Positions 1-64,000 of a DNA stretch of 64,000 nucleotides are shown piece by piece. How positions within the stretch are numbered: position 1 is the first letter of the stretch; each line of letters opens with the position of its first letter. The position numbers and the translations under genes are program-made. The notes beneath the pieces were generated by a model, which ran no database searches, was not told where the DNA came from, and saw only the letters and a program-made list of their open reading frames with translations. The stretch lies in IMG/VR virus record IMGVR_UViG_3300046507_000667, positions 1 to 64,000 of that record, one strand, 5' to 3'.

Positions 1-84
1 TTCAGTCTGTGCATCTGTAAATACATTGCTAAATGTAGCTAAAGTAGAAGCAATCGACGCATTAGGAGAGATTGGTGCTGGCAT
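1..84 (-). CDS. 5' part of a hypothetical protein running off the window start (MPAPISPNASIASTLATF...)
   Basis: ATG at 84-82, open frame to window edge, directly downstream of the 86-499 gene. Confidence 0.6.
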   Translation of the reverse strand, partial: MPAPISPNASIASTLATFSNVFTDAQTE

Positions 85-85
85 A

Positions 86-499
86 TCACTGCTCGTCTAG
101 ATTGATTTTACGATGATGATCTTCATCCTTCTCTTTATCTTCATGATCAGGATATTTGCCTTCTAGAGCATTGAATGTCTTGACCTTAGCCTTGAGCATA
201 CTTAATACTTTAATTTGAGCACGTAACTCTTTGCAACGATCTTCATCAGACGGCTTAGTTTCTTTCAAACCATCTTGAGCTTTCTGACGGACATTATCAA
301 TCTCAGTGAGAAGTTCAGTCTTATCGCTATGAGATTTAATATGCTTTGCACGTTCAATAAGCTTATCAGCTTGAGTAAGTGAGAAGTCTTTGTATGTCTT
401 AGTGACCCAATGTTTTAGGTCTTCAATCTTATCTGCAAAGAATCCTTTATCCTCATCTTCAGTGAGCACTTCCTTTTTGAGTTTAAGAAAAATTGTCAT
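86..499 (-). CDS. hypothetical helical protein, possibly a distant member of the MALFL head-protein family
   Basis: ATG at 499 (MTIFLKLKKEVLTEDEDKGFF); LTE motif followed by a K-rich amphipathic helix as in 33030/52874. Confidence 0.6.
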   Translation of the reverse strand: MTIFLKLKKEVLTEDEDKGFFADKIEDLKHWVTKTYKDFSLTQADKLIERAKHIKSHSDKTELLTEIDNVRQKAQDGLKETKPSDEDRCKELRAQIKVLSMLKAKVKTFNALEGKYPDHEDKEKDEDHHRKINLDEQ

Positions 500-500
500 G

Positions 501-1070
501 TCAAATCCTGTAAAGGGTAACTCGGAAAATGTCAGCGAAATTATCAATGTGTACTGTCTTTTTTGCAAAGACCTGCACTGATCCAATTTCAGAACCGTCA
601 GTACCGATAGTTAAACTGTTTAAAATATTTAAATCATTTTTATTTTTAAAATCTTCTCTAAATTCAATACACATAATAAGTTTAATTCTTTTATTAATTT
701 TAATCTTTAAAGAAGTATTTAAAGAATATACTTTACCTTTAATAAAAGTTTCATATCTTTTAAAAATTAAAGTGTTTAATAAATAAATTAATTTATTTAA
801 AAATTTATTTTTAAATGTATTAATATTAAAAAGACTACCAAAAATATAAGGAGTTGTAATAAATTGTGCTAAAAGTGCAAACTTACTTACAGTTCCTACT
901 TGAGCAAAAAGCTTTACAAATTCACCATCAAATGTATAATCTTTAAGCCCACTATCAATTTCAGAAATTGTCTTTTCTGGAAAGCAATTGTATAGCTCTT
1001 CATTGAAATCAATGGTGATGTCGCCATTGTTCACAAGACTTTTTAAATCTGAATATGTTAACGGAGTCAT
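501..1070 (-). CDS. hypothetical protein
   Basis: 189-aa ORF coupled to neighbours; very AT-rich central part. Confidence 0.65.
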   Translation of the reverse strand: MTPLTYSDLKSLVNNGDITIDFNEELYNCFPEKTISEIDSGLKDYTFDGEFVKLFAQVGTVSKFALLAQFITTPYIFGSLFNINTFKNKFLNKLIYLLNTLIFKRYETFIKGKVYSLNTSLKIKINKRIKLIMCIEFREDFKNKNDLNILNSLTIGTDGSEIGSVQVFAKKTVHIDNFADIFRVTLYRI

Positions 1071-1107
1071 GATTTTCCTTAGAAGCTTACGTTATGATTC
1101 TACTATT

Positions 1108-1815
1108 TTAGTTATTGATGACTGTTTTTGCAAAATAATCATTGAATGGCAAGAAGATATGATCGGTAAGTTGAATAAATTCAAAACCTTCATCTTTAGT
1201 TGCCTTTGCTTTTAGTTCCTCTTTATATTCATCACGAGCTTGATAGTGAGCATTTGAACCTTTAATTTCGATGATAAGATTCAGTGATGGAATATAAAAA
1301 TCTGGTAGATAGAATGATGCTACATCACCCTGTCGATAGTAAATAGTTGGTGCTGGAGCAAAGCATTGTGAATTGAATTTATAAACTACCTCAAGATACT
1401 TGAGAAAATCATATTCATAATCACCTGTAACACGAGTTACATCGCCATTATTCCATACATAGTCCTTCGAAATTGAACGACTATCTAACATTTTCTTTTG
1501 CTGCTCTGGATCATCTAGAATATGGTATTTACCATACTTAGCTAGCATCTTCTTCTTAAAGTCTTCACGATATTGAAGGCGCTCTTCTTCATTAGCAAAG
1601 CGTTCATAACGTTCAGTTACTTCATTCCAAGGCGTCGGTTTTCCAGAAAGCACAGACCTACCTTGTGTCTTTTTATATTTCAGATTGAAATAAAGACGTG
1701 AAGGTGACATATCGTCTGAAAGTAGGTTTGGATACTTTTCTTCAATATAAGCGTACATCTGTGCCTTAGTTGAAAACTTAGCCTTATCCAAGGGGAACAC
1801 AAATTGTTTTGCCAT
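1108..1815 (-). CDS. PD-(D/E)XK endonuclease with TnsA-N-like C-terminal domain
   Basis: C-terminal YLPDFYIPSLNLIIEIKG motif; ATG at 1815 below a late promoter. Confidence 0.75.
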   Translation of the reverse strand: MAKQFVFPLDKAKFSTKAQMYAYIEEKYPNLLSDDMSPSRLYFNLKYKKTQGRSVLSGKPTPWNEVTERYERFANEEERLQYREDFKKKMLAKYGKYHILDDPEQQKKMLDSRSISKDYVWNNGDVTRVTGDYEYDFLKYLEVVYKFNSQCFAPAPTIYYRQGDVASFYLPDFYIPSLNLIIEIKGSNAHYQARDEYKEELKAKATKDEGFEFIQLTDHIFLPFNDYFAKTVINN

Positions 1816-1844
1816 GATTTTATATGAGAGTTGCAATATAGTAT

Positions 1845-1869
1845 TATAAAGTTGTTAAACAGTTAATTA
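1845..1869. promoter_or_regulatory. overlapping divergent late-type promoters (AACA-N6-TA on both strands)
   Basis: + AACA GTTAAT TA 1858-1869; - AACA ACTTTA TA 1856-1845. Confidence 0.7.
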
Positions 1870-1907
1870 GTTTGTAACTTCTCTTCTTTTTGCAAAGGAC
1901 TTATATC

Positions 1908-2309
1908 ATGCTTAAAATCGCACTATCATTTTTACATAACCTAGTAGGTAATCTTAGGTATGTACTACTCTTACTAGTCATTGCATTTGCTGGATACTAT
2001 ATCCATTCTTATATCAAGACTAGTGAGAAAAACCAAATCATCAGTGAAAATAACATCGTTTTGAAGAATACAGTTACCTCGAATGCAAAAGCAGACAAAG
2101 CTAAAGCCGAGATTACTGTGGTTCAAAGTGATGCAGTCTCCGCTACTATCGCTACAGCTAGTGATATTAGAAAGAAGACTGACATAGTTAAGAAAGCTAA
2201 TGAAGCTATTAGCACAAATCAAAAAGTATCAAATGATACTGTCAATGCAATTCAAGCATTATCAGATCAATTTGATGAAGATGTAGCTAATCTACCAGAC
2301 CTAAAATAA
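1908..2309 (+). CDS. inner-membrane spanin (Rz-like, i-spanin)
   Basis: N-terminal TM helix (YVLLLLVIAFAGYYI) then Ala/Lys-rich coiled coil; lipoprotein gene nearby. Confidence 0.7.
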   Translation: MLKIALSFLHNLVGNLRYVLLLLVIAFAGYYIHSYIKTSEKNQIISENNIVLKNTVTSNAKADKAKAEITVVQSDAVSATIATASDIRKKTDIVKKANEAISTNQKVSNDTVNAIQALSDQFDEDVANLPDLK

Positions 2310-2319
2310 GGAAAAGACC

Positions 2320-2742
2320 ATGACACCAATTCCATCAGTAGCTACTTATATGCTAGCTGAAACTCTAATACTTCTAGTAATTTTTCAGCTAAAGCACCTT
2401 GTTGCTGACTATATTTTCCAAACTAAATACATGCTTGGAAAATTTAAAGATACTAGTTGGGTTCTTCCTTTATCAGCCCATGCATTGGTTCATGGATCAA
2501 TCACATTTGCTATCATTGCAAGTTATATTGGAATTTTCAATGGAGTTCTAATTGGCTTGATTGATTTTATAATTCACTTTGTAATTGATCGTCTTAAAGT
2601 CATTGCAAGTCGTAAAGTTACTATTGATAAACCGAAATTTTGGATTGCTTTAGGAGTAGATCAAATGTGCCATCATTTGACTCACTATAGCTTCATATTC
2701 ATTGTCATCTGTAATAAATACAGTCACTTCTTGGTAAAATAA
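2320..2742 (+). CDS. DUF3307-family integral membrane protein
   Basis: KHLVADYIFQ, HALVHG, HFVID, DQMCH motifs with TM segments. Confidence 0.8.
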   Translation: MTPIPSVATYMLAETLILLVIFQLKHLVADYIFQTKYMLGKFKDTSWVLPLSAHALVHGSITFAIIASYIGIFNGVLIGLIDFIIHFVIDRLKVIASRKVTIDKPKFWIALGVDQMCHHLTHYSFIFIVICNKYSHFLVK

Positions 2743-2744
2743 TT

Positions 2745-3092
2745 ATGAAAACACTTCTTAAGGTCACCATCGCATTAGCTGTTATTTATCTTCTTACTGG
2801 TTGTGGAATCTTCCAGTCAAAAGTACCTGCTCAAATAGTTGCTAAAGAAAAACTAACAGTAGTTCCACTAGATAAGAATCTTTTTAGTTGCCCAAAACCA
2901 CAGCCTGTAAAGTCTAAGTTTACTAATCTGGCAAATAAAGAAGTTTACGAAAAGGAACTAGACGCCGCCTTCAATGAAGCCTATGCTGCACAAGTTCAAT
3001 GTTATAAGTCAATGGTAAATATTCAAGTTACTTATGATAAGACTGCTGCAAAGATTCTTGAAGCAAATCAACCTGACACAGCAAAAAAGTAA
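2745..3092 (+). CDS. outer-membrane lipoprotein spanin (Rz1-like, o-spanin)
   Basis: signal peptide with lipobox LLTG/C, Pro-rich CPKPQP, second Cys in C-terminal helix. Confidence 0.7.
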   Translation: MKTLLKVTIALAVIYLLTGCGIFQSKVPAQIVAKEKLTVVPLDKNLFSCPKPQPVKSKFTNLANKEVYEKELDAAFNEAYAAQVQCYKSMVNIQVTYDKTAAKILEANQPDTAKK

Positions 3093-3098
3093 TTTATT

Positions 3099-5009
3099 AT
3101 GCAGATTGCACAAGAAACGTTTAGTGTTGTCGAAGATATTGTCAACTTTATCTCGCTTCTTGTCTTTAAAGATGAGCAAGAAGCAGATAAGCAAGAGACT
3201 CAAGAATCTGCTGCTGCAGCGGCTACATATCTTTCAGCAGTATTGAAAACTGATGGTAATACTGAAGCTCAACGTGCTGTCATTATTAAGACATACGTTG
3301 AAAAGAATAAGTATTACAAATGGTTATGGCGTAAATATGGTGTACCTTACTACACTTCTCGTCTAGCTAAAGACTTAGATATTGTATATCAGCCCACTGC
3401 AGTATTTACATCTAAACCACTCCTACAGAATTACCGCTCTCTATATAAAGAGTGCTTAACGTATTTCTATTTTACTTCCTATTCCAAAGCATTGGAAGGG
3501 CAAGATAATTATCGTAATCTAGCACTATACATTATCAATCTTATGGCATTCATTAAGATGATTCATGTACAACTAGAAACTCCTTACGATATCGATTTGA
3601 TGAATGAGAACCAACTAGATAAGTTCATGATGAACTTTGGTATCTCATATTTCCGTCGTTTCCCTATTTACTATAAGCAAAATCTTGCTCGTAGACTTAA
3701 TACTCTAATTTCAGAGAAGGGTACTGACCGAGTCATTACTGATATCGTCAATGTCTTTGGATTCGATAACGTTGAGCTACATCGATACCATCTAGTACGT
3801 GATGTCACCGATCCAAAAAATAAGTTTAATAGTATCATTACTAAGCCTAAATTCATTAGTCATAATATTGCTCTACCTTCATTGGCAGTGGCTATTAAAA
3901 CTAATCAGTACAAGGTATGGAATTATAATTCAGTAGTTGATGATGATCCTACATGGCAAGCTGATCCAAATGAAGTAGCTTCATACAATTTTGATCATAT
4001 TCAAACTAAATACTTCTCAGTTGAATCCAACTTTGAACTATTTAAAAGTGCAATGGATACTACATATCTATTGAATGTCATTAAGGAAGTTCGTAGAGAT
4101 TATTCAGCTAGAGATAAGATGACGATCTATCTCACTAATATCTCTAACCTTCCTATCAAAATTGAAGATTTGATTCTTACTTTACAAGTACTAAGCTTGA
4201 TGTATCATGGTGTACAAGATGTAATCCAATATGATCTAGATAATATTGGTGACATTTATATGTACAATATTCATGACAGTTTAGTCGAAACTAAGAAATC
4301 ATTCAATACTGATGATGCTTCAGTTCGTGAGACAGTAATGCTCACTGATATGGATAGTGTAAATAGTTTTGGTTTTACTGATACTAATGCTTTACATAAG
4401 CAAGGTAAAAAGGTCCGTTCATATTATGAAGATCTTTTAGAATCAACTACAAAGTATCCTAAATTTAAAGCTCTTGTAGATTTATACAAGTTTAAATTCA
4501 TCCAAAAGTATAATAATAGTGTATTTAAACCATATGCTACTTATACTGACTATATCAGAGCCAATAATAAAGACCTTGGTACTTACCTTCAAGCTATCAC
4601 TGATATTGTAAGTGACACTGATCGTAAAGATGAAATTGAACGCCAAATTGTATATCTAACAGATGCTGTTAAAAATGCATTAGGTGATAATACTCTTGTA
4701 TTTGATAATGATGCTACTGACATTATGGCTTCATATATCCGTGAAGTAGTGGATGTATTCAAAGCATATACAGTAATGCTAAAAGATATGAAAGTATCTA
4801 TTCTTGTCAAAGATAAGACTGTATATAAGCTTATTGATGATTACTATTTCCATGCACATATGGAATGGACTGACAGAATTCCTGATTTAAGTGATGCTAT
4901 CAATCCTATGCATGGAAAAATGGATGCTTATAGAAAGAAAGGATTTATGTGGCGTGATTATGTACGAGTAAATGATTCTTTTACTATTAATCATGTAGAT
5001 TACTCATAG
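3099..5009 (+). CDS. baseplate wedge-like virion protein
   Basis: LNTLISEKGTDRVITDIVNVFGF resembles the KGT..G motif of P2 gpI / T4 gp7-type wedge proteins; followed by a collar/fibre-type gene. Confidence 0.55.
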   Translation: MQIAQETFSVVEDIVNFISLLVFKDEQEADKQETQESAAAAATYLSAVLKTDGNTEAQRAVIIKTYVEKNKYYKWLWRKYGVPYYTSRLAKDLDIVYQPTAVFTSKPLLQNYRSLYKECLTYFYFTSYSKALEGQDNYRNLALYIINLMAFIKMIHVQLETPYDIDLMNENQLDKFMMNFGISYFRRFPIYYKQNLARRLNTLISEKGTDRVITDIVNVFGFDNVELHRYHLVRDVTDPKNKFNSIITKPKFISHNIALPSLAVAIKTNQYKVWNYNSVVDDDPTWQADPNEVASYNFDHIQTKYFSVESNFELFKSAMDTTYLLNVIKEVRRDYSARDKMTIYLTNISNLPIKIEDLILTLQVLSLMYHGVQDVIQYDLDNIGDIYMYNIHDSLVETKKSFNTDDASVRETVMLTDMDSVNSFGFTDTNALHKQGKKVRSYYEDLLESTTKYPKFKALVDLYKFKFIQKYNNSVFKPYATYTDYIRANNKDLGTYLQAITDIVSDTDRKDEIERQIVYLTDAVKNALGDNTLVFDNDATDIMASYIREVVDVFKAYTVMLKDMKVSILVKDKTVYKLIDDYYFHAHMEWTDRIPDLSDAINPMHGKMDAYRKKGFMWRDYVRVNDSFTINHVDYS

Positions 5010-5011
5010 CC

Positions 5012-5023
5012 AACAAACCTTTA
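5012..5023 (+). promoter_or_regulatory. late-type promoter AACA-N6-TA
   Basis: AACA AACCTT TA 36 nt before ATG 5060. Confidence 0.7.
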
Positions 5024-5059
5024 GAATTTATAGCTTTCAATAACTATCTTGGATATATA

Positions 5060-5752
5060 ATGATCGAATTTTTAGATGAACCAAGGATTATGCGTCTGGA
5101 AGATCAGATGCTAATGAAGGATATGGCTGGTAGTAAGCGCACCAAAAACTTCATTGTAGTTCGTTCACCACGTACAGGTGAAATTCTTTGGACTAGACAC
5201 AATCTAGTAGTTAATGGTGGTCGTGAGTTTACACTCCGTAAGCTATTTAATATTCCTTATGCTGGTGAAACTGCAAGTCAACTTTGTAGTCGTAAGGTAG
5301 CATTCTTTGGTATTGGTTCAGGTGGCACTCCTGTAGCTGATCCATTTATGCCTATCGCTCCAACTCCAGCAGATTCAAAGCTAAATAATGAAGTAGCTTT
5401 CCGTTCAGCTACAACTACTGCTCCATTAACTGATACTGAATTAGGTCTATATAACGACCAACGTTCAGATGGTACTGGTGGCTTCTTATATTATAAGAAA
5501 GCCTTCACTGATATGGAGCTAGTACTAAATACTAATACTGATGAAGATTATGTCCATCTAACTCTTGATATTTCAGATTTAGATGCTCGTGGCGCACTTA
5601 TTAGTGAACTTGGATTATTCACCGCAATGAATAATTCTACTACAAATACATGGTCCAATTATCAACTATTTACTCGTATTACCTTCCAAACTGAACCAAT
5701 GTCAATTGACACTAGTAAAGGTTTGAATATCGATTACTACGTATATGCCTAA
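5060..5752 (+). CDS. tail collar/fibre attachment protein (DUF3751-like)
   Basis: FFGIGSGG...P..ADSKLNNEVAFR...ISELGLF pattern. Confidence 0.6.
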   Translation: MIEFLDEPRIMRLEDQMLMKDMAGSKRTKNFIVVRSPRTGEILWTRHNLVVNGGREFTLRKLFNIPYAGETASQLCSRKVAFFGIGSGGTPVADPFMPIAPTPADSKLNNEVAFRSATTTAPLTDTELGLYNDQRSDGTGGFLYYKKAFTDMELVLNTNTDEDYVHLTLDISDLDARGALISELGLFTAMNNSTTNTWSNYQLFTRITFQTEPMSIDTSKGLNIDYYVYA

Positions 5753-5759
5753 GTAAATA

Positions 5760-6480
5760 TAGTATTCTCATGGATATATTATTTTCATGATAATGTAATT
5801 CATAGAGAATACTAATAAATATGCAAACCGTATTATTGCAATATTTATGGATATATTATCTAAATGCACTTATGATGTTAATAAGAGCCTGAAGTACCGT
5901 ACTTAAGCTTAATGAATCACTAGAAAGCTTAAGATATATCCTATTATATTTACGATAAAGAAGCAAAGCTAATGCAATCACAAATCATTGATCTTAGCGA
6001 AGAACAGCAAGCACATACAGTTAATAGCCCGGAAGATGATCGCCGGGATGATGATTGGTGGCAAGCACTTCGTTAAAGATCTATTGATATATAAAAAAGA
6101 TTCATTAGTGTAGTAGGATATAGTAGGGTCTCCAGAGTATTGGAGTTATTTGGTTTGCGAGGACCAAAGTAGTAAAATGATTCCGATGCCACGGAGTCTC
6201 GTAGTTGCTGTATCTCTACGAAACTAAGATATTTGCCAACTGTAGTATATCCTTAGGGGTTTTATTGTAGTACCGAATCCTTCAATGGATTCAGGACCGG
6301 AAGTTTAGTAATACTAATAAATATAAGTGCGCCTGGATAGTCATAGGCAACTAATGGGAAGACTAGCTACATCGTAATTGATACATCGTAGACTAGCAAA
6401 AATGCTTTAAAGTGCAGGGTATATAGGAGTGATCTGTAGAAGTCACCCATATATCAAAAATAGCATTGTGTGGTAGACGT
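5760..6480 (+). ncRNA. candidate large structured non-coding RNA (~720 nt), family not recognised; strand inferred
   Basis: no ORF over 35 codons noticed; at least 12 stems plus long-range pairs 5911-18/6099-6106 and 5866-73/6323-30. Confidence 0.65.
5972..6076 (+). CDS. small ORF MQSQIIDLSEEQQAHTVNSPEDDRRDDDWWQALR (34 aa) inside the structured region
   Basis: ATG 5972 to TAA 6076, purine-rich AAAGAAG upstream. Confidence 0.35.
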   Translation: MQSQIIDLSEEQQAHTVNSPEDDRRDDDWWQALR

Positions 6481-6493
6481 GATCAAAATTTGG

Positions 6494-6522
6494 TCCTGAA
6501 GATCCTATATGGGTCTTCAGGA
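6494..6522. terminator. 12-bp stem hairpin (terminator or leader stem)
   Basis: TCCTGAAGATCC-TATAT-GGGTCTTCAGGA. Confidence 0.65.
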
Positions 6523-6562
6523 TTAATTCTGTTTGCTTCATTTTTTTTTTATAAGAGAAATT

Positions 6563-7978
6563 ATGGCTGATACTGATATCGAAAATCAAGAGAATACGGA
6601 TATCGCCACTGAAGAGCAACCTAAACCACCAAAAAGAATTGATCCAAAAGATCTTAATTCGGTATTTAGTTTGCTTGAATCCGATATTACAAAATCATTC
6701 TTGATGGAAATGTTTGCAGTAAATGGAGATGCTGATGATGCAATAGTACCTCCAAATACTCCTATCAAGATTGATCCAAAAGTAATTCCTGAAGGTAGTC
6801 CGATTACTCAGTTTAAGAATTACAAAGATTTGGTTGGTAAGGAAACTACCATCGGCCGGATCATAGTAAATTTATTCATTTTTGGTATTTATGTCCACTT
6901 TGCTAAAAAAGAAGGTGGCATTGCAGATTATCCACTATATCCATTAGTCAACTTTGTTGATGCAGCTTTTGATGCTAAGACAATGAAAAATGCTGACTCT
7001 AATATAGTTAAACTCTATATCAATAGTCAAATAGATCACCAAGTTCTAACTGATTATATTGATAGATTGCAGTGGTTAGGTTATACATCCGCTATCTTTA
7101 CTTTACCTAGTCTTGATCTTAAGACTATTGTACCTGATGAAGAAACTACAAGAGTCAAGAATAAGCTTATTGCAGATAACCGAGATGCTATTGAAAATAA
7201 AGACGTTCTTAAATTCACTGAAATTGAGAATAAGGTTCTTGATGTAGCATCAGAAGAGCTTACTAAAAAGGGTGCCACTGGTAAATTCATTTACGATAGT
7301 GGATATAATGGATCGTGGAGTAACAACTATAAAGTTACATCAGTTTTCCGTGGAGTTGCTACGAAGACTGCAGATCCAAATGCTTTTGAAATTTGCTTAT
7401 CTAACCTTACTGAAGGTGTATCTAAAGAAGATATTCCTGCCCATGCTGACTTGGCTGTTCAAGGTGCAGCAGGTCGTGCTATTGACACCCAAAAGGGTGG
7501 TTATCTAAATAAGATCTTTATTAATGCATTCTCTGGTGTAGTTGCAGATAAAGAAGGTTCTGATTGTGGATCAACTAGAACAATTGATGCCATTATCACT
7601 AACAAGAACTATGATAACTACAAGTTTAGGTATATCAAAGAGGGTAGTAAATTAGTTCGTCTAGACGATGATAATAAAGACAAATATCTTGGCAAAGTAA
7701 GCAAATTTAGAAGTCCGATGTTTTGTAAGACACAAAAAATTTGTAATCATTGCCTAGGTGATATGTTCTATGTGATGAAGATTGAAAATATTGGTATGCA
7801 CATTGCCCGTATTTCAACTCGAATCATGCTATTGTCAATGAAGGCATTCCACAATATGGCTCTTAAACCTACAGAGTTTAATCTAAATGACTATGTAGAA
7901 GAAGCATCTGTTAAGATTAAGCCTAGTAAGCCTATTACAGATTCTATCCCTAAACAAGATAGATTTGAATTAACTTAA
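6563..7978 (+). CDS. rpoC: phage multisubunit RNA polymerase beta' subunit, C-terminal part
   Basis: AIDTQKGGYL (bridge-helix-like), SDCGS, RSPMFC...ICNHCLG zinc site; virion vs non-virion enzyme not determinable. Confidence 0.9.
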   Translation: MADTDIENQENTDIATEEQPKPPKRIDPKDLNSVFSLLESDITKSFLMEMFAVNGDADDAIVPPNTPIKIDPKVIPEGSPITQFKNYKDLVGKETTIGRIIVNLFIFGIYVHFAKKEGGIADYPLYPLVNFVDAAFDAKTMKNADSNIVKLYINSQIDHQVLTDYIDRLQWLGYTSAIFTLPSLDLKTIVPDEETTRVKNKLIADNRDAIENKDVLKFTEIENKVLDVASEELTKKGATGKFIYDSGYNGSWSNNYKVTSVFRGVATKTADPNAFEICLSNLTEGVSKEDIPAHADLAVQGAAGRAIDTQKGGYLNKIFINAFSGVVADKEGSDCGSTRTIDAIITNKNYDNYKFRYIKEGSKLVRLDDDNKDKYLGKVSKFRSPMFCKTQKICNHCLGDMFYVMKIENIGMHIARISTRIMLLSMKAFHNMALKPTEFNLNDYVEEASVKIKPSKPITDSIPKQDRFELT

Positions 7979-7990
7979 AAAAAAAAATAA

Positions 7991-8020
7991 CCCCTATACC
8001 CCCGTCAAGGAGGTATAGGG
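7991..8020. terminator. bidirectional terminator, CCCTATACC family
   Basis: CCCTATACC...GGTATAGGG between convergent genes, A-tract on left. Confidence 0.85.
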
Positions 8021-8026
8021 AATTAT

Positions 8027-8458
8027 TTATTCTACACGATAACCTTGAAAGGTAATCTTAGTAGGTGCAATAAGATCTGCTTCAGTTAGAAGCTTTTTAA
8101 TATTCGATTCAAGAATTGGTCCGTGACTAGAATCCTTTACATTGATAGTAAAGTTGATGCTTGCCTTAGTCAGTAAATCGACATTCATCACACTATTAAA
8201 TAGTGTATGCATCATCTTAATGACATTAGGAATGATTCGTTCGTGACCTAATGCATATTCTCTAAAATGGATAGTTACCGATACTTTCCTATAAGTTTCT
8301 TTAGCTAGATGTAATGCAAAAGTACGAATTGCTTCCGCCTGACTATCTAATTCCATATTGATAGGAAGATCAAACATAAGAAACATACGGAAGTCTTCCA
8401 TAGCATCTTCAATATGAATGATAACACTATCTTTTGTCATATTTGGCATGATACCCAT
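8027..8458 (-). CDS. hypothetical protein
   Basis: 143-aa ORF in coupled minus-strand operon. Confidence 0.75.
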   Translation of the reverse strand: MGIMPNMTKDSVIIHIEDAMEDFRMFLMFDLPINMELDSQAEAIRTFALHLAKETYRKVSVTIHFREYALGHERIIPNVIKMMHTLFNSVMNVDLLTKASINFTINVKDSSHGPILESNIKKLLTEADLIAPTKITFQGYRVE

Positions 8459-8466
8459 TTTTATCC

Positions 8467-8892
8467 TTATACATATCCTACTATTGGATCACCATTAATA
8501 GAGCAGGTTTTAGTGAATCCATATAGTAACTGCATGAAGTTATTCCATCGCTGATATAGACTTTCAAAGTCTTTACCCAAGCAATTAATAGTTGATAATC
8601 TTATATTATGATTGAATGAAATTCCTTCTTTTATCTCTTGAACTAGTAACCATTCAAGATGCTGAATAATGCTCATTAGTGAATCGTCATCTTTATGATT
8701 CCATAATGTAATTTCAGTCCAAACATAAGCATTATCCAAATCATCTTTACCTAGCTTAGAAAGATCATCCAAATGAATAAATTTCTTATCCATACATTGT
8801 GCATAATCATCCCATAATGATATTTCGCAGACTATTCTATATTTATCATTATTCAAGATATCGTTTGAAGCCATGTCTAATTTTCTCGTCAA
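8467..8892 (-). CDS. hypothetical protein
   Basis: 141-aa ORF overlapping the RNase H 3' end. Confidence 0.7.
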   Translation of the reverse strand: MTRKLDMASNDILNNDKYRIVCEISLWDDYAQCMDKKFIHLDDLSKLGKDDLDNAYVWTEITLWNHKDDDSLMSIIQHLEWLLVQEIKEGISFNHNIRLSTINCLGKDFESLYQRWNNFMQLLYGFTKTCSINGDPIVGYV

Positions 8893-9592
8893 TATATGGA
8901 AGAATGATCTTTACATCATCTTTCGCCGACGTAGAGATATTGAATGGATTGAAAGTACAAAGAGGACGATCTTCATAATTGATGTTATCTTTCAAGAAGC
9001 TAAATCCTGATACTAGATCATAAAGTCGGTCTGCTGGACTTGGTGTATTACCTTCTTTAATATCTAAGAAATGCTCTGTTTCTTTGTAAATATTCTTAGC
9101 GTATGACTCAGTAGCAATTTTGTCACAAGCTTCATTATATTGAATACCTGAATGACCTTTATACCATTGAAAGTCTAGCTTAGTAATGGTAAATTCTTCT
9201 TGAAGACGTCTACGAATAGCATAGAATGCCTTCCAGTAACCCATATTGGAGATAGGTTTACCGGTATTATTAGTCCATCCTTTCTTAGCCCAATTCCACA
9301 TCCACTCATTGTTACCCTTGACAGTATACTCTGAATCAGAGAATCCTCGGATACGAAAGTGAGTCTCTTTTTTATTGTAGTCAGGAAATGTAAGCTTTAG
9401 ATAATGGTAAATATAGAAAAGTGCCCATAAAGCAGAACCTGCTTCCATTTGCTGATTGGTAGTTTCATGTGATGTAATTTGACCAATATGCATTAGTTGC
9501 TTATCAAAATATGTCAAAATACCACCACCACCTGGTCCTTGTTTCTTATTGGCACCATCAGTGTGAAACTCAATCAAATGTACTGTTGCCAT
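8849..9592 (-). CDS. rnhA: ribonuclease HI
   Basis: FHTDGA, TTNQQME, SDSEY, W..KGW, KGHSGIQYNEACDKIA catalytic motifs. Confidence 0.95.
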   Translation of the reverse strand: MATVHLIEFHTDGANKKQGPGGGGILTYFDKQLMHIGQITSHETTNQQMEAGSALWALFYIYHYLKLTFPDYNKKETHFRIRGFSDSEYTVKGNNEWMWNWAKKGWTNNTGKPISNMGYWKAFYAIRRRLQEEFTITKLDFQWYKGHSGIQYNEACDKIATESYAKNIYKETEHFLDIKEGNTPSPADRLYDLVSGFSFLKDNINYEDRPLCTFNPFNISTSAKDDVKIILPYIDEKIRHGFKRYLE

Positions 9593-9628
9593 GATTTTCC
9601 TAAAAAATATTATTATTTATATGTAGAT

Positions 9629-9657
9629 TCCTATACCTTCACTTGGAAGGTATAGGA
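9629..9657 (-). terminator. terminator, CCTATACC family
   Basis: TCCTATACCTTC-ACTTG-GAAGGTATAGGA; core identical to 18130-18156. Confidence 0.8.
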
Positions 9658-9663
9658 TTTCTA

Positions 9664-10143
9664 TCAGAATAATGAAGTTGGTTCTACACCAATAATTAAT
9701 GATTGACGTGCTTTAATTGCAGCAGCATCACCATACATAATACCAAACTGAGTTGGAATCTTAGTACGGATACCATTAATTACTAACTCAGGCATTGCGA
9801 TATTTGGGAAAGTATCTATACCAACACGGCATTGAATAAATACTTTACTATTTGAAAAGTCACCTGTGGTAATCTTATAAAAATTCTCAAGGCACTTAAC
9901 AAGTGTATTTAAGAATTTATTTTCATCACCATAATTGTAACTAAAGACCCAAGGTGTAACTGACATTGCATAAGGGTTGATCACATTCTTCATAAACTCA
10001 GCATCATAGTCTTTACTGACATCGATAACAAAGTTTTTATCTACACTTACTGCAGTTTTAATTGTTTCATTAGTACGAGTACTAATGATATCCTGTGGTT
10101 CTAAAAGCTTATATGAAAAGCTTACTGTACCATTTGTGCTCAT
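9664..10143 (-). CDS. hypothetical protein
   Basis: 159-aa ORF, GGAG SD. Confidence 0.75.
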   Translation of the reverse strand: MSTNGTVSFSYKLLEPQDIISTRTNETIKTAVSVDKNFVIDVSKDYDAEFMKNVINPYAMSVTPWVFSYNYGDENKFLNTLVKCLENFYKITTGDFSNSKVFIQCRVGIDTFPNIAMPELVINGIRTKIPTQFGIMYGDAAAIKARQSLIIGVEPTSLF

Positions 10144-10172
10144 GATTGCTCCTAGATATAATATTTATTTGT

Positions 10173-10643
10173 CTAGTGATTGATCACTTCACCCGGTCCT
10201 GGTTCTCTTATCTTATAAGTAAAACCAAAATTAAATTCTTGAGTAGGTTGATCACCTAATAAGGTCAACTCATCAAAGACCTTTTGACGAAATGCAGTCC
10301 AACTGTCCATATGAGTAGGAATTGCAAAACTAAGATTCAAAAGAGTTTGAGTATCTGGATTAATCCTTTTAATTTCTTCTTTAAAAGAAATCATTAGCAT
10401 TACCATTTCAAGGGTATATTGCTTCAAGAAATAAGCTTGTGTGCTAATGCTAATATCAATCATCATACCATAGTATTGATCATATACTACATATGGCGGA
10501 GTTCGATGACCTTTTCTTAAACTAGTACAGCATAAGACCTTCTTAAAGATATCCCTTATTTGTTTCCTATCAAGAATAAAATTATCGACATTAGGAAAGC
10601 CAATGATTTCTTGACTATCAAGACCTTGATAGATCAAATGCAT
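10173..10643 (-). CDS. hypothetical protein
   Basis: 156-aa ORF coupled to upstream stop. Confidence 0.75.
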   Translation of the reverse strand: MHLIYQGLDSQEIIGFPNVDNFILDRKQIRDIFKKVLCCTSLRKGHRTPPYVVYDQYYGMMIDISISTQAYFLKQYTLEMVMLMISFKEEIKRINPDTQTLLNLSFAIPTHMDSWTAFRQKVFDELTLLGDQPTQEFNFGFTYKIREPGPGEVINH

Positions 10644-11180
10644 TTAGAACTCCAAGTATGGTACTGGTGTAGTACTACTTTGATTATAAGTAATAATAGC
10701 TAAATGAATACGAGCTTTTGGATGTTTGAAATCAAGACCCAATACATTATTAGTATCTTTTAAGAATCTAAAGATTTCATTTGATTTATCTTGAGCATAC
10801 TGCCAAAGTAGATCTCTATCATCAAGCATAGTTGCTTGTACATATAGGTATAAATTAAAATGAATAACTTCTAAATTTTCAGAAAATACTGATTGAGGAT
10901 ATTCTTGACCTACATCATAGGCTATATTAAGTAATCTATGAAGAAAAGCTAGAAAATTAGTAGGTTCTTTATAGATATCCTCATAGAAAGTACCGATACG
11001 AATTGTACTCTCGGCATGAATTACGGTTTTCTTACCAATAACAGCTGGATCTTTTTCAGCAGCTACTAAGAATTCACTTTGAATTTTTCTTTTGACTTCT
11101 TTATATTCAACTTCATTTAAATTGAAGTCATTTGGATATAGTGCCTTTTCAGCATAATGATGTCGTGAACCAATAATCAT
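10644..11180 (-). CDS. hypothetical protein
   Basis: 178-aa ORF with AGGAG SD below early promoter. Confidence 0.8.
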   Translation of the reverse strand: MIIGSRHHYAEKALYPNDFNLNEVEYKEVKRKIQSEFLVAAEKDPAVIGKKTVIHAESTIRIGTFYEDIYKEPTNFLAFLHRLLNIAYDVGQEYPQSVFSENLEVIHFNLYLYVQATMLDDRDLLWQYAQDKSNEIFRFLKDTNNVLGLDFKHPKARIHLAIITYNQSSTTPVPYLEF

Positions 11181-11209
11181 TTAATACTTCTCCTTATTAC
11201 ATCATTAAT

Positions 11210-11257
11210 ATAATATATTTACAATCCGTCATTAAAAATTCTTTATAAATATATTAT
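11210..11257. promoter_or_regulatory. divergent early-type promoters (AAATATATTAT on both strands)
   Basis: - copy 11220-11210, + copy 11247-11257. Confidence 0.7.
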
Positions 11258-11305
11258 TTTAATGCTGTAAATAATATTTTAACTATTAAGGAAGGCTATA
11301 CAAAG

Positions 11306-11701
11306 ATGACTGTTACTGCAGTAGTCGCTGAGTTAGAAACACTAATCCGTGATATCAATATTAATACACGGTTCTTAAAATCCTTAGAAGTTACATTAGT
11401 TGATCCGCTCGCTGGAGATAGTCGTGTTAAGGCCATTAAGATCTCGTACACTCTTTCACCTTCTAAATTCTTTCTGCTTGAGAATCTTCAAGTCTTCTCC
11501 TTTATTATTGAATCAGAATATTTCTCGCAAACGGACTATAGTAATATACTCAGAACATCAGAATTCCGTTGCGAATATCCAGGATCCAATTGCTTTGAAG
11601 ACGACATCTGCAAAAGTCTATTCTTTGAAGCGATGAAAGTTTGTCGGAAAGTATATCAATTGTATGAAAGCGAATTGATTACTGACGATGAAAAAGAATA
11701 A
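11306..11701 (+). CDS. hypothetical protein
   Basis: 131-aa ORF, AAGGAAGG upstream. Confidence 0.75.
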   Translation: MTVTAVVAELETLIRDININTRFLKSLEVTLVDPLAGDSRVKAIKISYTLSPSKFFLLENLQVFSFIIESEYFSQTDYSNILRTSEFRCEYPGSNCFEDDICKSLFFEAMKVCRKVYQLYESELITDDEKE

Positions 11702-11716
11702 ATTGTAAAGTTAAAA

Positions 11717-11746
11717 CCCCTATACCTTCTTTCGAGGGTATAGGGG
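11717..11746. terminator. bidirectional terminator, CCCTATACC family
   Basis: CCCCTATACC...GGGTATAGGGG between convergent genes. Confidence 0.85.
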
Positions 11747-11770
11747 AATAGTAAAATATCTATTTTTTTT

Positions 11771-12473
11771 TTATACTTCTTCTTCTTCACCTGAACCATC
11801 ATCCATACTTTCATCACCACCCATATCAGGTTGTGCATTAGCTGGATCATTAGTTTTGGTAATGGTTTCCTTTAATGATGCTTTAAGGAATGCTACCTTT
11901 TCAGTATCTACAAGTGCATTAAAGTCATCCCAATCAAAGTTGGTAATATACTTTTCTAGCATACCTTGTTTCAGTACACCAATAAATGCTTCATGCTGAT
12001 CATCAGGAATACCCTTAACCTTCAAGTTTTGTGTCAATGAATCAAGCAATGCAGAAACGTTATTAATCATTTCTGTAAGATTGGTCATATTCAAGCTTGA
12101 TGGTGATGGGAAAACGATACTGATATTATTTAGATCAAAATTAATGATATCTGCTGGATTATTCTTAGCTTCTTCACTTTGATCAGAACTATCACGTTCA
12201 TTTGATTTATACTCTAGATCATATAGACGACGTAAAAGTTTAGTATATCCTTCACCTAAAATACCTTGCTCAGAAATAATGTCTCGAATAAATCGACTAT
12301 TTTGCATTGAAAGAGTCTTTGCAAAATCAACATTCTCAACTTCTGTCAAATAGGATGAAGGAAGACCAATACCAGAAAAGATATTATTGCTTAACCAGTT
12401 TAAGAAATCATCATCAAGATTTTTAGCTGGCTGTGCATCAATATTCTCAAAAGTAACAGGCTTTTCACCATCT
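11771..12473 (-). CDS. portal protein, exon 2
   Basis: in frame with exon 1 after splicing (YYIPTI/DGEKP); spliced product 866 aa. Confidence 0.85.
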
Positions 12474-12695
12474 CTGGTGTAGTTTGTATGAATAGTTAAT
12501 TCATAATACTTATATTTTCATATAAGATCAGACTATATCTTTACCCTATAAATAGAGTATTTTCTGTTTCCATTTCACTTGAAATGTACATTATAGTCGT
12601 TGAACGTTCCTCTTAAGAGGCTTCGCTGCTGATCACCTTCATCATTACATGTTAAGGACTTCCAGCAATTAAGAAAATTTAACCACGACAGATGG

Positions 12696-13448
12696 TTATT
12701 TACCAAAAATTTCACTTAAACGTTCTTCAATATTTTCAGTATAGATGATACGATGTAAAGTAATTCCATTATCTTTACAAAAATTGTCTTTTACTGAATT
12801 ACGTTTAATACTTTCACTAAGATTATGGCCTGTAAATGCCTTAGATGTTTGAAAGTGCTGTTTACCATCGAATTCAATTAAGAAATATTCTGTATCCGAT
12901 ACATGTATTGCAAAATCAAAATAGAGTTTCCTATTTTTATCTGATTTACAATTATCAAAATAAACTTCAGTATCAAAAGAAATTCCATTATTTCTTAAAA
13001 ATTCTTCAATAGTTTTAACTCCTTTAGATACTTTAGGCAATTTACCCATATTACACTGTGGGCAACGCCTATTATCTAAAAATTTTATTGGAGCTACACT
13101 ATATTCATGGCCACATACATCGTGCCTAATTTTAATCTTAGTATCATTATTATAGTACTTCTCTAAAAAAGTATATTCAGAAGCATTTGGAAGCAATTTT
13201 ACTTGTTCTTCAAATTGCTCAGGTGTTTTTGCTCTGAGCTTATGAAGTTTCTTATACTTACAAGTAAAGCATCCACCTTTATTCTGAAGAAGGTCATTTG
13301 GACGAGACTCAAATTCATTACCACAAATAGTATGTCTAAATAAAATCTTGACATTATTTTTGATATATGTACCTAAAGCTTCGTACTCTGTACCCCACTT
13401 TTCTTTTAAAGTGTTGCAAAAATCTTCATGTGAAATTTTCTTTGGTAT
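12696..13448 (-). CDS. intron-encoded homing endonuclease (zinc-ribbon repeats + Vsr/DUF559-like PD-(D/E)XK domain); no in-frame ATG
   Basis: frame open from ATA 13448 (IPKKISHEDF): H..CG..F and CxxC repeats, C-terminal IEFDGKQHF; the 166-aa track ORF lacks the first repeat. Confidence 0.8.
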   Translation of the reverse strand: MPKKISHEDFCNTLKEKWGTEYEALGTYIKNNVKILFRHTICGNEFESRPNDLLQNKGGCFTCKYKKLHKLRAKTPEQFEEQVKLLPNASEYTFLEKYYNNDTKIKIRHDVCGHEYSVAPIKFLDNRRCPQCNMGKLPKVSKGVKTIEEFLRNNGISFDTEVYFDNCKSDKNRKLYFDFAIHVSDTEYFLIEFDGKQHFQTSKAFTGHNLSESIKRNSVKDNFCKDNGITLHRIIYTENIEERLSEIFGK

Positions 13449-13472
13449 AGCATGTAAAATAGTAATTAAACT

Positions 13473-13484
13473 TATTTACATGTT
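13473..13484 (-). promoter_or_regulatory. intron-internal late-type promoter for the endonuclease
   Basis: AACA TGTAAA TA, 24 nt upstream of ATA 13448. Confidence 0.6.
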
Positions 13485-13489
13485 ATTTT

Positions 13490-15387
13490 ATCGTGGGAAT
13501 GTAATAGTCGTTAAATTCACCTACCACATTCAAGATAGTCTGCATATCTAGATTATGTACACCGGTAATTTCCTTAGACTTTAAGTCACGGACAACCTGT
13601 TGTACAGATGCTGATGCATCATTATTTAATCCGATATCTACATATACTGCACGCTTATCTGCACCACGTAGTACATTCTGCATTAGAATAGTAACTAGTG
13701 TAGCAATATAAAGCTTTGCAAAGAATAGAATATTGTCAAAAATTGATTGACCACGATTGATATGAATAACTTCTTCAGGTTTTAAATAGACAATACGAAT
13801 CTTTTCATTACCTGTAAGCTTCTTAATAGCTAGACCTGAATAGATTGCATACTTCAATGTCTCATTCTTACGAAGAAGCTTAATATTTGAGTCTCTGCTC
13901 ATCTTATTTGCAAAGACATTAGCAATGAACATTAGACGTGCATCATCTACAGCATCAAGCTGTGGTGAACCATTTGGATTTTCAGCCTTAGCTTGATTAC
14001 CCATACGGTTATTACCATCCATACTGATATCATTACGAGCCATTACCATATTTTGAAGAATGGAACCATTGCCGCCTGATTGTGTAGCTGCTGGCATAAA
14101 GGTTACATTGTCTTCTGAGTCTTGACTCTTATCTGAAGGAAGTACTGTACCATCTGGATCAATTTCAACGATATCAAGATGGATATAACCTAGTACATTA
14201 CCATCAAATTCTAATGGTACAATATTAGCTGGATTGACACGCTTAAAGATAGGACGTTCACGACCACCTACAGGAACATCTTCAGGAGTTACCTTTCCAT
14301 CTTGCGGAGCACCCTTATTCTGTTGAGCAACGTTATTTTGCATAACAGAAGTAGGATCAACTCCAAAGAAGTTCATATTTACATCTTCAGATAAAGATGA
14401 AATTTGACTATGTTCCGCAGCAAGATGGCTAGAATTACCAATAATAAAGTGCTCTTGTAGAAATGTATCTACGTTTTTAAGTGCATCTGGAACTTTACTA
14501 CGATCAATACCAAATGCTTCTTGAACACCTTCAGATAACCACTTAGAATAATCTGATTCAGTACGCTGTGATGCTTCTGTAGACCATTCACTACCTTCCA
14601 TAAGACGTTTATCTTTGTCTGAAAGAATAGTAGTTAGTTTTTGATAAGTTCTTAATGGTTGCTCTCCAGCATGCTCAGAAAGCATCTTCTTGATCTGATC
14701 ATTCATTGATAGAGCTAAGAAGAATAACTTACCATTCTTAAGAAATGCTGTTACATCTTCTTTTAGCTTTTTATTGATATTATGATCAACAAGAAGTTTC
14801 TCAATACGTTCACGAATTACTTTTTGATCTTCTTCAGCTACACCTTCAGCATTAATATGGATCGATAAAGAATCTTTCGTAAAATCATCTGGAGAAATGA
14901 TTGTATTGGCAATTGTAGTAAGAGCTAAACGCATTTTAGGAATGATCTTAATGATCATATTGTAGGTAGCAATTGCATCACCTACTTTACGACGATTAAG
15001 GTCAATCATACTAGAAAGCTGTTGTTTATTGCTTGTTAGTACTTCATTTTTAATAGCATCTAGTTCTTTCTTAAATTTCTTACCATTCATACGACGCTGT
15101 GCAGCACCACTCTTTTGAGCTAGAGTGATCATTGTATCAGTAACTTCAACGTTATTTGTTGGATTACCTGCACTAGCGAATTGACCTAAAATCTTTGTGA
15201 TATTTAGGTCAATTTTTTGAGTAAGCTTCTTAGTTTTATCAGCTAGATCTAGATCATCATTATCCATCTCTAGCTGTTTTCTTTGAATCTTTTTTGTAGA
15301 ATTGTCAAATCTATCTTGCAGCTTTCTACGTGCTGAAGGAGAAATTGGACTAGTAAAGATACTATTGTCCTGATCCTTATCTGCCAT
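13490..15387 (-). CDS. portal protein (T4 gp20 / phiKZ gp129-like), exon 1
   Basis: RGADKRAVYVDIG resembles gp20 RAPERRVFYIDVG; spliced size close to jumbo-phage portals. Confidence 0.8.
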
Positions 15388-15399
15388 ATCGATTCCTTT

Positions 15400-16455
15400 T
15401 TAGACTTTTACTTGAAGCGTATTTGTAACTAGTGCCAGTACTTCGTTAAATAAACTTGTAAGCTGTGCAATAACACCCTGAAAAGTTACTAGAGTGTCTC
15501 CATAAGGACTAGTTAGAGCTAAACCATTGTTAGCTTTATACGTCAATGCTACTTTATTCTCAAAGAATAAGTATGTAAAGAGGTCAGTCAAATTGTATTT
15601 ACTGATATTATCGGAATTGGTAGTAGTCACTACGTCATCAGCATATACCGCTAGTTCAGTATTATTGTAACCACGACCTTTGATATTTAATTCAAAAATC
15701 CTTGAAGTTAAATAGTCATCCAATAGCTTTGAATAAGGTTGATAGTTAATAAGACTATGAAAAAATACTAGATTATCTGAAAATGTAGATGAATTACCTG
15801 AATAATCTACAATGAATGAAGCTAATTGATCATTATTGAATGTAGCAAATGGTTCCATTAAATAGGCCCACACTGCTTTCAATACTGTAGCACTTCTTCC
15901 AGTAATACTAGGATCAATAGTCCAGCTAGGTAATAATGCTGATACATCTGTGACATTATGAGTAGCTAATAAAGAAGAAGTTACCTTTTGATAGAATTCT
16001 TCCTTAAATGATGTCTCATTATCATAAATACTACCATTGGCTAGACCATATTCAACATATGGCGCTGATACTGTCTTAAGAGGTACCAACTCATCATACA
16101 TTGTAGTATTTAGCCAATCACTATAACCTGAGTAAAAACTCATTAATGGGGTTGGCTGACTATCTGTTCCAAGTAACCATTGTCTTGCATTGAAAGTCGT
16201 TGGTGTACCTGATGTGTCAGTAGAAGTATTGATCCTGTCATATAGATCAAAAAAATCCTGAATCGCTTGGTCATCTAAAATACTCATATTAGCTAGTTGA
16301 CTCAAATTAATTTGTCTAAGATAAAGCATAGACATAATTCGTTTGAAATTATCAACGTTGGTTAATGAATATAACTTAGAAAACACTAGGAAGGTCTTTG
16401 GAGTTACAAACCGATCTAGATAACTTTGTAAGTCACTATTGGAAATGGTTGTCAT
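15400..16455 (-). CDS. hypothetical protein, probably virion structural
   Basis: 351 aa, in late operon upstream of portal. Confidence 0.75.
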   Translation of the reverse strand: MTTISNSDLQSYLDRFVTPKTFLVFSKLYSLTNVDNFKRIMSMLYLRQINLSQLANMSILDDQAIQDFFDLYDRINTSTDTSGTPTTFNARQWLLGTDSQPTPLMSFYSGYSDWLNTTMYDELVPLKTVSAPYVEYGLANGSIYDNETSFKEEFYQKVTSSLLATHNVTDVSALLPSWTIDPSITGRSATVLKAVWAYLMEPFATFNNDQLASFIVDYSGNSSTFSDNLVFFHSLINYQPYSKLLDDYLTSRIFELNIKGRGYNNTELAVYADDVVTTTNSDNISKYNLTDLFTYLFFENKVALTYKANNGLALTSPYGDTLVTFQGVIAQLTSLFNEVLALVTNTLQVKV

Positions 16456-17498
16456 GATGTGGTCGCAAATTGAGTTGCAGTCTGAGATTGGACGTTAGCT
16501 TGGAATAGCTGATAATTAGTAAAGAAGTTAATAAGTGCATTATATGTACTTACTTCAGTAGCAATTAGTTTCGAATCAAAGAATGCAGAACCATAAATCT
16601 TTGTAAATAATACATAGCGTAGAAATACTACCTTACGGAATGCATTGATAAAATCAGCTTCATTAGCAATTAAAGCCTGATTAAAAATAGACTGCCAAGA
16701 ATAGTTTGGATCAGCCATCAACCTATTGATGGTAAAAGTACCATCTTTTGTTGTATCATTTGCATAATCCGTAGCCATTTCCTTAGTGAATGATGTTATA
16801 TTATCAACATAATTCTCATAGATGACATCTAGAAAGGATTTACGGTAAATATAGCCATTAATAGTATCAAAGCCACCCTTGATAGGAATAGTACCTTCAT
16901 TTGAATAGACAAAATAGCTATTATTAGTAGCTGTTGTCAATGCATTCATTAAAGGACTAATATCAAGATTGAAAGATGCCTTAATCTCAGAAATATTATT
17001 TTTGGCAGCAGCTAATAGTGTTTGAGCTACACTACCATTTACTAAAGCCATATAATTAGTACGTACAATATTGACATCATAGTACGAACCTGGAATGATA
17101 TTCAATGTGTCAAAAATAATCTGTGTACAAAACCGAATTGCTGATACACTTCGACGAGTAATACGTAGTCCAGCATTAGCCATCTGATCTTTTTCAAATT
17201 GGATCCAAGTTGGAAATGCTTTAATCTTATTTCGGTAGTAAGTATATTTACTAACTAGAGTATTTTGTCCATTTTCTACAGAGGTAATGAGTAACTTCAT
17301 TGACTCATTACTAATAGGCATTGTATATAGACTATTAATCTCTAATTGACCATATACTAGATAGTACATGATAGTATTGAGAATACTAGTATCTATAGTA
17401 TTAAGTGCTGCAATTACTCGTTTGATATCAGGATTTGTCATATCTAAAGTAGATAGATACGCATCTAAATCCGTTTTATTTACTAGAACTTGTGACAT
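16452..17498 (-). CDS. hypothetical protein, probably virion structural
   Basis: 348 aa, ATGA coupling; N-terminus resembles 15400 (s.sDL.aYL). Confidence 0.75.
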   Translation of the reverse strand: MSQVLVNKTDLDAYLSTLDMTNPDIKRVIAALNTIDTSILNTIMYYLVYGQLEINSLYTMPISNESMKLLITSVENGQNTLVSKYTYYRNKIKAFPTWIQFEKDQMANAGLRITRRSVSAIRFCTQIIFDTLNIIPGSYYDVNIVRTNYMALVNGSVAQTLLAAAKNNISEIKASFNLDISPLMNALTTATNNSYFVYSNEGTIPIKGGFDTINGYIYRKSFLDVIYENYVDNITSFTKEMATDYANDTTKDGTFTINRLMADPNYSWQSIFNQALIANEADFINAFRKVVFLRYVLFTKIYGSAFFDSKLIATEVSTYNALINFFTNYQLFQANVQSQTATQFATTS

Positions 17499-17507
17499 AT
17501 AAATCCT

Positions 17508-18041
17508 TTAATATGACGAAATCGGCTTAGTCGATAGTAAATCAGAAAACACTAACTGGACTTGCTTTACATCATCCATAGACAGATTTGCTACATTCAA
17601 CTCTTGAATGACTTCTTCATTCATGATTGGTAGAATTGAATTAATCTGATCTTGGGTAAGAGTCTGTCCAGTAAGCTTTGTAAAGTTCTCAGCAATGAGA
17701 GTTTGCATCGAAGAAATATCAGGCCTAAACATGACATTTTCTTTAATAACTTCTCCACCAAATAATCTAGCTGATAGATTATCTTTCATATTCTGAGCTA
17801 ACTGTTCATCAGTAAGACCAATTCGTGCATCAGTATTCTTATCGCCAAATCGATTATACTGTGCATCATTAGGTAGTAGCTTTCTGGTATCTTCAATATC
17901 TAGAGTACCAGCTAGAATTTGTTGCATAAGCGGTTTATAGTCAGAAATATCTGACCTAAGTAACGCTGCATAGAGATCAATATTAGTCGAATCAATAGGC
18001 AAAGCGTCAAATTGTTCTTTAAGTAAACTGATACTAGGCAT
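17508..18041 (-). CDS. hypothetical protein
   Basis: 177 aa, AGGA SD, first gene of portal operon. Confidence 0.75.
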   Translation of the reverse strand: MPSISLLKEQFDALPIDSTNIDLYAALLRSDISDYKPLMQQILAGTLDIEDTRKLLPNDAQYNRFGDKNTDARIGLTDEQLAQNMKDNLSARLFGGEVIKENVMFRPDISSMQTLIAENFTKLTGQTLTQDQINSILPIMNEEVIQELNVANLSMDDVKQVQLVFSDLLSTKPISSY

Positions 18042-18062
18042 GTTTTATCCTAATGCTTTAAT

Positions 18063-18074
18063 TAATTTCTTGTT
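18063..18074 (-). promoter_or_regulatory. late-type promoter AACA-N6-TA
   Basis: AACA AGAAAT TA upstream of portal operon. Confidence 0.7.
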
Positions 18075-18126
18075 ATAGCCTTATTTCTTTTGAAAAATAT
18101 ACAAAAAAGAAAACGAAGTAGAATAG

Positions 18127-18159
18127 AACCCTATACCTTCACTTGGAAGGTATAGGGTT
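18127..18159 (-). terminator. terminator, CCCTATACC family
   Basis: AACCCTATACCTTC-ACTTG-GAAGGTATAGGGTT. Confidence 0.85.
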
Positions 18160-18170
18160 ATCTAACTTAC

Positions 18171-18335
18171 TTATTTATCAGAAGATAATTTCTGCCATGA
18201 TGGTGAACCATAATAATGAATGGTAAAATCATCAGACATATGATTCATGAAATGATGTTCTTCTCTGGTACATGTAGTACCATCGGCCCATTCAAAAATA
18301 TCTTCAAGATCTGGTGTTGGTATTGAATTATCCAT
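18171..18335 (-). CDS. small hypothetical protein (54 aa, MDNSIPTPDLEDIFEWADG...)
   Basis: TAATG coupling to upstream gene; ends before terminator; below ORF-track cutoff. Confidence 0.65.
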   Translation of the reverse strand: MDNSIPTPDLEDIFEWADGTTCTREEHHFMNHMSDDFTIHYYGSPSWQKLSSDK

Positions 18336-18685
18336 TACTGGTTGGTCACATAAAAATCAAATTCTTCCTGTCGAATGACATTGATTTGTGTTACAAATGG
18401 ACCAGCGCCTTCATAAGCATCATTAATACTAGATGCACGAGGCAGATCAATATCAAGCCTTCCTCGGAATGGTTTGATAATCTGAATTGATGCAAGGTTA
18501 TGATACAGATTACGTGGGAAAGCTGTCTTCCAAGCATCAGCAATTTGGAAACGAACTGCGGAACCAGTATGAGCTTGAAGCATTAGCTCAATATTGTATC
18601 GTTGTTCCATAATTAATTCCTGGAATTTACGATAGCCTTCTTCATCAAAAGCTTCTAGCGCCACTTCTTGAACAACGTTTTCCAT
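18335..18685 (-). CDS. hypothetical protein
   Basis: 116 aa, coupled. Confidence 0.75.
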   Translation of the reverse strand: MENVVQEVALEAFDEEGYRKFQELIMEQRYNIELMLQAHTGSAVRFQIADAWKTAFPRNLYHNLASIQIIKPFRGRLDIDLPRASSINDAYEGAGPFVTQINVIRQEEFDFYVTNQ

Positions 18686-18900
18686 TAGTCTTCTACCTTT
18701 ACAAGATTGATTGCTGGAGGCATTTCGATTACTTTCTGCTCACTAAATACTTGATCCATCTTGTTGTGCCAATCCATAGTATCAAATGGATGTACTACAA
18801 CTTCGGAATAATCATTGATATCTTTATTTCCACGGAAATAAAGCTTTCCACAAGGAAATTCAAGAATATCTTTTGGATCTACAGGTCTTACTATGTCCAT
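18685..18900 (-). CDS. hypothetical protein
   Basis: 71 aa, coupled. Confidence 0.7.
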   Translation of the reverse strand: MDIVRPVDPKDILEFPCGKLYFRGNKDINDYSEVVVHPFDTMDWHNKMDQVFSEQKVIEMPPAINLVKVED

Positions 18901-18902
18901 TT

Positions 18903-19517
18903 TTAAGCTTCCAATTTAACTCGTTTGTGTCGACCAATACGATCGTATTGAAGCATATAAGGTACCCCGTTCCTATCAAGCTTATACTCTCGATCGGTTT
19001 CTACTCGAATATCATGAAGTGAAAAGCCTTCTATGATATAAGGACGGTTACTTTCTTTTCTTTGATTATCATTTGTAAGCATGAAAAAGGGCAAAACCGC
19101 CTTCTCTTTTTCACGTTGGTTCTCAAAGGAATGTTGAATATGGTCGTCGAAAAGAACTGTATCGAAGCGAGCAATATTATGGTGCATGTATGCACCATCA
19201 TAAATAAACTCACCTTCCGCATTATTCATAAAGAAAGTAAGACCTGTTGTATTAGAAAATTTATCTGTATGAGATCTTACACCATTAGGATGACAGATCA
19301 TAAGATTAAAGAATCCATCTGTCAAACCAAGTCTATCTGGAATCAAAGTTACATCACTTTCAGCAATTTCTTGATTAAGTTGGATGCTGTAATGATGCTT
19401 AATATCCTTATCATCATCCTGATACCACATATTCTGAAATAATGCACCGATATAATTACGGATTTGCATCATTGAAAATACACGGATTTCTGATTTACGG
19501 AAAATAGGATAAGACAT
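18903..19517 (-). CDS. 2OG-Fe(II) dioxygenase-like protein
   Basis: SHTD (HxD), GEFIY, VLFDDHIQHS distal His; double-stranded beta-helix pattern. Confidence 0.6.
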   Translation of the reverse strand: MSYPIFRKSEIRVFSMMQIRNYIGALFQNMWYQDDDKDIKHHYSIQLNQEIAESDVTLIPDRLGLTDGFFNLMICHPNGVRSHTDKFSNTTGLTFFMNNAEGEFIYDGAYMHHNIARFDTVLFDDHIQHSFENQREKEKAVLPFFMLTNDNQRKESNRPYIIEGFSLHDIRVETDREYKLDRNGVPYMLQYDRIGRHKRVKLEA

Positions 19518-19550
19518 AGTATAAGATTTATGTAAGTTAGAATAAACTAC

Positions 19551-19748
19551 TTAGTATTGTAGTTCTACATCATCCTCATCTTCCTGAATACGACGGAAGT
19601 CATTAGGAGTAAGATTACGAACGTTACGATTAAAATCTGATTTAGTTTTAGCTTTCGCACCACGGTTCTGTTCTTTTTTAAAGCCCTTCGACAGACGAGC
19701 ATCTTGATCTTGAACGTTCTTATTTGGTGCAATGATTTCTTTAGCCAT
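19551..19748 (-). CDS. small charged hypothetical protein
   Basis: 65 aa, basic N-terminus, acidic C-terminus. Confidence 0.7.
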   Translation of the reverse strand: MAKEIIAPNKNVQDQDARLSKGFKKEQNRGAKAKTKSDFNRNVRNLTPNDFRRIQEDEDDVELQY

Positions 19749-19811
19749 TTCAGTATTACAGTAAATTTTTTATGAAGTTTTATGGAAAAATGTTTACTAC
19801 TAAATCAGTTG

Positions 19812-20042
19812 TTATTCTGGATCTACTACAGAGAATTCAATTTCATCATGCTTAATCAGAATCTGATTAGCAGGGAAAAGCTGTTGAAGAGTACTATACA
19901 AATGCGTAAAAGCAAGACTATCTTTATTAGTAGCCATCTTAGTATACTGTTCTTTTGGAACAGATACTACAAGAACTTGACCCGGTTCAAGTTTAATCTT
20001 TGAAACTTCTACTTCAATCACTTTAAGCTGTGCTTCAGTCAT
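19812..20042 (-). CDS. hypothetical protein
   Basis: 76 aa, AGGA SD. Confidence 0.7.
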   Translation of the reverse strand: MTEAQLKVIEVEVSKIKLEPGQVLVVSVPKEQYTKMATNKDSLAFTHLYSTLQQLFPANQILIKHDEIEFSVVDPE

Positions 20043-20409
20043 TTGATGATCCTTTACCTAAACCTAAACCAATACGATCAAATCTTTCTTGCAAACGTTC
20101 ATCACGTTCTTTCTTTGTAGCACGCCAGTATTCATGATTAAATAGTGCGGTAGCTGTTTGGCTTACTTCACTTTGGCTAACTGAAGTCTTATTCACTGCA
20201 TCAAGTGCAACAATAGCATCATCTGGATCATTAAATTCAATAACTTCAGTAGTCAGTGCTACTGCTGGATGATTTACTGTTTTTTCATTACCACTCCAAT
20301 AAGATTGAGTAAATCCTCTTATTGATGTAGTGACAAGAATTCTAAAACGATTCCCATTAATATGGGTAGTTTTATTAGTCGCAGTTATTTGCTGATATTC
20401 CATAATCAA
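20035..20409 (-). CDS. hypothetical protein
   Basis: 124 aa, coupled. Confidence 0.7.
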   Translation of the reverse strand: MIMEYQQITATNKTTHINGNRFRILVTTSIRGFTQSYWSGNEKTVNHPAVALTTEVIEFNDPDDAIVALDAVNKTSVSQSEVSQTATALFNHEYWRATKKERDERLQERFDRIGLGLGKGSSND

Positions 20410-20618
20410 CCTTCTATATGAATATGATTGTGTGACTCATTGAAATTAGCTTGCAAAATATTGAAAAGATCAATTAATCCTTTATTTTGCTTATAAAATT
20501 CAGATTCATGAAGCTTCATTGAACCACCAGCTAAACGAAGAATACCATTAGTAATCTCCATTGCTGCTTTTCGATCAATATCAAGCTTAATCTTTTCAGT
20601 TGTGCTTTTGATGGCCAT
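20406..20618 (-). CDS. hypothetical protein
   Basis: 70 aa, coupled. Confidence 0.65.
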   Translation of the reverse strand: MAIKSTTEKIKLDIDRKAAMEITNGILRLAGGSMKLHESEFYKQNKGLIDLFNILQANFNESHNHIHIEG

Positions 20619-20799
20619 TTTTCTTATTCAAATTAATACGGCATAGATATGAATCATGGATTCTAACACCTTTAGAATCTATAAATACTTTAGATTCTGG
20701 AGTGATTTTTCCATAACATACTGGACATCTAACTTCCATCTCTTCTTTCTTAAGAAAAGATTTTTTACTAAAGTATTTTATAAGATTCTTAATCATCAT
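20596..20799 (-). CDS. small protein with CPVC...H...C putative zinc finger
   Basis: start placed at ATG 20799 overlapping upstream stop. Confidence 0.55.
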   Translation of the reverse strand: MMIKNLIKYFSKKSFLKKEEMEVRCPVCYGKITPESKVFIDSKGVRIHDSYLCRINLNKKNGHQKHN

Positions 20800-21043
20800 T
20801 AATATCAGTACAAGTATACTTTTTATTCTTGTTAGAATCAATCTTCATAGCTTTTACTTTAAGTCTTTCACAAAAAGCTAGAGTTCGAGTATCTACGATT
20901 TCTACAAGCTCACCATGAGTATCTTGTACAAAAAGAAACCCATGTTCACTGATTAAATTGGCATGGGCAAGTACGGAATAACAGAAAACCCAAATACCAA
21001 AGAGAATCTTATTCATCTTCGCAAAACATTCCATCAAATCCAA
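20789..21043 (-). CDS. small protein with signal-peptide-like N-terminus
   Basis: MNKILFGIWVFCYSVLAHA signal-like segment, two Cys. Confidence 0.6.
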   Translation of the reverse strand: MDLMECFAKMNKILFGIWVFCYSVLAHANLISEHGFLFVQDTHGELVEIVDTRTLAFCERLKVKAMKIDSNKNKKYTCTDINDD

Positions 21044-21293
21044 CGAGGAAAATTAACCAAGTGAAGTTCCAAAATCTTCTTTCAAAGATATTGCGTTTTG
21101 CCATAACTGCACTTGGAATCATATCGAATACAACTACTAATGGAAAATATAGACACCAAAGAGGGCATCTAATAAGATCAGTTTTAATACGAATAATTCG
21201 CTGACCTACAAAATTTCCATGAGTAGATAGGATAATCAATCCGAGGATGATCCATCCATAGTATCGTCCAAAGAAGTCATAATATCCTGACAT
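21009..21293 (-). CDS. small membrane protein
   Basis: three hydrophobic segments. Confidence 0.55.
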   Translation of the reverse strand: MSGYYDFFGRYYGWIILGLIILSTHGNFVGQRIIRIKTDLIRCPLWCLYFPLVVVFDMIPSAVMAKRNIFERRFWNFTWLIFLVGFDGMFCEDE

Positions 21294-21712
21294 ACAATCT
21301 CCTTGACAATGTCCTTAATAACTTCTTGATGAATAGCTAGCATAGTGGTAATAAGACCTTTAGTCATCTTCTTACCATTGCCGAAGTATTCAGCATAATA
21401 TCCATTCATCCATTTGAGGCATTTATCGATAGCATCAAAGTTATGAATTAGATACAGATTAAATTCTGGATAACGATCAATATATTTATTAGCCAATTCC
21501 AAAGTTTCTTCTTCTGGAAGTGGGTCTCCGCCTTCTGCAATGAAGAGAAGGATAAGTTTGTGAAGCTCAGATACATCTTTACGCTTCTTAATCAAGTCCA
21601 TTTTACATACTTGCGCATAGTGTTCACCTGCAGCAAAGATCTGATCAATCTGCTTTTCCATCAAAGTCGGATCTTGACTAACTGAAGCGAGTGCATTTTC
21701 GTAGAGCAACAT
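21236..21712 (-). CDS. hypothetical helical protein
   Basis: 158 aa. Confidence 0.75.
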   Translation of the reverse strand: MLLYENALASVSQDPTLMEKQIDQIFAAGEHYAQVCKMDLIKKRKDVSELHKLILLFIAEGGDPLPEEETLELANKYIDRYPEFNLYLIHNFDAIDKCLKWMNGYYAEYFGNGKKMTKGLITTMLAIHQEVIKDIVKEIVCQDIMTSLDDTMDGSSSD

Positions 21713-21746
21713 GGTAGGTCTTAGTAGAGTTATTAATTAAGGGATA

Positions 21747-22004
21747 TTACAAAATATTCAATGGAAAATACTTACGTTCATTTTCCTTTTGGCGTGCTGC
21801 TTTAACACGAGCTACTGCTTCTTCTGCATCATCCTTATGGATATCCCATACCAAAGGATCTGGATGAAGACGATTGAATCGAATTCCATCTCCACAGAAC
21901 TTATAATCACCGTCAAACTGTTTGTCAAAATACTTATAACCAACAGAGTGAGTTAAACCTGCCGAACGAGCTAAAAGATTAGCTAGGTTGATATAGTCTG
22001 ACAT
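21747..22004 (-). CDS. hypothetical protein, first gene after early promoter
   Basis: 85 aa. Confidence 0.7.
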   Translation of the reverse strand: MSDYINLANLLARSAGLTHSVGYKYFDKQFDGDYKFCGDGIRFNRLHPDPLVWDIHKDDAEEAVARVKAARQKENERKYFPLNIL

Positions 22005-22212
22005 GGTTTAAATAAGATGGAAATGAATATGTACAATACGAAACATGATACCGATCATCAGAAACCAACCAATGAATCTCCATTGTTTAGGAAATTTATT
22101 GTCGCTACCTCCCATATTCAAAGTAAGAATACAGAAAATAATAAGGCACATAACGAGGATAAGAGTATTGGTCATGATAACTTAGAAGAGTTATTTAAGG
22201 TACTTCAATAAT

Positions 22213-22223
22213 ATAATATATTT
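22213..22223 (-). promoter_or_regulatory. early-type promoter AAATATATTAT
   Basis: exact motif just after terminator 22249-22277. Confidence 0.65.
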
Positions 22224-22248
22224 ATAAAAAGACAATTGATTTTAGATA

Positions 22249-22277
22249 TCCCTATACTCCTTATGAGAGTATAGGGA
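22249..22277 (-). terminator. terminator, CCCTATAC family
   Basis: TCCCTATACTC...GAGTATAGGGA. Confidence 0.8.
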
Positions 22278-22282
22278 ATCTT

Positions 22283-22447
22283 TTAAATAGAATAAGTTCG
22301 TTCTAGCATTTCATTCGTCACACGAGAATCCCATGCTTTCTGTTCATATTCTTTTTCTCTTTCATTAAGCCTATTTACAAAAGCTTCAACTTGTGCTTCA
22401 GTAGGTTGAAAATTCTTTGCAGCTTCAATGAGTTCACGGACATTCAT
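22283..22447 (-). CDS. small hypothetical protein (54 aa, MNVRELIEAAKNFQPTEAQVEAF...)
   Basis: ATGA coupling, ends just before terminator. Confidence 0.7.
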   Translation of the reverse strand: MNVRELIEAAKNFQPTEAQVEAFVNRLNEREKEYEQKAWDSRVTNEMLERTYSI

Positions 22448-23118
22448 GTATTCTCAGTATCCATTGTTGGATTGAGGCCTGCCATTGCTAATGCAGTTGG
22501 ATCAAAATGATGCTGTTGATCAGCTACAGAGGCATATCGACTAGCACTATGATCAGTACCGGGATCGCTAAAAGAATGCGAATGTACTAGCTCTCTATTT
22601 GGGTCATAAAGAGAATTACTATGACCTGGATCAATTAGATTATGGTGATGAATAAAACCACCATCAGCTAGCATACCCATACCAGCTTCATCTACAGGAT
22701 GTTTAAGATGTTCAGCCATAGTATGTACTTTCTTATTACTATAAGTAATTTCAGAAAGTCGAACACGGCTTAATTCTGCTACACGGCGTGCTTCAGCTTC
22801 AGTCTTCTGGATCTCTTGCCAACGACGTTCAGCAAGTAAATAGCCTTCGAAAGCCCAGATTTTATCAAATGCTTTGCGATATGCCCATTCATTACCAATG
22901 ATAGGATTAAAGTTTGCTGGATCTACGCAAGCTGAAATACCTTCAAAAGTAAAGCCATTTTCCATTGTGATAATACAAATTGTCATTGTAGTATCAGGTG
23001 GATTAAAATAATCGATCTTTTGGATACGATCCTTAATAGAATCTTCTGTTACACGAGGTGCAGGTGATGCATCGGTTAATTCTTGTAGATCATTGTCACT
23101 CATTAATTGGGACATCAT
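22444..23118 (-). CDS. N4 gp49 / Sf6 gp66 family protein with His-rich C-terminal extension
   Basis: PRVT...TICIITMENGFTFEGISACVDPANFNPIIG...AFDKIWAFEGYLL signature. Confidence 0.85.
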   Translation of the reverse strand: MMSQLMSDNDLQELTDASPAPRVTEDSIKDRIQKIDYFNPPDTTMTICIITMENGFTFEGISACVDPANFNPIIGNEWAYRKAFDKIWAFEGYLLAERRWQEIQKTEAEARRVAELSRVRLSEITYSNKKVHTMAEHLKHPVDEAGMGMLADGGFIHHHNLIDPGHSNSLYDPNRELVHSHSFSDPGTDHSASRYASVADQQHHFDPTALAMAGLNPTMDTENT

Positions 23119-23186
23119 TTCACCTAAGAAGTTAGTTGTTTGTGTTACTGCTAACTATGGGTTACTTTAGATGTCCCTTTGGCAAA

Positions 23187-23630
23187 TTACAAGTCAGTGA
23201 TACCTAAAAGAGACTTTAATGTATTCATCTCAACTTGCATATCTTCTCGCAATTCTGAAATGCATTTATTTTCAAAGAAACCTGTGCAAATAGCATCTAG
23301 TCTTTTAACTGATTCAATTACCGGACTATTATATCGACCTAGATTTTTAATCTTCTCAAAAGTTTCAGCATTCCATCCATTATCTGGCAATGACGGAGGT
23401 TCTTTAGGAAGAGGCTCAATCCTATCATCCTTATTCTTAATTACAATAACATCATTCAGACTAAGGCTTTCTCTAGTAATGATACCAATCTTTTTATTAC
23501 CGGGTTTTTTACCACCGGGTTTGGGAGATCCTGGACCTCCAAGGCGTTTACCGTAAATACTCATTATATAATCCTTTTTTTTTAAATGATCAAACAAACC
23601 GTTTCCAAGGAAGTCCTGATCCGAGGGCAT
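23187..23630 (-). CDS. hypothetical protein
   Basis: 147 aa; true start may be the internal Met (MSIYGK). Confidence 0.55.
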   Translation of the reverse strand: MPSDQDFLGNGLFDHLKKKDYIMSIYGKRLGGPGSPKPGGKKPGNKKIGIITRESLSLNDVIVIKNKDDRIEPLPKEPPSLPDNGWNAETFEKIKNLGRYNSPVIESVKRLDAICTGFFENKCISELREDMQVEMNTLKSLLGITDL

Positions 23631-24609
23631 TAGATGTAAATTTTCGAGTATATTCGTAAGTAATTCCGTCGTTCTTAAATTCCAAGCTCATCTTATCAAA
23701 TTCTTCACAATACTTTTCCCAAATACCACGGCTTTGATGTGGCTTACCCCAATTAGAGTCAGCTACTACACCATGATCTTCTAGGATATTTTGTGCATGA
23801 ATCTTCCACCTTTCCCATTGCTTCCATTCTTCACCAGTCTGAAAGAACCAGCAAGCAGGATTTTGAGCAGTTTTAATGAAACCTGCAATGAGACTTACTG
23901 TTTCCAATAGTTCTCGAATAGTCAATAGATCATCTACTCGATTATCGGTAATATTGATTGAAAGAGTACGAAGTTCACAAGCTACAACAGTACTACCTTC
24001 TAATTCTCTAGCAGCTTTAACGAATACTCCACCACGACCTTTCTTACCAAAGCTTCCACTTAGATGTGGATTATTAAGGTTATTGAGGCAAGTGTAAATT
24101 CGATTCTTATTACCCCAAAGCATCTCTAGAAGCAATAGCATATAGTAAACATCTTCAGATTCTTGTACATCACCTAAAGTAAGATGTAAACTGTGCTCGC
24201 CTTTTGGAAGAAGATCAATATGACGTAAAAGATTAATTTGATCTAAAAGAATATACACATCATTTACTGGAAGAAATGCAAACTCCCAATACCCATCTTG
24301 ACCTTTAGGAAGACCCATCTTTTGAGTTTTAAGAAGGGTTGGAAGAAGGTATTTATCTTCTTCAATAGCAATTTCTTTGGAAATACGACCTTTAGTATCA
24401 AAGTCTCCATTCTTATACTCTCCAGTTGCAATATATTTCTTATAAAATTCTGGAAAGTAACTACTAAAGTTAACTTCAATTTCTGCACCAATACTTGCAA
24501 CACCACGCCAATTTTTACGTTCAGAAAGACTACCAGCATTCGGAGCCAATTCAAAAAGACGATTCAAGAGATATTTAGCTTTCTTATCAAATTCAGTATA
24601 ATTATTCAT
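23590..24609 (-). CDS. putative amidoligase (glutamate-cysteine-ligase-like COOH-NH2 ligase fold)
   Basis: IGAEIE, YWEFAFLP, HSLHLTLG, CELRT motifs in the expected order. Confidence 0.6.
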   Translation of the reverse strand: MNNYTEFDKKAKYLLNRLFELAPNAGSLSERKNWRGVASIGAEIEVNFSSYFPEFYKKYIATGEYKNGDFDTKGRISKEIAIEEDKYLLPTLLKTQKMGLPKGQDGYWEFAFLPVNDVYILLDQINLLRHIDLLPKGEHSLHLTLGDVQESEDVYYMLLLLEMLWGNKNRIYTCLNNLNNPHLSGSFGKKGRGGVFVKAARELEGSTVVACELRTLSINITDNRVDDLLTIRELLETVSLIAGFIKTAQNPACWFFQTGEEWKQWERWKIHAQNILEDHGVVADSNWGKPHQSRGIWEKYCEEFDKMSLEFKNDGITYEYTRKFTSNALGSGLPWKRFV

Positions 24610-24643
24610 TGTGCTATGCAAAAAGAAATTAGAAGAATTATTT

Positions 24644-24674
24644 ATAGGGAATAGCCTCTTCGACTATTCCCTAT
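24644..24674 (-). terminator. 11-bp stem hairpin
   Basis: ATAGGGAATAG...CTATTCCCTAT. Confidence 0.7.
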
Positions 24675-24681
24675 ATTTTAC

Positions 24682-24981
24682 TTAAGCGGCAATTGCTTGT
24701 TCCATATTCATTGCAGCTTTAGCAATTTCAATTACTCGATCAATCATCACTCGCTGGTTGTAATTTACGATTCCAACAACAACTGGTTCTGAAGTCTTAC
24801 CATGATGAGTTTCTTCTTCAGCTTTATACCAGAAAGTGCCAGTAGGCTGAATATCTTTAAAATAAAATACTTGAATTTCACCTTTGAACCCACGGGTATG
24901 ACTATCGATACGAATAGCTTCATTATTCTTATTAAAATAAACGCCTTTAAATGCCACAATTGCATCAGATTTCTTAATCAT
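24682..24981 (-). CDS. hypothetical protein
   Basis: start at MIKKSDAIV, coupled to upstream small ORF. Confidence 0.7.
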   Translation of the reverse strand: MIKKSDAIVAFKGVYFNKNNEAIRIDSHTRGFKGEIQVFYFKDIQPTGTFWYKAEEETHHGKTSEPVVVGIVNYNQRVMIDRVIEIAKAAMNMEQAIAA

Positions 24982-25105
24982 TTTGATACTCTTTCTCGTT
25001 TTTAAGAATAGTGTCCCAATCAGGTTCGGTAGTGAACCATTCATACAGCATCCATCCTAATCCAGCTAGAATTAGGATTGCTACAATACTCCAATGATTT
25101 ATCAT
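24974..25105 (-). CDS. small membrane peptide (43 aa, MINHWSIVAILILAGLGWMLYEWF...)
   Basis: ATGA-coupled, single TM helix; not in ORF track. Confidence 0.6.
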   Translation of the reverse strand: MINHWSIVAILILAGLGWMLYEWFTTEPDWDTILKNEKEYQND

Positions 25106-25299
25106 TGTTGAATAGGTTGTGTCATGCCAGTTGATGCTTTTGGAATAGGTTGCTGCTTAGGTACAATCATTAAACCACCAGTAGTAGCTCGTACATCTGG
25201 CTGATCTAGATTTGTAGGGTTTTTATTATCATTAGGATCACTACCACCACAAGCAGTCAGTACAATACCAAAGACAATTAGAGATAATGCAGTTTTCAT
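25102..25299 (-). CDS. small lipoprotein
   Basis: signal peptide with lipobox LTA/CGGSD. Confidence 0.8.
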   Translation of the reverse strand: MKTALSLIVFGIVLTACGGSDPNDNKNPTNLDQPDVRATTGGLMIVPKQQPIPKASTGMTQPIQQ

Positions 25300-25523
25300 T
25301 TTTGTGATATTGATAAAATATGGTCAATCTTTCCTTTATCTAGGAAGGATACAGGACCAAATTTAAACATTTTTGTTTCAGAACCATTATAAATCTTTTC
25401 CATACCAATATACCAATCGATTGAATCTACTGGCTTATAGTAAAAAGTTACTTCAGTATCTGTACGAAATTTTTCAATCCGAACTACTTCACCTTTATCA
25501 TTAAAGCGAATTCCTTCGGACAT
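25296..25523 (-). CDS. hypothetical protein
   Basis: 75 aa, coupled. Confidence 0.7.
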   Translation of the reverse strand: MSEGIRFNDKGEVVRIEKFRTDTEVTFYYKPVDSIDWYIGMEKIYNGSETKMFKFGPVSFLDKGKIDHILSISQK

Positions 25524-25527
25524 TTGA

Positions 25528-26046
25528 TCACCTTACATGCATGTAAGCTGAACTATTGAGAGCAGCATCGATACGAGGACCATTAGCTGGTACTGTATCA
25601 TGCATACCTACTTGCATTTCAGGCAAGCTACTAATTGTATCACGGTATGCTACATCAAAAGCTGCTTCATTCTTCACCTTTTGTGCCCAATAGATCTCAG
25701 CCATGATATCTTCTGGAACTGCATAATCTTCAGCAGTATCAGTAAGAATCTTTACATGTGCAAGATCTGCTACACATACAGGCTTACGCTTTTCTAAAGG
25801 TACTTGTGCGAGTTGAAGAATACTGACTAAGTATTGCTGATAAACAAGATATGGAATCTTACCAGTAATACATAGACGCTTATAATTCAAATATTCTAAA
25901 TAGATATTTGTAAGCACTGATGAATTACTAAAATCTTTTGGCACATTAATTGTCGCTGAAAGAATTTCTTGACGCAATTGTACAAAGTGAAGGATTTCTT
26001 CTGCTTGATTAGGATTATCCATGATATTCTTAAAATGAAATGCCAT
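25528..26046 (-). CDS. hypothetical protein
   Basis: 172 aa. Confidence 0.75.
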   Translation of the reverse strand: MAFHFKNIMDNPNQAEEILHFVQLRQEILSATINVPKDFSNSSVLTNIYLEYLNYKRLCITGKIPYLVYQQYLVSILQLAQVPLEKRKPVCVADLAHVKILTDTAEDYAVPEDIMAEIYWAQKVKNEAAFDVAYRDTISSLPEMQVGMHDTVPANGPRIDAALNSSAYMHVR

Positions 26047-26075
26047 AACCTTTCTTGATTATGGCATTGATTTAT

Positions 26076-27233
26076 TTAGTTTGAGAGATTATGAAGAAAA
26101 TTTTTAAATTCACGAAGATTCATTAATACTGGACCTGGCTTACGATATACGCCACCAAGCTTTGATGAATCTAGGCGATATTTTTGTGCAGCTTCATTAG
26201 GATCACAAAAGAAACTTTTTGGATCTTCAAATTCTTCATGATCCATTCCACGGTAAATATCTTCTTGAGTGAAAGTTTTACCAGATTGACGAAGTGTTTC
26301 AATAGCTTTTAATGCTGATTGAATTCCACCAAGAAGAATATCATCATCCAACTTTTCTACTTTCTTTTTTACAGGAGCTTCAATCATAACATGATACTTT
26401 ACACCATTTACAAGAAAATGACTAAATCCTGCAGCATCTACTTCATAAATATCAGCATAAATATCATTCCAACGAACTACTGGTACTTTTTGAAAAAGGT
26501 CAGCATACTCTGAAATAATTTCAGCGATCTGCTTAAGATTCGCAGCATGTGCTTTTTCAAGAATACTCCGTACAGCTTCTACTGGAGTATTTTTCATCTC
26601 CCAATAAATCTGTCCGTTAGTTTCCATTAGTGATTGAAGAATATTAGTCTTTTCTTTTTGTGTGGTTGCACGAACGCTATGATACAATTTAGCAAGAGCC
26701 GATGCTTGATAGATGATTGTCTGAAGTTTTACATCAGACGTATGAACTTCATTCAATAAAATATCATCACGATTGATGATACTATTGTAATGGTCTTGCT
26801 CATCTTTAAGTTGCTTTGCAATATTTTTAGCAGAAATAGACAAATTATCTTGCTTAGCTTTATCAGCCCAAGTCTGAATAACCTTTAGACTACTAAGTTC
26901 CTCAGTAAAGTCAAGAGGCTGAAACTTTACAGTTACATTAACTGGTTTTGCTTCAGGTTCAATCTTTCGACCATTAGGCTCACTGATAGTTGAAGTAGCC
27001 TTACAGCAAGAATTATTACGGCGGCAAATATCTTCATGATGGCATGACTTACCATCACCACAGGATACATGCGGCATATCACTCTTACTACCAGTATGAT
27101 GAATACCGATAGTTTGATAAAGATCAGCTAGAACTGTATTCGGAATCATCATATTGTGGCGCTTGAATACACATTCAATAGCTTCTGCAGTACGAGCCGA
27201 AACAGGATGGAGTACAATAGTTTTATTAGTCAT
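26076..27233 (-). CDS. hypothetical protein with short Cys cluster (CGDGKSCHHEDICRRNNSCC)
   Basis: 385 aa. Confidence 0.8.
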   Translation of the reverse strand: MTNKTIVLHPVSARTAEAIECVFKRHNMMIPNTVLADLYQTIGIHHTGSKSDMPHVSCGDGKSCHHEDICRRNNSCCKATSTISEPNGRKIEPEAKPVNVTVKFQPLDFTEELSSLKVIQTWADKAKQDNLSISAKNIAKQLKDEQDHYNSIINRDDILLNEVHTSDVKLQTIIYQASALAKLYHSVRATTQKEKTNILQSLMETNGQIYWEMKNTPVEAVRSILEKAHAANLKQIAEIISEYADLFQKVPVVRWNDIYADIYEVDAAGFSHFLVNGVKYHVMIEAPVKKKVEKLDDDILLGGIQSALKAIETLRQSGKTFTQEDIYRGMDHEEFEDPKSFFCDPNEAAQKYRLDSSKLGGVYRKPGPVLMNLREFKNFLHNLSN

Positions 27234-27236
27234 GAT

Positions 27237-27419
27237 TTATTTAAGATAATCTCGAAGAAGGTAAGACAGATTGCAGTTGGTATCAACCTTGACTGCATTT
27301 TTAGGTTTATGTATATTATGAACTTGATTACTATTCCAAGCTAATCTCATTAATTCAACATGTTCTTCTAATAATTTTTCTGTGCGAAAATTCTCTTCTA
27401 GCCACTCATCAAATGTCAT
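27237..27419 (-). CDS. small hypothetical protein
   Basis: 60 aa, MTFDEWL start common in phage early genes. Confidence 0.65.
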   Translation of the reverse strand: MTFDEWLEENFRTEKLLEEHVELMRLAWNSNQVHNIHKPKNAVKVDTNCNLSYLLRDYLK

Positions 27420-27577
27420 TTCTTCTCCACGGGAATATCACCATATTCCTCGTCTTTTTCATGCTTACAATGATTACATTTGACTCGATTAAAGATGACC
27501 ACAGTTGGATCATCTTCACTTACTTCGATACGAGTCCATTCATGTGTGCAAAAAATAGTTTTTACTAGTCCGAACAT
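27416..27577 (-). CDS. small zinc-ribbon-like protein (53 aa, FCTHEW...KCNHCKHEK)
   Basis: ATGA-coupled; CxH and CxxC; not in ORF track. Confidence 0.65.
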   Translation of the reverse strand: MFGLVKTIFCTHEWTRIEVSEDDPTVVIFNRVKCNHCKHEKDEEYGDIPVEKK

Positions 27578-27587
27578 GAGTATTTAT

Positions 27588-28385
27588 TTAGTTATAAGTA
27601 ACTGTCATACCATGAAATGGTTTAAATTCATAGTTCTTTCTACGGTTCTCACCATAATTATCAACGGCTTCATTGATATTACCATCATTGAAACCATCTT
27701 GAGTTTCCATGAAAGATGCACCAGTAAAGAAACTACGACGTGCTTCTTCAGCAATAAGATTTTTAAGATCATCAATAGACATAGTTACCATTGTCTTAGA
27801 ATTTGATGTTCGAAGTCCATTATTATGAGGAATCGTAGAAGAGTCGGCATATTGCTCATTACTATCAAGCTCAAGATCGCCCATACCTTCTAGAGCTTCA
27901 TCATCATTATTGCTATTATTAACCCATTGCTCATCATCATCTACACCATCAGCAACTGGCTTAATTTTCTCTTGTGAATTCCACCAACCCATATATTGCT
28001 TTACTAGATGACTATTAAATTCATCATAGTATTCTTTAACAGCAGCTACAAATTGAACATACTTCATTGGTGTATTAAATTGACCACCATCCCATACTGA
28101 CAACCATTCCCATGTATGGGCCATAATATCTTCACATTTTTGAGTTACATGTTCTGGTGATTTATAATTATCAAACTCTTTTTGAATCTCATATAGATCA
28201 TCATAAGTTTCTAGCATGAAAATACATAGTTCACGCCATGAATGTGTTGTAAGAAACTTATTGCCTAGGACACATGCAAGTACATGTCCTAAGCCATGAA
28301 AACGTTCATTAAAACGACGACGAAGCGTACTATCAGATACTTCACGATGTGGCTTTTTAGCTTTGTTTTTGTGCTTAGTAATCAT
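27588..28385 (-). CDS. hypothetical protein
   Basis: 265 aa with acidic linker. Confidence 0.8.
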   Translation of the reverse strand: MITKHKNKAKKPHREVSDSTLRRRFNERFHGLGHVLACVLGNKFLTTHSWRELCIFMLETYDDLYEIQKEFDNYKSPEHVTQKCEDIMAHTWEWLSVWDGGQFNTPMKYVQFVAAVKEYYDEFNSHLVKQYMGWWNSQEKIKPVADGVDDDEQWVNNSNNDDEALEGMGDLELDSNEQYADSSTIPHNNGLRTSNSKTMVTMSIDDLKNLIAEEARRSFFTGASFMETQDGFNDGNINEAVDNYGENRRKNYEFKPFHGMTVTYN

Positions 28386-28812
28386 TATTCATTTCCTCGT
28401 GACTTAGCATACATGAATAGTTATCATTATGCAGGTTATACACCATTCGATTCAGTTCATACTTGATATTATTAGGAATATCATAGATGCCACTATATTT
28501 TTCAATAGCTTGAACTGTCGCTTCTTTATTAGCTTGCTTGCCTTGGTTTCGTTTAATCCAATGCCAAACTGATTCTAAATATGATGCAAGGTACAACATC
28601 TGTTGAGAAGTACCATTAATGTATTTCTTTGTCTCCACCAAAGCTTCTGGATAATACTCTAAAAGCTTTTGAATCCGTAGGTATTCTTGTATATCATCCA
28701 TCCACTGATTTTGAGTGGTGAAAAGAGCAAGAAGTCGTACTTCATCATTAGGTAGTGCTGTCTCGACCGATAGATCCATGATATTATTATCTCGAAGTTT
28801 AATAAACCCCAT
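28375..28812 (-). CDS. hypothetical protein
   Basis: 145 aa, GGGGA SD. Confidence 0.75.
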   Translation of the reverse strand: MGFIKLRDNNIMDLSVETALPNDEVRLLALFTTQNQWMDDIQEYLRIQKLLEYYPEALVETKKYINGTSQQMLYLASYLESVWHWIKRNQGKQANKEATVQAIEKYSGIYDIPNNIKYELNRMVYNLHNDNYSCMLSHEEMNNDY

Positions 28813-28870
28813 TTCCCCTAAATAAGAGGAAATGGGTATTTATTAGTTCGCTTTATTAATGATTCGTATA

Positions 28871-29077
28871 TTACCTTGAAACTTTAAGGTGATTTACGAG
28901 TTGATCTAAAATGGACTTCTTTTCTTTGTATTCGTCTGTTTTTTCGTATTCTTTTGCAAGACGAATATCTCGTTCTAGTACTTTACCACCAAAGTACCAA
29001 AATACTAGTACGATGATCCCTATCATTCCAATACAAAGAAATTCCATTAAGCTGCTCTCGGTACATGTTCGATACAA
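28871..29077 (-). CDS. small single-TM protein
   Basis: FLCIGMIGIIVLVFWYF helix. Confidence 0.6.
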   Translation of the reverse strand: MYRTCTESSLMEFLCIGMIGIIVLVFWYFGGKVLERDIRLAKEYEKTDEYKEKKSILDQLVNHLKVSR

Positions 29078-29244
29078 TACATATTTTCATTACTACCATA
29101 ATGTGGTCCAAGCTTAGTACCGCAAGTATCACAATGTGGCAATGCATCACAACAAGATTTATTAAAATACTCTGTTACAGGCACAAGGCCCAATCCATGA
29201 AACACTTTAGCAAAAGGTTTTTGAATATTAGATGGAAGTTGCAT
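29047..29244 (-). CDS. small zinc-finger-like protein
   Basis: HCDTCG...YCIEH. Confidence 0.65.
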   Translation of the reverse strand: MQLPSNIQKPFAKVFHGLGLVPVTEYFNKSCCDALPHCDTCGTKLGPHYGSNENMYCIEHVPRAA

Positions 29245-29345
29245 AATAGTCTCTTACTTAATTATTGATAAACTAAGTTCTTATGAGGATACAACACTTT
29301 CCTAATGTATATTTCTTGTTGTGGTGCTTTTCAGCTAATTACTAG

Positions 29346-29669
29346 TTAAACCATTTTACCGTAAATATGATTCAAGTTCATATCAAGCTGTGATAGGTTG
29401 TGTTTACCATAACCACCATTCATATCATATGGTGGCATTTTGCCTTGTCGTTTAGCTTCTCTATTAGCTTCATAACGACGTTCAATTTCAAGACTTGCAA
29501 AAGTAGCACGATCAAATTGAAGTTTAATTTCTTCAGGAGTCATCTTTGCAATCTGATCAAAAAGCTCTTTCTTAGCTTCTTGACGTTGCTCAATGGTCTT
29601 TGTCATAAACTCAGTAAGATTGGTCACAGGAGTGAATCCACGTTGTTTCATTTCTGCAAAGTAATTCAT
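29346..29669 (-). CDS. hypothetical protein
   Basis: 107 aa. Confidence 0.75.
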   Translation of the reverse strand: MNYFAEMKQRGFTPVTNLTEFMTKTIEQRQEAKKELFDQIAKMTPEEIKLQFDRATFASLEIERRYEANREAKRQGKMPPYDMNGGYGKHNLSQLDMNLNHIYGKMV

Positions 29670-29678
29670 TATATTATT

Positions 29679-30236
29679 TCAAAAATTATATGATTGACCT
29701 TCAATAGCACGGCAAATTGCAATAGGTTTACCAAGATATTCATGAAGATTACTGGACCAAATAGTTCGAACACGTTTCAATGCTTCTTTACGAGTTGCAA
29801 AGGTGGTGAGAATTGGTTCAATTTGAGAAGGTACATCACCATCACCCTTCCAATCTGCAATGACAAGCCAAGGTTTTTTGCTGTTAATTTTTTGTAGCTT
29901 GCCATTAATACTAATATAAAGCCATTCAAAATACTTCATTTTAAGACTAAATGGATCAATTTCCATTTGAATATTACCAGTTAATTTTCTATCTTTCTCA
30001 AGCATCAGACTAAAAACAGATGTATCTTTTGAAGAAGGAGTACTAATGATAATACGTGGTGCAGGAAACTTAATACATTCAGAAATTAAACGAGGTGGTT
30101 TATAATTAGGTGTAAGTACAACTGAAGGATATCTTTTTGCAATTGCATTCAGTTCATCAAAGAGTTCTTGATTTAAAGTATCACTTTCAAAATCGCTTCT
30201 TTGTTTTTCAGAAATTGCTTTGATCTCTTTATTCAT
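29679..30236 (-). CDS. hypothetical protein
   Basis: 185 aa. Confidence 0.75.
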   Translation of the reverse strand: MNKEIKAISEKQRSDFESDTLNQELFDELNAIAKRYPSVVLTPNYKPPRLISECIKFPAPRIIISTPSSKDTSVFSLMLEKDRKLTGNIQMEIDPFSLKMKYFEWLYISINGKLQKINSKKPWLVIADWKGDGDVPSQIEPILTTFATRKEALKRVRTIWSSNLHEYLGKPIAICRAIEGQSYNF

Positions 30237-30254
30237 TTTCTTTATATAAGTAAA

Positions 30255-30282
30255 TCCCTATCCCTCATAAGAAGGATAGGGA
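30255..30282 (-). terminator. terminator after DNA polymerase, CCCTAT family
   Basis: TCCCTATCC...GGATAGGGA. Confidence 0.75.
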
Positions 30283-30287
30283 ATTGG

Positions 30288-32216
30288 TTAAATTGCAATA
30301 ATATTGGTTGGTGTTTCGTACTTCTTAGATTTTACAATTGTGAATCCAAGACTATCAAGAATAATATTACCACTTGACATAGTTCTATTAATAATGAAGT
30401 CTGTATCAATCAATGGAATAAACATGTCAGGAATCTTCTTAACTCCAAATGGAATTGAGATTAGACCAAGACCATGCTTTGATAGATCTTCACCATGTTG
30501 CTCAAACAATGCTTCAATTTTCTTACATGCATCTTCTGGTAAATACTCATATAACTCTTCAGAGGATACTTTCTTTAGAGTTAGAATATGCATTGAAGAA
30601 TTTTCATTGATCTGATTGTCCGGAAATAGCGCATTCCAGACTAAAAGACCACGATATGATTGCATTGAATATAAATTAGCATAGTTGCTAAAGTTTTTAA
30701 TAACTGCTGGTGTAAGGAATGCAGTATTGCTATTTTCAACGTCTTTACGAATTTGATTCTCGAACTCAATAAATCGACGATATACACCAATACCATTAAG
30801 AGTCTTAGCCTTAAGAATATCATCCTCAAGAATATCTGTGAAGAATTTCCGTGCAGGTCTAGGAGTTGTTGTCTTTTTGATCTGAATTCCTTTAATATCA
30901 ACGTCTGGTTCATCATAGATGTTACCTTCTTTTGATAATACAAGGCCAGCGTATGATTTCTTGTTTCGTGTTAACATCATACGTAAATAGTGAAACTCGG
31001 ATTTCATATTGATTTTGCTTCGGTCTTCCTCTAAGATATTTAGATTCTTAGTTAACTGCCAGAATACTCGTGCAATAAATTTAGTAATAACGAATGTCAT
31101 TACTGAAATAATAGATGCTTGCTGTTCTTTTGTAACATCTTCCTTCTCAATTCCACCAATATCGAGTACATACTCAAAATATGGGTTCAAATTAAGAAAG
31201 GTTGAGTCAGTATCAGAAATGATAACTGTCTTACGAATTAGCTTTGATACTTTCTCTGATTTATTTGGATATGGATACGGATAGTATACAAAGTATTCAA
31301 ATAATTCATTGAAATATTCTAGTTCATCCTTGATTTCTTCTGGTGGTGCATTTACATCAGGAAAATCATTACGAATGAAATTATCTTTGACGAATTCTTT
31401 AAGTGATGGAAGATTCAATAGTCCAAAGAAATCATTCTTTAGATAGAACTTCTGCATTACTGTAACTGGTAAATCTGTAAAGAATAGTTCAAGTACTTGT
31501 AACTGATTTTCAGTTAAATCAAATTGACATTTTTCTTTATACTTCTCAATAAGCATTTCTGAAGTAATCTCAGGTAGCTCATCAAGAATCATTTCCTCAT
31601 CATATTCTTCTCTACGAATATTTGTAAGGAAATAAAATAGTTCACCAAAGTTTTCAAAGTAATAATTACCACTTAGAAAACCTTCAAATCCAAGAATAGC
31701 ACTAATAATGATCAGCTGACCAGTATATGTAACTGATGGACCTAGATATGGATTAAAGAAAATAAATGATTTTGTACCGAAAGCACCATAGTATGAGTTA
31801 GCTAATACTTTAAGATTCTGTTGCTTTTGATGCAATGAATCATGGATAGCTTGGTCAGCATCATTGATATGCTTGAACATCTCATTCTTAGCTACCTTTC
31901 GTTCTTTTAGTAGATAGTCCAAGAATTTACCGGGAACATTCAGTGCTTGATTACTATTCTTGAATAGTGTATTAAAGCCTGATACAATCGGTTTCTGTTT
32001 ACTACATAGAGTCATCTTTAATAGATCACCCATTGTAGCTGACATCTCAATATTCTTAGCATTATTATTAAGCGTCAAATCCCTATCTTGATATTTGCTA
32101 AGGCAATGTGCTCTTAACTTATCAATATTGATGGATGCAATATCTGTGACCATCACTAATCGATCTAGTACTTCTTGAAAGTACTTTTCGAAAAAAGGAG
32201 ACTTTATTTCTTGCAT
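30288..32216 (-). CDS. family B DNA polymerase, catalytic (fingers/palm/thumb) subunit of a split enzyme
   Basis: KVLANSYYG (motif B), ISDTDS (motif C), KKSYAG, IKGI; lacks exonuclease motifs and motif A. Confidence 0.92.
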   Translation of the reverse strand: MQEIKSPFFEKYFQEVLDRLVMVTDIASINIDKLRAHCLSKYQDRDLTLNNNAKNIEMSATMGDLLKMTLCSKQKPIVSGFNTLFKNSNQALNVPGKFLDYLLKERKVAKNEMFKHINDADQAIHDSLHQKQQNLKVLANSYYGAFGTKSFIFFNPYLGPSVTYTGQLIIISAILGFEGFLSGNYYFENFGELFYFLTNIRREEYDEEMILDELPEITSEMLIEKYKEKCQFDLTENQLQVLELFFTDLPVTVMQKFYLKNDFFGLLNLPSLKEFVKDNFIRNDFPDVNAPPEEIKDELEYFNELFEYFVYYPYPYPNKSEKVSKLIRKTVIISDTDSTFLNLNPYFEYVLDIGGIEKEDVTKEQQASIISVMTFVITKFIARVFWQLTKNLNILEEDRSKINMKSEFHYLRMMLTRNKKSYAGLVLSKEGNIYDEPDVDIKGIQIKKTTTPRPARKFFTDILEDDILKAKTLNGIGVYRRFIEFENQIRKDVENSNTAFLTPAVIKNFSNYANLYSMQSYRGLLVWNALFPDNQINENSSMHILTLKKVSSEELYEYLPEDACKKIEALFEQHGEDLSKHGLGLISIPFGVKKIPDMFIPLIDTDFIINRTMSSGNIILDSLGFTIVKSKKYETPTNIIAI

Positions 32217-32292
32217 GGAATAGCTTTCCTAAGTTTATTAGTTGTATCTTTATGTTATTCGCTATAAAAATATGGAAGTTCTTGTCAATATA

Positions 32293-32303
32293 ATAATATA
32301 TTT
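32293..32303 (-). promoter_or_regulatory. early-type promoter AAATATATTAT
   Basis: exact motif upstream of DNA polymerase catalytic subunit. Confidence 0.65.
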
Positions 32304-32323
32304 TCAATTCAATTTTTAATATT

Positions 32324-32335
32324 AACATAGTAATA
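32324..32335 (+). promoter_or_regulatory. late-type promoter AACA-N6-TA
   Basis: AACA TAGTAA TA. Confidence 0.6.
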
Positions 32336-32444
32336 GCATTACCCTCATTTATAAATGACAGTAATTATAGTGCTTTGGGACTCAAATGGCCATTTTGGTC
32401 ATGAAGCGCTATCCAAAATAATTTTATCTTTAAAGGTATTTGAC

Positions 32445-32921
32445 ATGTCAAAATCAACACTAGACTTTCTACTAAATGAAGAAGACGACGCATCAGGCGT
32501 AGCTGCTGATGCTGCTGTCAATGGCGATAGCACTGTTACTGATATCGGCGACATCCAAGGTTCCGGTAATGATAACGAAACTCCAGATGCAGACGGCGAA
32601 CTAACCGAAGCTGGTCTTACAACTGGCGATATCGCTCAACTTCGTCAACTAGCTGAAAGCCAAGAACTTATTAGCGAACAGATCAACATCGTTCGTTTAA
32701 ATAAGCAAGCTAAGATTGCTAACCTTACAACACGTTCAGCACTTCTTCTAGCTAAGCGTAAGGGTGATCAGCTATACACCAAGTATGCTAAGCTAAATGC
32801 AGCACGTCTACAAATTCGTGCAATGATCGTTAAGAAGTATGGTGCAAAAGCAGCTTCCTATGCTCGTAAGCTAGTTGCTCATATGAGTACAGCTGCAGGT
32901 GCAGGCGCTCCTAAGAAGTAA
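32445..32921 (+). CDS. probable head/internal protein (acidic N-half, basic C-half)
   Basis: ATG 32445 after AAAGG; LLNEE, LTEA, LAES motifs. Confidence 0.7.
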   Translation: MSKSTLDFLLNEEDDASGVAADAAVNGDSTVTDIGDIQGSGNDNETPDADGELTEAGLTTGDIAQLRQLAESQELISEQINIVRLNKQAKIANLTTRSALLLAKRKGDQLYTKYAKLNAARLQIRAMIVKKYGAKAASYARKLVAHMSTAAGAGAPKK

Positions 32922-32934
32922 GTAATTTAATAAG

Positions 32935-32966
32935 ACCCTATACTCCCAAATTAGAGAGTATAGGGT
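32935..32966 (+). terminator. terminator, CCCTATAC family
   Basis: ACCCTATACTC...GAGTATAGGGT followed by T-run. Confidence 0.85.
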
Positions 32967-32982
32967 TTTTATTTACTTAACT

Positions 32983-32994
32983 AACACCATAATA
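32983..32994 (+). promoter_or_regulatory. late-type promoter AACA-N6-TA
   Basis: AACA CCATAA TA. Confidence 0.7.
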
Positions 32995-33029
32995 GTAAAA
33001 TCCTATTTACAATTTACAAAGGTAAAATC

Positions 33030-33899
33030 ATGGCATTATTTTTAGAATCAGCCCATGCTCCAGTAGCAGATTCTGTTGTTAGTGGTATGTCAATGACTGA
33101 AGCCACTCTTGGTCTAATTGAAATGGCTCAAGAATTTGATTCACTAACAGTTCAAACTTTCTCTGAAGACTTCATGCTACATGAAGAAGCTAAAGAAGAA
33201 GGTAAAATGGACAAATTCAAGGCTAAGTCCAAAGAATTTGTTTCAAAGACTGCATTTAAGCTTAAGCAGTGGATGCAAAAGATTGGTGATTTCATTATCC
33301 ATTTCTGGAATGCATTTAAGCGTAAGTGTGCTGGCCTAGCTGTTCGTGTTGCACTATTCCGTAAGAAAATGGCAGTTCCAAAGCGTGCTGAAGCTGGTCT
33401 TCATGCAATTATGGAAATTGCTAATGAAGGTATGTCGGCAGTTCGTAGCGTAATGAGCAAAGTTGGTACAGAAGGTTTCAATGATGCGGTTGCTTCAGTT
33501 GGTAAGCTCATTGAAAATGCTGGTAAGAAATTTGAATCAGTTGAAAAGGCTGGTGAAGGTACAACTGAAGTACCATTAGGTCCAGTTGCTTCAAAAGCTC
33601 TTCAAACAGCTATGAAGGCTTCAGAACTTTGCCAAGATATCGGTAAACAACTAAAGCGTCATGCCGATTCACTAAAAGCTGACAATGAAGCAGAAGTTGC
33701 ACATGCTCGTAAGGTTGCAGGTGATATGCATCATCTACAAGCTAAGGCTCAAGCTCTTCTAACTCCTTTAGCACCAAAGGTTCTACACTTTATTTCGATG
33801 GCTAAAGCTCAAGCTGAAGCTGCCGGTGTAGATACAAGCAAGTTTGATCAAGCTCATGCAGCAGTTAAGGGCATGGCTGGTGATCATGGTGAAGAGTAA
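33030..33899 (+). CDS. MALFL-family putative internal head protein
   Basis: N-terminal MALFLES and ~90-aa domain shared with 51904, 52874, 53780. Confidence 0.75.
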   Translation: MALFLESAHAPVADSVVSGMSMTEATLGLIEMAQEFDSLTVQTFSEDFMLHEEAKEEGKMDKFKAKSKEFVSKTAFKLKQWMQKIGDFIIHFWNAFKRKCAGLAVRVALFRKKMAVPKRAEAGLHAIMEIANEGMSAVRSVMSKVGTEGFNDAVASVGKLIENAGKKFESVEKAGEGTTEVPLGPVASKALQTAMKASELCQDIGKQLKRHADSLKADNEAEVAHARKVAGDMHHLQAKAQALLTPLAPKVLHFISMAKAQAEAAGVDTSKFDQAHAAVKGMAGDHGEE

Positions 33900-33927
33900 T
33901 CTTCATTAAGTATTAAGCATTAAAACT

Positions 33928-33956
33928 CCCTATACCTCTTTTTAAGGGGTATAGGG
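33928..33956. terminator. bidirectional terminator, CCCTATACC family
   Basis: CCCTATACC...GGTATAGGG between convergent genes. Confidence 0.85.
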
Positions 33957-33963
33957 GTTTTAT

Positions 33964-34830
33964 TTACTCGCCAATTTCTACATATTTATGGAAGTTATTG
34001 CAATAATATACACCTTCAGATTCTTCTACAACATCGACTTCTTCGCTAGTTACTTCACGAATGACATTGTATTGCTTATCTACGATGTAATATTGTTGAT
34101 CACCTTCAGCATAAAATAGAATTTCACCATCATCATCAACTTCTGAAGTTTCTAGTTCTTCTTCAATTTTAGGCTCTTCCACTATAGGTTGTGGAGTTTT
34201 TCTATGATCCAGAAGAGTATTGTTGACCGGTTCTTTAGTTGCTTCATCTTTCTCAGCAGCTTCTAAACGAGCCAGCATTTTTTCTTCTGATTCTTCTTCA
34301 GTTTCACCAGCATCTCTTTGAATATTACCACCGATAGATGGTAAGCGGACATTAGACTGTAAGAGGAATTTAAGGATTTCTGCAGCAGGAATACCGCCAG
34401 CACCACTTCCGTTTGCTTTGTCCTTTTGAATTTGATTAACAATCTTAAATGCACGATCAAGACGTGACTCTTTAAGATCCTTACCATGCTTAAGAAGACT
34501 TAATTTTAAGTTCTTCATGCTGATAAGGTTTGTAATCTGAGTAGAAATATACATGGGAGAAACCTTTTTAGGTTCTGCAGTTCCCATGCGTCTAGGAGTA
34601 CTAGGCTCATTACCTTCTTGAGCATCCATCAAAGCCATAGTATGTTTACTAGTTCTTTGATAGAGTTGATCAATTTCGGCAATTTCTTTGTTGAGTTGTG
34701 ATTCAACTTCAGCAAAGTCATTATTAGAGAGAATTTCTGTTAAATTACTTAAAGCAATACCAGCAAGAGAATCGTCGTTATCTTGTTGCGAGTTTTCTTC
34801 TTCTGGCGCATCGTGGTCTGTATGGGCCAT
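33964..34830 (-). CDS. hypothetical acidic coiled-coil protein
   Basis: 288 aa under a late-type promoter. Confidence 0.8.
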   Translation of the reverse strand: MAHTDHDAPEEENSQQDNDDSLAGIALSNLTEILSNNDFAEVESQLNKEIAEIDQLYQRTSKHTMALMDAQEGNEPSTPRRMGTAEPKKVSPMYISTQITNLISMKNLKLSLLKHGKDLKESRLDRAFKIVNQIQKDKANGSGAGGIPAAEILKFLLQSNVRLPSIGGNIQRDAGETEEESEEKMLARLEAAEKDEATKEPVNNTLLDHRKTPQPIVEEPKIEEELETSEVDDDGEILFYAEGDQQYYIVDKQYNVIREVTSEEVDVVEESEGVYYCNNFHKYVEIGE

Positions 34831-34857
34831 TTTTATGTACCTGCAAAATTCTTGAAC

Positions 34858-34900
34858 TATAAGGATGTTCTTTTTGATTCTTATTTTACAAATATATTAT
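34858..34900. promoter_or_regulatory. divergent promoters: late-type (-, 34869-34858) and early-type (+, 34890-34900)
   Basis: AACA TCCTTA TA on -, AAATATATTAT on +. Confidence 0.65.
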
Positions 34901-34955
34901 TATATTGCCATAGAAATATGGTGCTTTTATTCTTATCATTCAAATAAGAGAAATC

Positions 34956-35468
34956 ATGCAGAACACTATTCAAAAACCAATGGATGCAGAAACTTATATG
35001 GCTCGCTGCTTTCTATTTGGAGAGTATAATAAACAGAACTGCGAAAGTAGCTATGAAAAATTAACAGACTTCCAGCTACTTGATATGTTTGATAAAGATC
35101 CAGTATTACTATTTATTGAGACTCTTCGTGGTCCACAAATAAAAGAAAATGGTATTCTATCAGAGAAAGATTGTATTCGTCCTGATTTAGAGAATATCTT
35201 TATGCATGGTGCCTGTGGTCGCTTTGCAATGACACTGTTGTTACTATTTCCAAAAGGAAAGATTGCAAAGCTAAACGACAGTCATCATATTGTATTCTTA
35301 CATTGTGATATTGATGGTACACAATGGGTTTATGACATTCGTGGTCGGCACAAAAGAGATGCGCTTGGTTCGTTCACTATTCTGGATTTAACTCATAAGA
35401 AACATCTCGATCTTATATCAGAATATACAGATAATTACTCAAGTGAGCTTCACGGACCAATTGTATAA
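34956..35468 (+). CDS. hypothetical protein with Cys-His-Asp (papain/transglutaminase-like) pattern
   Basis: FMHGACGRFA, SHHIVF, VYDIRG. Confidence 0.55.
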   Translation: MQNTIQKPMDAETYMARCFLFGEYNKQNCESSYEKLTDFQLLDMFDKDPVLLFIETLRGPQIKENGILSEKDCIRPDLENIFMHGACGRFAMTLLLLFPKGKIAKLNDSHHIVFLHCDIDGTQWVYDIRGRHKRDALGSFTILDLTHKKHLDLISEYTDNYSSELHGPIV

Positions 35469-35480
35469 GGAAAGGATCGA

Positions 35481-36894
35481 ATGTCAGAAACAGTAAAACA
35501 ACTCCTTTTTGCACAAGCAGTAACTAATCACTTCAATGGTAAGACTAAATCTTTCATTGTAGAAAAAGTTAAAAATAAGACTACAGGTAAAGTTAAGAAA
35601 CGTGTAATCTTTGATGAAAATCCAGACTTTCACTTTTATAAGACTAAGAAAGGTCATGAACTGGATTATGCTGCAAAATGTATTCCAGTCGAGAAAGTTG
35701 AACGTATTGACTGTAAGTATAATCAGTTATTTGAACTAATTGCTAAGATTACTCATAAAGAAGAAGAATATGAGCAAATCATTAGTGAGAATAAGCGTTA
35801 TAAGCTAGCAGGTCTTCATAATGATTATAATATCCATCAGTCAGATGTAGTCTTAGATGACTATCTCATGATGAAATGGGCAAGAGAAAATAAAGATGTA
35901 ACTGAACCAATTGCACTTCATAAGGCATATTTCGATATTGAGGTGGATATCATCAATTATGATGGTTTTCCACAACCAGAAGAAGCGCCTTGTGAAGTTA
36001 ACTTTATTTCATATCTAAGTGATAAGAATCTTATTCTAAATTCATATATTCTCTATAATCGTGAGAATACTAGTATGCGTGAATTCCTACGCAAAGCTAA
36101 AATGGATAAAGAAACTAATTCACTAGATACTGCTTTAGGTAATGAATGGGCATTAAAGGTACTGGAAGAGCATTTCACAGAACCAAATCCTAAGTCAAAA
36201 TCATCAAAGCCACTAAAGGGTCTATGTGTACGAGTCTTTACAAGTGAGCAGGAATTAATCAAAGCTTTCTTTGATGATGTTCATGAAGACAAACCTGATT
36301 TCTTAGGCGGATGGAATAGTCACTTCGATATTCAGACTATTAAATCTAGGCTTGAAAATCATTTAGATGAAAAAGCAGTCAATTTCTTTTGCCCTTCAGA
36401 CTTTCCATTTAAGAAAGTGGATATTCGAAAAGATGAGCATGCTATTGACGTGTCAGATAGAGCGCATGAATTCTCTATCTCAGGCTACACTATCTTCTGT
36501 GACTTATTGTATTACTATGCTTCAATTCGAAAGACTAGTAAGGGTAAGAAAGAATCATGGAAGTTAGGTGATATTCTTCTTGAAGAACTAGGTGAATCTA
36601 AGTTCGAATATGAAGGTTCGATTAAAGATGCAGCATACATGAATTATGAGGCATTCTTAATCTACTCACAGATTGACTCATATCGTCTATATCAGCTTGA
36701 AGAAAAGAATGGCGACGTTGACCTTCTATATGGTATGTCATTGCTTACACATACCCGAATTGAAAAGGTTATGCGTAAGACGATTTCACTGAAGAACCTA
36801 GCAACAACAATGCTATTTGATAATGGTTATGCACTATGTAATAACCATAATAAGTTTATCAAGACCGGAGAGAAGAAGAAATTCCGGGGAGCAT
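35481..36894 (+). CDS. family B DNA polymerase, 3'-5' exonuclease/motif-A subunit, exon 1
   Basis: YFDIEV (ExoI), GWNSHFDI (ExoII), YSQIDS (ExoIII); joins exon 2 as FRGAFVANP; 574 aa spliced. Confidence 0.9.
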
Positions 36895-37678
36895 TAACCA
36901 TAAGTGCTCTTTAAATATACTTAATTGCTGGAAAACCCTCTGCTAAAGGGCAACTAGCAGCTATTTGATCTGCCAAGGTCACACAGAAAAGGTACTACAT
37001 GAAAGAGATCATTTTTAATGATTGGTTGAAATCATTTCTTGATTATGAAATTGATTTCAATGCAGTTAAACCAACACTCATCCGTTTATATGAGGGTGAT
37101 AAATCCTTTGAAGATTTTACAATCTCATATAGTATGAAAAAGGGAGTAATTCCTAATTTCACTATTCGAGAGGATGAATTAAATGGTGTAAAGGGTATTG
37201 TTTTACAAAAAGCAAATCGCCGATCTACTCGACATGTATTTTTACAAGATTTACCGTATAAAGTACGTGCTGTGGAATATAATAAGAAAAGTATGCTATG
37301 GCGTCTTGATCTTTATTATAAAAAAGAATTGTATTACTATCCTAGTGGTGAACGTCGTTATGATCATCGACTTCATTTAGATGGTATCAATGATAATGAT
37401 GAATATTGCTTTTCATATATTCCAAAGCAGTATGAAGCATTTAGTATTATGAAAGGATTTATCGATCCATTGATTATTGATAAACCTAGAGAGAAAGGTC
37501 CAGCTCAAATCAAAAAGAAAGCAGATCAAAAATTCACGAAACGACCCTTGGCGATTAAGTAGTTCAACGACTATTATGTACATCTCAAGTGAGATGGAAA
37601 CAGTATACTCTGATGATATAGTCTGATCTTATGTGAAAGCATAAGTAGGTAGATTAACGACCTACCGACAACACGATG
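36895..37678 (+). mobile_element. group I self-splicing intron (784 nt) in DNA polymerase subunit gene
   Basis: AATTGCTGGAAA, CTAGCAG, GTTCAACGACTA, GATATAGTCT; IGS GTGCTCT pairs exon GGAGCAT; P10 CCATAA pairs TTGTGG; terminal G at 37678. Confidence 0.93.
36999..37562 (+). CDS. intron-encoded protein of unknown function (no clear homing-endonuclease motif)
   Basis: intact 187-aa ORF with AAAGG SD located between intron Q and R elements. Confidence 0.75.
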   Translation: MKEIIFNDWLKSFLDYEIDFNAVKPTLIRLYEGDKSFEDFTISYSMKKGVIPNFTIREDELNGVKGIVLQKANRRSTRHVFLQDLPYKVRAVEYNKKSMLWRLDLYYKKELYYYPSGERRYDHRLHLDGINDNDEYCFSYIPKQYEAFSIMKGFIDPLIIDKPREKGPAQIKKKADQKFTKRPLAIK

Positions 37679-37989
37679 TTGTGGCAAACCCTAACCTGAT
37701 TGCAAAGGTTGGAATTGAGGTTAATGGTTCTAAAACTCATAATATTTTTGAAAATGTAATTGACGAAGACTTGGCTTCACTATATCCGTCTATTATTCTT
37801 TCATCTAATATTGACTCTGAAACTATGATCGGCAAGATCTTAGCTGAAGATGATGATGAGTATTTAGGGCTCTTCGGTGAAATGATTGCTGAAGCTGATT
37901 TAGTATCTATTGGTAATCATTTTCTAAATCTACCATCTTTTGAAGATGTTGTAGAAAATATTGGCGATTTCCTTCTGGAAGAAGCATAA
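37679..37989 (+). CDS. DNA polymerase exonuclease/motif-A subunit, exon 2
   Basis: DEDLASLYPSIILSSNI = PolB motif A. Confidence 0.9.
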
Positions 37990-38321
37990 TGTATAATAGT
38001 AAAGGTAAAGTAGAGATTTCTCAGAATAATAGAGTTATTGTAGAATCTGATGGTAAGACAGTAACTGTAGTAGAACCATTTAAATTCCCTGATCTCTCAA
38101 AACCTCTCGAAAAACCAAGAGATAGAAAAAGCAATTATACTAATCGTGTAGTAACTATGCGACCAGTAACTCCAGTAGATGCTAGACATGGCACTGATGC
38201 AGAAATCCAGATTGGTACTCTTCGAGTAGGTCTGTCTGGAAAGGAGTTTATGGACGTATTAACTACTATGCAGAGACATCTTGCAGATAATCCAGAATTA
38301 CTAATTCTAGCAAAGAAATAA
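37989..38321 (+). CDS. hypothetical protein
   Basis: 110 aa, TAATG coupling. Confidence 0.75.
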   Translation: MYNSKGKVEISQNNRVIVESDGKTVTVVEPFKFPDLSKPLEKPRDRKSNYTNRVVTMRPVTPVDARHGTDAEIQIGTLRVGLSGKEFMDVLTTMQRHLADNPELLILAKK

Positions 38322-38386
38322 CGATTAAATAGGTGATACAAGAATAAATCTTGTATCACCTTCTATTTTTCTTATCGAGTGAAAAA

Positions 38387-38737
38387 ATGGATCTGATTAA
38401 ACGGAATTTTATTGATCTGCCGCCTTGCAAGAATACAATGGTTGAATTACCAGATAATCATCCACTTCGTCTAGCTGTAAAGAAGCTTGCTCTTAATGGT
38501 AAGACGATGACCTTTTATCCTGAACTACCAGAAGTTGAGAAAATTGTATTTGCTATCTTTTGGGATGGCTCTTGTGGTATTGTAAAGTATACAGGTGCTT
38601 GGACATATAAATTAGTATCTGGTGGCTATATCAATAAAATGCCTATTGCTTGGTGCAAAGCCACAGAGACCAGTAAGTTCACCGAGAAGCAGCTTGAGTT
38701 CGTTTATCAATTGAAGAACTTATATCAAGACAGATAG
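38387..38737 (+). CDS. hypothetical protein
   Basis: ATG 38387. Confidence 0.7.
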   Translation: MDLIKRNFIDLPPCKNTMVELPDNHPLRLAVKKLALNGKTMTFYPELPEVEKIVFAIFWDGSCGIVKYTGAWTYKLVSGGYINKMPIAWCKATETSKFTEKQLEFVYQLKNLYQDR

Positions 38738-38763
38738 GCTTAATTTTAAATGGAATTTGAAAC

Positions 38764-38910
38764 ATGTCAACACAAGTTAATGCTGAAGAAAACGGTCTAA
38801 ACGAAACTGAATTAGACGCACTCTTTGATCAATTTTGGGCTGTAGAAGGTCCAAAGGTATCAGATGCTTTAGATAAGTTCTTTGCAGAAACTCGTAAAGA
38901 GGTTCAATAA
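38764..38910 (+). CDS. small acidic protein (48 aa, MSTQVNAEENGLNETELDALFDQFW...)
   Basis: TAATG coupling to next gene; not in ORF track. Confidence 0.65.
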   Translation: MSTQVNAEENGLNETELDALFDQFWAVEGPKVSDALDKFFAETRKEVQ

Positions 38911-39128
38911 TGGCTTGTGGACTTTGTGGTTGTGAAGGCATTCATGCTTGTATCGGTCATAAACCTGCTCCAATGACAGAAGAACAAAAAACTGCTTTAG
39001 ATAGATTATTTAGAAATTTTGATCAAGATCAGCAGATGATTGAAGAATTAACTGTTGAACAACTTACAGCTATTAAAAAGGCATCGGGCATAGATCAAAG
39101 TAATGTAAATAATATTGATCCTTTTTGA
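38910..39128 (+). CDS. small protein with N-terminal Cys/His cluster
   Basis: MACGLCGCEGIHACIGH. Confidence 0.7.
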   Translation: MACGLCGCEGIHACIGHKPAPMTEEQKTALDRLFRNFDQDQQMIEELTVEQLTAIKKASGIDQSNVNNIDPF

Positions 39129-39140
39129 AATAAATATTAC

Positions 39141-39151
39141 AAATATATTAT
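39141..39151 (+). promoter_or_regulatory. early-type promoter AAATATATTAT
   Basis: exact motif upstream of 39199. Confidence 0.65.
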
Positions 39152-39198
39152 TAACTTGATACACTTGTATCTTAACTTCTAATAGATGTGGGAGCTTC

Positions 39199-39927
39199 AT
39201 GGCCACAAGAAAAGAAAAAACAGATGATGAATTGCGTCATTCACTTTTGAATGATATCAATCAGATTCTCAAAAACTATGAAGTATATTCTTATAACCTT
39301 GCTAACGATGTATTTTATGGCAAGTTTGCTGGTTTCAATTTTAAGTATCGTGACTTTGGAACTGAAGGTTTTCTCTCAAGTGTTAATTTCAGTATCACCG
39401 ATGGAAAATCACTCTTCAGTGCACTAAAGACAGTTGATAAAGTACGTATGATTCGTAATGAGAACGATAAGACTGCTGAACCGCAGAATTCCGTTCTTTC
39501 AATTATTGATGATCATTCGAATCCTATTCCGTATCGTGAATCGGATTTCAAGATTAAAGGTGCAGTAGGTTTGTCTCTTAACCTACAAGATGCAACATTA
39601 AGATATAATGATGAAGTAGTAAAAACTGGACAATTGTTTCCAGAAGATATTACTGGAGCCGTGCGAGGTTCAGATAATGATCATTCATTGATCTTTCTGA
39701 ATTTCACAACTGACTCTATCATTATTCGGTCAAGCAAGACGGATCTTGATACCAAACAACCGTTCTTGATTACCGATAAAAAGACCTTCTTGAAGATTAA
39801 GCATGGCAAGAAGGAGGATTACTATTTCGATATTAAATTCCTAGATAATTATACTAAGATTTATATCCGATATGGTACTGATGCACGTATGCTAACATTG
39901 TTTGCAAACGGAATCTTTAAGTTCTAA
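39199..39927 (+). CDS. hypothetical replication protein, possibly sliding-clamp-like
   Basis: 242 aa, weak resemblance to T4 gp45 segments; next to SSB-like gene. Confidence 0.35.
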   Translation: MATRKEKTDDELRHSLLNDINQILKNYEVYSYNLANDVFYGKFAGFNFKYRDFGTEGFLSSVNFSITDGKSLFSALKTVDKVRMIRNENDKTAEPQNSVLSIIDDHSNPIPYRESDFKIKGAVGLSLNLQDATLRYNDEVVKTGQLFPEDITGAVRGSDNDHSLIFLNFTTDSIIIRSSKTDLDTKQPFLITDKKTFLKIKHGKKEDYYFDIKFLDNYTKIYIRYGTDARMLTLFANGIFKF

Positions 39928-39985
39928 AAGAACTATCAGCCTTAAATTCACATCTCTTATCCTAACTAAATAAAGGAAGCCTATC

Positions 39986-40831
39986 ATGGCATTTACAAAA
40001 AAAGGTAGCGGCAACGCCGAAGGTCGTCAATCCCGTCCACAAGCAACATACACAAATGCAGATTTTTCATCATATGATGGTCTGTTTAGTGCATTGAGCT
40101 TTATGCTCATCAATCAAAGCACCACACTTCAACTAGCCCCTATTGATCCAGCAATGATCGGTAAGCAGCCTAAGAAGGGTGAACGTGTCTATGATTATGA
40201 CAATAAGCTTACTGTAATGCTTAATGCTCCATTTGCAATGCAATTGCAAAAGGCATTCGAGTATATTACTGATCCAGAATTGGATGCAGAAGTTACTCAA
40301 ATTACAGTTAGTACTGGCGTCGAAGGTAATTCTCGTGCTGTCACAATCTTCCGTCCGGGTGCAGTAAAGCTAAAGGTTGCTGGTAAGTCAACACAGTTTG
40401 ATGAAAACTATCTCATGAAAATTGAGATCACCAAAGATGGCGATACCACTCGTGCATATCATGTAATGCAGAATTCTGTTATTACATTCGGTATGAAGAA
40501 TGCTGAAGGCGTTAAAAGTGAAGATGAAGTAACAATCGAACACGACATCGAGATTATTAAGCAAGTATGTCAGCGTGTTATTGACACTGCTCTTGGTCTT
40601 TCACGTCATGGCGCTACTCAAGCTGTTCGTATGAATGGTGGTGGTAGCAGCCCAGCCCGTAAGAAGAATGCCTTCCAAGGCGTTGAAGAGGGCGAAGATG
40701 ATGGTGGTAGTGATGGTGGAGACAGCGAAGAAGAAGATGGTAATACTTCTAAGAATGGTAAGAAGCAAGCTGTAAAATCTACTCTTGCTGCTGAATTCGG
40801 TGAAGGTGAAGACGACGATATTCCCTATTAA
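39986..40831 (+). CDS. single-stranded DNA-binding protein-like
   Basis: beta-rich core, Gly/acidic linker, C-terminal EDDDIPY like bacterial SSB DDDIPF. Confidence 0.65.
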   Translation: MAFTKKGSGNAEGRQSRPQATYTNADFSSYDGLFSALSFMLINQSTTLQLAPIDPAMIGKQPKKGERVYDYDNKLTVMLNAPFAMQLQKAFEYITDPELDAEVTQITVSTGVEGNSRAVTIFRPGAVKLKVAGKSTQFDENYLMKIEITKDGDTTRAYHVMQNSVITFGMKNAEGVKSEDEVTIEHDIEIIKQVCQRVIDTALGLSRHGATQAVRMNGGGSSPARKKNAFQGVEEGEDDGGSDGGDSEEEDGNTSKNGKKQAVKSTLAAEFGEGEDDDIPY

Positions 40832-40861
40832 TATTAAATAAAGGGAAGTAGTAAATAACAT

Positions 40862-40892
40862 ACCCCATAAGGTCTTAATGATCTTATGGGGT
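40862..40892 (+). terminator. terminator hairpin
   Basis: ACCCCATAAGGTC...GATCTTATGGGGT followed by T-run. Confidence 0.8.
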
Positions 40893-40931
40893 TTTTGTTT
40901 TACCTTATAATTTTTAAATAAAGGATTGGTT

Positions 40932-41765
40932 GTGCTTAAGCAAACTGACGATAATACGTTTGTCATCAATAATGGTGGTTCAGTACGTAGTAACAATCTG
41001 AGTTTAGCAGGTGCATCATCTAAGAAGACTAAGTTTGTATTGGCAGTAGACTATGATGAAGTCATTGTTAATATCAATCATAAATGGATGCAGAAGCTGT
41101 TGAAAGATGAAGTGATTAGTAATTACTTCTCGCCAGAGCATCGAATTGTAGCTAATCTAGAAGCAAATCTTCGTACAGACTACGATGTATTTAACTGGCT
41201 TGGTATCAAGCATGGCGCTCCAGAATTTGAACGTGGAATGAGTTTGTATTTTAATGATCCTAAGTTCTATAGTAAGCTAAAGCCAACTAAGTACTTTGAA
41301 TCGATTTATCAAGCTCGTCACTTCTTTAGTGAAATTCATATCATTACTAAATGTGGTGAAGATCTTGATGCACCATGTAATATTGATAAGAAGCGCCAGA
41401 TGGCTTTCCTATTCCGTAATTTTGACGGAATTAAGCTAGGTTTTCACTTCATCAAGAGTTCAGAATCTAAAGCACAATATTTCAAGCAAAAAGGTATTAA
41501 GTTTGATTCCTTTGTGGATGATGCACAATCCAATATGCTTGACATGATCAATGTATTCAAAGATGAATTTAATTTTGAAGCATTGATGCCATTGTATTGC
41601 TATAACTTCCTGACTCCTCAGAAGATTGATCCTGCATGGATTCATGATGGTCGAAACCAATTCCGGTTCTTCCATAATCTTGAGAGTTTGAATACTCAGC
41701 AAATGGGTCAAATTGTTAAAGAACTAGAAGCAAAACAGGCTGAACAGATGCTTGTAGCGGCATAA
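40932..41765 (+). CDS. HAD-superfamily 5'(3')-deoxyribonucleotidase (NT5C-like)
   Basis: VLAVDYDEVI (DxD), IHIITK, FVDD motifs; GTG start after AAGGA. Confidence 0.75.
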   Translation: MLKQTDDNTFVINNGGSVRSNNLSLAGASSKKTKFVLAVDYDEVIVNINHKWMQKLLKDEVISNYFSPEHRIVANLEANLRTDYDVFNWLGIKHGAPEFERGMSLYFNDPKFYSKLKPTKYFESIYQARHFFSEIHIITKCGEDLDAPCNIDKKRQMAFLFRNFDGIKLGFHFIKSSESKAQYFKQKGIKFDSFVDDAQSNMLDMINVFKDEFNFEALMPLYCYNFLTPQKIDPAWIHDGRNQFRFFHNLESLNTQQMGQIVKELEAKQAEQMLVAA

Positions 41766-41775
41766 AAATTGTCAT

Positions 41776-41815
41776 GGGCTAATGGGAGAAATTCCATTAG
41801 CCCAACAATCTTTTA
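41776..41815 (+). promoter_or_regulatory. hairpin 41776-41803 immediately followed by late-type promoter 41804-41815
   Basis: GGGCTAATGG...CCATTAGCCC then AACA ATCTTT TA. Confidence 0.65.
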
Positions 41816-41855
41816 GACAGTCTTTTTTTTTTGCTTCGTTAAAGGAACACATGAA

Positions 41856-43244
41856 ATGAATTTAGATGTGTTAAATATTGACGACTTTATTAAGGTTAAT
41901 GGGATTAAGCAAGTATCTTCACCATTTATCTTTGCTGCAGATAAAACACCTGATCCAGAAGGTATCTTCTCATATGATATTTTTGGTCGAGTTGGTTCTG
42001 TAGCTCGTAAAGTCAATTATGGTTATGTGGATCTTAAACGAGAGTTTATTCATCCATTCGTATACAATATCTTGCAATCAGTTTATCGTAATCTTCCTCT
42101 GATTATTTCAGGTGATAAATACGTTAAACTTGGTCCAGATGGTACCATTCTCAATGCTAAGGACGATGATCCTGAAGGTCAGACAGGTATTGACTTTATT
42201 ATTGATAATTGGGAAAAGATTTCTTGGGAATCAAAATCTTCTACAGCTAGTCGTGAAAAGAAGTTAGCTATTCTTAGTGATTTTTCACGCAGTGAAATCT
42301 TCGTTACTAAGTGGCTAATTATTCCTGCAATGTATCGTGATATTAATTTACATTCACAAGATACAGGCAAGATTAGTATGGATGAAGTTAATTCATTTTA
42401 TAATAAGTTAATTAATCTTACAAATTCTGAATCAATTACTTTTGCTTCAAGTACTAATACTCAGTCTGCAGTGCAGATGAATCTAGTAGATATTCATAAC
42501 TATTTAACAAAGAAACTTTCAGGTAAGCGTGGTGTTATTCGTCAAGCTGTTATGGGTAAGACTATTGACCATGCAGCAACAAACGTTATTTCTGCACCAA
42601 GGTTCAATGATGAACACTATAAGAATCAGCTAGTACCTTATAACTATATTGGAATTCCATTGTATGTTATTTGTGCTACATTCTATCCATATTTCTTAAA
42701 ATGGATGGAAGATTATTTTTATGGTATTGAACAAAATGCTGAATTCGTATTCGGTGGTCAAGTATATGACTCCAGTATGGCCGCTAATGTAGTCAATTCA
42801 GAATCTATCCGTAAATTGATTACTGCTTACGTTAAAGATAAGACAAAACGTATTCGTACTGCACCATTTTCACTTAATAAGACAAATAGAAAGCTACAGT
42901 TCCGTGATGCTATTATTAATTTCCGTGACTATACTCTAACTGATCTTTTATTTGAAGCTGCAGAGCAAATTGTTAGTAATAAGTTAGTCCTTAGTACTCG
43001 TTATCCTGTTACTGGTTCAGAATCTATTATTATGAACAAAGTACGGATTTTAACTACAGAAGAAACTATTGATATGACACCAAGGCTTCGTACCCTTAGT
43101 GAATCAGCTAAGTTTCAATATAGTAAGTATCCAAGCTTCCCATATGATAGTACTGGCGCGGTTATTGCAGATCATGTACGTTGGATTGATTCCCTAGTAC
43201 CAAATAACTCCTTCCTAGCTGGTATGGGTGGTGACTATGACGGT
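41856..43244 (+). CDS. rpoC: phage RNA polymerase beta' subunit, N-terminal/catalytic part, exon 1
   Basis: PDPEGIFSYDIFG, GKRGVIRQAVMGK, RYP; ends GGDYDG; 515 aa spliced. Confidence 0.92.
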
Positions 43245-43290
43245 AGTTTTGCAATAAATTTATAGATTGTGCTAAAATGGGTGGTGATTA

Positions 43291-43302
43291 AACAAAATCA
43301 TA
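43291..43302 (+). promoter_or_regulatory. intron-internal late-type promoter
   Basis: AACA AAATCA TA, 16 nt before ATG 43319. Confidence 0.6.
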
Positions 43303-43318
43303 ATTTGTATATAGGATT

Positions 43319-44290
43319 ATGATTATGGCAAAAGCACTAACTCTAGCTGAATTTCAAGAAAGGATTTCAGCAAAATATGACAATGAGTATTCATTAATTT
43401 TCTTCAAAGCACTAGCAGTTAGAGCTCCTATCATTCTTAGACATAGTTGTGGACATGAATTTGAATCTACTTTTCAATCATTTGTAAATGATTCTAAAGG
43501 TAAATGCAAAGTATGCTATTTACAAACTAGTAAAGGAAGACAAAAAGCTCTTACTGAAGATGAGTTAATAAAAAGGCTTATTAATACTGAATATAACTAT
43601 ATATCAGGATTTATTAATACTAAGAAGAAAGCTTTATTTAGACATAGCTGCGGACATGAATTTGAATCTCTACCAAGAGATATTTATAGTAATAAGTCAG
43701 GCTGTCCAAAATGTGCTAATAAAAATAGAGGTAAATATCAAGTTAATAAAAATTATTTAGAATTACTACTATCTGTTGAAGATGGTAATGAATATAAATG
43801 GTTAGATAAGTTTAGGGATAATAAAACACTTACGCTTATTAAACACTTAACTTGCAATAATGAATATAAAGTTCGTCCAAATGATTTTCAACAAGGTTAT
43901 CGTTGTCCATTTTGTTCTGAAAAATTTCCTACAGAATCAAAAAGTGTTAAGCACATAATAAAACGTCTTACCGAATTAAATATTTCTTTCGCTAGAGAAT
44001 TTACTGATTCTAGATGTCGTTTTAAAAATGTGCTTAGATTTGATTTTGCTATTGATTTACCAGATAGCAGGAAACTTTTAATAGAATTTGATGGTAAATA
44101 ACATTTTCATCCCTTAATTAATGAAGATGTATTTGAACTTCAAATTGAAAGAGATTTAGTTAAGAATCAGTTTTGTAAAATATACTCTAAGGAGTATGTA
44201 TTAGAAAGAATTTCTTATAAAGAAAATGTAGAAGATAAATTAGTTGAAATATTATTAAAACACAATCTTGTAGAGTATTGCCGTCATTAA
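43319..44290 (+). pseudogene. intron homing endonuclease (3 zinc-ribbon repeats + Vsr/DUF559-like domain) with premature TAA at 44099-44101
   Basis: IEFDGK*HF versus IEFDGKQHF in the portal-intron paralog; frame continues 62 codons (RD..KNQFC...ERISY) to TAA 44290. Confidence 0.8.
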
Positions 44291-44475
44291 ACTCTCTTAA
44301 TTGCTGGAAACCCTTAAATGGCAATCAGCAGCGAATCTTTTTATGAAGAACGTTCAACGACTATTATGTACTTATCAAATGATAAGGAAACAGAGAGCAT
44401 CGAAAGATGAAGATATAGTCTGGTCTTATATGAAAATATAAGTATGATAGTGTAATAAACTATCGCAACACTAAG

Positions 44476-44634
44476 GATACATTCCGTATTATTGGCCTAT
44501 TCACTCAAGAAGCTAATGATGAAGCTAAAGGTATTATGGAATCACCATTAAATTTCATTGACCCATCAGGCAGTTTAATGCGTGGTGTAGGTCGTGAAGC
44601 AGGTCTAGCTTTATATATGCTTACAAAGAAATAA
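44476..44634 (+). CDS. rpoC: RNAP beta' N-terminal subunit, exon 2 (DTFRIIGLFTQEANDEAK...)
   Basis: supplies third Asp of DYDGD; 52 aa, below ORF-track cutoff. Confidence 0.9.
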   Translation, partial: DTFRIIGLFTQEANDEAKGIMESPLNFIDPSGSLMRGVGREAGLALYMLTKK

Positions 44635-44639
44635 AGATT

Positions 44640-44669
44640 TCCCTAACCTTCTGAAAAGAGGGTTAGGGA
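44640..44669 (+). terminator. terminator, CCCTAACC family
   Basis: TCCCTAACC...GGTTAGGGA. Confidence 0.8.
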
Positions 44670-44688
44670 GTATCTATAGCCTTCATGC

Positions 44689-44699
44689 AAATATATTAT
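44689..44699 (+). promoter_or_regulatory. early-type promoter AAATATATTAT
   Basis: exact motif. Confidence 0.65.
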
Positions 44700-44747
44700 A
44701 TTAGTGTAGGATTGTATAACACAAATTGATTATAATAGGATTAGATT

Positions 44748-45044
44748 ATGCCTAAGAAGACAAAGGCATCTGCTCCGTTAGTTATGGGCAATCCCCTTAA
44801 ATTCTATAGCGACGATATCTATCTTGAAAAATATGAGCAAACTTTACTTCCAAGATTAATTCAAGGTTTCAATAATTATGGTGAAGCATTAAAAGCGCAT
44901 TCTGAAATTTCAGGAGCTATGATTGTAGCAATTTTTGATAATAATGGTAAAGTATCAGCAAAACCGGTAGCTGGTCATTGTCATAAATTTCCTTATTTCA
45001 GAGAGTATGCTTTGCTTATGTTGGAACCAAGCCAGTCATTGTAG
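44748..45044 (+). CDS. hypothetical protein
   Basis: 98 aa, AGGA SD. Confidence 0.7.
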   Translation: MPKKTKASAPLVMGNPLKFYSDDIYLEKYEQTLLPRLIQGFNNYGEALKAHSEISGAMIVAIFDNNGKVSAKPVAGHCHKFPYFREYALLMLEPSQSL

Positions 45045-45140
45045 TAAATTAGGCTAAAAAATATAAATATTCAGTGAATAGGCATTTGGGGGCTTCTTCA
45101 TGTCTAGCACTAACCATTTTTGTATCTTGGGGTAAGCCAA

Positions 45141-45707
45141 ATGGTGAGACCTATTTCATCTCTTTCATGGAAGGCGAAACTTGAACTGTTAAAGTCTAGA
45201 CTCCATGTAACAAACAGGCAGTTGTCGAAGATTCTTGACGTTCAGTCCAATCTGCTGGAGAAGTATTATATGAGTATTACTCCAACGGAAGAGGTAGGTC
45301 TTAAGATTGATGAAGCGCTAAAAACCTTTCACAAGGACTATCGCAAGGTCAATCTGATTGTAATACATGAATCTTATATGGCACGTGAAGATCTTGACGA
45401 TCTAATGCGCCAAGTTCACAGAGAAGGATTGCTCAATGAATATCATATAATTTCTTCCTCCAAAGAAGAAATGAAAGATGAAGCAATTGTGAACAACACA
45501 GGTGACATTCGTATTCGAATTCATCGTGATCCAGATCTGAACCAACGTCAAGTTGATCAGTATTTTGCGATTATTGTGATGAATATGATATGCCGCATTC
45601 AACCTCAGAATGTGGGATCTGTGTCCATCCTTGCCGATGCCAAGCAATTTCGTCCTTTGTGTGAATTTATATCAAAGGACTATGGTATCACCTGCTCGTT
45701 CGTTTAA
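45141..45707 (+). CDS. HTH-domain protein with NYN/PIN-like C-terminal domain
   Basis: VTNRQLSKILDVQSNLLEKY (Xre-like HTH); QVDQYF...VSILADAKQFRPL. Confidence 0.5.
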   Translation: MVRPISSLSWKAKLELLKSRLHVTNRQLSKILDVQSNLLEKYYMSITPTEEVGLKIDEALKTFHKDYRKVNLIVIHESYMAREDLDDLMRQVHREGLLNEYHIISSSKEEMKDEAIVNNTGDIRIRIHRDPDLNQRQVDQYFAIIVMNMICRIQPQNVGSVSILADAKQFRPLCEFISKDYGITCSFV

Positions 45708-45885
45708 TGGATAACTATGTCTCAAACCAGTAATGGTAAGGGGCATAGTTATTCAATTTCTTTTTTGTGAATATATTATCTTTGTGAAAGAAAATCTTAA
45801 TATAAATAAAGAACTTCTAGGAAAATAATTTTTTCACCTATAGTTTCTAATCCATGTTATAATAACGGTTCTGAGTGTTATTTTT

Positions 45886-45897
45886 AACATAAACTTA
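45886..45897 (+). promoter_or_regulatory. late-type promoter AACA-N6-TA
   Basis: AACA TAAACT TA upstream of beta subunit. Confidence 0.7.
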
Positions 45898-45926
45898 GAC
45901 CTAATCAATAAGGAACGGACATTAAT

Positions 45927-47435
45927 ATGCCAATTGGATCGATTCAAAGTGCATTGGTTTCAGCATTCCAAGACGAAAATCCTGAAACTTTTAATGAAGA
46001 CCTCATCTATATGCGCCATAAAGAACGCGCATCATTGCATGACTACTTCAAAGATGTATTTGCATCACTGAAGCTTCAAGGTATTACATATCTTGAAAGT
46101 CGCACTATTACTGATGAATCTGAATTCGAGAAGTATGTACCAAAGCGTACAAAGGCAATTGAAGAAAATCGGATGGACTTGATTGAAGCTAAGTTCCTCC
46201 TTGAATTTGAAGGTGAAAAGAAGGAAACATCAATCCATCTTTTCTTCCCTAAGCTAGTAGATGATTTCTTCTTTTATATCAATGGTAATCGCTACTTTGC
46301 TATTTATCAGATTTCAGATCGTAACTTTTATTCAACTCGTACAGGTCTCTTCCTTAAGACTCTATTGATGCCTTTGGGTCTTCAGTTTAGGAAGTCTGAA
46401 TTTGAGACTCTTGAAGGTACTCATTATGAAGGTAAAGAATATGTGCTAGACTTCTTCAAGACAAAGTTCCAAAACTTTGATGCATTGAAGAATATGTTCT
46501 ATTACTTCTTCATTAAGTTTGGAGTAACAGAAGCAATTGATATGATCTTTGAAAATACTGAAGATTTTACCAAGGTAGCATTGGTAGATGATGCAGATGA
46601 AATTGAAGGTTATGAAACAATTGAACTCCGTAAAGATCTATTCATCAAGTTCTATAGCAATCCAGGACAGAATGAGCAGAACTATATTAATCTGGTTGCA
46701 ACACTAGTAGCTGCTCTTAAAGGTATTCGTAAGACATCTATTACAGATAATGAAGACTATTGGAAGCGTAAGATCCTTAATAGCCCTACAGCAAAGCTTA
46801 CTAAAGCTGACAAAGCACTTATTAGTCTTGAACGTGTTCTTGATGAACGCACTAAGCGGAATCTTAAGGAAGTTACTGATCCAGCATACAAGCAAGATGT
46901 ATATGGCTTGATTCGTTGGATGACTTATAACTTTGAGAATCTTTATAATATTGATACAGTCGATATCTACAATCGTCGTCTGCGTCTATATGAATACATG
47001 CTGTATCCTCTGCTAATTAAGTTTTCAGATGCATCATATCGTATTCTTAATAGTCGTAACCTTGATTTGAAACGTTTAGAAACGGTATTTTCTAATATCG
47101 GCCCTATGTTCATCATTAAACGTTTGATTACTAACGAACTTTTCCGTTATAATAATGCTACGTCAAGTCTTGAACTATTCAGTGCGGCACTTCGTTGGAG
47201 TTCAAGAGGTTCTCAGTCTCTTGGTTCGTCTGGTGGTAGTATTACCATCAAGTATCGTGCTGTCCATCCTTCTTACCTTGGTGTCGTTAGCCTTAATGCA
47301 GCAAGTGCATCAGATCCTGGGATGACAGGTACTTTGGTACCAATGTCAAAGAATGTTGATACCATGTTCTTTGAACCAGATGCTCCTCAAGATATTTATA
47401 GCCATTCAGTAGATGCGATGTTGGGAGTTGAGTAA
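45927..47435 (+). CDS. rpoB: phage RNA polymerase beta subunit, N-terminal part
   Basis: FFYINGNRYFAIYQI, YRAVHPSYLGVVSLNAASASDPGMTG (beta fork-loop region). Confidence 0.88.
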   Translation: MPIGSIQSALVSAFQDENPETFNEDLIYMRHKERASLHDYFKDVFASLKLQGITYLESRTITDESEFEKYVPKRTKAIEENRMDLIEAKFLLEFEGEKKETSIHLFFPKLVDDFFFYINGNRYFAIYQISDRNFYSTRTGLFLKTLLMPLGLQFRKSEFETLEGTHYEGKEYVLDFFKTKFQNFDALKNMFYYFFIKFGVTEAIDMIFENTEDFTKVALVDDADEIEGYETIELRKDLFIKFYSNPGQNEQNYINLVATLVAALKGIRKTSITDNEDYWKRKILNSPTAKLTKADKALISLERVLDERTKRNLKEVTDPAYKQDVYGLIRWMTYNFENLYNIDTVDIYNRRLRLYEYMLYPLLIKFSDASYRILNSRNLDLKRLETVFSNIGPMFIIKRLITNELFRYNNATSSLELFSAALRWSSRGSQSLGSSGGSITIKYRAVHPSYLGVVSLNAASASDPGMTGTLVPMSKNVDTMFFEPDAPQDIYSHSVDAMLGVE

Positions 47436-47444
47436 CATTTAGAT

Positions 47445-47560
47445 AGTTGTGCTTTCCGTCTGATGCTAATTCAAAGTAATTTAGCTAAGAATGTGGCGGC
47501 GCACTCTATCCTCCTAAGTATTTCTCAAAATCCCTTAACCCTAAAAGGTTAAGGGATTTT
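47445..47560 (+). ncRNA. candidate small RNA or structured leader between a late-type promoter (47434-47445) and a terminator (47531-47556)
   Basis: nested stems GTGC/GCAC, CCGTC/GGCGG, GCTAATT/AATTTAGC. Confidence 0.4.
47531..47556 (+). terminator. terminator hairpin
   Basis: TCCCTTAACC...GGTTAAGGGA followed by T-run. Confidence 0.8.
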
Positions 47561-47591
47561 TGTTTACATCTATTTTTTATAGGATTTTAAG

Positions 47592-48629
47592 ATGAATGAC
47601 GATGTATTAGCTATCTCTAATGGTCTAAAAATTAAATACCTTGAGATGAATAAGCTAATGGAGGATTGTACATTTTCAGAAGGAATTGAAACCATCGATA
47701 TCTATATCGACTCTAATCAATTCTTTGCATTCATGCGTCAAGAGCATACTAAGGCTGTTGCAGATAAACTGATTAAAAGTAAAGACTCAGTATCTCCAGC
47801 TATTGCTTTCTTTAATCTCTGTGGACATTATCGAAACTACTTTAAGACTGTTGGAGTAAGTACTCGATTCTTTCTTATTCATTCTGTTGGTGATACTATC
47901 AAATCAGGTATCTATTCAGATTGGAATAAGGAAATCACTGAAGGTTATACTGATCTAAAAGGTAAGAATTACGTTGATTTTGTAGTACTAAAACGTATTC
48001 GTCCAATGGCTGAATTTCTTAATGATGTATATGTCATTAATTCAGTTGATGTATGTCATACTACATTTCCTTTCATTCTAAATGAAAAGAAAGAAAATAG
48101 AGCCACATTTATTTTATCTAATGATAAACGTTTTCTTCAATATACTTATCTATTAGATAAATGTGCTGTTATGCGTCCTTCAGCAAAGAACTATCGACTA
48201 GTAGAAGCAAGTGATATATTCAACTATATTCAAGATAAATTGAAGAATCAAGTTGAACTTACTTGTCATTATCTAATTCCATATCTAATGCTTGTAGGAA
48301 ATAAGAGTATTGATCCAATGGATGATAGTGTAAAGACTGCTAGTAAAGCTGTAAAGTATCTTGCTAATGGCCCTAAGATCGAATGGGATACTTATGATAA
48401 TCCGGAACTTCTCCGAGAAATCATGGGTAGCTTTGTAGATGAAGAAGATGATATCCCAAATACTTTAACTTTATTTGATGTACCTACTTTGGTGCAGAAA
48501 GTTGAGTTTTTAGATGCTTGGAAGACTCATATTCGGAATCAAGTTCAATCTACTCCATCAAAGAAATCAGCATTCGAGCTAAATGCCGAATTCTTTGAAG
48601 ATGAAATCAACTTGTCCATGCTCTATTGA
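47592..48629 (+). CDS. 5'-3' exonuclease/FEN (PIN)-fold protein, possibly inactive
   Basis: IYIDSN, YRNYF, FILSNDKRFLQY pattern; several expected acidic residues absent. Confidence 0.5.
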   Translation: MNDDVLAISNGLKIKYLEMNKLMEDCTFSEGIETIDIYIDSNQFFAFMRQEHTKAVADKLIKSKDSVSPAIAFFNLCGHYRNYFKTVGVSTRFFLIHSVGDTIKSGIYSDWNKEITEGYTDLKGKNYVDFVVLKRIRPMAEFLNDVYVINSVDVCHTTFPFILNEKKENRATFILSNDKRFLQYTYLLDKCAVMRPSAKNYRLVEASDIFNYIQDKLKNQVELTCHYLIPYLMLVGNKSIDPMDDSVKTASKAVKYLANGPKIEWDTYDNPELLREIMGSFVDEEDDIPNTLTLFDVPTLVQKVEFLDAWKTHIRNQVQSTPSKKSAFELNAEFFEDEINLSMLY

Positions 48630-48634
48630 TATAG

Positions 48635-48692
48635 AACAATGGGTTAGTTAAAAATTCAAATGTCCTAAAGATCCTTATTGGGTCTTTAGGAC
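48635..48692 (+). promoter_or_regulatory. late-type promoter (48635-48646) followed by leader hairpin (48662-48692)
   Basis: AACA ATGGGT TA; GTCCTAAAGATCC...GGGTCTTTAGGAC. Confidence 0.6.
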
Positions 48693-48720
48693 TACTCTTT
48701 ACTCTTCTTTTTTTTTGATT

Positions 48721-51700
48721 ATGGATAATATTGCAGCCGATTTAAGCCTTAATAGTTATCCGGGTGCCGATTATACTATTCCTCCTACATCAGGTAAGCA
48801 GGATCGTAAATCAGCAAATCTTAGTGCAGCTGATCAAGATAAGCTAAAGTCATTATTAGATCAAACTAATAAGGCATATGCTACTTGGCAGTCATGGATT
48901 CCTACATATCAGTTTAGTATTAAAGAAACCACTCGCTTAATGAGTGGTAATACTACTTTACAGAATGCACAAGCTCAAGCAGAAAACGATATTCAAGTAG
49001 CTAAACTTGATAAAGCTATTACAGTTGCTACGCGTCTTAATAGTGAGATGCAAAAAATATGTGATCCGAATGATTTGTACTCGGTTAATGTAGAATTTGG
49101 TGACTATTCAGATATCTATCCTTATAATAGTCATTTTAAAGAATATTTAGAAACTATTAAAGCTATTCAGCCACAAGTAGCAAATATTAAGAATAGCGCT
49201 CAACCAGTAGCTAAAGAAACTACTATTGCTGCAGCTACTGATAATGGTAATCCAAACGCTCCAGATATCACTGTGGCTACTGTAAAATCTGTAACTATTC
49301 CGATTCATCCATTTGAAAAGATCATGTATCAGATTTCAATGAATATGATCATGCCCGGAGCTACAGATATTCAGATTGATCAGTATATTCAGGATATGCT
49401 TTATTCTATTGATTTTGATAAGCATGCAATGCCTATTTTATCAGTAGGTATGAGAGTACCATACGCAGTTATTGCTTCAATTAAAGATCACTTTGAGAAT
49501 ATTACTTGGAGGTGGTCTGTTAGTAAGATTGCTAAAATATCAGATAAGAAAGAAGTCCAAGATTTTGCAATTCCCGAAGTTATCTTTGATAATGTGGAAC
49601 TAACAGCAATCGATCCTGATTTCAATGCAGTTAATCTTAATAAAGATACGGCAAGTAGACCAGAAGGTGCAATACCTACATATCCATTAAAGATTGACTT
49701 CATTATGAAGAAAGACAATCTTGCTAGTTCACATCAAATGGCAAGAATCTTTAATAATGTACGTATGATGGATATTCTTACTTTCTTATGTAATGCACTT
49801 AAGAAAGATAATCCTGATCTAAGTTTCACTATTACTCCACCTGATAATCAAAAGGTATATGAGCAAGTAATAATGGAACCATCTACATTTACACAAGCTA
49901 TTAATAACTTACAAGATCGATATGGGTTATATCGTTCTGGAGTTAGAGTATCACTTAGTTCAAATACTCAAGTAAGTGCAAATCCAGATACACAAGTAGC
50001 TAACTCTACTAGTGATGTACCAGAAAAGAAAGTAACGAAAAGTTACGTTACTATTACTGATAAAACTGGTACTGCACCAGCTACAGGTGCATTTTCTAAT
50101 GTACTTATTGAGATAGTAGATACTCGTAATACTGATAATCTTGGATATGAAAGTGGTTCATGGCTTGATAAAGATTCAAAGACATTAGTAGTTAGATCCA
50201 GTAAGCCATATTCTATCAATAAGAATAATTCAGAACGTTTGAGTAATGGTGAGAATATGCGTGTTCTCCATAATAGCTCAAATTTTCATGCTCGTTCTGT
50301 TTGTGATGCAGTAACTAATGTAGTTGGTTCACAACGTCTGTATAAGCATCCATATGATAATGAGTATGCTTTATCACAAGTACAAACAGCAGTACACGAA
50401 AAGACTCTACAAGTAGGTATTGAAGTAGCTGATATTGATATCTTTACATTTTCAGATAATCTTAATTATTATCTAAAATTCTATTCAGCAGATGATACTA
50501 CTGCATCAGGTACTTATCGTATTACTAATGCTCAATTTTTACTTCGTGATGGTAATTCTGGACCTAAGAATGCTATAGAGACTTCAGGTAAGTTTATCTT
50601 TACAGATATTCCACCTCTTAAGCAAGATGGTAAAGTAATTGAACGTCCTACTTATGAAGCACGAGTAAATACAGCTATTAAAGAAACTACTACAAATGCT
50701 AACTCTACTGGTACAGTACCTATGCCAACTACAGCAGTTGGTCTATTTGGTATTCCAGTGGCTCCTGCAGGTAATTCAGTTAGCAAAGCAATTGATTCAG
50801 CTAAATCTGGTATAAGTGGGGCATTAGCTACGGCTAAGGCTGCTACTACTGCAGTTAATAACACTATTACATCCGCTGTTAAGAATGTAGAAAATGCAGT
50901 ATCTGACACAGTTAATTCTGGTTTGGATCAAGTAAATAGTGGAGTTAACACTGTTAAAGCTTCTGTTGGTAGTACTTATGATAGTGCTTTAAGTAATATT
51001 AAAACTTCCGTTTCTCCTATTACTGAATCAGCATCAAAGGCTTTAGGTGATGGTAAAGATGTGATTGTTAAAGGTATGGGTGAGGCAGGTTTTAATGTTC
51101 CATCTACTGTACCTACATCAAACTTTCCAGTTCCAGCTGTACTAGGTGGAGTTGCTGCGGCAGCAGGAGTTACAACTATGATGAAGCTACGAGCATTAGT
51201 TCAGCCCAATAAAGTAGCAGCTACTTCAACAATTGCAGCAAGTACTAAGGTATACCAATTTAGACCTACATTTACTAATCGTAAAGATTATAATAATAAT
51301 GTAGTACCTGATACTATTGCTGATAACTATAATATGTCAGTACATATTCAATTTAAAGATGTATATGATTGTGTAACTGGTACTGATATTAATGCAGCAA
51401 ATGCAATGATGCAGAATTTTCCATCATTCATCTATGCTCAAAAGTTTTCAAATGAAATTCTTGATCCAATTATAGAGAAGTTTGGTAAATTCAACTATAG
51501 TAATGGTAAATTGCTTAGATTTTATAAGTATTCAGTTCCTGCACTAGATGGATTGGCCAGTCAATCATTAGTAGCTCTTTCAGCAGATTTTGTGCCTACT
51601 AGTGATATCGGTGATTCATTGTGTTCAGCATTACTCTGGATTGCTATTAATAGTGGATTAGACTTCGACCAATTGATTCTAGAAGGTGATGGAAATCAAT

Positions 51701-51864
51701 GGAAGTTTATTCACATTGGTAGACAGCTTAATGGAACTAATCGAAAGCAAGTTCTATTAATGCCTAATACTAGTGCAAATACTAACTTTTATCAGATTGA
51801 TCCTACAGTAATTGGTCATGAATCTCAGATCTATTACAAGAACTATAAATCTTTAATTAACTAA
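48721..51864 (+). CDS. large tail/baseplate-hub-like virion protein with C-terminal degenerate peptidase M15-like domain
   Basis: 1047 aa; Ala/Ser/Thr/Val low-complexity linker; ILDPIIEKFG...SQSLVALSADF...FDQLILE...FIHIG. Confidence 0.55.
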   Translation: MDNIAADLSLNSYPGADYTIPPTSGKQDRKSANLSAADQDKLKSLLDQTNKAYATWQSWIPTYQFSIKETTRLMSGNTTLQNAQAQAENDIQVAKLDKAITVATRLNSEMQKICDPNDLYSVNVEFGDYSDIYPYNSHFKEYLETIKAIQPQVANIKNSAQPVAKETTIAAATDNGNPNAPDITVATVKSVTIPIHPFEKIMYQISMNMIMPGATDIQIDQYIQDMLYSIDFDKHAMPILSVGMRVPYAVIASIKDHFENITWRWSVSKIAKISDKKEVQDFAIPEVIFDNVELTAIDPDFNAVNLNKDTASRPEGAIPTYPLKIDFIMKKDNLASSHQMARIFNNVRMMDILTFLCNALKKDNPDLSFTITPPDNQKVYEQVIMEPSTFTQAINNLQDRYGLYRSGVRVSLSSNTQVSANPDTQVANSTSDVPEKKVTKSYVTITDKTGTAPATGAFSNVLIEIVDTRNTDNLGYESGSWLDKDSKTLVVRSSKPYSINKNNSERLSNGENMRVLHNSSNFHARSVCDAVTNVVGSQRLYKHPYDNEYALSQVQTAVHEKTLQVGIEVADIDIFTFSDNLNYYLKFYSADDTTASGTYRITNAQFLLRDGNSGPKNAIETSGKFIFTDIPPLKQDGKVIERPTYEARVNTAIKETTTNANSTGTVPMPTTAVGLFGIPVAPAGNSVSKAIDSAKSGISGALATAKAATTAVNNTITSAVKNVENAVSDTVNSGLDQVNSGVNTVKASVGSTYDSALSNIKTSVSPITESASKALGDGKDVIVKGMGEAGFNVPSTVPTSNFPVPAVLGGVAAAAGVTTMMKLRALVQPNKVAATSTIAASTKVYQFRPTFTNRKDYNNNVVPDTIADNYNMSVHIQFKDVYDCVTGTDINAANAMMQNFPSFIYAQKFSNEILDPIIEKFGKFNYSNGKLLRFYKYSVPALDGLASQSLVALSADFVPTSDIGDSLCSALLWIAINSGLDFDQLILEGDGNQWKFIHIGRQLNGTNRKQVLLMPNTSANTNFYQIDPTVIGHESQIYYKNYKSLIN

Positions 51865-51867
51865 TAA

Positions 51868-51898
51868 TCCCCCTAACCCTCGAAAGAAGGTTAGGGGA
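51868..51898. terminator. bidirectional terminator, CCCTAACC family
   Basis: between convergent genes. Confidence 0.85.
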
Positions 51899-51903
51899 TT
51901 TTA

Positions 51904-52791
51904 TTAGGCCTTACGAATTTTAAGACCATTCATAAAGTCTTGGATTGCTCTTAATTCTAAATGAACAATCTTGACCATGAGACTATTGATATAAGCAATA
52001 TGATTAAGCTTGTCATGGATTGCGGCAATATCATGATGTGCTGTCGGATCATCTGCTTTAACCTTATCTACTTCAGCTTCAGTAGCTCCTACTCGATGAA
52101 CTAATGAGCCAAGCATTTGCTTATATTTGTCTTGATCACTCTTTAGATCACCAATGATACGTGCAAATAATTGCAGTGAAAATTTAACGGTACCATCAAT
52201 TTCTTTGGTCTCATCATAATCTGCAATAAGATGAGCATATTTCTTGCCCATATCATCAACTGTATCTTCTACAGACTTTTTCTTTTCAGCATAAGAAGTT
52301 ACTGGTACTTCATCTAATGCTGTAATTAGATCATTTAATTTAGGTACATTGTCTCTTGAGAATGGACGAATCTTCTCATAATTTTTGACAATACCTTTTT
52401 TACATTCTGCTTCAAGCAGTTCTTTTTCTAGCAATACTGATTCTTCTAAACTACCACCTGATTTCCAACGCTTTTCAACAATAAGCAGGTGAGCTAGAAT
52501 TCTAATCATTGTTACAATGATTGCATTCCATACACGCTTGAGAGTTTCGAGGAACTTTCGAATGAGACTCTTTACACTCTCAATAAATTTGGAAATTAGG
52601 CTGACTTTGGCTTCTTTCTGCTCATTCTCAGAAAGAATATTTGCTGATACGTGTAATTGGTAATCTTCATGTAGAACTGAAATCATACAGTCCGACATAC
52701 TCTGGGTGAATTCGCATAAACTTACTAATGCTTCTTCAAGAGTGACTACTTCTACTTGCATTTGTTGTTGATTTTCTAAAAATAGCGCCAT
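51904..52791 (-). CDS. MALFL-family putative internal head protein
   Basis: start corrected to ATG 52791 (MALFLENQ); the track's upstream extension crosses a terminator. Confidence 0.75.
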   Translation of the reverse strand: MALFLENQQQMQVEVVTLEEALVSLCEFTQSMSDCMISVLHEDYQLHVSANILSENEQKEAKVSLISKFIESVKSLIRKFLETLKRVWNAIIVTMIRILAHLLIVEKRWKSGGSLEESVLLEKELLEAECKKGIVKNYEKIRPFSRDNVPKLNDLITALDEVPVTSYAEKKKSVEDTVDDMGKKYAHLIADYDETKEIDGTVKFSLQLFARIIGDLKSDQDKYKQMLGSLVHRVGATEAEVDKVKADDPTAHHDIAAIHDKLNHIAYINSLMVKIVHLELRAIQDFMNGLKIRKA

Positions 52792-52814
52792 ATCTAACCC
52801 TTGAAAATAAAAAC

Positions 52815-52840
52815 CCCTAACCCTCGGTAGAAGGTTAGGG
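52815..52840 (-). terminator. terminator, CCCTAACC family
   Basis: CCCTAACC...GGTTAGGG. Confidence 0.75.
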
Positions 52841-52873
52841 AGTTCATCAAGCAATTAAGTAATTATTAATTAC

Positions 52874-53668
52874 TTATTCCTTCTTTTCTTCTGGTGTATT
52901 TGCTGCACCAGCTTGAACAGCTTGTGAAGCAAGACCAAATAGACGAGTAGCTGCTTGAGCTAGTGTTGAAACACCAGTCTTTTGTGCAACTAGCTTGCCA
53001 TGTTCTTCACCAGCTGACTTCTTGTCGTCTGCTGAAGACTTTTCATCGCTTTGAACCTTCTCAGCTTGAGCAATCATTGCATTGATTTGGGCTTCTGCAT
53101 TCTTTTGCTTAGCGATGACGATTGTCATTGCCTTTTGAATTGCGCCGAGTTCTGAAGCCTTAACTGCAACTGCTTCGCCACCTTGTGCGTCTGCTGCGGC
53201 TTCCTTATCGAAAGCTTCCTTAGCTTCTGCAACTGCCTTTGAATAAGCTTCTGCTGAAGCTGGCTTAGCTGAAACAGCCTTACCTAGCTTGTCAAATGCT
53301 TCTGAAGCCTTGTTTAGACGCTCTAGCTTTGCCTTGTTAACCTTGAGCTTGCCATTTGCGCCAGTGATCTTGGCCCAGAGAGCCTTGAAACGTGCGACAA
53401 CAGCGGCCCATACGCGCTTGATCATTTCCTTGAGCTTCTTGAACATTTCAACTAGCTTTGAACCAGCACGCTTTAGAAGACCAGCCTTCTTTTCTTCAGC
53501 AGCTTCTTCAGTTAGTGTCTTTGATTGCTCATGGATGATGAAGTCAGCACGGAGTACTGATTCATTAAATGCTGCGAACTCTTGTGTGAACTCTAGAAGG
53601 CCGAGAAGGGCTGTGTCTAGTGATACACGTGGAGCTACTTGGGTGCTTTCTTGTAGGAAAAGTGCCAT
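52874..53668 (-). CDS. MALFL-family putative internal head protein (Ala/Lys-rich, strongly biased codons)
   Basis: MALFLQES...FNESVLRADF..HE; own late promoter. Confidence 0.8.
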   Translation of the reverse strand: MALFLQESTQVAPRVSLDTALLGLLEFTQEFAAFNESVLRADFIIHEQSKTLTEEAAEEKKAGLLKRAGSKLVEMFKKLKEMIKRVWAAVVARFKALWAKITGANGKLKVNKAKLERLNKASEAFDKLGKAVSAKPASAEAYSKAVAEAKEAFDKEAAADAQGGEAVAVKASELGAIQKAMTIVIAKQKNAEAQINAMIAQAEKVQSDEKSSADDKKSAGEEHGKLVAQKTGVSTLAQAATRLFGLASQAVQAGAANTPEEKKE

Positions 53669-53729
53669 GATATGTAAAATCCTTATTTACAAAATTTAGA
53701 AAAATTTAATACGTGGCGGTATTGATGAC

Positions 53730-53741
53730 TAACTTTATGTT
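53730..53741 (-). promoter_or_regulatory. late-type promoter AACA-N6-TA
   Basis: AACA TAAAGT TA. Confidence 0.65.
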
Positions 53742-53779
53742 TATTAGTTGTCACTCATAACTCGAACGTTCTAACTACA

Positions 53780-54598
53780 TCAAGTTGCTGATTGATCCTT
53801 AGCTAGCCTAGCACTATTACAAATAACGCCAATTACAGGACCAATTGTAGACATTACGAACTGTATAATTTCTTGCTTATGAATTAATTCAGCATGAATA
53901 TTATCAAATCCACTAGGATCTCTTTCTAAAATGATGACATTGGCTTCTTTTTGAATAGTCTCAATCGAAGACTTAAAATGTTTATCAGTTTCAGTAAAGA
54001 AATCTAAAAGCTTCTTAATGAAATCACAGAAATTAGTATCTGCATATACAATACCTTCCTCATCATTTGCCTTTGTAAAGACATCTTTAAGGACTAAAGT
54101 AAGTCTACCAATTTCTTTTCTAGTATCAGTATGAATTTGGTCGTAATTATCTTTCTTAGATACAAAAGTCTTATCGACAAAAGTTGTCGCAGTATTTACA
54201 AGATTTTGAATAGCCTCAAAAATCTCTTTCCTATGAATATAAATACCCTTATCGACAACGGTACGACCTTTTCCTTCATGACTTGTAATCTTTTCATAAA
54301 CTGCCGTGATTTTCTGCTTAATCCAGTTATAGATTCTTAGAAGAAAATCTTTTAATTTCTGGTAAAGTTTCTTAATAGCTTCAAAAGCTTTATTAACAAT
54401 TCCTTTACTTTCATTAAGTACTGTATCTTCAGAAAGAAATGCTAACCTTTCATGGAGAGAAAAGTCAGCGCGCAATACTGATTCATTAATAGCATTGAAT
54501 TCAATATTGGCTTCTAGAAGATCCAGAAATACTTCATGTAATTCAAATACTTGTACTATTTGAGTATCATCTTGTCTGGTTTCTAGAAAAAGTGCCAT
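53780..54598 (-). CDS. MALFL-family putative internal head protein
   Basis: MALFLETR...INESVLRADFSLHE. Confidence 0.75.
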   Translation of the reverse strand: MALFLETRQDDTQIVQVFELHEVFLDLLEANIEFNAINESVLRADFSLHERLAFLSEDTVLNESKGIVNKAFEAIKKLYQKLKDFLLRIYNWIKQKITAVYEKITSHEGKGRTVVDKGIYIHRKEIFEAIQNLVNTATTFVDKTFVSKKDNYDQIHTDTRKEIGRLTLVLKDVFTKANDEEGIVYADTNFCDFIKKLLDFFTETDKHFKSSIETIQKEANVIILERDPSGFDNIHAELIHKQEIIQFVMSTIGPVIGVICNSARLAKDQSAT

Positions 54599-54599
54599 A

Positions 54600-55709
54600 T
54601 TAGATCATTACTGATGAAGTTTGTAAATTGGATAAGGCACGCTTATCTTGATTAGCTTCCATGCGCATTTTGACTTCAGCTTGATCATTAGCATGATTTA
54701 CAACTGTAGCACGACGTTGTGCACCGGCCTTAAATGATTCAAAGTCAGACTTTGTCATGATACGAGCTTTCTGAACACCAATACTTGCTTCAATACCAGC
54801 AGAAATATTCTTATAGATATTGAATGTATAGCGAACTGAATAAATCAGGAAGCGGATTAAATAGACAGGGAATAGGAGAAGATCAGTGAAAGTATTGTGG
54901 GTAACTAGACCAACAATAACGTCAAGAATATTCTCATTAAGCTTCACTTGTTCAACAGCTTGGTCACAAGCTTCAGATAGTGTAGGCTGAAGAGCCTTAA
55001 CTAACGAACCATTGCTAAGACGTGAGCTAATGAAGTTGATATATGTTAGTTGGTTGTCAATTAGACCAGCTGGATATTCAAAGCGAAGGCTTGCAACTGT
55101 AGGAACCTTTGTAGTATAATCAAAATCAGCTTGAATTGAATTTGAATATAGAAGGTCAGCAGATACTTGAATTAGGTATACTGCTAGTTTAAAGAAACTT
55201 GTACCAAGCTTCTTACTATCACCATTTGCTGCTTCAGCTTGAATAATTTCACGCAATTGACGAGCATTCTGAGCTAGAAGACTAATAGCACGCAGGATGA
55301 TACTTGCATTGTGACTATATTCTTGCTGCTCAGGTGATTGTTGACTACCCATTGCATCATTTACTGACATTGATGTCTTTAGAAGACTAATCACTGCAGC
55401 ATTGTACTTTGTACGATTAATGTCGCCTTGAGCATTATCTAGATCTTTGAAGAATGCTAGATCTTCTGATGAAATCTTATCAAAAGTAGAAGCATCAACT
55501 TCATCACTATTAGCAATTAGATCTAGGACGTCTTTACGTGTAGCATTGACGAATTCATTTAAAGCATATTCAGCCCTAACTAGCTTTGCTTCTTTCAAAG
55601 GTAGCTTACGGAAAGCATCCTTATCTACAGCTTCATTGAGGTAGTAAGCTTCAGTATTACGATCTAGCATTGATTCTACTAGAGCGAGTTTGATTGGTGA
55701 ATTTAGCAT
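54600..55709 (-). CDS. probable virion head protein
   Basis: 369 aa, late operon, LVES/LNEA/LSEA motifs. Confidence 0.7.
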   Translation of the reverse strand: MLNSPIKLALVESMLDRNTEAYYLNEAVDKDAFRKLPLKEAKLVRAEYALNEFVNATRKDVLDLIANSDEVDASTFDKISSEDLAFFKDLDNAQGDINRTKYNAAVISLLKTSMSVNDAMGSQQSPEQQEYSHNASIILRAISLLAQNARQLREIIQAEAANGDSKKLGTSFFKLAVYLIQVSADLLYSNSIQADFDYTTKVPTVASLRFEYPAGLIDNQLTYINFISSRLSNGSLVKALQPTLSEACDQAVEQVKLNENILDVIVGLVTHNTFTDLLLFPVYLIRFLIYSVRYTFNIYKNISAGIEASIGVQKARIMTKSDFESFKAGAQRRATVVNHANDQAEVKMRMEANQDKRALSNLQTSSVMI

Positions 55710-55724
55710 TATTTATCCTTAGAA

Positions 55725-56846
55725 TTAACCACGCTGAATGCTGCTAAAGATAGCCTGTAGCTGCTTCTCATTATCTAGTGCAGCAGTACTCGTAACTTGC
55801 ATATCTGAAGGACGATCGCTATCAAAAATGATGAATTTCTTAGCAGGCTCATCAATAATGCAAATAGAAAGAATATTTAGTGAACTAAAGATTCGATGTA
55901 GGCTACCAGCATTAGTTAGAGTAAGTTTATACTCTGATGAAAGGCGATCTGCATCTGAAGAATCAAGAATAATTAAGAAATTCTTAAATTCAGTAATTTC
56001 ATCAAAAGCCTTTGGCCAAATAACACCAGAACGTGATGTAATTTTTGAGAGTACACGGTCTTTTAAAGCCAGTGATGTACGACGATCTGCTTCCTTCATG
56101 ACTGTACTAAGATTTAGTAGTACATCCTTGAAGAAACTTGCCTTACCAGCACGCCATTTGAGATACTGATAGAAATTTTGAGCATTCTTGCTTTGTGCAA
56201 GTGTAGCAATTAGTTCTTCACTATCTACAATAATAACAGTAACACGAACGAAGATGTTAAGCTTGAATTGAACAGCTTGACCATCTGCAGTTGCTACAGT
56301 AAGATTGTATGAATGAAGACTTCCAGGAGACATGAATGTACTTGCTTGACTGGAACCTAGATCAGTATTTTTAGCTGCTGGTTGATCACCATTAGCAACT
56401 ACTGGACTATTATTACGACGACCAGCAGGAGCTTCAGTAAGAGATTGACTAAATTTGAGATTTGAAAAATCAAAATTCTCATGCATACTACCTAGTGCAA
56501 CGTTTGCACTATCAGCTTTAGCAACGATAGAATTTTCTACATCTGGATTGGTAAGATTGCGGCGTAGGAAATCTTTAGCCGATGCAGCATTCTGACCAAT
56601 GTAATCTTGAATGATAACGTCAAGAAGTGTAGCTACCTTTGTCTCAATACCCTTAGCAATACGTGAAAATTGTGCAGGGCTGACATTGTTTGATGCAATC
56701 GCATAGATATTTAATGTATTCTTTGAGGCACGCTTGTTAATATCATTAAAATCATCTTGATCTGTACTTGCATTAAACTTGATTAATGGTAGTACGTTAT
56801 CTCGTACGTAATCAACCGTTTGGGCAATAATTGAAGGAGATGCCAT
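55725..56846 (-). CDS. probable virion structural protein
   Basis: 373 aa, first gene of late operon. Confidence 0.7.
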   Translation of the reverse strand: MASPSIIAQTVDYVRDNVLPLIKFNASTDQDDFNDINKRASKNTLNIYAIASNNVSPAQFSRIAKGIETKVATLLDVIIQDYIGQNAASAKDFLRRNLTNPDVENSIVAKADSANVALGSMHENFDFSNLKFSQSLTEAPAGRRNNSPVVANGDQPAAKNTDLGSSQASTFMSPGSLHSYNLTVATADGQAVQFKLNIFVRVTVIIVDSEELIATLAQSKNAQNFYQYLKWRAGKASFFKDVLLNLSTVMKEADRRTSLALKDRVLSKITSRSGVIWPKAFDEITEFKNFLIILDSSDADRLSSEYKLTLTNAGSLHRIFSSLNILSICIIDEPAKKFIIFDSDRPSDMQVTSTAALDNEKQLQAIFSSIQRG

Positions 56847-56887
56847 TATATATCCTATTGGTTTTAGTGTAAGACGAAACTCAGTTC

Positions 56888-57022
56888 TAAATCATTGTTA
56901 TTTTTAAGCATGAGAAAGATCTATGATAGACTTATATTTTTAAAACCATCTAACTAGTTAAATTAATGCTTTTAAGGATTAAGGTAAAATCATTAAACAT
57001 TTTATATTGAAACATCATAATA
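56888..57022. promoter_or_regulatory. divergent late-type promoters (- 56899-56888; + 57011-57022)
   Basis: AACA ATGATT TA and AACA TCATAA TA. Confidence 0.65.
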
Positions 57023-57055
57023 ATTAAATTTTTCTATTAAAATAAGATCTTTAAT

Positions 57056-58075
57056 ATGGCTAACTTATCCAATGCAAGCTCAGGATATCAAGATGTAAAT
57101 ACTCTTGATACCGCCATAGATAGAAGATATAGGGAATTTCAGGATTTCTTTCCTGATCGTAGAGCAATCAATGACCCTTTGGTCACAGGTTATAACTACA
57201 TTTTCTTTACATCTCCAGATCTATCACTGACTCAACAGAATTTCTCAGGTGCTTCTAATTCAGACACAGGTCTGCTATTAAGTAAGAATCAGTCATTTTT
57301 AAAGCTTCCGGGCGGAGGGGATAGTATTTATAATGATAATATCATTCAAATGCTATCAGGTAACTCTGGTACCTTCATGAAGCCTTTTACCAATAGAGCT
57401 ACCTCATATCCAGCTAATTCGGATCAATTAGGTACTCTTGATTATGCTGAGACATGGACTCACCATAAAATGACTCTTGGTACGACTACTAGAGATACCA
57501 AGATTGCAGGTAATTTTAATATGTCTTTTCTAGAAGATGGTGATCTTACTATGTGTAAGAGCATTAAACTATGGATGGACTATATTGAAGCTATCTTCTA
57601 TGGTGATGCTATTAGCGCTTATGCAACTCTAGAAGATCTTGACAATGCTAAAAACGGTTTTATCGATTACTACAGTAGCGCTTATATGTTCGCTACTAAG
57701 CCTGATGGCCGAACTTTATCTTATTGGTGCAAGTATACAGGTTTGTACCCTACTTCTGTTCCGTGGGATGTCTTTCATACTAACGATTCTTCTCCAAACG
57801 TAGTATCTGAAGTTAGTATTGATTTCCAGTTCGTCTATAAAGAAGATATGTCCGTTGCTGCATTACGTGACTTCAATCTTTTAGGGCAAGAAAATAAGGC
57901 TCTTCTCATTAATCCGACTGGTAGTTTCTATGATGACAATTCGGTAGATATCGGTGGTAGTAATTCCTCACCAAATATTACCAAGTCTATAGATAATCTA
58001 GGAAACCCGGTGTATACATTACACTTTGCCGATTTCCATGATGAAGCTACAAGTGGCGGATATAACGAAAATTAA
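57056..58075 (+). CDS. tail-tube-fold baseplate protein (T4 gp48/gp54-like)
   Basis: YTGLYPTSVP...VSIDFQF tube-protein-type motif; adjacent to wedge gene. Confidence 0.55.
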   Translation: MANLSNASSGYQDVNTLDTAIDRRYREFQDFFPDRRAINDPLVTGYNYIFFTSPDLSLTQQNFSGASNSDTGLLLSKNQSFLKLPGGGDSIYNDNIIQMLSGNSGTFMKPFTNRATSYPANSDQLGTLDYAETWTHHKMTLGTTTRDTKIAGNFNMSFLEDGDLTMCKSIKLWMDYIEAIFYGDAISAYATLEDLDNAKNGFIDYYSSAYMFATKPDGRTLSYWCKYTGLYPTSVPWDVFHTNDSSPNVVSEVSIDFQFVYKEDMSVAALRDFNLLGQENKALLINPTGSFYDDNSVDIGGSNSSPNITKSIDNLGNPVYTLHFADFHDEATSGGYNEN

Positions 58076-58087
58076 TAAAGGTTTACT

Positions 58088-60667
58088 ATGGCACTTACTC
58101 GTATTATTGCTGAGTCAGAAACAGTATTCCAAGAAAGAGCATTAGAAATTGCACAAAACTTCTTTGATGTTTCAAGTACATCACAATTGAAGATTGGTAG
58201 TTTCGGCTATGTCACTGGTCTTGCTTCACACATTATGCGTGATAGCACATTTCACCGTGATATGCTTTACAATGAATTCTTTCTTGTATCAGCAAGTCTT
58301 AATAGCACTCTTTATAATTGGGCTAAGACTCTTGATTATCCAATCAATTTAGCTACTCCATCACGCTTTCCAGTAGCTATTAAGTTTCCTATTTCAAGCA
58401 TTGAAGCAGCAGCTACATTGACTTCTAGTGGTATTTCAAGGGTATTCAATATCCCAAGAACTACTAAGTTCGATGTAGGTGGTTATTCATTTATGCTACC
58501 ATATGATGTAAATATTCTATTTACTCGTGGAGCTAATAACCAGCTATCAATTACTGGAACGTATGATTTTTCGATTACAAACTATTCAGATTCATCAATT
58601 ACAACTCCTTATCTGAAAACAATGCTTACAACTGAAAATGGTATTGCTTATGCTACCATTGCAGTTACATTATTTCAGTTAGATTATAAGCAGTGGATTT
58701 TCAATATTGCATCCAATGATTCACTAGATGCAGGTATTATTGAGCAAAACTATGGTTCAAATCTAGTTAGCTTTAATTCATTCTATAATCCAAATACAGT
58801 ATCAAATAATTCATATACTCCATTGGAAATGATTTTCAATGAAGTATCGCTTCCAACTACAAACCAGTATTGTTACTATACATTAATTAGTGATGATACG
58901 ATTCGTCTTTATTTCTCTAATGCTGCAAACGATTTTCGTCCTGCATACAACTCTAAAGTTGGTATTGAGACATTCACTACTCTAGCTGAAGGTGGCAATT
59001 TCACTTATAGTGGTGCAATCTCTATGCAAGGTACATTGAGTGCATTACCTTTTACAGTAGCTAATATTTCATCAGCTGCTACTGGTGGTGTGAGTATTTC
59101 ATCATTTAATGATACTCGTATTGCCCTAATGGAAAAGCTTCGCACTCGTGATAGCTATATTACTAGCTATGACCTTGAAAGCTTCTTTAAGACAAATCGT
59201 AAAAAGAATTTTACTACAAATACTGATTTTTCAGTTGTAAAGCTTCGTGATGATATCTTCCGTCGTCAATATACAGTGTATATTAATCAGAGGAATGCAA
59301 ATAACGAAGTAGTTCCAACTAATACAGTTGACCTTAAGCTTTCTATTGATGATATTGTCAATATGGATTACCGAATCAAACCCGGTACTCTAGTCATCTA
59401 TGATAGAACTTTAGGTCGTTATCGTATTCTTCAGGATTCAGAACTTCCAGAAGTATATCTAACATCATCTGATCAATATCTGTATTCAGTACCACTTCTA
59501 TTGAATTTTGATTTTAAGGAATTTCCTAAAGTAGTTCCTTATCTTACAAACTATTCAAAAGATTCAGCGCTAACGTATCATTCATACAATACTCAAATTC
59601 CATATGAGATTGTGATTAATACACTGACTCTTACTAGAGATACACTGAATAATCCTGATTATTTTGCACTTACATGTGATTTGAATACATCTGCTGTTAA
59701 TCTAGATGATATTCTTATTCGTGCAGTATTAATGCAAGATAATAAGATCATTGGCTATGCTGATATGCAACGAGGTGCTAATACTTCATCATATTCATTA
59801 GCTATTCAGACAAGTGATAAGTTTGATTCAGATGGATATTTCTTACTTGAAAATTCATTTAAGAATATAGCAGATGGCTCAGTACAATCTACTACAGCTA
59901 TTAATGGTGGATACAATGTACGTCTAGCAGTTCTAATTAAGAATTCGGCTATCAATTCAGAAGTTACAAATGCTCTGTATGATAATATGCCAGACTTACA
60001 GAACTATACACTAGTAGCAGAGCTAGATACTCAAGATACATTTACATTTGCTGAAGATCTTTCAGAAATCATGTATTATGGTCTAGATATTCGTCAAGCA
60101 ACTGGTGAAATCACTATTAAGAAAGTGCCTTTAGTTGGTTCACTATTTTATTTGAATGATTATCAGAATGCGCAGATTATGAATGACTTCTACCAGAATC
60201 TTATGGTAGCAAAGAATATGTCAGATCAGCTAGAAAATAATACAAGTATTGATGTCAAGTATTTTAATACTTGCGGTATCTCAAGGTATTTTGAATCAGA
60301 TACTATTGATTTAAGATTTAAACTTAGTATGGCACTTAATGTGTCACCTAATAAGACTCTTACTAATTCAATTAAGAATTCAATTGTATCATTTATTGAA
60401 GCTTGTAATGATGCTTCAGATAAGCAATTTGCATTCTCTAATCTGATTAAGAAGCTTGAGACTGACTATCAAGAGATTAAGTATATCAAGTTCTTCTCTA
60501 TCAATGGTGCAAATATTCAGAGTATTACTCAAACTCAGTATCTGGATACTGTGACTGAGCAACTACCCTTAGATTATGTACCAGAATATCTGACAGTCCG
60601 AAAGATTCTTCCTACAGATGCAACTCTATCCGACTTTGATTACGATATTCAAATTGATTTTATTTGA
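58088..60667 (+). CDS. baseplate wedge protein (T4 gp6-like)
   Basis: NEFFLVSASLNSTLYNWAKTLDY N-terminal motif, ATGG...TRDSYITSYDLE. Confidence 0.75.
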   Translation: MALTRIIAESETVFQERALEIAQNFFDVSSTSQLKIGSFGYVTGLASHIMRDSTFHRDMLYNEFFLVSASLNSTLYNWAKTLDYPINLATPSRFPVAIKFPISSIEAAATLTSSGISRVFNIPRTTKFDVGGYSFMLPYDVNILFTRGANNQLSITGTYDFSITNYSDSSITTPYLKTMLTTENGIAYATIAVTLFQLDYKQWIFNIASNDSLDAGIIEQNYGSNLVSFNSFYNPNTVSNNSYTPLEMIFNEVSLPTTNQYCYYTLISDDTIRLYFSNAANDFRPAYNSKVGIETFTTLAEGGNFTYSGAISMQGTLSALPFTVANISSAATGGVSISSFNDTRIALMEKLRTRDSYITSYDLESFFKTNRKKNFTTNTDFSVVKLRDDIFRRQYTVYINQRNANNEVVPTNTVDLKLSIDDIVNMDYRIKPGTLVIYDRTLGRYRILQDSELPEVYLTSSDQYLYSVPLLLNFDFKEFPKVVPYLTNYSKDSALTYHSYNTQIPYEIVINTLTLTRDTLNNPDYFALTCDLNTSAVNLDDILIRAVLMQDNKIIGYADMQRGANTSSYSLAIQTSDKFDSDGYFLLENSFKNIADGSVQSTTAINGGYNVRLAVLIKNSAINSEVTNALYDNMPDLQNYTLVAELDTQDTFTFAEDLSEIMYYGLDIRQATGEITIKKVPLVGSLFYLNDYQNAQIMNDFYQNLMVAKNMSDQLENNTSIDVKYFNTCGISRYFESDTIDLRFKLSMALNVSPNKTLTNSIKNSIVSFIEACNDASDKQFAFSNLIKKLETDYQEIKYIKFFSINGANIQSITQTQYLDTVTEQLPLDYVPEYLTVRKILPTDATLSDFDYDIQIDFI

Positions 60668-60671
60668 TATC

Positions 60672-60683
60672 AACATTCTCTTA
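60672..60683 (+). promoter_or_regulatory. late-type promoter AACA-N6-TA
   Basis: AACA TTCTCT TA. Confidence 0.7.
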
Positions 60684-60721
60684 GTTAGCATATAGAAACC
60701 AACTTTTACACAGGAATTGCT

Positions 60722-62254
60722 ATGTCAAAGTATACAGAAAGATTGGCAATGCGTCGTAAGGGTCTTCAAGAAGCTGGTCGTGAACGTGCTGAAAAGTTAC
60801 TTACAGAACAGACACAACTTCAAGAAGATTCACACGCAAAGTCATTCGTTCCACGTCGCAGTAAATTGCGCAATAGCTTTAATCAGCGTCAACGTGAGCT
60901 AAACGAAAGCCATCGCGATCGTATGCACATGTTTATTGCTGAAGTAGTTAAGCAAGCTTGTCCAGTAGATCTCTCACATGTACCACTTGAAGAAATGGTA
61001 CATCAGATTGCTGAAGTCCGTGAGACATTCAAGTCAGTCATTACAGAGAATCCAGATATTTGGCAAACACCTATTCCAGATGCAGGTACTAAGACAGCTG
61101 TAATGTCTCTAGGTAATGCCAATGGTGATTGTACTGCTGTTGATATGATCAAAGCAATGGGTACAGTATGTGCTCAGTTTGATAAGCTTGGTCGTACACA
61201 GACAGGCTCAGAAGCTAAAGATACAATTATCGGTGCTGCTAATTTCATGGATACCTTTATTGCTAAGGGTAATGATGAACATGCAATCTTCACACCACAA
61301 TTTGAGCAATTCCGTCAATCACTAATGGGTAGCCTTGCTGACAATGCTCGTAGCAAAGTCGTAATGTCCATTAAACAAGATCGTGAAATTGCAAGTCAAA
61401 AGCAAACTATCGTTGAAAATTGCCTAACAGAAGATGTACAAGGTATTGCTCGTGTTAAGTTTGAAAAAGAAGTAAAAGATCTAGACGCTCGTCCAAATAT
61501 TCTTCGTGAAGTATTCAATAGTGTCAAGCTCTTTAATGAGCATGAAACTGGTGATTCACAAGACTATATGAATGAAACAGTCTTTAATCTTACAGTTCTA
61601 GAAGTTCTTAATGAACTAGGTGAAGTCAAGGGCAAAGCTGATGACATCTGCTTACAACTTCGTAAGGATCGTCGCAGTTTTTTAAATGAAGGCCATGGAC
61701 GTTATTGGGGAGGTGCTTTTAAAGATGCAGTTACTTTTAAGCATGTAGGCAACTCCATGGCTTCTCTTTTCTCAGGTATTGCAAGCAATATCAAACGTAC
61801 TCATGAAATTGTAGATAGTACTATTTCATGGCTAGAAGATGAAAAGAAAAATAGTCATTTTGATTTCAAAAAGATTGATGAAAGCCATCTTAAGAATTTT
61901 TTTATCCATCAAGATAAAGCAGTTCATTGGCGCTTTTATTTTCTTTTAGATGATACTAAATTTGAGCAAATCAAAAAAGGTATTTCTAATGAAGGTAAAG
62001 ATACTGGGTGGTTTGATTTTTCATATAAGCCAGATGTCCTTGGTCCAGTAGTTCGTATTGCTGGTAATAAGTCAGTAGATGCATTTATTAGCCTAGCTAA
62101 GAAGTATAAAGCTCGTGCTGATGAGATTGCAGGACTTATTAAGAAAGATCCACGTAATGCTAAGGCAGTTAAACATGAAATGAAGATTGTTGCTGCAGGT
62201 GCAATGGATTTTGATTTAATGGTTAAAAACCTAGTACGTATGGCAGCAGTGTAA
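60722..62254 (+). CDS. probable head-associated protein
   Basis: 510 aa, repeated LTE/LNE motifs, late promoter. Confidence 0.7.
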   Translation: MSKYTERLAMRRKGLQEAGRERAEKLLTEQTQLQEDSHAKSFVPRRSKLRNSFNQRQRELNESHRDRMHMFIAEVVKQACPVDLSHVPLEEMVHQIAEVRETFKSVITENPDIWQTPIPDAGTKTAVMSLGNANGDCTAVDMIKAMGTVCAQFDKLGRTQTGSEAKDTIIGAANFMDTFIAKGNDEHAIFTPQFEQFRQSLMGSLADNARSKVVMSIKQDREIASQKQTIVENCLTEDVQGIARVKFEKEVKDLDARPNILREVFNSVKLFNEHETGDSQDYMNETVFNLTVLEVLNELGEVKGKADDICLQLRKDRRSFLNEGHGRYWGGAFKDAVTFKHVGNSMASLFSGIASNIKRTHEIVDSTISWLEDEKKNSHFDFKKIDESHLKNFFIHQDKAVHWRFYFLLDDTKFEQIKKGISNEGKDTGWFDFSYKPDVLGPVVRIAGNKSVDAFISLAKKYKARADEIAGLIKKDPRNAKAVKHEMKIVAAGAMDFDLMVKNLVRMAAV

Positions 62255-62261
62255 TAAGTAT

Positions 62262-62291
62262 CCCTTAACTCTCTTTACTGAGGGTTAAGGG
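62262..62291 (+). terminator. terminator hairpin
   Basis: CCCTTAAC...GTTAAGGG followed by T-rich run. Confidence 0.8.
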
Positions 62292-62304
62292 GTTTTATTT
62301 TTCC

Positions 62305-62316
62305 AACAATTCCTTA
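62305..62316 (+). promoter_or_regulatory. late-type promoter AACA-N6-TA
   Basis: AACA ATTCCT TA. Confidence 0.7.
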
Positions 62317-62338
62317 GTTTTCAATAGGAATTTAGAAT

Positions 62339-63511
62339 ATGTCAAGAATTCTCCTAGATACATATGGATCTTTGATTCATACTGCAGTAAACGATAAACC
62401 TAGATTAACTAAATTTATCACTCATATTGAGAAGTACTTTGATAAGAACCATGCTATCGTTTTTGATCAAGGACCAACTAAGAAATTACTATTTGCTAAT
62501 AGTGATAAGCAAGTAGTATATGATTTTCTCGGTATGTCCGATAAAGATGTAGCTGATGTAAAGAAAGTTATTAAGACAGTACCTACTATTTACTCTAAAG
62601 GTATTATGCTTAATGACCCATTCGTCATCTTATCAGTATATATTGTACGTGAACTTCATGTTCAAAAGCTTGTTAGACAGCGTGATTTAGTTCTTATGTA
62701 TTTAGCATTTAAGAACTATTCAAGCTCTCAGAATAAGTTCTTCAAGTATGGTGCTAATGAACAGGTTATGGCCTTTACTTTGAATAATCTATCAGATAAG
62801 TTCAAATATAAGGTATTAAAGAATAACTATGCTGTACTTAAAGATACAGTAATGAATTCACACATGACATATGAAAAACTGTTAGAAACTGGCACAGATG
62901 ATATGCCGCCAATTTACTATATTCAGTTACATAGTCGTGTCAATAAGATCATTCGTAATATTGCTGGGGAGTATTACACAAACTATAATGAGAAGCGTTA
63001 TATCAATTCAGTTAAGACCTATGATGAAGAATCAGGTGGACTTATTGATTATGAAAATTCTTCTGCTCTTATTAGTGGTTTAGCTGAAGGTACACTAAGC
63101 TATTTTCTAAGCTCTTCTGTCAATATGAATCTTGTAAAGACAGTATCTGAACGAAATTCTATTCCTTCTAGTACTGTATTTCAGGCTCTTAATGCTATTA
63201 AGAAAGAAGAAGATCCTTTAGTAATCCAACTAATGATTACTAAGATTCTAACGATTATCTATGATGATAATCCAGATCTTTTAGGACGAGTTTGTTCACA
63301 AGACTTTGCAATTAATGCTATTAAGCAATTGTCAATTTCTAATACAACTAATCCTAATCTTATTGAGCTAAAGAATATTCTTGATAAGTGGCTAATGACA
63401 TACAATATTAAGTATGCACAGACACAACGATTAGCTACTAAGATGGCTTATCGTAATGCATTATATAGCTACTTTGTATATATTCTTATTCTCAATAAGT
63501 GTAAGAGTTAA
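62339..63511 (+). CDS. hypothetical helical protein
   Basis: 390 aa, AGGA SD. Confidence 0.8.
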   Translation: MSRILLDTYGSLIHTAVNDKPRLTKFITHIEKYFDKNHAIVFDQGPTKKLLFANSDKQVVYDFLGMSDKDVADVKKVIKTVPTIYSKGIMLNDPFVILSVYIVRELHVQKLVRQRDLVLMYLAFKNYSSSQNKFFKYGANEQVMAFTLNNLSDKFKYKVLKNNYAVLKDTVMNSHMTYEKLLETGTDDMPPIYYIQLHSRVNKIIRNIAGEYYTNYNEKRYINSVKTYDEESGGLIDYENSSALISGLAEGTLSYFLSSSVNMNLVKTVSERNSIPSSTVFQALNAIKKEEDPLVIQLMITKILTIIYDDNPDLLGRVCSQDFAINAIKQLSISNTTNPNLIELKNILDKWLMTYNIKYAQTQRLATKMAYRNALYSYFVYILILNKCKS

Positions 63512-63519
63512 GGAATAAT

Positions 63520-64000
63520 ATGCTCATTAATTCATTAGAAGAAGCAGGTATTATTAGGCAAGAGTATAAACCTACTCTACTTGAAGCGGTATATAAGAGA
63601 CATCCAGTTCTTATTCAATGTGAAAAACTACTAGATCAATATATTCAAAAAGTAACTTCACCATTAAATGCTAATTTCTTTGATAGCGAAAAGATTCTTC
63701 AAGAAGTTCAGACTTTACTAGGAAAGCATTTTGGATATAGCGAGTTAGTTATTTCCAACCAACGGTTTTCATTTGGTAGACAAACTGAAACTACTGTCTA
63801 TAAGGATGGTAATACTGTAACTGGTATTGAATCTAAAGAAGTAGTTAACTTTAGAACAAACTTCAAGAATATTGATGCTCATACTTTTAAGTCTATTTCA
63901 GTACAGAAATTAAATCCTTTTGTAGATGACTTAGATATATATGAAAATACAGGCTATAATATTCGATATAAGCCTGGAATGAATTCATTCAATCTTATCC
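63520..64000 (+). CDS. 5' part of a hypothetical protein running off the window end (MLINSLEEAG...LLEA...)
   Basis: AAGGA SD, ATG 63520, open to window edge. Confidence 0.75.
   Translation, partial: MLINSLEEAGIIRQEYKPTLLEAVYKRHPVLIQCEKLLDQYIQKVTSPLNANFFDSEKILQEVQTLLGKHFGYSELVISNQRFSFGRQTETTVYKDGNTVTGIESKEVVNFRTNFKNIDAHTFKSISVQKLNPFVDDLDIYENTGYNIRYKPGMNSFNLI

Follow-up and report, generated by a model that had tools for sequence, protein, structure and literature searches.

The introns of the phage genome studied here are probably mosaics, in which a ribozyme core belonging to the genome's own lineage is joined to a leader, guide, and nuclease module that is specific to the insertion site. 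The window, the whole stretch of 64,000 nucleotides that was analyzed, comes from the 249,347-bp genome of a phiR1-37-like soil (rhizosphere) phage whose nearest isolate is Yersinia phage phiR1-37. Three introns lie in the window, in the genes for the portal protein (I1, 12474 to 13489, minus strand), DNA polymerase B (I2, 36895 to 37675, plus strand), and the RNA polymerase (RNAP) beta-prime subunit (I3, 43245 to 44475, plus strand), each interrupting an essential gene at a highly conserved codon. A sequence-only reading of the window had proposed that one intron family recently colonized these three genes by changing its guide sequence. Rfam matches, guide pairing, and restored reading frames bear out the introns and their host genes, and the range given in that reading, 12474 to 44475, ends exactly at the two outer 3′ splice sites. 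The count of three was too low: the whole genome has eight group I introns (I1 to I8), in the portal, terminase, polymerase B, RNAP beta, RNAP beta-prime, and topoisomerase genes, with I5 in the terminase gene and I6 in the RNAP beta gene.

By their sequence, all three window introns are genuine group I introns, probably of the phage IA type, and are predicted to self-splice. I1 and I3 match Rfam RF00028 at 12509 to 12752 (minus strand; 84.5 bits) and at 44243 to 44442 (plus strand; 81.1 bits), each with an E value of 5e-19 or 5e-20 and both above the gathering score of 50 bits. I2 reaches only 32 bits, below that score, because a 564-nt open reading frame (ORF) lies within the P6 loop; against our own model, R1, the 3′ half of the intron reaches 72 bits. 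All three have different guides, each matched to its own exon, just as had been read from the sequence: GTCGTGG (12683 to 12689) of I1 pairs with CCACGAT, the exon end at 13490; GTGCTCT (36904 to 36910) of I2 with GGAGCAT, the exon end at 36894; and GCCGTCA (44280 to 44286) of I3 with TGACGGT, the exon end at 43244. In each case, P1 has seven pairs, of which the one at the splice site is a U.G wobble, the intron ends in G (G12474, G37675, and G44475), and the reading frame runs on across the predicted junction (portal, ...CCCACGAT|AGATGG...; polymerase, ...GGAGCAT|ATGTTG...; RNAP, ...GACGGT|GATACA...). Exon searches were run exon by exon, never with joined sequences, and the exon halves of the portal and polymerase genes match consecutive positions of one PHROG profile. 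From the group I mechanism, we infer that the guide would pair with the last seven exon bases to form P1, with the U.G at the cut, that guanosine would attack the 5′ splice site, and that the terminal intron G and P10 would then align the 3′ exon for ligation.

Consistent with a conserved fold, 20 of 49 pairs in one set and 12 of 29 in another keep pairing through two-sided changes, and the covarying helices number seven, including P3, P5, P6, P7.2, P9, and P9.1. The stems singled out earlier as compensatory (CATTTC/GAAATG, CATCTC/GAGATG, and CTTATC/GATAAG) are indeed so, and all are one hairpin, P7.2, changed on both sides. Subgroup IA2 is marked by two additional helices, P7.1 and P7.2, which lie between P7 and the 3′ strand of P3. 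I4, I7, and I8 have both; I1, I2, and I3 have the single hairpin P7.2 and no P7.1. Subgroup IA2 has been reported to be heterogeneous (PMC11878797).

The portal intron (1016 nt; phase 2, AT|A) has its 5′ splice site after T13490. Exon 1 (13490 to 15387, minus strand) matches Pfam Portal_T4 (24.2 bits; cutoff, 22.9) and PHROG 3004 positions 40 to 586, and exon 2 (11771 to 12473, minus strand), which passed a frame check, continues the same profile at positions 590 to 746. In relatives the two exons adjoin at this site, which is empty in six of them. The predicted core (12474 to 12695, minus strand) consists of a P10 element, the guide, P3 to P9, and a P9.1 hairpin, without P2 or P7.1, and has covariation in each of the six helices named above; the P10 element, CCATCT (12690 to 12695), pairs with the first exon 2 bases, AGATGG. 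The P1 loop holds a homing-endonuclease-like ORF of 250 codons (12696 to 13448, minus strand; PHROG 559, E value of 1.5e-51; weak matches to DUF4379 and DUF2726), whose stop codon abuts the guide. Aligned with the nucleases of I6 and I8, this ORF has no standard start codon, with ATA (13446 to 13448) where relatives have ATG. Its nearest relative lies inside a portal-gene intron of another phage; the L084 portal intron sits about 10 codons from the I1 site and has its nuclease in P6. For the portal and polymerase introns, we looked for an orthologue at the matching site in other phages and found none.

The polymerase intron (781 nt; phase 1, T|AT) has no P2, P7.1, or P8, the last of these normally a universal core helix of group I introns. 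Its exon 1 (35481 to 36894, plus strand) carries the exonuclease domain (Pfam DNA_pol_B_exo1, E value of 5.5e-13; PHROG 3011 positions 20 to 453), and exon 2 (37676 to 37989, plus strand; PHROG 3011 positions 473 to 562) has the motif A sequence DLASLYPS in its translation. Two relatives have the gene as a single open frame, of 578 and 569 amino acids, and the intron site is empty in three relatives. The cargo, in the P6 loop, is an orphan ORF of 187 amino acids (36999 to 37562, plus strand), the 3′ end of which doubles as the 3′ strands of helices P6a and P6. It had no match in Pfam or PHROGs, even at an E value of 10, nor in a protein atlas search; a word search over 5.8 billion proteins found only the ORF itself, and its AlphaFold model has a pLDDT of 35. 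We imagine that this ORF may help its P8-less intron to splice.

At the RNAP beta-prime site, the parts of a single intron have different relatives. I3 (1231 nt; phase 0) splits the catalytic motif DYDG|D, and TATGACGGT ends at 43244, the 5′ splice site. Exon 1 (41856 to 43244, plus strand), from the N-terminal beta-prime subunit, matches PHROG 2986 at positions 8 to 486 of 539 (E value of 1e-91) and is 51% identical to phiR1-37 g178; exon 2, of 52 codons (44476 to 44634, plus strand), is 61% identical to the exon 2 segment of phiR1-37, annotated there as g181. By tblastn, the two exons adjoin without interruption in two relatives (G002 and G004). A 5′ splice site after GGTGGT (43285) was considered and rejected in favor of the one at 43244: TGACGGT, which the guide matches perfectly, ends there, and joining at that point restores DYDG|D. 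The nuclease ORF in the P1 loop (43319 to 44290, plus strand; PHROG 559, E value of 5e-43; DUF4379, 36 bits, cutoff 24.5) overlaps the guide with its last codons and is broken by an in-frame TAA at 44099 to 44101. Three other samples have C at 44099, giving CAA (Gln); the stop is private to the window strain. The predicted core (44275 to 44475, plus strand) has a P10 element, GTATT (44275 to 44279), followed by the guide, P3 to P9, and P9.1.

At the same RNAP codon (GGDFDG|D), phage phiR1-37 carries an insert of 1416 nt, an intron that is unannotated in its record, where the pieces are listed as separate genes g178, g179, and g181. Sequence comparison indicates that the leader and nuclease of I3 are orthologous to those of this same-site intron and that the core is not; the phiR1-37 core is of another subtype. 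The I3 nuclease is sister to g179 (97/96). The I3 leader has a z score of 4.4 against the phiR1-37 leader, compared to 0.5 against I6 and −1.2 against I1; the I3 core has a z score of 25.5 against I6 and 21.7 against I1, compared to 6.7 against phiR1-37. The guide covaries with the exon, being GCCGTCA/TGACGGT in the window phage and GCCATC/GATGGT in phiR1-37. Spread by a changing guide sequence is therefore not supported for I3, whose guide came with the site module. The core swap at this site would lie either in the lineage of the window phage or in that of phiR1-37.

Both motif strings given in the sequence-only reading occur exactly as written in all three window introns, and the description of the cores as near-identical holds for the conserved blocks; overall, it does not, since I1, I2, and I3 are 74 to 79% identical across about 150 aligned core positions, and the closest pair, I3 and I6, is 82% identical. 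A fourth exact GATATAGTCTG, at 21990 (plus strand), is a chance occurrence; read on the other strand, it is where a minus-strand ORF begins (MSDYI), and no model match lies there. For trees, we used a core alignment of about 200 columns, with the 5′ and 3′ halves aligned separately; the external introns were drawn with patterns taken from the window introns and are those among the matches listed. In four trees (of 106, 171, 179, and 80 introns), no foreign-phage intron fell inside the group of I1, I2, I3, and I6. Support for this group is moderate and varies with sampling (59/95, 98/74, and 83/22), and an AU test in the second tree did not reject it (P = 0.20), which is no proof of it; support for the pair of I3 and I6 is high (100/92, 100/95, and 96/95). 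The copies are thus closer to each other than to foreign introns, robustly so only for I3 and I6, and the cores did not each group with introns of other phages. Together with a shared P7.1 deletion, this supports the earlier proposal that one ribozyme lineage occupies unrelated genes.

The nucleases have a different history. Cargo placement is as first described, in the P1 loop for I1 and I3 and in the P6 loop, between Q and R, for I2. The cargoes of I1 and I3 share a loop and are homologous, both being nucleases of a homing endonuclease family (PHROG 559) with treble-clef zinc fingers and a PD-(D/E)XK-like C-terminal domain; DUF4379 is above the cutoff for the I3 cargo only, not for that of I1. 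PHROG 559 is labeled "HNH," but the two cargoes gave no HNH match, and a PDB sequence search with the intact nuclease of I6 returned zinc-finger noise only. Given the ATA and TAA codons described above, neither ORF is intact in the window strain, and no free-standing copy of the family was found in the source genome. In the nuclease tree, the nucleases of this genome do not cluster but group by site, the nearest relatives of those in I1 and I3 lying in the same genes of other phages. The suggestion that cargo was gained independently stands insofar as the nucleases of the genome do not cluster; it fails insofar as the I1 and I3 cargoes are homologous.

The cores go with the genome, and the guide and nuclease modules go with the site. 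This pattern suggests an exchange of modules, not mutation of the guides, and a mosaic origin is the reading that we favor. The P3 to P9 cores of I1, I2, I3, and at least one more intron would descend from one ribozyme lineage, which would have multiplied within the lineage of the window phage. A separate history, tied to the insertion site, would belong to the 5′ module, made up of the leader, the P1-loop nuclease gene, and the guide; this module would be related to modules at the corresponding gene in other phages. Core and site module would most likely have been joined by recombination across conserved blocks; such blocks, of 12 to 43 identical nucleotides, are found between the intron copies. 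In an alternative order of events, nuclease-free cores would have reached new sites, with site-specific nucleases moving in later. Either way, the events would be old.

One can also envision, more tentatively, that the cores resemble each other through exchange or homogenization within the genome (concerted evolution), each site keeping its leader, nuclease, and guide module. If this is so, reaching or keeping a site needs recombination across conserved ribozyme blocks and no guide change.

We consider it unlikely that the introns arrived independently, by homing from other phages with members of a very widespread intron family, and that the grouping of cores is due to AT-rich drift, limited sampling, and conserved blocks. 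The motif sets are indeed generic, each occurring in at least 112 to 114 unrelated IMG/VR stretches; Staphylococcus and Bacillus phage introns are 70 to 73% identical to the window cores, only a few points below the values within the genome; in some trees, I4, I7, and I8 fall with foreign introns; and other jumbo phages have 4 to 10 introns each. Grouping of the nucleases by site rather than genome would fit as well. However, the group of I1, I2, I3, and I6 stays free of foreign introns even in a composition-matched tree of AT-rich introns alone, and the P7.1 deletion, a discrete character, is shared by these four and I5 and found in no other of 174 sampled introns. The sequence signature of P7.1 loss occurs in only seven IMG/VR stretches, three of which are from the window phage itself, and the foreign introns that have it fall elsewhere in the tree. 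Furthermore, I3 and I6 share an identical run of 43 nt that includes the variable P7.2 hairpin.

The original proposal, in which a complete intron recently jumped to three genes (for instance, by reverse splicing or illegitimate repair), its guides mutating and its cargo being gained independently, seems to us less probable still. It would account for the grouping of the cores with their shared P7.1 loss, for the empty portal and polymerase sites in relatives, for a polymerase cargo that is unrelated to the others and in another loop, and for the presence of one nuclease family in P1, P6, and post-P9 positions of different introns of the genome. However, core identity of only 74 to 82%, with nucleases 29 to 40% identical, means that the spread was not recent, and an essential gene cannot wait for a guide to mutate until it matches. 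In addition, since phiR1-37 has at its RNAP site an intron whose nuclease and leader are orthologous to those of I3, I3 was not newly created by a jump. It also counts against this proposal that direct experimental evidence for ectopic group I mobility is lacking (PMC3984707). As for chance, assembly artifacts, or genes that are merely split or broken, shared intron cores do break metagenome assemblies, because the copies share 31-mers, but the Rfam E values (5e-19 and 5e-20), the covariation in seven helices, the exact exon continuity, and the presence of the same introns in contigs from at least four independent samples make such an explanation extremely improbable.

The introns of this phage illustrate well a type of mobile element that was already known, and they do not represent a new type. 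Work by Shub et al. in 1988 reportedly found the three group I introns of T4, each in its own gene (td, nrdB, and nrdD, or sunY), to be homologous. As in T4, related IA-type ribozymes are found here in different essential genes of one phage, with ORFs in peripheral loops and a separate guide for each intron. In contrast to T4, the source phage has eight introns, in structural, replication, and transcription genes; its nucleases are of another family; and several of its cores lack P2 and P7.1, with one lacking P8.

The separate origin of introns and homing endonucleases is said to go back to Bell-Pedersen et al. in 1990 and Bonocora and Shub in 2009. Our findings agree in that nuclease and ribozyme histories differ and a nuclease lineage stays with its target gene. 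That model has a free-standing nuclease entering an intron, whereas the RNAP site here points to core exchange under a retained leader, nuclease, and guide. Staphylococcus phage Twort is another phage said to have multiple introns, as described by Landthaler and Shub in 1999. The best named matches to our own model were Staphylococcus phage introns (153 bits; 70 to 73% identity). Bastillevirinae phages have many group I introns per genome, and nuclease type and intron subgroup have already been reported to be decoupled in phage introns (PMC11878797). As in Twort and the Bastillevirinae, the source phage has many introns at conserved sites, cores that seem IA2-like, and nucleases decoupled from intron clade; it differs from them in belonging to a phiR1-37-like rhizosphere lineage, and the decoupling here is seen at one site, with the same nuclease and leader and a different core. 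Jumbo phage PhiPA3 has an intron with a homing endonuclease in an RNA polymerase gene (PMC11620839), by description similar to I3 as a nuclease-bearing group I intron in a jumbo-phage multisubunit RNAP gene.

The eight related introns of this genome form a naturally occurring test set, with at least four cores that are mutually closest and lie in unrelated genes. Given a cultured relative, phiR1-37, with an orthologous RNAP-site intron and another core, module exchange is directly testable. In the phiR1-37 record and in similar jumbo-phage annotations, RNAP, terminase, portal, and polymerase genes that are split by introns appear as if each consisted of several small genes. Outside the window, the terminase intron is 4.8 kb long, with seven ORFs within P6, and it may be spliced from two transcripts.

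In the RNAP beta-prime gene of this phage and that of Yersinia phage phiR1-37, its nearest isolate, introns at the identical codon (GGDFDG|D in phiR1-37) carry related nucleases on different ribozyme cores. In the phiR1-37 record (NC_016163.1, 122027-125008, locus L250), g178 (RNAP), g179 ("HNH endonuclease"), g180 and g181 appear as four separate genes, and the RNAP site has no annotated intron. We find a single beta-prime gene whose two exons, g178 and g181, are separated by a 1416-nt group I intron with g179 in its P1 loop. Its guide, GCCATC, faces exon GATGGT, while that of I3, the RNAP intron of the window, is GCCGTCA facing TGACGGT; the guide thus covaries with the exon. The phiR1-37 core is nevertheless of another subtype, with long P5, P6, P7.1 and P7.2, and joins foreign introns at 100/91 (UFBoot/SH-aLRT, as throughout), far from I3, in a tree of 179 introns. 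In segment comparisons, the leader of I3 matched that of phiR1-37 (z 4.4) and neither that of I6 (z 0.5) nor that of I1 (z -1.2), whereas its core matched I6 (z 25.5) and I1 (z 21.7) far better than phiR1-37 (z 6.7). At this site I3 is a mosaic, in that its 5′ module is orthologous and its core paralogous. An 11-nt repeat, ATGGGTGGTGA, lies in exon 1 shortly before the splice site (43224-43234) and again 33 nt into I3 (43277-43287); phiR1-37 has ATGGGAGGT at the place matching the intronic copy.

I3 occupies 43245-44475 on the plus strand (1231 nt, phase 0), interrupts the catalytic DYDG|D motif and has a P10 of GTATT with GATAC. I1, in the portal gene, runs from 13489 to 12474 on the minus strand (1016 nt, phase 2), with guide GTCGTGG facing CCACGAT and a P10 of CCATCT with AGATGG; I2, in DNA polymerase B, spans 36895-37675 on the plus strand (781 nt, phase 1), with GTGCTCT facing GGAGCAT and a weak P10. 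In all three the 5′ splice site has U.G and the last base is G, and we infer that they splice. The Rfam group I model matched I1 at 12509-12752 (minus strand, 84.5 bits) and I3 at 44243-44442 (plus strand, 81.1 bits). I2 had a score of just 32 bits when the whole genome was searched, because a 564-nt ORF lies in its P6 loop; its 3′ half reached 72 bits against a covariance model made from its relatives. Exon halves, searched one by one rather than as joined sequence, matched consecutive positions of PHROG 3004 (portal, 40-586 and 590-746) and PHROG 3011 (polymerase, 20-453 and 473-562); for RNAP, PHROG 2986 was matched at 8-486 of 539, exon 2 being 52 codons. The halves adjoin in relatives (six loci for the portal, three genomes for the polymerase, two for RNAP). 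Together the polymerase exons (35481-37989) encode only about 575 aa, which, as in PHROG 3011, reach from the exonuclease domain as far as motif A. The coding sequence for motifs B and C must lie elsewhere, so that in this phage group the gene is split, intron aside.

The sequence-only reading had one intron recently jumping into three genes, changing its guide and gaining cargo independently. Its description of the elements stands: both quoted motif strings occur in all three, the compensatory stems form the P7.2 hairpin, in which pairing is kept despite changes on both sides, each guide matches its own exon, and the nucleases of I1 and I3 lie in the P1 loop and the I2 ORF in the P6 loop. Three is the count for the window, but the family numbers eight introns genome-wide. 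On the whole-phage record (G000:C1), I4, at 65.4 kb, has no cargo and no identified host gene; I6, at about 104.9-106.1 kb, interrupts RNAP beta at GPSG|LN and has an intact nuclease in P1; I7, from 174.4 to 173.3 kb, lies in a P-loop protein gene with a nuclease in P6; and I8, at 186.6 kb, interrupts a Toprim protein at ELYLVEG| with a nuclease after P9. I5 (77638 to 72839, minus strand, 4,800 nt, outside the window; loci L261, L255 and L256) divides the terminase large subunit into exon 1 (233 aa, with Walker A) and exon 2 (472 aa, starting RGMSIPIYWPDEF). The 4.5-kb cargo of I5 lies in a P6 loop that a perfect 11-bp stem closes, and contains seven ORFs (83-366 aa), all on the same strand and none matching PHROG. 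A terminator-like hairpin and T-run stand directly before the 3′ ribozyme half, so I5 may be spliced in cis or in trans. The terminase gene is unbroken in two relatives. In phiR1-37 and another relative, G004, its frame breaks at the exon-1 end with an Rfam group I hit alongside, suggestive of an intron in the position of I5.

The core motifs are not special to this genome: the triple TAATTGCTGGAA, ATCAGCAGC, GTTCAACGACTA and the string from P7/P9 were each found in no fewer than 112-114 IMG/VR stretches. Core identity is 74-79% among I1, I2 and I3 and 82% between I3 and I6, only a few points above the 70-73% seen in Staphylococcus and Bacillus phage introns across about three quarters of the core. 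We built maximum-likelihood trees of up to 179 distinct introns, gathered with a covariance model; the P3-to-Q and R-to-P9.1 halves were aligned separately, with guides, P6 and cargo excluded. With 106 rows, all eight introns and one foreign intron formed one group (98/80). Exclusive groups were I1, I2, I3, I5 and I6 with 171 rows (59/95); I2, (I1, (I3, I6)) with 179 rows, I5 and I7 coming next (98/74; 84/87); and I1, I2, I3, I5, I6 and I7 in an 80-row AT-rich tree (83/22). The pair of I3 and I6 was strongly supported throughout (100/92, 100/95, 96/95), and I4, I7 and I8 were unstable, at times joining foreign introns. A discrete character agrees with the trees: GACTAT[AT]A[TC]GTAC, marking deletion of the P7.1 hairpin, occurs only in I1, I2, I3, I5 and I6 among 174 distinct introns. 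Just seven IMG/VR stretches have this signature, three from the same phage and the others elsewhere in the tree; the 179-row tree took in the sole foreign introns bearing it, together with the phiR1-37 RNAP-site intron. The proposed common origin of I1, I2 and I3 stands unrefuted in that their cores are not nearer to those of other phages, albeit with moderate support from about 200 columns.

The cargoes behave differently. The I1 and I3 nucleases, both PHROG 559 and both in the P1 loop, are homologous (40% identity), with treble-clef zinc-finger repeats and a C-terminal ExDGxxH domain weakly similar to DUF2726; the genome's only other nucleases of this type are those of I6, I7 and I8. Placed in one tree alongside 21 relatives found on other viral contigs, the five showed no clustering whatsoever. 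The sister of the I3 nuclease is g179 (97/96), and that of the I1 nuclease is one in contig L084 (90/86), from an intron in the portal gene of a distant phage, about 10 codons downstream of the I1 site, with its nuclease in P6. Independent gain of cargo is only half borne out: the I1 and I3 cargoes are homologous, but the tree keeps the nucleases of this genome apart.

Cores, then, track the genome, and guide-plus-nuclease modules track the gene. The I3 guide lies within the last codons of its nuclease, and the I1 nuclease stop directly adjoins P10 and the guide, so the guide would move with the nuclease module. Exact runs of 20-43 nt are common to intron copies. Of recent transposition there is no sign: the copies are well diverged (cores 74-82% identical), and portal relatives without the intron have only 40-50% protein identity. 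For the portal and polymerase introns, this lineage may have gained a truly new insertion, since no same-site orthologue of either was found. The most economical account is recombination across conserved ribozyme blocks. One can envision either that introns already resident took up the genome's core or that cores spread first and were then joined to site-specific modules.

That one phage can have related group I introns in several of its genes, as here, is textbook knowledge from T4, and Twort and Bastillevirinae are known cases as well. PhiPA3 provides a studied example of an intron with a nuclease in the RNAP gene of a jumbo phage (PMC11620839), nuclease type and intron clade have been reported as decoupled (PMC11878797), and, according to a review, no direct evidence for ectopic mobility exists (PMC3984707). 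The kind of element is already known; the particular value of this locus lies in comparing it with phiR1-37, a cultured relative that has a different core at the same site.

I3 was found in all four samples examined, three strains being about 0.6% diverged from the window. Its nuclease has an in-frame TAA at 44099 where contigs of three other rhizosphere samples have CAA (Gln), so the stop is private to the window's strain and the nuclease is intact in the population. Assemblies from all four samples break or branch within the I3 core (44297-44443), with loose ends leading into I6 and I2 contexts; shared cores thus behave as assembly repeats. The I1 nuclease ORF has ATA (13446-13448, minus strand) aligned with its relatives' ATG start, and no ATG, GTG or TTG in the following 84 codons; either the start has been lost or initiation is non-standard. 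I2 lacks P2, P7.1 and P8, with only CTCTGATG between the P3 3′ strand and J8/7, and its ORF, without a relative in any search made, perhaps helps this reduced core to splice. A few foreign introns look similarly reduced (e.g., L069:7117-7344).

The phage record is complete (249,347 bp, direct terminal repeats; the window is its first 64 kb), and several rhizosphere metagenomes contain near-identical DNA. Its RNAP beta-prime piece has 51% identity to phiR1-37 g178, with weaker matches to AR9, PBS1 and related jumbo phages. At 52806-52854 (minus strand), a sub-threshold Rfam match to the sRNA NsiR1 (27 bits, E 0.33) coincides with a GC-rich hairpin and T-run, most likely an intrinsic terminator rather than NsiR1. 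Other jumbo phages have 0-10 Rfam group I hits each, and intron-rich ones seem common in IMG/VR; G003 (the L069 record, 229,888 bp) has eight and G005 (the L067 record, 208,807 bp) ten, mostly within 186-192 kb.

What the first reader, a model, noticed from the sequence alone, without database searches (positions are those of the whole stretch)
33030..54598. Paralogous late proteins share an N-terminal MALFL(Q)E tag, a possible capsid-targeting signal
Seen: four genes in two distant loci begin MALFLESA (33030), MALFLENQ (52791), MALFLQES (53668) and MALFLETR (54598), then share L.E...F....ES.L.aDF.LHE and a K-rich amphipathic helix before diverging; the 86-499 gene (MTIFL...LTE) may be a fifth. 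Established: T4 internal proteins share a short N-terminal capsid-targeting sequence removed at Glu, and phiKZ has paralogous head families. Inference: a conserved packaging/propeptide module delivering variable cargo domains into the head and possibly the host.
Basis: partly seen in the sequence, partly recalled or inferred. Interest (0 to 1): 0.6.

Follow-up and report, generated by a model that had tools for sequence, protein, structure and literature searches.

The report
Protease-processed internal head protein paralogs
Four paralogous genes of a phiR1-37-like jumbo phage encode basic helical head proteins that begin with an almost invariant MALFL tag on an acidic leader of about 55 residues. 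The phage's T4-type prohead protease most likely cuts that leader off, as in the known T4 and phiKZ way of loading proteins into a capsid.

Summary
Four ORFs (33030-33899 +, 51904-52791 -, 52874-53668 -, 53780-54598 -) start MALFL[E/Q] and share about 105 N-terminal residues (all six pairs, blastp E 1.6e-4 to 2.7e-18).

The window is part of a complete 249-kb phage distantly related to Yersinia phage phiR1-37. The phiR1-37 homologue g199 is annotated "structural protein sp24 precursor". Its mature N-terminus is at residue 56, directly after L-T-E, and that L-x-E column is about 97% conserved in the family.

The phage encodes a T4 gp21-type prohead protease (Peptidase_S77). A profile search found 109 protein clusters, nearly all 220-340 aa and nearly all starting MALFL-x-E. 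Each has six conserved hydrophobic-x-Glu sites in an acidic leader, followed by a basic helical bundle.

The C-terminal parts are one diverged fold, not variable cargo domains. Weak sequence and fold links lead to phiKZ internal head proteins (PF12699) and to phiKZ gp86.

An unrelated 180-aa protein elsewhere in the genome starts MAIFLES, and its bacterial homologues lack that leader. This hints that the tag is portable.

Verdict: a new member of a known kind, namely a CTS-like, protease-removed leader on internal head proteins. Processing is well supported by homology. The targeting role is inferred only.

The parts
33030..33899 (+). Paralogue 1, 289 aa, MALFLES start. The acidic leader probably ends at M-L-H-E52|E, because this copy lacks the L-[TS]-E column. 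The predicted mature part is 237 aa with pI 9.4.
51904..52791 (-). Paralogue 2, 295 aa from ATG 52791, MALFLEN start. The predicted leader is residues 1-55 (window 52627-52791) and ends I-L-S-E|N.
52874..53668 (-). Paralogue 3, 264 aa, MALFLQES start. By blastp against the phiR1-37 genome it resembles sp24 (g199) about as closely as the other copies do (E 2.2e-8; paralogue 2 gives 7.5e-8). The predicted leader is residues 1-54 (window 53507-53668) and ends T-L-T-E|E. The mature part is 210 aa, 22 kDa, pI 9.6. In the AF2 model (pLDDT 91) the site lies in the loop between helix 17-49 and helix 54-103.
53780..54598 (-). Paralogue 4, 272 aa, MALFLET start. The predicted leader is residues 1-57 (window 54428-54598) and ends F-L-S-E|D. 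It has seven hydrophobic-x-E motifs in the first 60 residues and an eighth at 61-63. The AF2 model (pLDDT 82) has the same topology as paralogue 3.
86..499 (-). Not a paralogue, but a possible carrier of a short related leader (MTIFLKLKKEVLTE|D, window 458-499). It is 137 aa. Its phiR1-37 orthologue g239 is a structural protein that starts MPFFLKE.
54600..56846 (-). Two upstream genes (369 and 373 aa) in the same orientation as paralogues 2-4. They occupy the position of phiR1-37 g210/g209 and AR9 g215/g216, which are all virion proteins. In AR9 a weak family member (g217) follows them, so the array is syntenic. The homology of the two genes themselves was not tested.

Best explanation
The four genes are paralogous internal head proteins of a phiR1-37-like jumbo phage.

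Each is made as a precursor with three parts:
- a flexible, nearly invariant N-terminal peptide, M-A-L-F-L-(x)-E;
- an acidic helical leader of about 55 residues that carries six conserved hydrophobic-x-Glu motifs;
- a basic helical bundle of about 210-240 residues.

Proposed mechanism:
1. During prohead assembly the leader, and above all its exposed MALFL end, holds the precursor in the prohead interior, on the shell or on the core. This corresponds to the T4 capsid-targeting sequence and to the capsid-binding N-terminal regions of phiKZ gp93 and gp162.
2. The T4 gp21-type prohead protease (genome 131399-132205) cuts after Glu at the hydrophobic-x-Glu sites. This dices the leader into peptides of 7-12 residues that can leave the shell.
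3. The basic mature protein stays in the head beside the DNA, as an internal (possibly ejected) protein or as an inner-surface protein.

What rests on what:
- Shown here: the paralogy, the family and its conservation pattern, the presence of the protease and the predicted fold.
- From homologue annotation: virion location and cleavage at residue 56.
- Inferred only: the targeting role of the tag, cleavage at the other five sites, and the fate of the mature protein.
For: (1) The homologue phiR1-37 g199 (HMM E 7e-16) starts MAMFLES. It is annotated 'structural protein sp24 precursor, mature N terminus ... 56', and residue 56 follows L-T-E. The mature part is calculated at 21.3 kDa, against reported 22 and 24 kDa bands.

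(2) phiR1-37 g275 also starts MAMFLES and is a structural protein. AR9 g096, a weak match in sequence and fold, is a 'virion protein'.

(3) A Peptidase_S77 / head maturation protease is present: E 1.6e-18 in Pfam and 1e-33 in PHROGs.

(4) The profile search gave 109 clusters. 75 start MALFL, 15 start M-x-hydrophobic-F-L, and nearly all matches begin at residue 1.

(5) In the 83-sequence alignment M1, F4 and L5 are invariant. A2, E36, D42, L52 and E54 are at least 90% conserved, and the other conserved positions form hydrophobic-x-E triplets.

(6) Among about 310 genes, only 7 have five or more such motifs in their first 60 residues. These are the four paralogues, the protease itself and two others.

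(7) F-L-E-S occurs four times in the proteome, each time within the first 35 residues: in paralogue 1, the protease, a virion structural protein and the MAIFLES protein. The Glu is invariant in 27 proteases and is conserved in both phiR1-37 orthologues.

(8) The leader is net negative and the mature part net positive in 83 of 83 members.

(9) In the AF2 models residues 1-16 are unstructured, and the L-x-E site sits in or next to the short break between helices 1 and 2.

(10) Precedents exist: the T4 CTS, the SPN3US gp53/gp54 N-termini, and the phiKZ gp93/gp162 N-terminal regions bound to the inner capsid surface.
Against: - There are no virion or cleavage data for this phage itself. The phiR1-37 annotation names Asp at position 56, but the translated residue is Glu, and the original paper could not be read.
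- Paralogue 1 lacks the conserved L-[TS]-E column.
- In most copies the MALFLE hexapeptide puts Phe, not Leu or Ile, at P3, so cleavage there is a guess.
- No partner for the tag is identified, and the complex prediction could not be run.
- AR9-type relatives appear to have the fold without the MALFL start, so the tag is not indispensable for the family as a whole.
- Membership in PF12699 is below threshold for the window's own proteins, and hhalign was negative.
Confidence: 0.7

Rival explanations
1. The proteins are processed head proteins, but MALFL is not a targeting signal. Either it is conserved only as the first protease site or for some other N-terminal requirement, and incorporation depends on the helical leader or on the mature bundle.
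For: The hexa- or heptapeptide ends in a hydrophobic-x-E motif like the five others. AR9 and Staphylococcus jumbo-phage relatives lack MALFL yet include virion proteins. In phiKZ the capsid-bound parts are long stretches (gp93 14-84, gp162 19-134), not the extreme N-terminus, which is cut off at residue 13 or 17.
Against: The other five sites conserve only hydrophobic-x-E with variable neighbours, whereas M-A-L-F-L is invariant or nearly so over more than 100 clusters below 50% identity. A non-homologous protein carries MAIFLES.
Confidence: 0.3
2. The mature proteins are inner-surface minor capsid (cement or vertex-complex) proteins like phiKZ gp86, not free internal or ejected proteins.
For: The closest phage head protein among solved chains for both models is 8y6v_G, which is phiKZ gp86. 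It gives the longest alignments in both lists: 194 residues at Z 9.6 and 196 residues at Z 7.8, covering the mature part only. gp86 is proteolytically processed and sits under the vertices. It also has a weak PF12699 match.
Against: These Z values lie in the range that helical bundles reach by chance, as the tool's own note says. The high pI and the varying paralogue number resemble T4 IPs and phiKZ inner-body proteins. The two roles are not exclusive: phiKZ gp93 and gp162 do both.
Confidence: 0.3
3. They are scaffolding (core) proteins that are fully degraded and leave the head.
For: They are helical, carry many protease motifs in the leader, and no gp22-like scaffold is annotated.
Against: Mature g199 (sp24) is a virion band in phiR1-37. 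The motif density is high only in the first ~60 residues. A better scaffold candidate exists at genome 89534-90139: acidic, 201 aa, nine motifs in its first 60 residues.
Confidence: 0.07
4. The shared start reflects a nucleotide-level element (translation initiation, promoter or leader) or recent gene conversion, not a peptide signal.
For: The codons after the ATG are AT-rich, and GCN as second codon favours expression (general knowledge).
Against: Synonymous differences occur at four of the five codons among the copies, and the upstream regions are unrelated. The peptide is conserved across 109 clusters below 50% identity.
Confidence: 0.03

Closest known systems
Yersinia phage phiR1-37 g199 (structural protein sp24 precursor), g275 and probably g197
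   Same: They belong to the same sequence family (HMM E 7e-16 and 1.9e-5; g197 3e-4 over the K-rich helix). g199 and g275 have the same MAMFLES start, the same L-x-E site and the same predicted fold. The top BFVD hits, of 259, 225 and 282 aa, match their lengths. All are annotated as virion proteins, and g199 has a mapped mature N-terminus.
   Different: The window phage has four tagged copies against two in phiR1-37. Three of them form a tandem array placed as in AR9, not as in phiR1-37. Identity is only about 25-38% over the N-terminal ~100 residues.
T4 internal proteins IPI/IPII/IPIII and Alt with their capsid-targeting sequence (CTS)
   Same: Diverged basic head proteins share a conserved extreme N-terminus that ends in hydrophobic-x-Glu and is removed by a gp21-type protease. 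An acidic leader sits on a basic cargo. In T4 the tag is portable to foreign proteins. Here an unrelated protein starts MAIFLES.
   Different: The T4 CTS is 10-20 residues, whereas this leader is about 55 residues with six sites. No sequence similarity to the T4 IPs was found. Targeting is untested here.
phiKZ_IP family PF12699 (phiKZ gp93/94/95/162/163; SPN3US gp53/gp54, 'paralogue family A')
   Same: These are paralogous helix-rich head proteins with N-terminal propeptides cut by the prohead protease. SPN3US gp53/gp54 have an identical 15-residue N-terminus at only 34% overall identity. The N-terminal regions of gp93 and gp162 bind the inner capsid surface. PF12699 is the top Pfam family for the MALFL family: 6 of 83 members, best E 1.5e-5. 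Foldseek finds many phiKZ-like 'internal head / virion structural' models at E 0.01-0.08.
   Different: The window's own proteins are far below the Pfam cut-off (10.8 against 27 bits). hhalign against the eight phiKZ paralogues is not significant. The proteins are shorter (about 270 against 370-550 aa) and so is the leader (55 against more than 100 residues). The preferred site is L/F-x-E rather than S/A/G-x-E.
phiKZ gp86 (PDB 8y6v chain G), inner-surface vertex-complex minor capsid protein
   Same: It is an elongated helical bundle and a product of prohead-protease cleavage. It gives the longest structural alignment to the mature part of both models.
   Different: Z of 7.8-9.6 is not above the background for helical bundles, identity is 8-11%, and no sequence-level match was found.

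Membership tests
MALFL / phiR1-37 sp24 (g199) family | Significant sequence match over the N-terminal ~105 residues, starting at residue 1 | tested here: met
   HMM of the four copies against phiR1-37 g199, E 7e-16. 109 clusters at E<=1e-3 in 1.84 billion proteins.
MALFL / phiR1-37 sp24 (g199) family | Conserved L-[TS]-E at the mapped maturation site | tested here: met
   Present in three of the four window copies. L is in 78 of 81 and E in 79 of 81 family members. Paralogue 1 lacks it.
MALFL / phiR1-37 sp24 (g199) family | Protein present in virions in a shortened form | not testable with these tools
   Known only from the annotation of the phiR1-37 homologue.
T4-type CTS-bearing internal proteins | A gp21-type (Peptidase_S77) prohead protease is encoded by the phage | tested here: met
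   PF03420 at 64 bits, over the cut-off. phrog_3014, E 1e-33.
T4-type CTS-bearing internal proteins | N-terminal leader ending in hydrophobic-x-Glu | tested here: met
   F-L-E6 or L-x-E7, plus five further conserved sites.
T4-type CTS-bearing internal proteins | Leader necessary and sufficient for encapsidation | not testable with these tools
   This needs fusion and deletion experiments.
T4-type CTS-bearing internal proteins | Sequence homology to T4 IPI/II/III or Alt | tested here: not met
   No Pfam or PHROG hit to such families.
phiKZ_IP (PF12699) | Pfam model above the gathering score | tested here: not met
   The window proteins give no hit at E<=0.1. The best in the genome scan is 10.8 bits in paralogue 4, against a cut-off of 27.
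phiKZ_IP (PF12699) | Remote homology at the family level | tested here: inconclusive
   6 of 83 family members hit PF12699, best E 1.5e-5, and it is the top family. hhalign against 8 phiKZ paralogues gives probability 22%. Foldseek on BFVD gives E 0.01-0.08 to phiKZ-like virion proteins.
Scaffolding protein | Absent from mature virions | tested here: not met
   The homologues g199, g275 and AR9 g096 are annotated as virion proteins.
Tail tape measure protein | Significant match to TMP families, and a length that fits a tail | tested here: not met
   There are only E 0.02-0.08 PHROG hits over the K-rich helix of one copy, and the proteins are only 264-295 aa.

The most novel reading that the evidence does not exclude
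M-A-[LIM]-F-L-(x)-E is a minimal, portable capsid-targeting tag of phiR1-37-type jumbo phages. The phage has grafted it onto a non-homologous, bacterial-type 180-aa protein (genome 199523-200065, MAIFLES...). The ~168-aa bacterial homologues of that protein lack any leader. Its closest homologues, at least one of them on a jumbo-phage-sized contig, carry other short leaders ending in hydrophobic-L-x-E. On this reading the phage packages an enzyme-like protein into the head, trims it and delivers it with the DNA. The tag could then be used to load foreign proteins into these capsids.
Probability: 0.3. Interest if true: 0.6.

Novelty: new member of a known kind. Interest (0 to 1): 0.45.

Why it matters
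How jumbo phages load dozens of proteins into their heads is still poorly understood. Those proteins include virion RNA polymerase and proteins ejected into the host.

This family gives the uracil-DNA phiR1-37/AR9 branch a clearly delimited candidate signal: five nearly invariant residues followed by a leader with regularly spaced protease sites. The family has more than 100 diverged natural variants.

It also links that branch to the T4 CTS and to the phiKZ inner-body and minor-capsid proteins.

If the tag is sufficient for packaging, it would be a short handle for loading proteins into these capsids, and a way to identify further packaged proteins from sequence alone.

Tried and rejected
- Megablast of 6 kb of the window and tblastn of paralogue 3 against 50,697 phage records gave nothing. 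The relative was found through a larger neighbouring protein.
- The search for related loci in IMG/VR with the four N-termini found no confirmed relative.
- PHROG and Pfam scans of the four proteins gave only weak hits of coiled-coil or low-complexity type (tape measure, Prominin and others), which I rejected.
- The phiR1-37 genome/proteome paper (Skurnik 2012) is not held, so sp24 processing rests on the GenBank note and on a supplementary table of a later paper.
- hhalign of the family against the eight phiKZ PF12699 paralogues was not significant.
- Foldseek against the PDB gave nothing at E<=0.001. Faint ClyA-type pore-former and flagellin rows (TM 0.15-0.3) were rejected as generic long-helix matches.
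- A profile search of PDB sequences gave only designed bundles, spike HR1 and similar compositional matches.
- One context look-up landed on a 1-kb contig and told nothing.
- One search was a mistaken reference and returned an error.
- The ATG at genome 161177 (MSIFLD) is an internal Met of a longer ORF, so it was dropped from the tag count.
Full report
**What is there.** The window is the first 64 kb of a complete 249,347-bp virus record with terminal repeats. Its GC content is about 34%. It encodes split DNA polymerase genes and multisubunit RNA polymerase beta-type subunits. An 859-aa protein is 49% identical to g207 of Yersinia phage phiR1-37 and about 30% identical to proteins of Bacillus phages AR9 and PBS1. 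The phage is therefore a distant relative of phiR1-37, in the jumbo-phage group that includes AR9, PBS1 and large Staphylococcus phages.

**The four genes.** For the second gene the ATG at 52791 is the likely start. The upstream TTG lies inside a terminator-like hairpin.
- All six pairs are significantly similar over the first ~100 residues (E 1.6e-4 to 2.7e-18). None is similar after residue 110.
- An HMM of the N-termini finds only these four in the genome.
- The five shared codons differ synonymously between copies, and the upstream DNA is unrelated. Selection therefore acts on the peptide.

**The decisive link.** The HMM hits phiR1-37 g199 at E 7e-16 and g275 at 1.9e-5. Both begin MAMFLES and both are annotated as structural proteins. 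g199 is annotated 'structural protein sp24 precursor; mature protein N terminus is Asp56'.
- In the translated sequence residue 56 is Glu, not Asp. It follows L53-T54-E55, a T4-type L-x-E site. I treat the position as reliable and the residue name as a slip, but I could not read the source paper.
- The calculated mature mass is 21.3 kDa.
- Three of the four window copies have L-[TS]-E in the same column. Paralogue 1 has only M-L-H-E a few residues earlier.

**The protease.** The genome encodes a Peptidase_S77 (T4 gp21-type) head maturation protease at 131399-132205. Its own N-terminus reads ..G-R-I-F-L-E-S.., and the Glu is invariant in 27 homologues.
- F-L-E-S occurs four times in the proteome, always within the first 35 residues. 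The carriers are paralogue 1, the protease, a 417-aa virion structural protein and a 180-aa protein that starts MAIFLES. In the virion protein the PHROG match begins exactly at that motif.
- The phiR1-37 orthologues of the protease and of the virion protein keep F-x-E-S at the same places.

**The family.** A profile search of 1.84 billion representative proteins returned 109 clusters at E<=1e-3, 49 of them at E<=1e-10. Nearly all are 220-340 aa and match from residue 1.
- 75 begin MALFL and 15 begin M-x-hydrophobic-F-L. Most of the rest look like gene-start miscalls.
- In an 83-sequence alignment M1, F4 and L5 are invariant, and A2, E36, D42, L52 and E54 are at least 90% conserved.
- The conserved positions of the leader form six hydrophobic-x-Glu triplets at about residues 5-7, 17-19, 24-26, 34-36, 45-47 and 52-54. 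Cleavage at all six would give peptides of 7-12 residues.
- Only 7 of about 310 genes in the genome have five or more such motifs in their first 60 residues (mean 1.4, sd 1.35). These are the four paralogues, the protease and two others.
- The leader is net negative and the mature part net positive in all 83 members.

**Fold.** AlphaFold2 with the family alignment gives confident models for paralogue 3 (pLDDT 91, pTM 0.86) and paralogue 4 (pLDDT 82, pTM 0.72).
- Both have the same order of elements: an unstructured start, a leader helix, a short break in or next to which the L-x-E site lies, a 50-residue basic helix, and then four or five more helices with two short strands.
- Both models find the same BFVD entries first. 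Three have the lengths of phiR1-37 g199, g275 and g197, and two are AR9 proteins (g096 'virion protein' and g217). Many phiKZ-like 'virion structural / internal head' proteins follow at E 0.01-0.08.
- The C-terminal parts are therefore diverged copies of one fold, not different cargo domains.
- AR9 g217 sits after two virion-protein genes, in the position the tandem array has in the window. These Gram-positive relatives lack the MALFL start.

**Relation to known families.**
- PF12699 (phiKZ_IP) is the Pfam family hit by the most members: 6 of 83, best E 1.5e-5. The window's own proteins are far below threshold, and hhalign against the eight phiKZ paralogues is not significant.
- Among solved chains, phiKZ gp86 (8y6v_G, identified) gives the longest alignment to the mature part of both models: 194 and 196 residues at Z 9.6 and 7.8. 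This lies within the background for helical bundles.
- The literature gives close functional precedents. The T4 CTS is 10-20 residues, is removed by gp21 and is portable.
- SPN3US gp53 and gp54 share an identical 15-residue N-terminus at 34% overall identity and carry long propeptides. The authors call this reminiscent of the T4 CTS.
- In phiKZ, the N-terminal regions of gp93 and gp162 lie between protease sites and stay bound to the inner capsid surface. Their helix-rich domains are cut off for the inner body.

**A hint that the tag is portable.** Right after an ATG, the pattern x-[LIMV]-F-L-[EQDK] occurs 8 times against 0.66 expected. One of the eight is an internal Met and was discarded. 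Besides the four paralogues the carriers are:
- the window gene 86-499 (MTIFLKLKKEVLTE..), whose phiR1-37 orthologue g239 is a structural protein starting MPFFLKE;
- a 109-aa protein at genome 111977 (MNIFLKL..);
- the 180-aa MAIFLES protein at 199523-200065.

The MAIFLES protein belongs to a widespread family without a Pfam model. Its bacterial members (~168 aa) begin directly with the conserved core. Its closest homologues carry 10-25-residue leaders ending in hydrophobic-L-x-E. One of them lies two genes from a Peptidase_S77 gene on a 222.6-kb contig. This is suggestive, not proof.

**Verdict.** The propeptide reading is well supported through a characterised homologue, the protease and the conservation pattern. 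The capsid-targeting role is a reasonable inference with strong precedents but no direct test. 'Variable cargo' is not supported. The phenomenon is known in T4 and in phiKZ-like phages, and the processing of one homologue is already annotated. I therefore file it as a new member of a known kind, with a well-defined family and tag that do not seem to have been described as such.

Noticed in passing
genome G000:C1:199523-200065 (-), locus L026 (outside the window): A 180-aa protein starts MAIFLESRSR. It belongs to a widespread family of bacteria, phages and giant viruses that has no Pfam model. Bacterial members (~168 aa) lack the leader. The closest homologues have other short leaders ending in hydrophobic-L-x-E, and one of them lies next to a Peptidase_S77 gene on a 222.6-kb contig. 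Function is unknown; the Atlas model has pTM 0.91.
   Followed up: partly
genome G000:C1:89534-90139 (-), next to 90191-91444 (-), locus L052: An acidic 201-aa protein has nine hydrophobic-x-Glu motifs in its first 60 residues, the highest count in the genome, and an Asp/Glu-rich C-terminus. It lies directly downstream of a 417-aa virion structural protein (phrog_3013) that has N-F-L-E-S at residues 31-35. It is conserved in phiR1-37 and is a candidate scaffold or core protein.
   Followed up: partly
genome G000:C1:111977-112306 (+), locus L028, and window 86-499 (-): Two otherwise unrelated small proteins share the start M-x-I-F-L-K-L (MNIFLKL and MTIFLKL). This may be chance or a second variant of the tag.
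   Followed up: no
phiR1-37 record NC_016163, g199 (locus L001:28074-28853): The GenBank note says the mature N-terminus is Asp56, but the translated residue 56 is Glu. The nearest Asp is residue 60.
   Followed up: partly
window 30288-32216 (-) and 35481-36914 (+): Two separate DNA polymerase pieces (phrog_2927/262 and phrog_3011/262) lie on opposite strands and flank paralogue 1 and its neighbours. This is a split polymerase, as reported for phiKZ-like phages.
   Followed up: no
window 6533-7978 (+), 41856-43265 (+), 45927-47435 (+): Several RNA polymerase beta-type subunit genes and a 'polymerase' gene are present. This is consistent with the virion and non-virion multisubunit RNA polymerases of this phage group.
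   Followed up: no
window 48715-51864 (+): A 1049-aa protein (phrog_20569, E 3e-117) has a weak tape-measure-like stretch at residues 677-779. It converges on the tandem MALFL array from the opposite strand.
   Followed up: no
window 52792-52873: A terminator-like GC hairpin followed by a T-run sits between paralogues 3 and 2. The TTG that extends the ORF of paralogue 2 to 52854 lies within it.
   Followed up: partly
locus L046 (222.6-kb JGI contig), 4737-5273: The jumbo-phage-sized contig that carries the leader-bearing homologue P0027 also encodes an Acb1 (anti-CBASS) family protein and two SLT-domain proteins.
   Followed up: no

What the first reader, a model, noticed from the sequence alone, without database searches (positions are those of the whole stretch)
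36895..37678. DNA-polymerase intron carries an intact ORF that is not a recognisable homing endonuclease
Seen: a 187-aa ORF with SD sits between the Q and R elements, with its last codons running into the R element. It lacks GIY-YIG, LAGLIDADG, His-Cys and the zinc-ribbon/EFDG..H motifs of its sister introns; the only hint is HLDGINDND, resembling the first half of an HNH motif without the downstream Asn. It has no internal late promoter, so it would be expressed with the early polymerase transcript. It is the only undamaged intron ORF of the three. Inference: a new endonuclease class, a maturase, or non-nuclease cargo such as a competition or anti-defence factor riding a ribozyme.
Basis: partly seen in the sequence, partly recalled or inferred. 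Interest (0 to 1): 0.7.

Follow-up and report, generated by a model that had tools for sequence, protein, structure and literature searches.

The report
Unknown protein family riding phage introns
The gene inside this phage's DNA-polymerase intron is real and belongs to a small, undescribed protein family with no detectable structural relative, found again and again inside self-splicing introns (or right beside the same essential genes) of large phages, which makes it the best current candidate for a new kind of homing endonuclease, although no nuclease activity has been shown.

Summary
A 784-nt group I intron (36895-37678) splits the B-family DNA polymerase exonuclease-subunit gene of an uncultured 249-kb jumbo phage related to Yersinia phage phiR1-37. 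A 187-aa ORF (36999-37562) sits in the intron's P6 loop.

The ORF matches no Pfam, PHROG, NCBIfam, PADLOC or PDB entry. An exhaustive HMMER search and a profile search found about 40 relatives. They share a basic core of about 115 aa with invariant R29, S36, E38, D39, S43, N53, G117, R120 and Y121.

AlphaFold models the core confidently (pLDDT about 90). Only phiR1-37 g173 matches it structurally; the best PDB Z is 3.9.

- Intron-borne: eight members lie in the same P6 slot of related introns in polB, RNA polymerase beta and topoisomerase II genes. A ninth lies beside an intron in a primase-helicase gene.
- Free-standing: six lie near such genes.
- In one locus, the adjacent near-identical intron carries an HNH ORF in that slot.

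Most likely this is a new homing-endonuclease family (about 0.45). Catalysis is untested. The window's clade is syntenic next to polB in four phages and lacks a near-invariant Asp. The 'HNH half-motif' is not supported. The host intron also lacks P8.

The parts
35481..36894 (+). polB (exonuclease and motif A subunit) exon 1. It ends after the first base (T) of a Phe codon.
   Evidence: Pfam DNA_pol_B_exo1 E 5.5e-13 and phrog_3011 E 3.4e-54. It is 47.8% identical to phiR1-37 g170. Junction by alignment.
36895..37678 (+). Group I intron, 784 nt, ending in the terminal G at 37678.
   Evidence: Gap-free restoration of the conserved F(K/R/Q)GAFV motif. P1, P10, P3-P7 and P9 read from the sequence and the MFE fold. 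Rfam hit on 37451-37645 at 32 bits. The core aligns 67-68% with the two sister introns.
36898..36909 (+). Internal guide sequence. CCAUAA pairs with the first 6 nt of exon 2 (P10). GUGCUC pairs with the last 6 nt of exon 1 (P1, U.G at the splice site).
   Evidence: Read from the sequence. P1 is recovered by RNAfold.
36916..36921 (+). P3 5' strand UAUACU. It pairs with AGUAUA at 37602-37607.
   Evidence: The pairing covaries with the sister introns: AUUUUCU/AGAAAAU and CUCUCU/AGAGAG.
36926..36959 (+). P4-P5 domain: UGCUGG/CUAGCA and CCCU/AGGG.
   Evidence: MFE fold. The AAUUGCUGGAAA and CAGCAGC elements are conserved in related introns.
36961..36978 (+). P6/P6a 5' strand. It pairs with 37546-37562.
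   Evidence: MFE fold of the ORF-deleted core, stable for three different deletion end points.
36988..36992 (+). Shine-Dalgarno-like AAAGG, 6 nt before the ATG.
   Evidence: It is not sequestered in the local fold.
36999..37562 (+). Intron ORF, 187 aa plus stop.
   Evidence: The identical protein is found on 6 contigs from related rhizosphere samples. The two SNPs seen in other runs (37331, 37430) are both synonymous.
36999..37364 (+). Conserved core domain, residues 1-122: one helix followed by nine strands.
   Evidence: Relatives cover residues 11-124. The profile hit on this genome is E 2e-28. AF2 pLDDT is about 88-95 over residues 20-120.
37365..37559 (+). C-terminal extension of 65 aa, unique to this copy. 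It is basic and includes HLDGINDND.
   Evidence: It aligns to no relative. pLDDT is 40-60. Only sub-threshold Pfam hits.
37546..37562 (+). P6/P6a 3' strand. It lies inside the last codons of the ORF and its stop codon.
37562..37574 (+). R element: J6/7 plus the P7 5' strand (GUUCAACGACUAU).
   Evidence: Rfam alignment. Invariant in related introns.
37581..37596 (+). Hairpin CAUCUC-AAGU-GAGAUG, lying between P7 and P3' (a P7.1/7.2-type element).
   Evidence: MFE fold. It is conserved in the sister introns.
37608..37612 (+). CUCUG linker at the place where every related intron has the P8 hairpin.
   Evidence: Alignments with 6 and then 10 related introns. The seven other introns hosting this ORF family in the P6 slot all keep P8.
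37613..37623 (+). J8/7 plus the P7 3' strand (AUGAUAUAGUC, the S element).
37628..37666 (+). P9 (CUUAUG/CAUAAG) and a further P9.x hairpin (GGUAG/CCUACC).
37679..37989 (+). polB exon 2. It carries motif A (DEDLASLYPS).
   Evidence: Pfam DNA_pol_B (weak) and phrog_3011 positions 470-562. Alignment.

Best explanation
The ORF encodes a divergent member of an undescribed, basic protein family with a core of about 115 aa. The family's niche is the P6 loop of one lineage of phage group I introns, and intergenic spots beside the same essential replication and transcription genes.

The most likely function is that of a homing endonuclease of a new structural type. In a mixed infection it would recognise the intron-less polB allele around GGAGCAT|TTGTGG and cut or nick it. 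Repair from the intron-bearing genome would then copy the intron, the ORF and flanking exon markers into the rival genome, or cripple the rival.

Shown here:
- the gene is real and conserved;
- the intron's limits;
- the ORF's P6 position;
- the family's repeated association with introns and essential genes;
- the absence of any known fold or motif.

Inferred:
- DNA binding, from pI about 9.5 only;
- cleavage and target site, with no direct evidence;
- the catalytic residues. Candidates are the invariant or near-invariant E38, D39, K71 and H79.

The window's copy also carries a unique 65-aa basic tail that reads into the P6 3' strand.
For: 1. It is a real family.
- phmmer over 1.84 billion representatives gives 5 relatives, down to E 6.8e-11.
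- A profile search gives 36.
- Invariant columns are R29, S36, E38, D39, S43, N53, Y113, G117, R120 and Y121.

2. Its distribution looks like that of homing-endonuclease genes.
- Eight members end 0-36 nt before the R element of related group I introns. Two lie in polB at two different sites (the window and L015/16). Four lie in RNA polymerase beta-subunit genes (L030, L023, L024, L043). One lies in topoisomerase II (L018). For L035 the host gene was not identified.
- One lies between the halves of a primase-helicase gene, next to a complete intron core.
- Six are free-standing with no intron elements around them. They sit next to polB (L009, L033, phiR1-37 g173), topoisomerase II (L017) or an intron-rich gene (L037/38, L044).

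3. Interchangeable cargo. In L043 the neighbouring, nearly identical intron carries an ORF with a weak HNH_3 Pfam hit ending 26 nt before its R element. The family member ends 27 nt before the next intron's R element.

4. The insertion site is inside the conserved F(K/R/Q)GAFV motif of polB. Mobile introns typically insert at such sites (own knowledge).

5. The intron keeps P1 with U.G, P10 and the terminal G, and restores the frame exactly.

6. All members are basic, median pI 9.5.

7. The only two SNPs in the ORF across samples are synonymous.

8. In run X4, a minor exon-1 allele differs at 19 sites between 36539 and 36782, yet shares one unbranched contig from 36783 through the intron and ORF. 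This is compatible with recent transfer of the intron region.
Against: - No nuclease fold or motif was found. Foldseek against PDB gives nothing below E 0.1, VIA best Z is 3.9, and AFDB and Atlas give nothing. The weak neighbours are small beta-barrels and sandwiches, which more often bind than cut.
- A core of 115 aa would be the smallest homing endonuclease known (own knowledge), and the homodimer job gave no verdict.
- The window's copy groups with three free-standing genes of related phages, with weak support. These keep the same place between polB and a conserved 242-247-aa gene. Their divergence (26-34% identity to the window's copy; 56% between P0004 and the L033 copy) roughly parallels that of their neighbours. 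This looks like a resident gene rather than a patchy selfish one.
- This clade replaces the near-invariant D116 (S, T or G) and carries R at position 119, where most members have H. P0004, P0029 and g173 also lack the conserved STRH motif (P0004 and P0029 have D at the H79 column). If D116 is catalytic, this clade is inactive.
- No intron-less allele of this polB was found in the seven metagenome runs.
- No RNA data exist.
Confidence: 0.45

Rival explanations
1. Resident accessory gene of phiR1-37-like phages, possibly a domesticated ex-endonuclease. It would act with the replication machinery, for instance as a DNA-binding factor. In this phage it has merely been relocated a few hundred bases into the P6 loop of an intron that entered polB.
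For: The gene order polB, then the family gene, then the 242/246/247-aa gene, the 281-301-aa gene, the 267-292-aa gene and (in the window, L009 and L033) the RNA polymerase gene is kept in the window, L009, L033 and phiR1-37. The four copies cluster in the tree. Their divergence tracks that of their neighbours. The clade has lost the near-invariant D116, and in three of the four members the STRH motif containing H79. g173 has gained a 150-aa helical tail. More distant relatives (AR9, BpSp, SA1) lack the gene.
Against: Outside this clade the family is mostly intron-borne, in four other kinds of genes. The window's copy sits in exactly the P6 slot used by the other clade. Tree support for the clade is weak (71/59 and 89/21) and the branches are long. 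The window's copy keeps H79 and all ten invariant residues.
Confidence: 0.2
2. Maturase or splicing cofactor. The protein binds the intron RNA and compensates for a defective core, here the missing P8, so that the essential polB mRNA can be spliced.
For: This intron alone lacks the P8 hairpin; a 5-nt linker stands at 37608-37612. Exon 2 carries motif A and has no start signal of its own, so splicing seems required. The protein is basic. Its weak structural neighbours are small barrels of the OB, Tudor or PRC kind. The end of the ORF is embedded in P6.
Against: The closest relatives are free-standing next to polB, whose gene is uninterrupted in L009 and phiR1-37; in L033 it carries only an ORF-less intron that keeps its P8. 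The seven other host introns carrying the ORF in the P6 slot keep P8. Phage group I introns generally self-splice without proteins (own knowledge). Free-standing members overlap the starts of unrelated genes.
Confidence: 0.12
3. Non-nuclease selfish or competitive cargo. Examples are an inhibitor of a rival phage's polymerase, RNA polymerase or topoisomerase, or an anti-defence factor, that uses the intron as a neutral landing pad.
For: No nuclease signature was found. The family is always linked to replication and transcription genes. An intron-borne protein is known to act in phage-phage competition, although that one is an HNH nuclease (PMC11620839).
Against: No match to defence or anti-defence models. 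Nothing explains how such cargo would spread among introns and genes without a DNA-breaking activity. An ORF with a weak HNH hit occupies the same slot in the adjacent intron.
Confidence: 0.1
4. Decaying relic: an ORF that still reads open but has no function.
For: The near-invariant Asp at position 116 is lost. The 65-aa tail is odd and poorly modelled.
Against: All ten invariant residues are retained. A 187-codon open frame in roughly 35% G+C DNA is unlikely by chance. Both observed SNPs are synonymous. The core is modelled confidently.
Confidence: 0.03

Closest known systems
Phage T4 td intron with I-TevI (own knowledge)
   Same: A phage group I intron in an essential nucleotide/DNA-metabolism gene, with the ORF looped out of a peripheral stem of the core and the intron restoring a conserved motif.
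   Different: I-TevI is a GIY-YIG enzyme of about 245 aa with a separate DNA-binding domain. Here the core is about 115 aa, all-beta after one helix, and has no known motif.
Free-standing endonucleases beside their target genes: F-CphI next to psbA in cyanophage S-PM2, and T4 seg/mob genes (PMC6083498 for F-CphI; the rest is own knowledge)
   Same: Family members sit free-standing right beside the conserved gene that, in a related phage, carries the intron with a homologous ORF: L009 and L033 versus the window. This mirrors the proposed route from a free-standing gene to a mobile intron.
   Different: F-CphI uses an Endo VII catalytic motif. No such motif or fold is found here. The free-standing copies here are syntenic in four phages rather than patchy.
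PhiPA3 gp210, the intron-encoded HNH nickase in a jumbo-phage RNA polymerase gene (PMC11620839)
   Same: A group I intron in a multisubunit RNA polymerase gene of a chimallin-encoding jumbo phage. Family members P0025 and P0028 occupy introns in such genes. A role in competition is plausible.
   Different: gp210 is a recognisable HNH enzyme with proven nicking. This family has no HNH hit, and no activity is known.
I-Ssp6803I, a small PD-(D/E)xK homing endonuclease (own knowledge; family list in PMC6083498)
   Same: A very small intron-encoded enzyme that needs oligomerisation to read a long site. That is a precedent for a 115-aa core.
   Different: It has the PD-(D/E)xK fold. The model here matches no PD-(D/E)xK structure, and oligomerisation is unsupported.
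Yersinia phage phiR1-37 g173 (hypothetical protein, 277 aa)
   Same: It is the only structural match: BFVD G4KKB2, E 5.7e-6. The profile hit is E 2.4e-7. It has the same neighbourhood downstream of polB.
   Different: It is free-standing. It has lost R29, S36, D39 and the STRH motif, and it carries a 150-aa helical C-terminal region. Its function is unknown.

Membership tests
Group I intron (Rfam RF00028) | Covariance-model score at or above the gathering threshold (50 bits). | tested here: not met
   The score is 32 bits, E 4.6e-6, and covers the 3' part only. The 560-nt ORF insertion and the missing P8 lower the score. A comparable ORF-bearing intron in L030 reaches 49.6 bits.
Group I intron (Rfam RF00028) | P1 with U.G at the 5' splice site, P10, a terminal G, and exact exon ligation restoring the frame. 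| tested here: met
   U36894.G36904. P10 is CCAUAA/UUGUGG. The terminal G is at 37678. The spliced product aligns gap-free with three uninterrupted or differently interrupted homologues.
Group I intron (Rfam RF00028) | A complete conserved core (P3-P8 domain, P4-P6 domain, P7). | tested here: inconclusive
   P3 (covarying), P4, P5, P6, P7 and P9 are present. P8 is replaced by 5 nt, unlike 17 related introns. Splicing was not observed, since no RNA run was listed.
HNH / His-Me finger endonucleases | A beta-beta-alpha-metal motif with the catalytic His and Asn/His; a Pfam HNH-type hit. | tested here: not met
   No HNH family appears in Pfam for any of 37 members. The model has no helix after residue 20 in the core. 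No His-Me structure appears among the fold hits. HLDGINDND lies in the unconserved tail.
GIY-YIG endonucleases | The GIY...YIG strands with conserved Arg, Glu and Asn; a Pfam GIY-YIG hit. | tested here: not met
   No Pfam hit and no fold match.
LAGLIDADG endonucleases | One or two LAGLIDADG helices in an alpha-beta-beta-alpha-beta-beta-alpha fold. | tested here: not met
   No Pfam hit. The model is nearly all-beta.
PD-(D/E)xK, EDxHD (Vsr-like) and Endo VII-type homing endonucleases | The respective catalytic motif in the respective fold. | tested here: not met
   No Pfam, PDB-sequence or fold match. The family's ED (E38-D39) is followed by F/Y-S/T-I-S, not xHD.
His-Cys box endonucleases | Conserved His and Cys zinc ligands. 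| tested here: not met
   There is no conserved Cys in the family alignment.
Homing endonuclease (functional class) | Site-specific cleavage of the element-less allele. | not testable with these tools
   This needs purified protein and a substrate.
Homing endonuclease (functional class) | Sporadic occurrence in self-splicing elements and intergenic sites of conserved genes, with unrelated endonuclease ORFs in equivalent slots. | tested here: met
   Nine intron-linked and six free-standing contexts, in or beside five kinds of genes. An ORF with a weak HNH hit occupies the same P6 slot of the adjacent intron in L043. Caveat: the window's own clade is syntenic, not sporadic.
Intron maturase (functional class) | The protein is needed for splicing of its own intron. 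| not testable with these tools
   There are only indirect pointers: P8 is missing here, but the close relatives are free-standing.

The most novel reading that the evidence does not exclude
This would be a further structural family of homing endonucleases, beyond the six classical families and the Endo VII-type F-CphI. It would have a new fold and active site in a core of only about 115 aa. It spreads with one lineage of group I introns through polymerase, RNA polymerase, topoisomerase and primase-helicase genes of jumbo and other large phages. The phiR1-37-like clade would capture the step between a free-standing gene beside polB and a mobile intron. A still stranger variant is that the family is not a nuclease at all and mobilises or exploits introns by an unknown route.
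Probability: 0.45. Interest if true: 0.85.

Novelty: new variant of a known kind. Interest (0 to 1): 0.72.

Why it matters
Homing endonucleases fall into very few structural families: six classical ones plus the Endo VII-type F-CphI (PMC6083498). Each new family has brought new DNA-recognition chemistry and, in several cases, tools for genome engineering (own knowledge).

Here a compact, confidently modelled domain with no detectable structural relative occupies exactly the genomic niche of such enzymes. It does so in uncultured jumbo phages, including chimallin-encoding ones, where an intron endonuclease is known to decide competition between co-infecting phages (PMC11620839).

If it cuts DNA, it would be a new nuclease type and the smallest homing endonuclease. 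If it does not, group I introns carry a class of cargo that nobody has described.

The phiR1-37-like clade also offers a natural series: free-standing beside polB in three phages, inside the polB intron in this one. This bears on how mobile introns are assembled. phiR1-37 is cultured, so its gene g173 gives an experimental entry point.

The missing P8 hairpin in an intron of an essential gene is a separate puzzle for ribozyme biology.

Tried and rejected
- Direct searches with the 187-aa protein found nothing. Pfam and PHROG gave only sub-threshold noise: Cas9_PI2 at 0.038, DUF5081 at 0.066 and phrog_7299 at 0.17. tblastn against 50,697 phage records gave no match even at E 10. The word-indexed search found only the protein itself. 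ESM Atlas features gave no usable hit.
- Single-sequence AlphaFold was useless (pLDDT 35). Only the 37-row alignment gave a confident core.
- Fold searches in PDB (Foldseek and VIA-wide), AFDB clusters, AFDB Swiss-Prot and Atlas found nothing credible. Recurrent weak rows (glutamine synthetase N-domain, ATP synthase epsilon, plant B3 domains) have TM below 0.3 and Z below 4, and I do not use them.
- The homodimer prediction of the core (2 x residues 1-126) returned 'no answer' with score 0.00. That is neither support nor evidence against.
- HLDGINDND as half an HNH motif is rejected, for the reasons given above.
- A typical member (P0028) has no tblastn match in GenBank phages. NCBIfam and PADLOC gave nothing. 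IMG/VR and metagenome pattern scans added only a few loci, because confirmation uses one sequence.
- RNA evidence for splicing: no RNA run was listed.
- A search for an intron-less polB allele in seven DNA runs found no joint across 36894/37679. The 28-nt 'between' records belong to other, ORF-less introns that have their own P3 and P8.
- Intron remnants around the free-standing copies: none within 2 mismatches of the P, R or S elements on the coding strand.
- A literature search for P8-less group I introns and for this family returned nothing relevant.
Full report
**Source**

The window is the first 64 kb of a 249,347-bp IMG/VR virus record with direct terminal repeats. It was assembled from rhizosphere metagenomes. 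No GenBank phage is close at the DNA level. The nearest cultured relative by the polymerase gene is Yersinia phage phiR1-37, at 47.8% identity. The Bacillus and Staphylococcus jumbo phages AR9/PBS1, BpSp and SA1 follow.

**The observation**

An ORF of 187 aa runs from 36999 to 37562. AAAGG stands 6 nt before its ATG.

Upstream, a 477-codon frame (35481-36914) matches the exonuclease domain of B-family polymerases. Downstream, a 102-codon frame (37681-37989) carries polymerase motif A.

Joining base 36894 to base 37679 creates a Phe codon and the peptide KKKFRGA-F-VANPNLIAKVG. This aligns without a gap to KKKFQGAFVLDPTMMQKVG of phiR1-37 g170 and to the homologous gene in locus L009.

The RNA features expected of a group I intron are there:
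- P1 is GAGCAU/GUGCUC with the U.G pair at the splice site.
- P10 is CCAUAA/UUGUGG.
- The terminal G is at 37678.
- P4-P5, a long P6, the R and S elements forming P7, and P9 are all present.
- P3 (UAUACU/AGUAUA) covaries with the two sister introns of the window, which have AUUUUCU/AGAAAAU and CUCUCU/AGAGAG.

The ORF lies in the P6 loop. The 3' strand of P6 is formed by its last codons, and its stop codon shares a G with the R element. Rfam scores only the 3' part, at 32 bits and below threshold. The two ORF-poor sister cores score 81-85 bits.

**What the protein is not**

- No family is found in Pfam, PHROGs, NCBIfam or PADLOC, either for this protein or for its relatives scanned one by one.
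- A profile of the family finds nothing in the PDB sequences.
It is no evidence for an HNH relationship.

**What it is**

An exhaustive phmmer run over 1.84 billion cluster representatives returned five relatives of 115-146 aa covering residues 11-124. A profile search raised this to 36, and a further one added divergent 277-aa forms.

The alignment shows a compact domain with these motifs: R-x-(F/Y)-E-x-x-K-S-(Y/F)-E-D-(F/Y)-(S/T)-I-S, then N-F, then K-K-x-x-(R/K)-S-T-R-H-(I/V)-x-F, then Y-T-D-G-T-(H/R)-R-Y. Ten columns are invariant. All members are basic, with a median pI of 9.5.

With this alignment AlphaFold gives a confident core: pLDDT 88-95 over residues 20-120, one N-terminal helix followed by nine strands. 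An independent ESMFold run gave about 80.

- Foldseek against PDB, AFDB clusters, AFDB Swiss-Prot and the ESM Atlas, and an exhaustive VIA-align pass over 48,161 PDB chains, found nothing. The best Z was 3.9, where the tool's typical best for models without a clear Foldseek match is 7-8.
- The single credible structural match is a viral model, G4KKB2 (E 5.7e-6). It is phiR1-37 g173, an unannotated 277-aa protein.

**Genomic contexts of the family**

I read the DNA around 15 distinct members.

*Intron-borne.* Eight members end 0-36 nt before a GTTCAACGACTA R element of an intron of the same lineage, which is the same P6 slot:
- the window;
- L015/16, in polB at a different site (about position 334 of 576);
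- L030/L022 and L023, in the RNA polymerase beta-subunit gene of chimallin-encoding jumbo phages;
- L024 and L043, also in RNA polymerase beta genes;
- L018, between the HATPase and DNA_gyraseB parts of a topoisomerase II gene that holds three more introns;
- L035, whose host gene I did not identify.

These rest.

A ninth member, in L011, lies between the two halves of a primase-helicase gene, just after a complete intron core.

*Free-standing.* Six members have no intron elements nearby:
- L009, 70 nt after an uninterrupted polB;
- L033, 80 nt after a polB that has an ORF-less intron elsewhere;
- phiR1-37 g173, 1.9 kb after polB;
- L017, overlapping the start of topoisomerase II;
- L037/38 and L044, overlapping the start of a 202-204-aa gene downstream of intron-rich genes.

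These rest.

In L043 three nearly identical introns follow one another. The first carries an ORF with a weak HNH_3 Pfam hit in the P6 slot, and the second carries the family member in the same slot. This pattern is the distribution expected of homing-endonuclease genes: intron loops plus intergenic sites next to essential replication and transcription genes, with a likely HNH endonuclease ORF in the equivalent slot. That expectation is from my own knowledge of the T4 seg/mob genes and of F-CphI (PMC6083498).

**A complication specific to the window's copy**

The four phiR1-37-like phages share one gene order. A gene on the other strand comes first, then polB, then the family gene, then genes of 242-247 aa, 281-301 aa and 267-292 aa. 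In the window, L009 and L033 the RNA polymerase gene follows. In the window the family gene is not behind polB but about 430 nt upstream of that spot, inside the intron.

The four copies group together in a maximum-likelihood tree, with weak support and long branches. Their divergence (26-34% identity to the window's copy; 56% between P0004 and the L033 copy) roughly tracks that of neighbouring genes.

The clade has an extra residue and S, T or G in place of the near-invariant D116, and R at position 119, where most members have H. P0004, P0029 and g173 also lack the STRH motif that contains the near-invariant H79 (P0004 and P0029 read STTD). The window's copy keeps it, along with all ten invariant residues. 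AR9, BpSp and SA1 lack the family.

Two readings fit:
- A long-resident free-standing endonuclease gene next to its target was captured by an intron that entered the target site. This is the route proposed for mobile-intron formation (own knowledge).
- A domesticated, perhaps non-catalytic, derivative was displaced into the intron by chance.

**An unexpected feature of the intron**

Between P3' (37602-37607) and J8/7 (from 37613) there are only five bases, CUCUG. All ten related ORF-less introns that I aligned carry a 4-9-bp P8 hairpin at that place. So do the seven other introns that host this family in the P6 slot. The same sequence is present in independent metagenome contigs, so this is not an assembly error.

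Exon 2 carries motif A and has no ribosome-binding site of its own, so the intron should have to splice. This is the one point in favour of a maturase-like role. However, it is unique to this intron while the protein family is not, and the nearest relatives sit free-standing next to polB, uninterrupted in L009 and phiR1-37.

**Population data**

The identical ORF occurs in six contigs from related samples. The only two variant positions within it (37331 and 37430) are synonymous.

Exon 1 shows short, highly divergent alternative patches. One spans 36125-36257, with 18-19 differences. Another spans 36539-36782, with 19 differences, 15 of them at third codon positions. In contrast, a single unbranched contig runs from 36783 through the intron and ORF. 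This mosaicism near the insertion site is compatible with recombination initiated there, but it does not prove it. No intron-less allele and no RNA run were found.

**Verdict**

The protein is a member of an undescribed family with no detectable structural relative, whose distribution is that of a homing endonuclease.

| Reading | Probability |
|---|---|
| New endonuclease family | about 0.45 |
| Resident or domesticated accessory gene | 0.2 |
| Maturase or splicing cofactor | 0.12 |
| Other non-nuclease cargo | 0.1 |
| Decaying relic | 0.03 |

Catalysis, target and oligomeric state are all inferred. The homodimer prediction gave no verdict.

Noticed in passing
window 37602-37623: The polB intron has no P8 hairpin. 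Five bases (CUCUG, 37608-37612) link P3' to J8/7, whereas the 17 related introns examined all have a P8 of 4-9 bp. The gene it interrupts is essential.
   Followed up: partly
window 36125-36257 and 36539-36782: Co-occurring strains in other rhizosphere runs carry short, highly divergent alternative patches in polB exon 1: 18-19 differences in each. In the second patch, the one I checked, 15 of the 19 fall at third codon positions. They are flanked by identical sequence. The stretch 36783-37644 (distal exon 1, intron and ORF) forms one unbranched contig. This suggests mosaic recombination near the intron site.
   Followed up: partly
window 12509-13196 (-) and 43319-44442 (+): There are two sister group I introns (Rfam 84.5 and 81.1 bits). 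Their ORFs lie 5' of the core, not in P6. The ORFs combine treble-clef zinc ribbons (DUF4379, scored for the 43319-44101 ORF; a Cys motif is visible in the other) with an ...IEFDGKQH motif, which is weakly DUF2726-like and suggests a PD-(D/E)xK type. The ORF in the RNA polymerase beta' gene intron stops right after EFDGK and so looks truncated.
   Followed up: partly
L043 1670-4330: Three nearly identical group I introns stand in a row in an RNA polymerase beta (Rpb2_6) gene region of a 149-kb contig. They carry, in turn, an ORF with a weak HNH_3 hit, a member of the new family, and a 166-aa ORF.
   Followed up: partly
L018 4545-8070: A topoisomerase II (gyrB-like) gene is broken by four group I introns. 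One carries the family member P0008, and three are ORF-less (85-98 bits).
   Followed up: partly
L033 1865-2088: A relative of the window's phage has an ORF-less group I intron (56 bits) at another site of polB (269 aa | 292 aa). Its family gene is free-standing just downstream.
   Followed up: no
L011 2476-7054: The primase-helicase locus holding P0005 also has a SegE-type GIY-YIG gene upstream. The helicase half contains an intein (Hint plus LAGLIDADG hits). Mobile elements are stacked densely here.
   Followed up: no
L001 1-1149 and 2869-4599 (phiR1-37 g167 and g170); window 35481-37989: In this phage group the B-family polymerase is encoded as two genes. One encodes the exonuclease domain plus motif A. 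The other, on the opposite strand in phiR1-37 and L009, encodes a separate 'catalytic subunit'. I did not locate the window's catalytic-subunit gene.
   Followed up: no
window 36920-36937 and 37562-37601 (contigs in runs X3, X4, X7): The metagenomes hold ORF-less introns that match these two stretches at about 87% identity, with only 28 nt between them. They have a different P3 and an intact P8. They are other members of the same intron lineage, not an ORF-less allele of this locus.
   Followed up: partly
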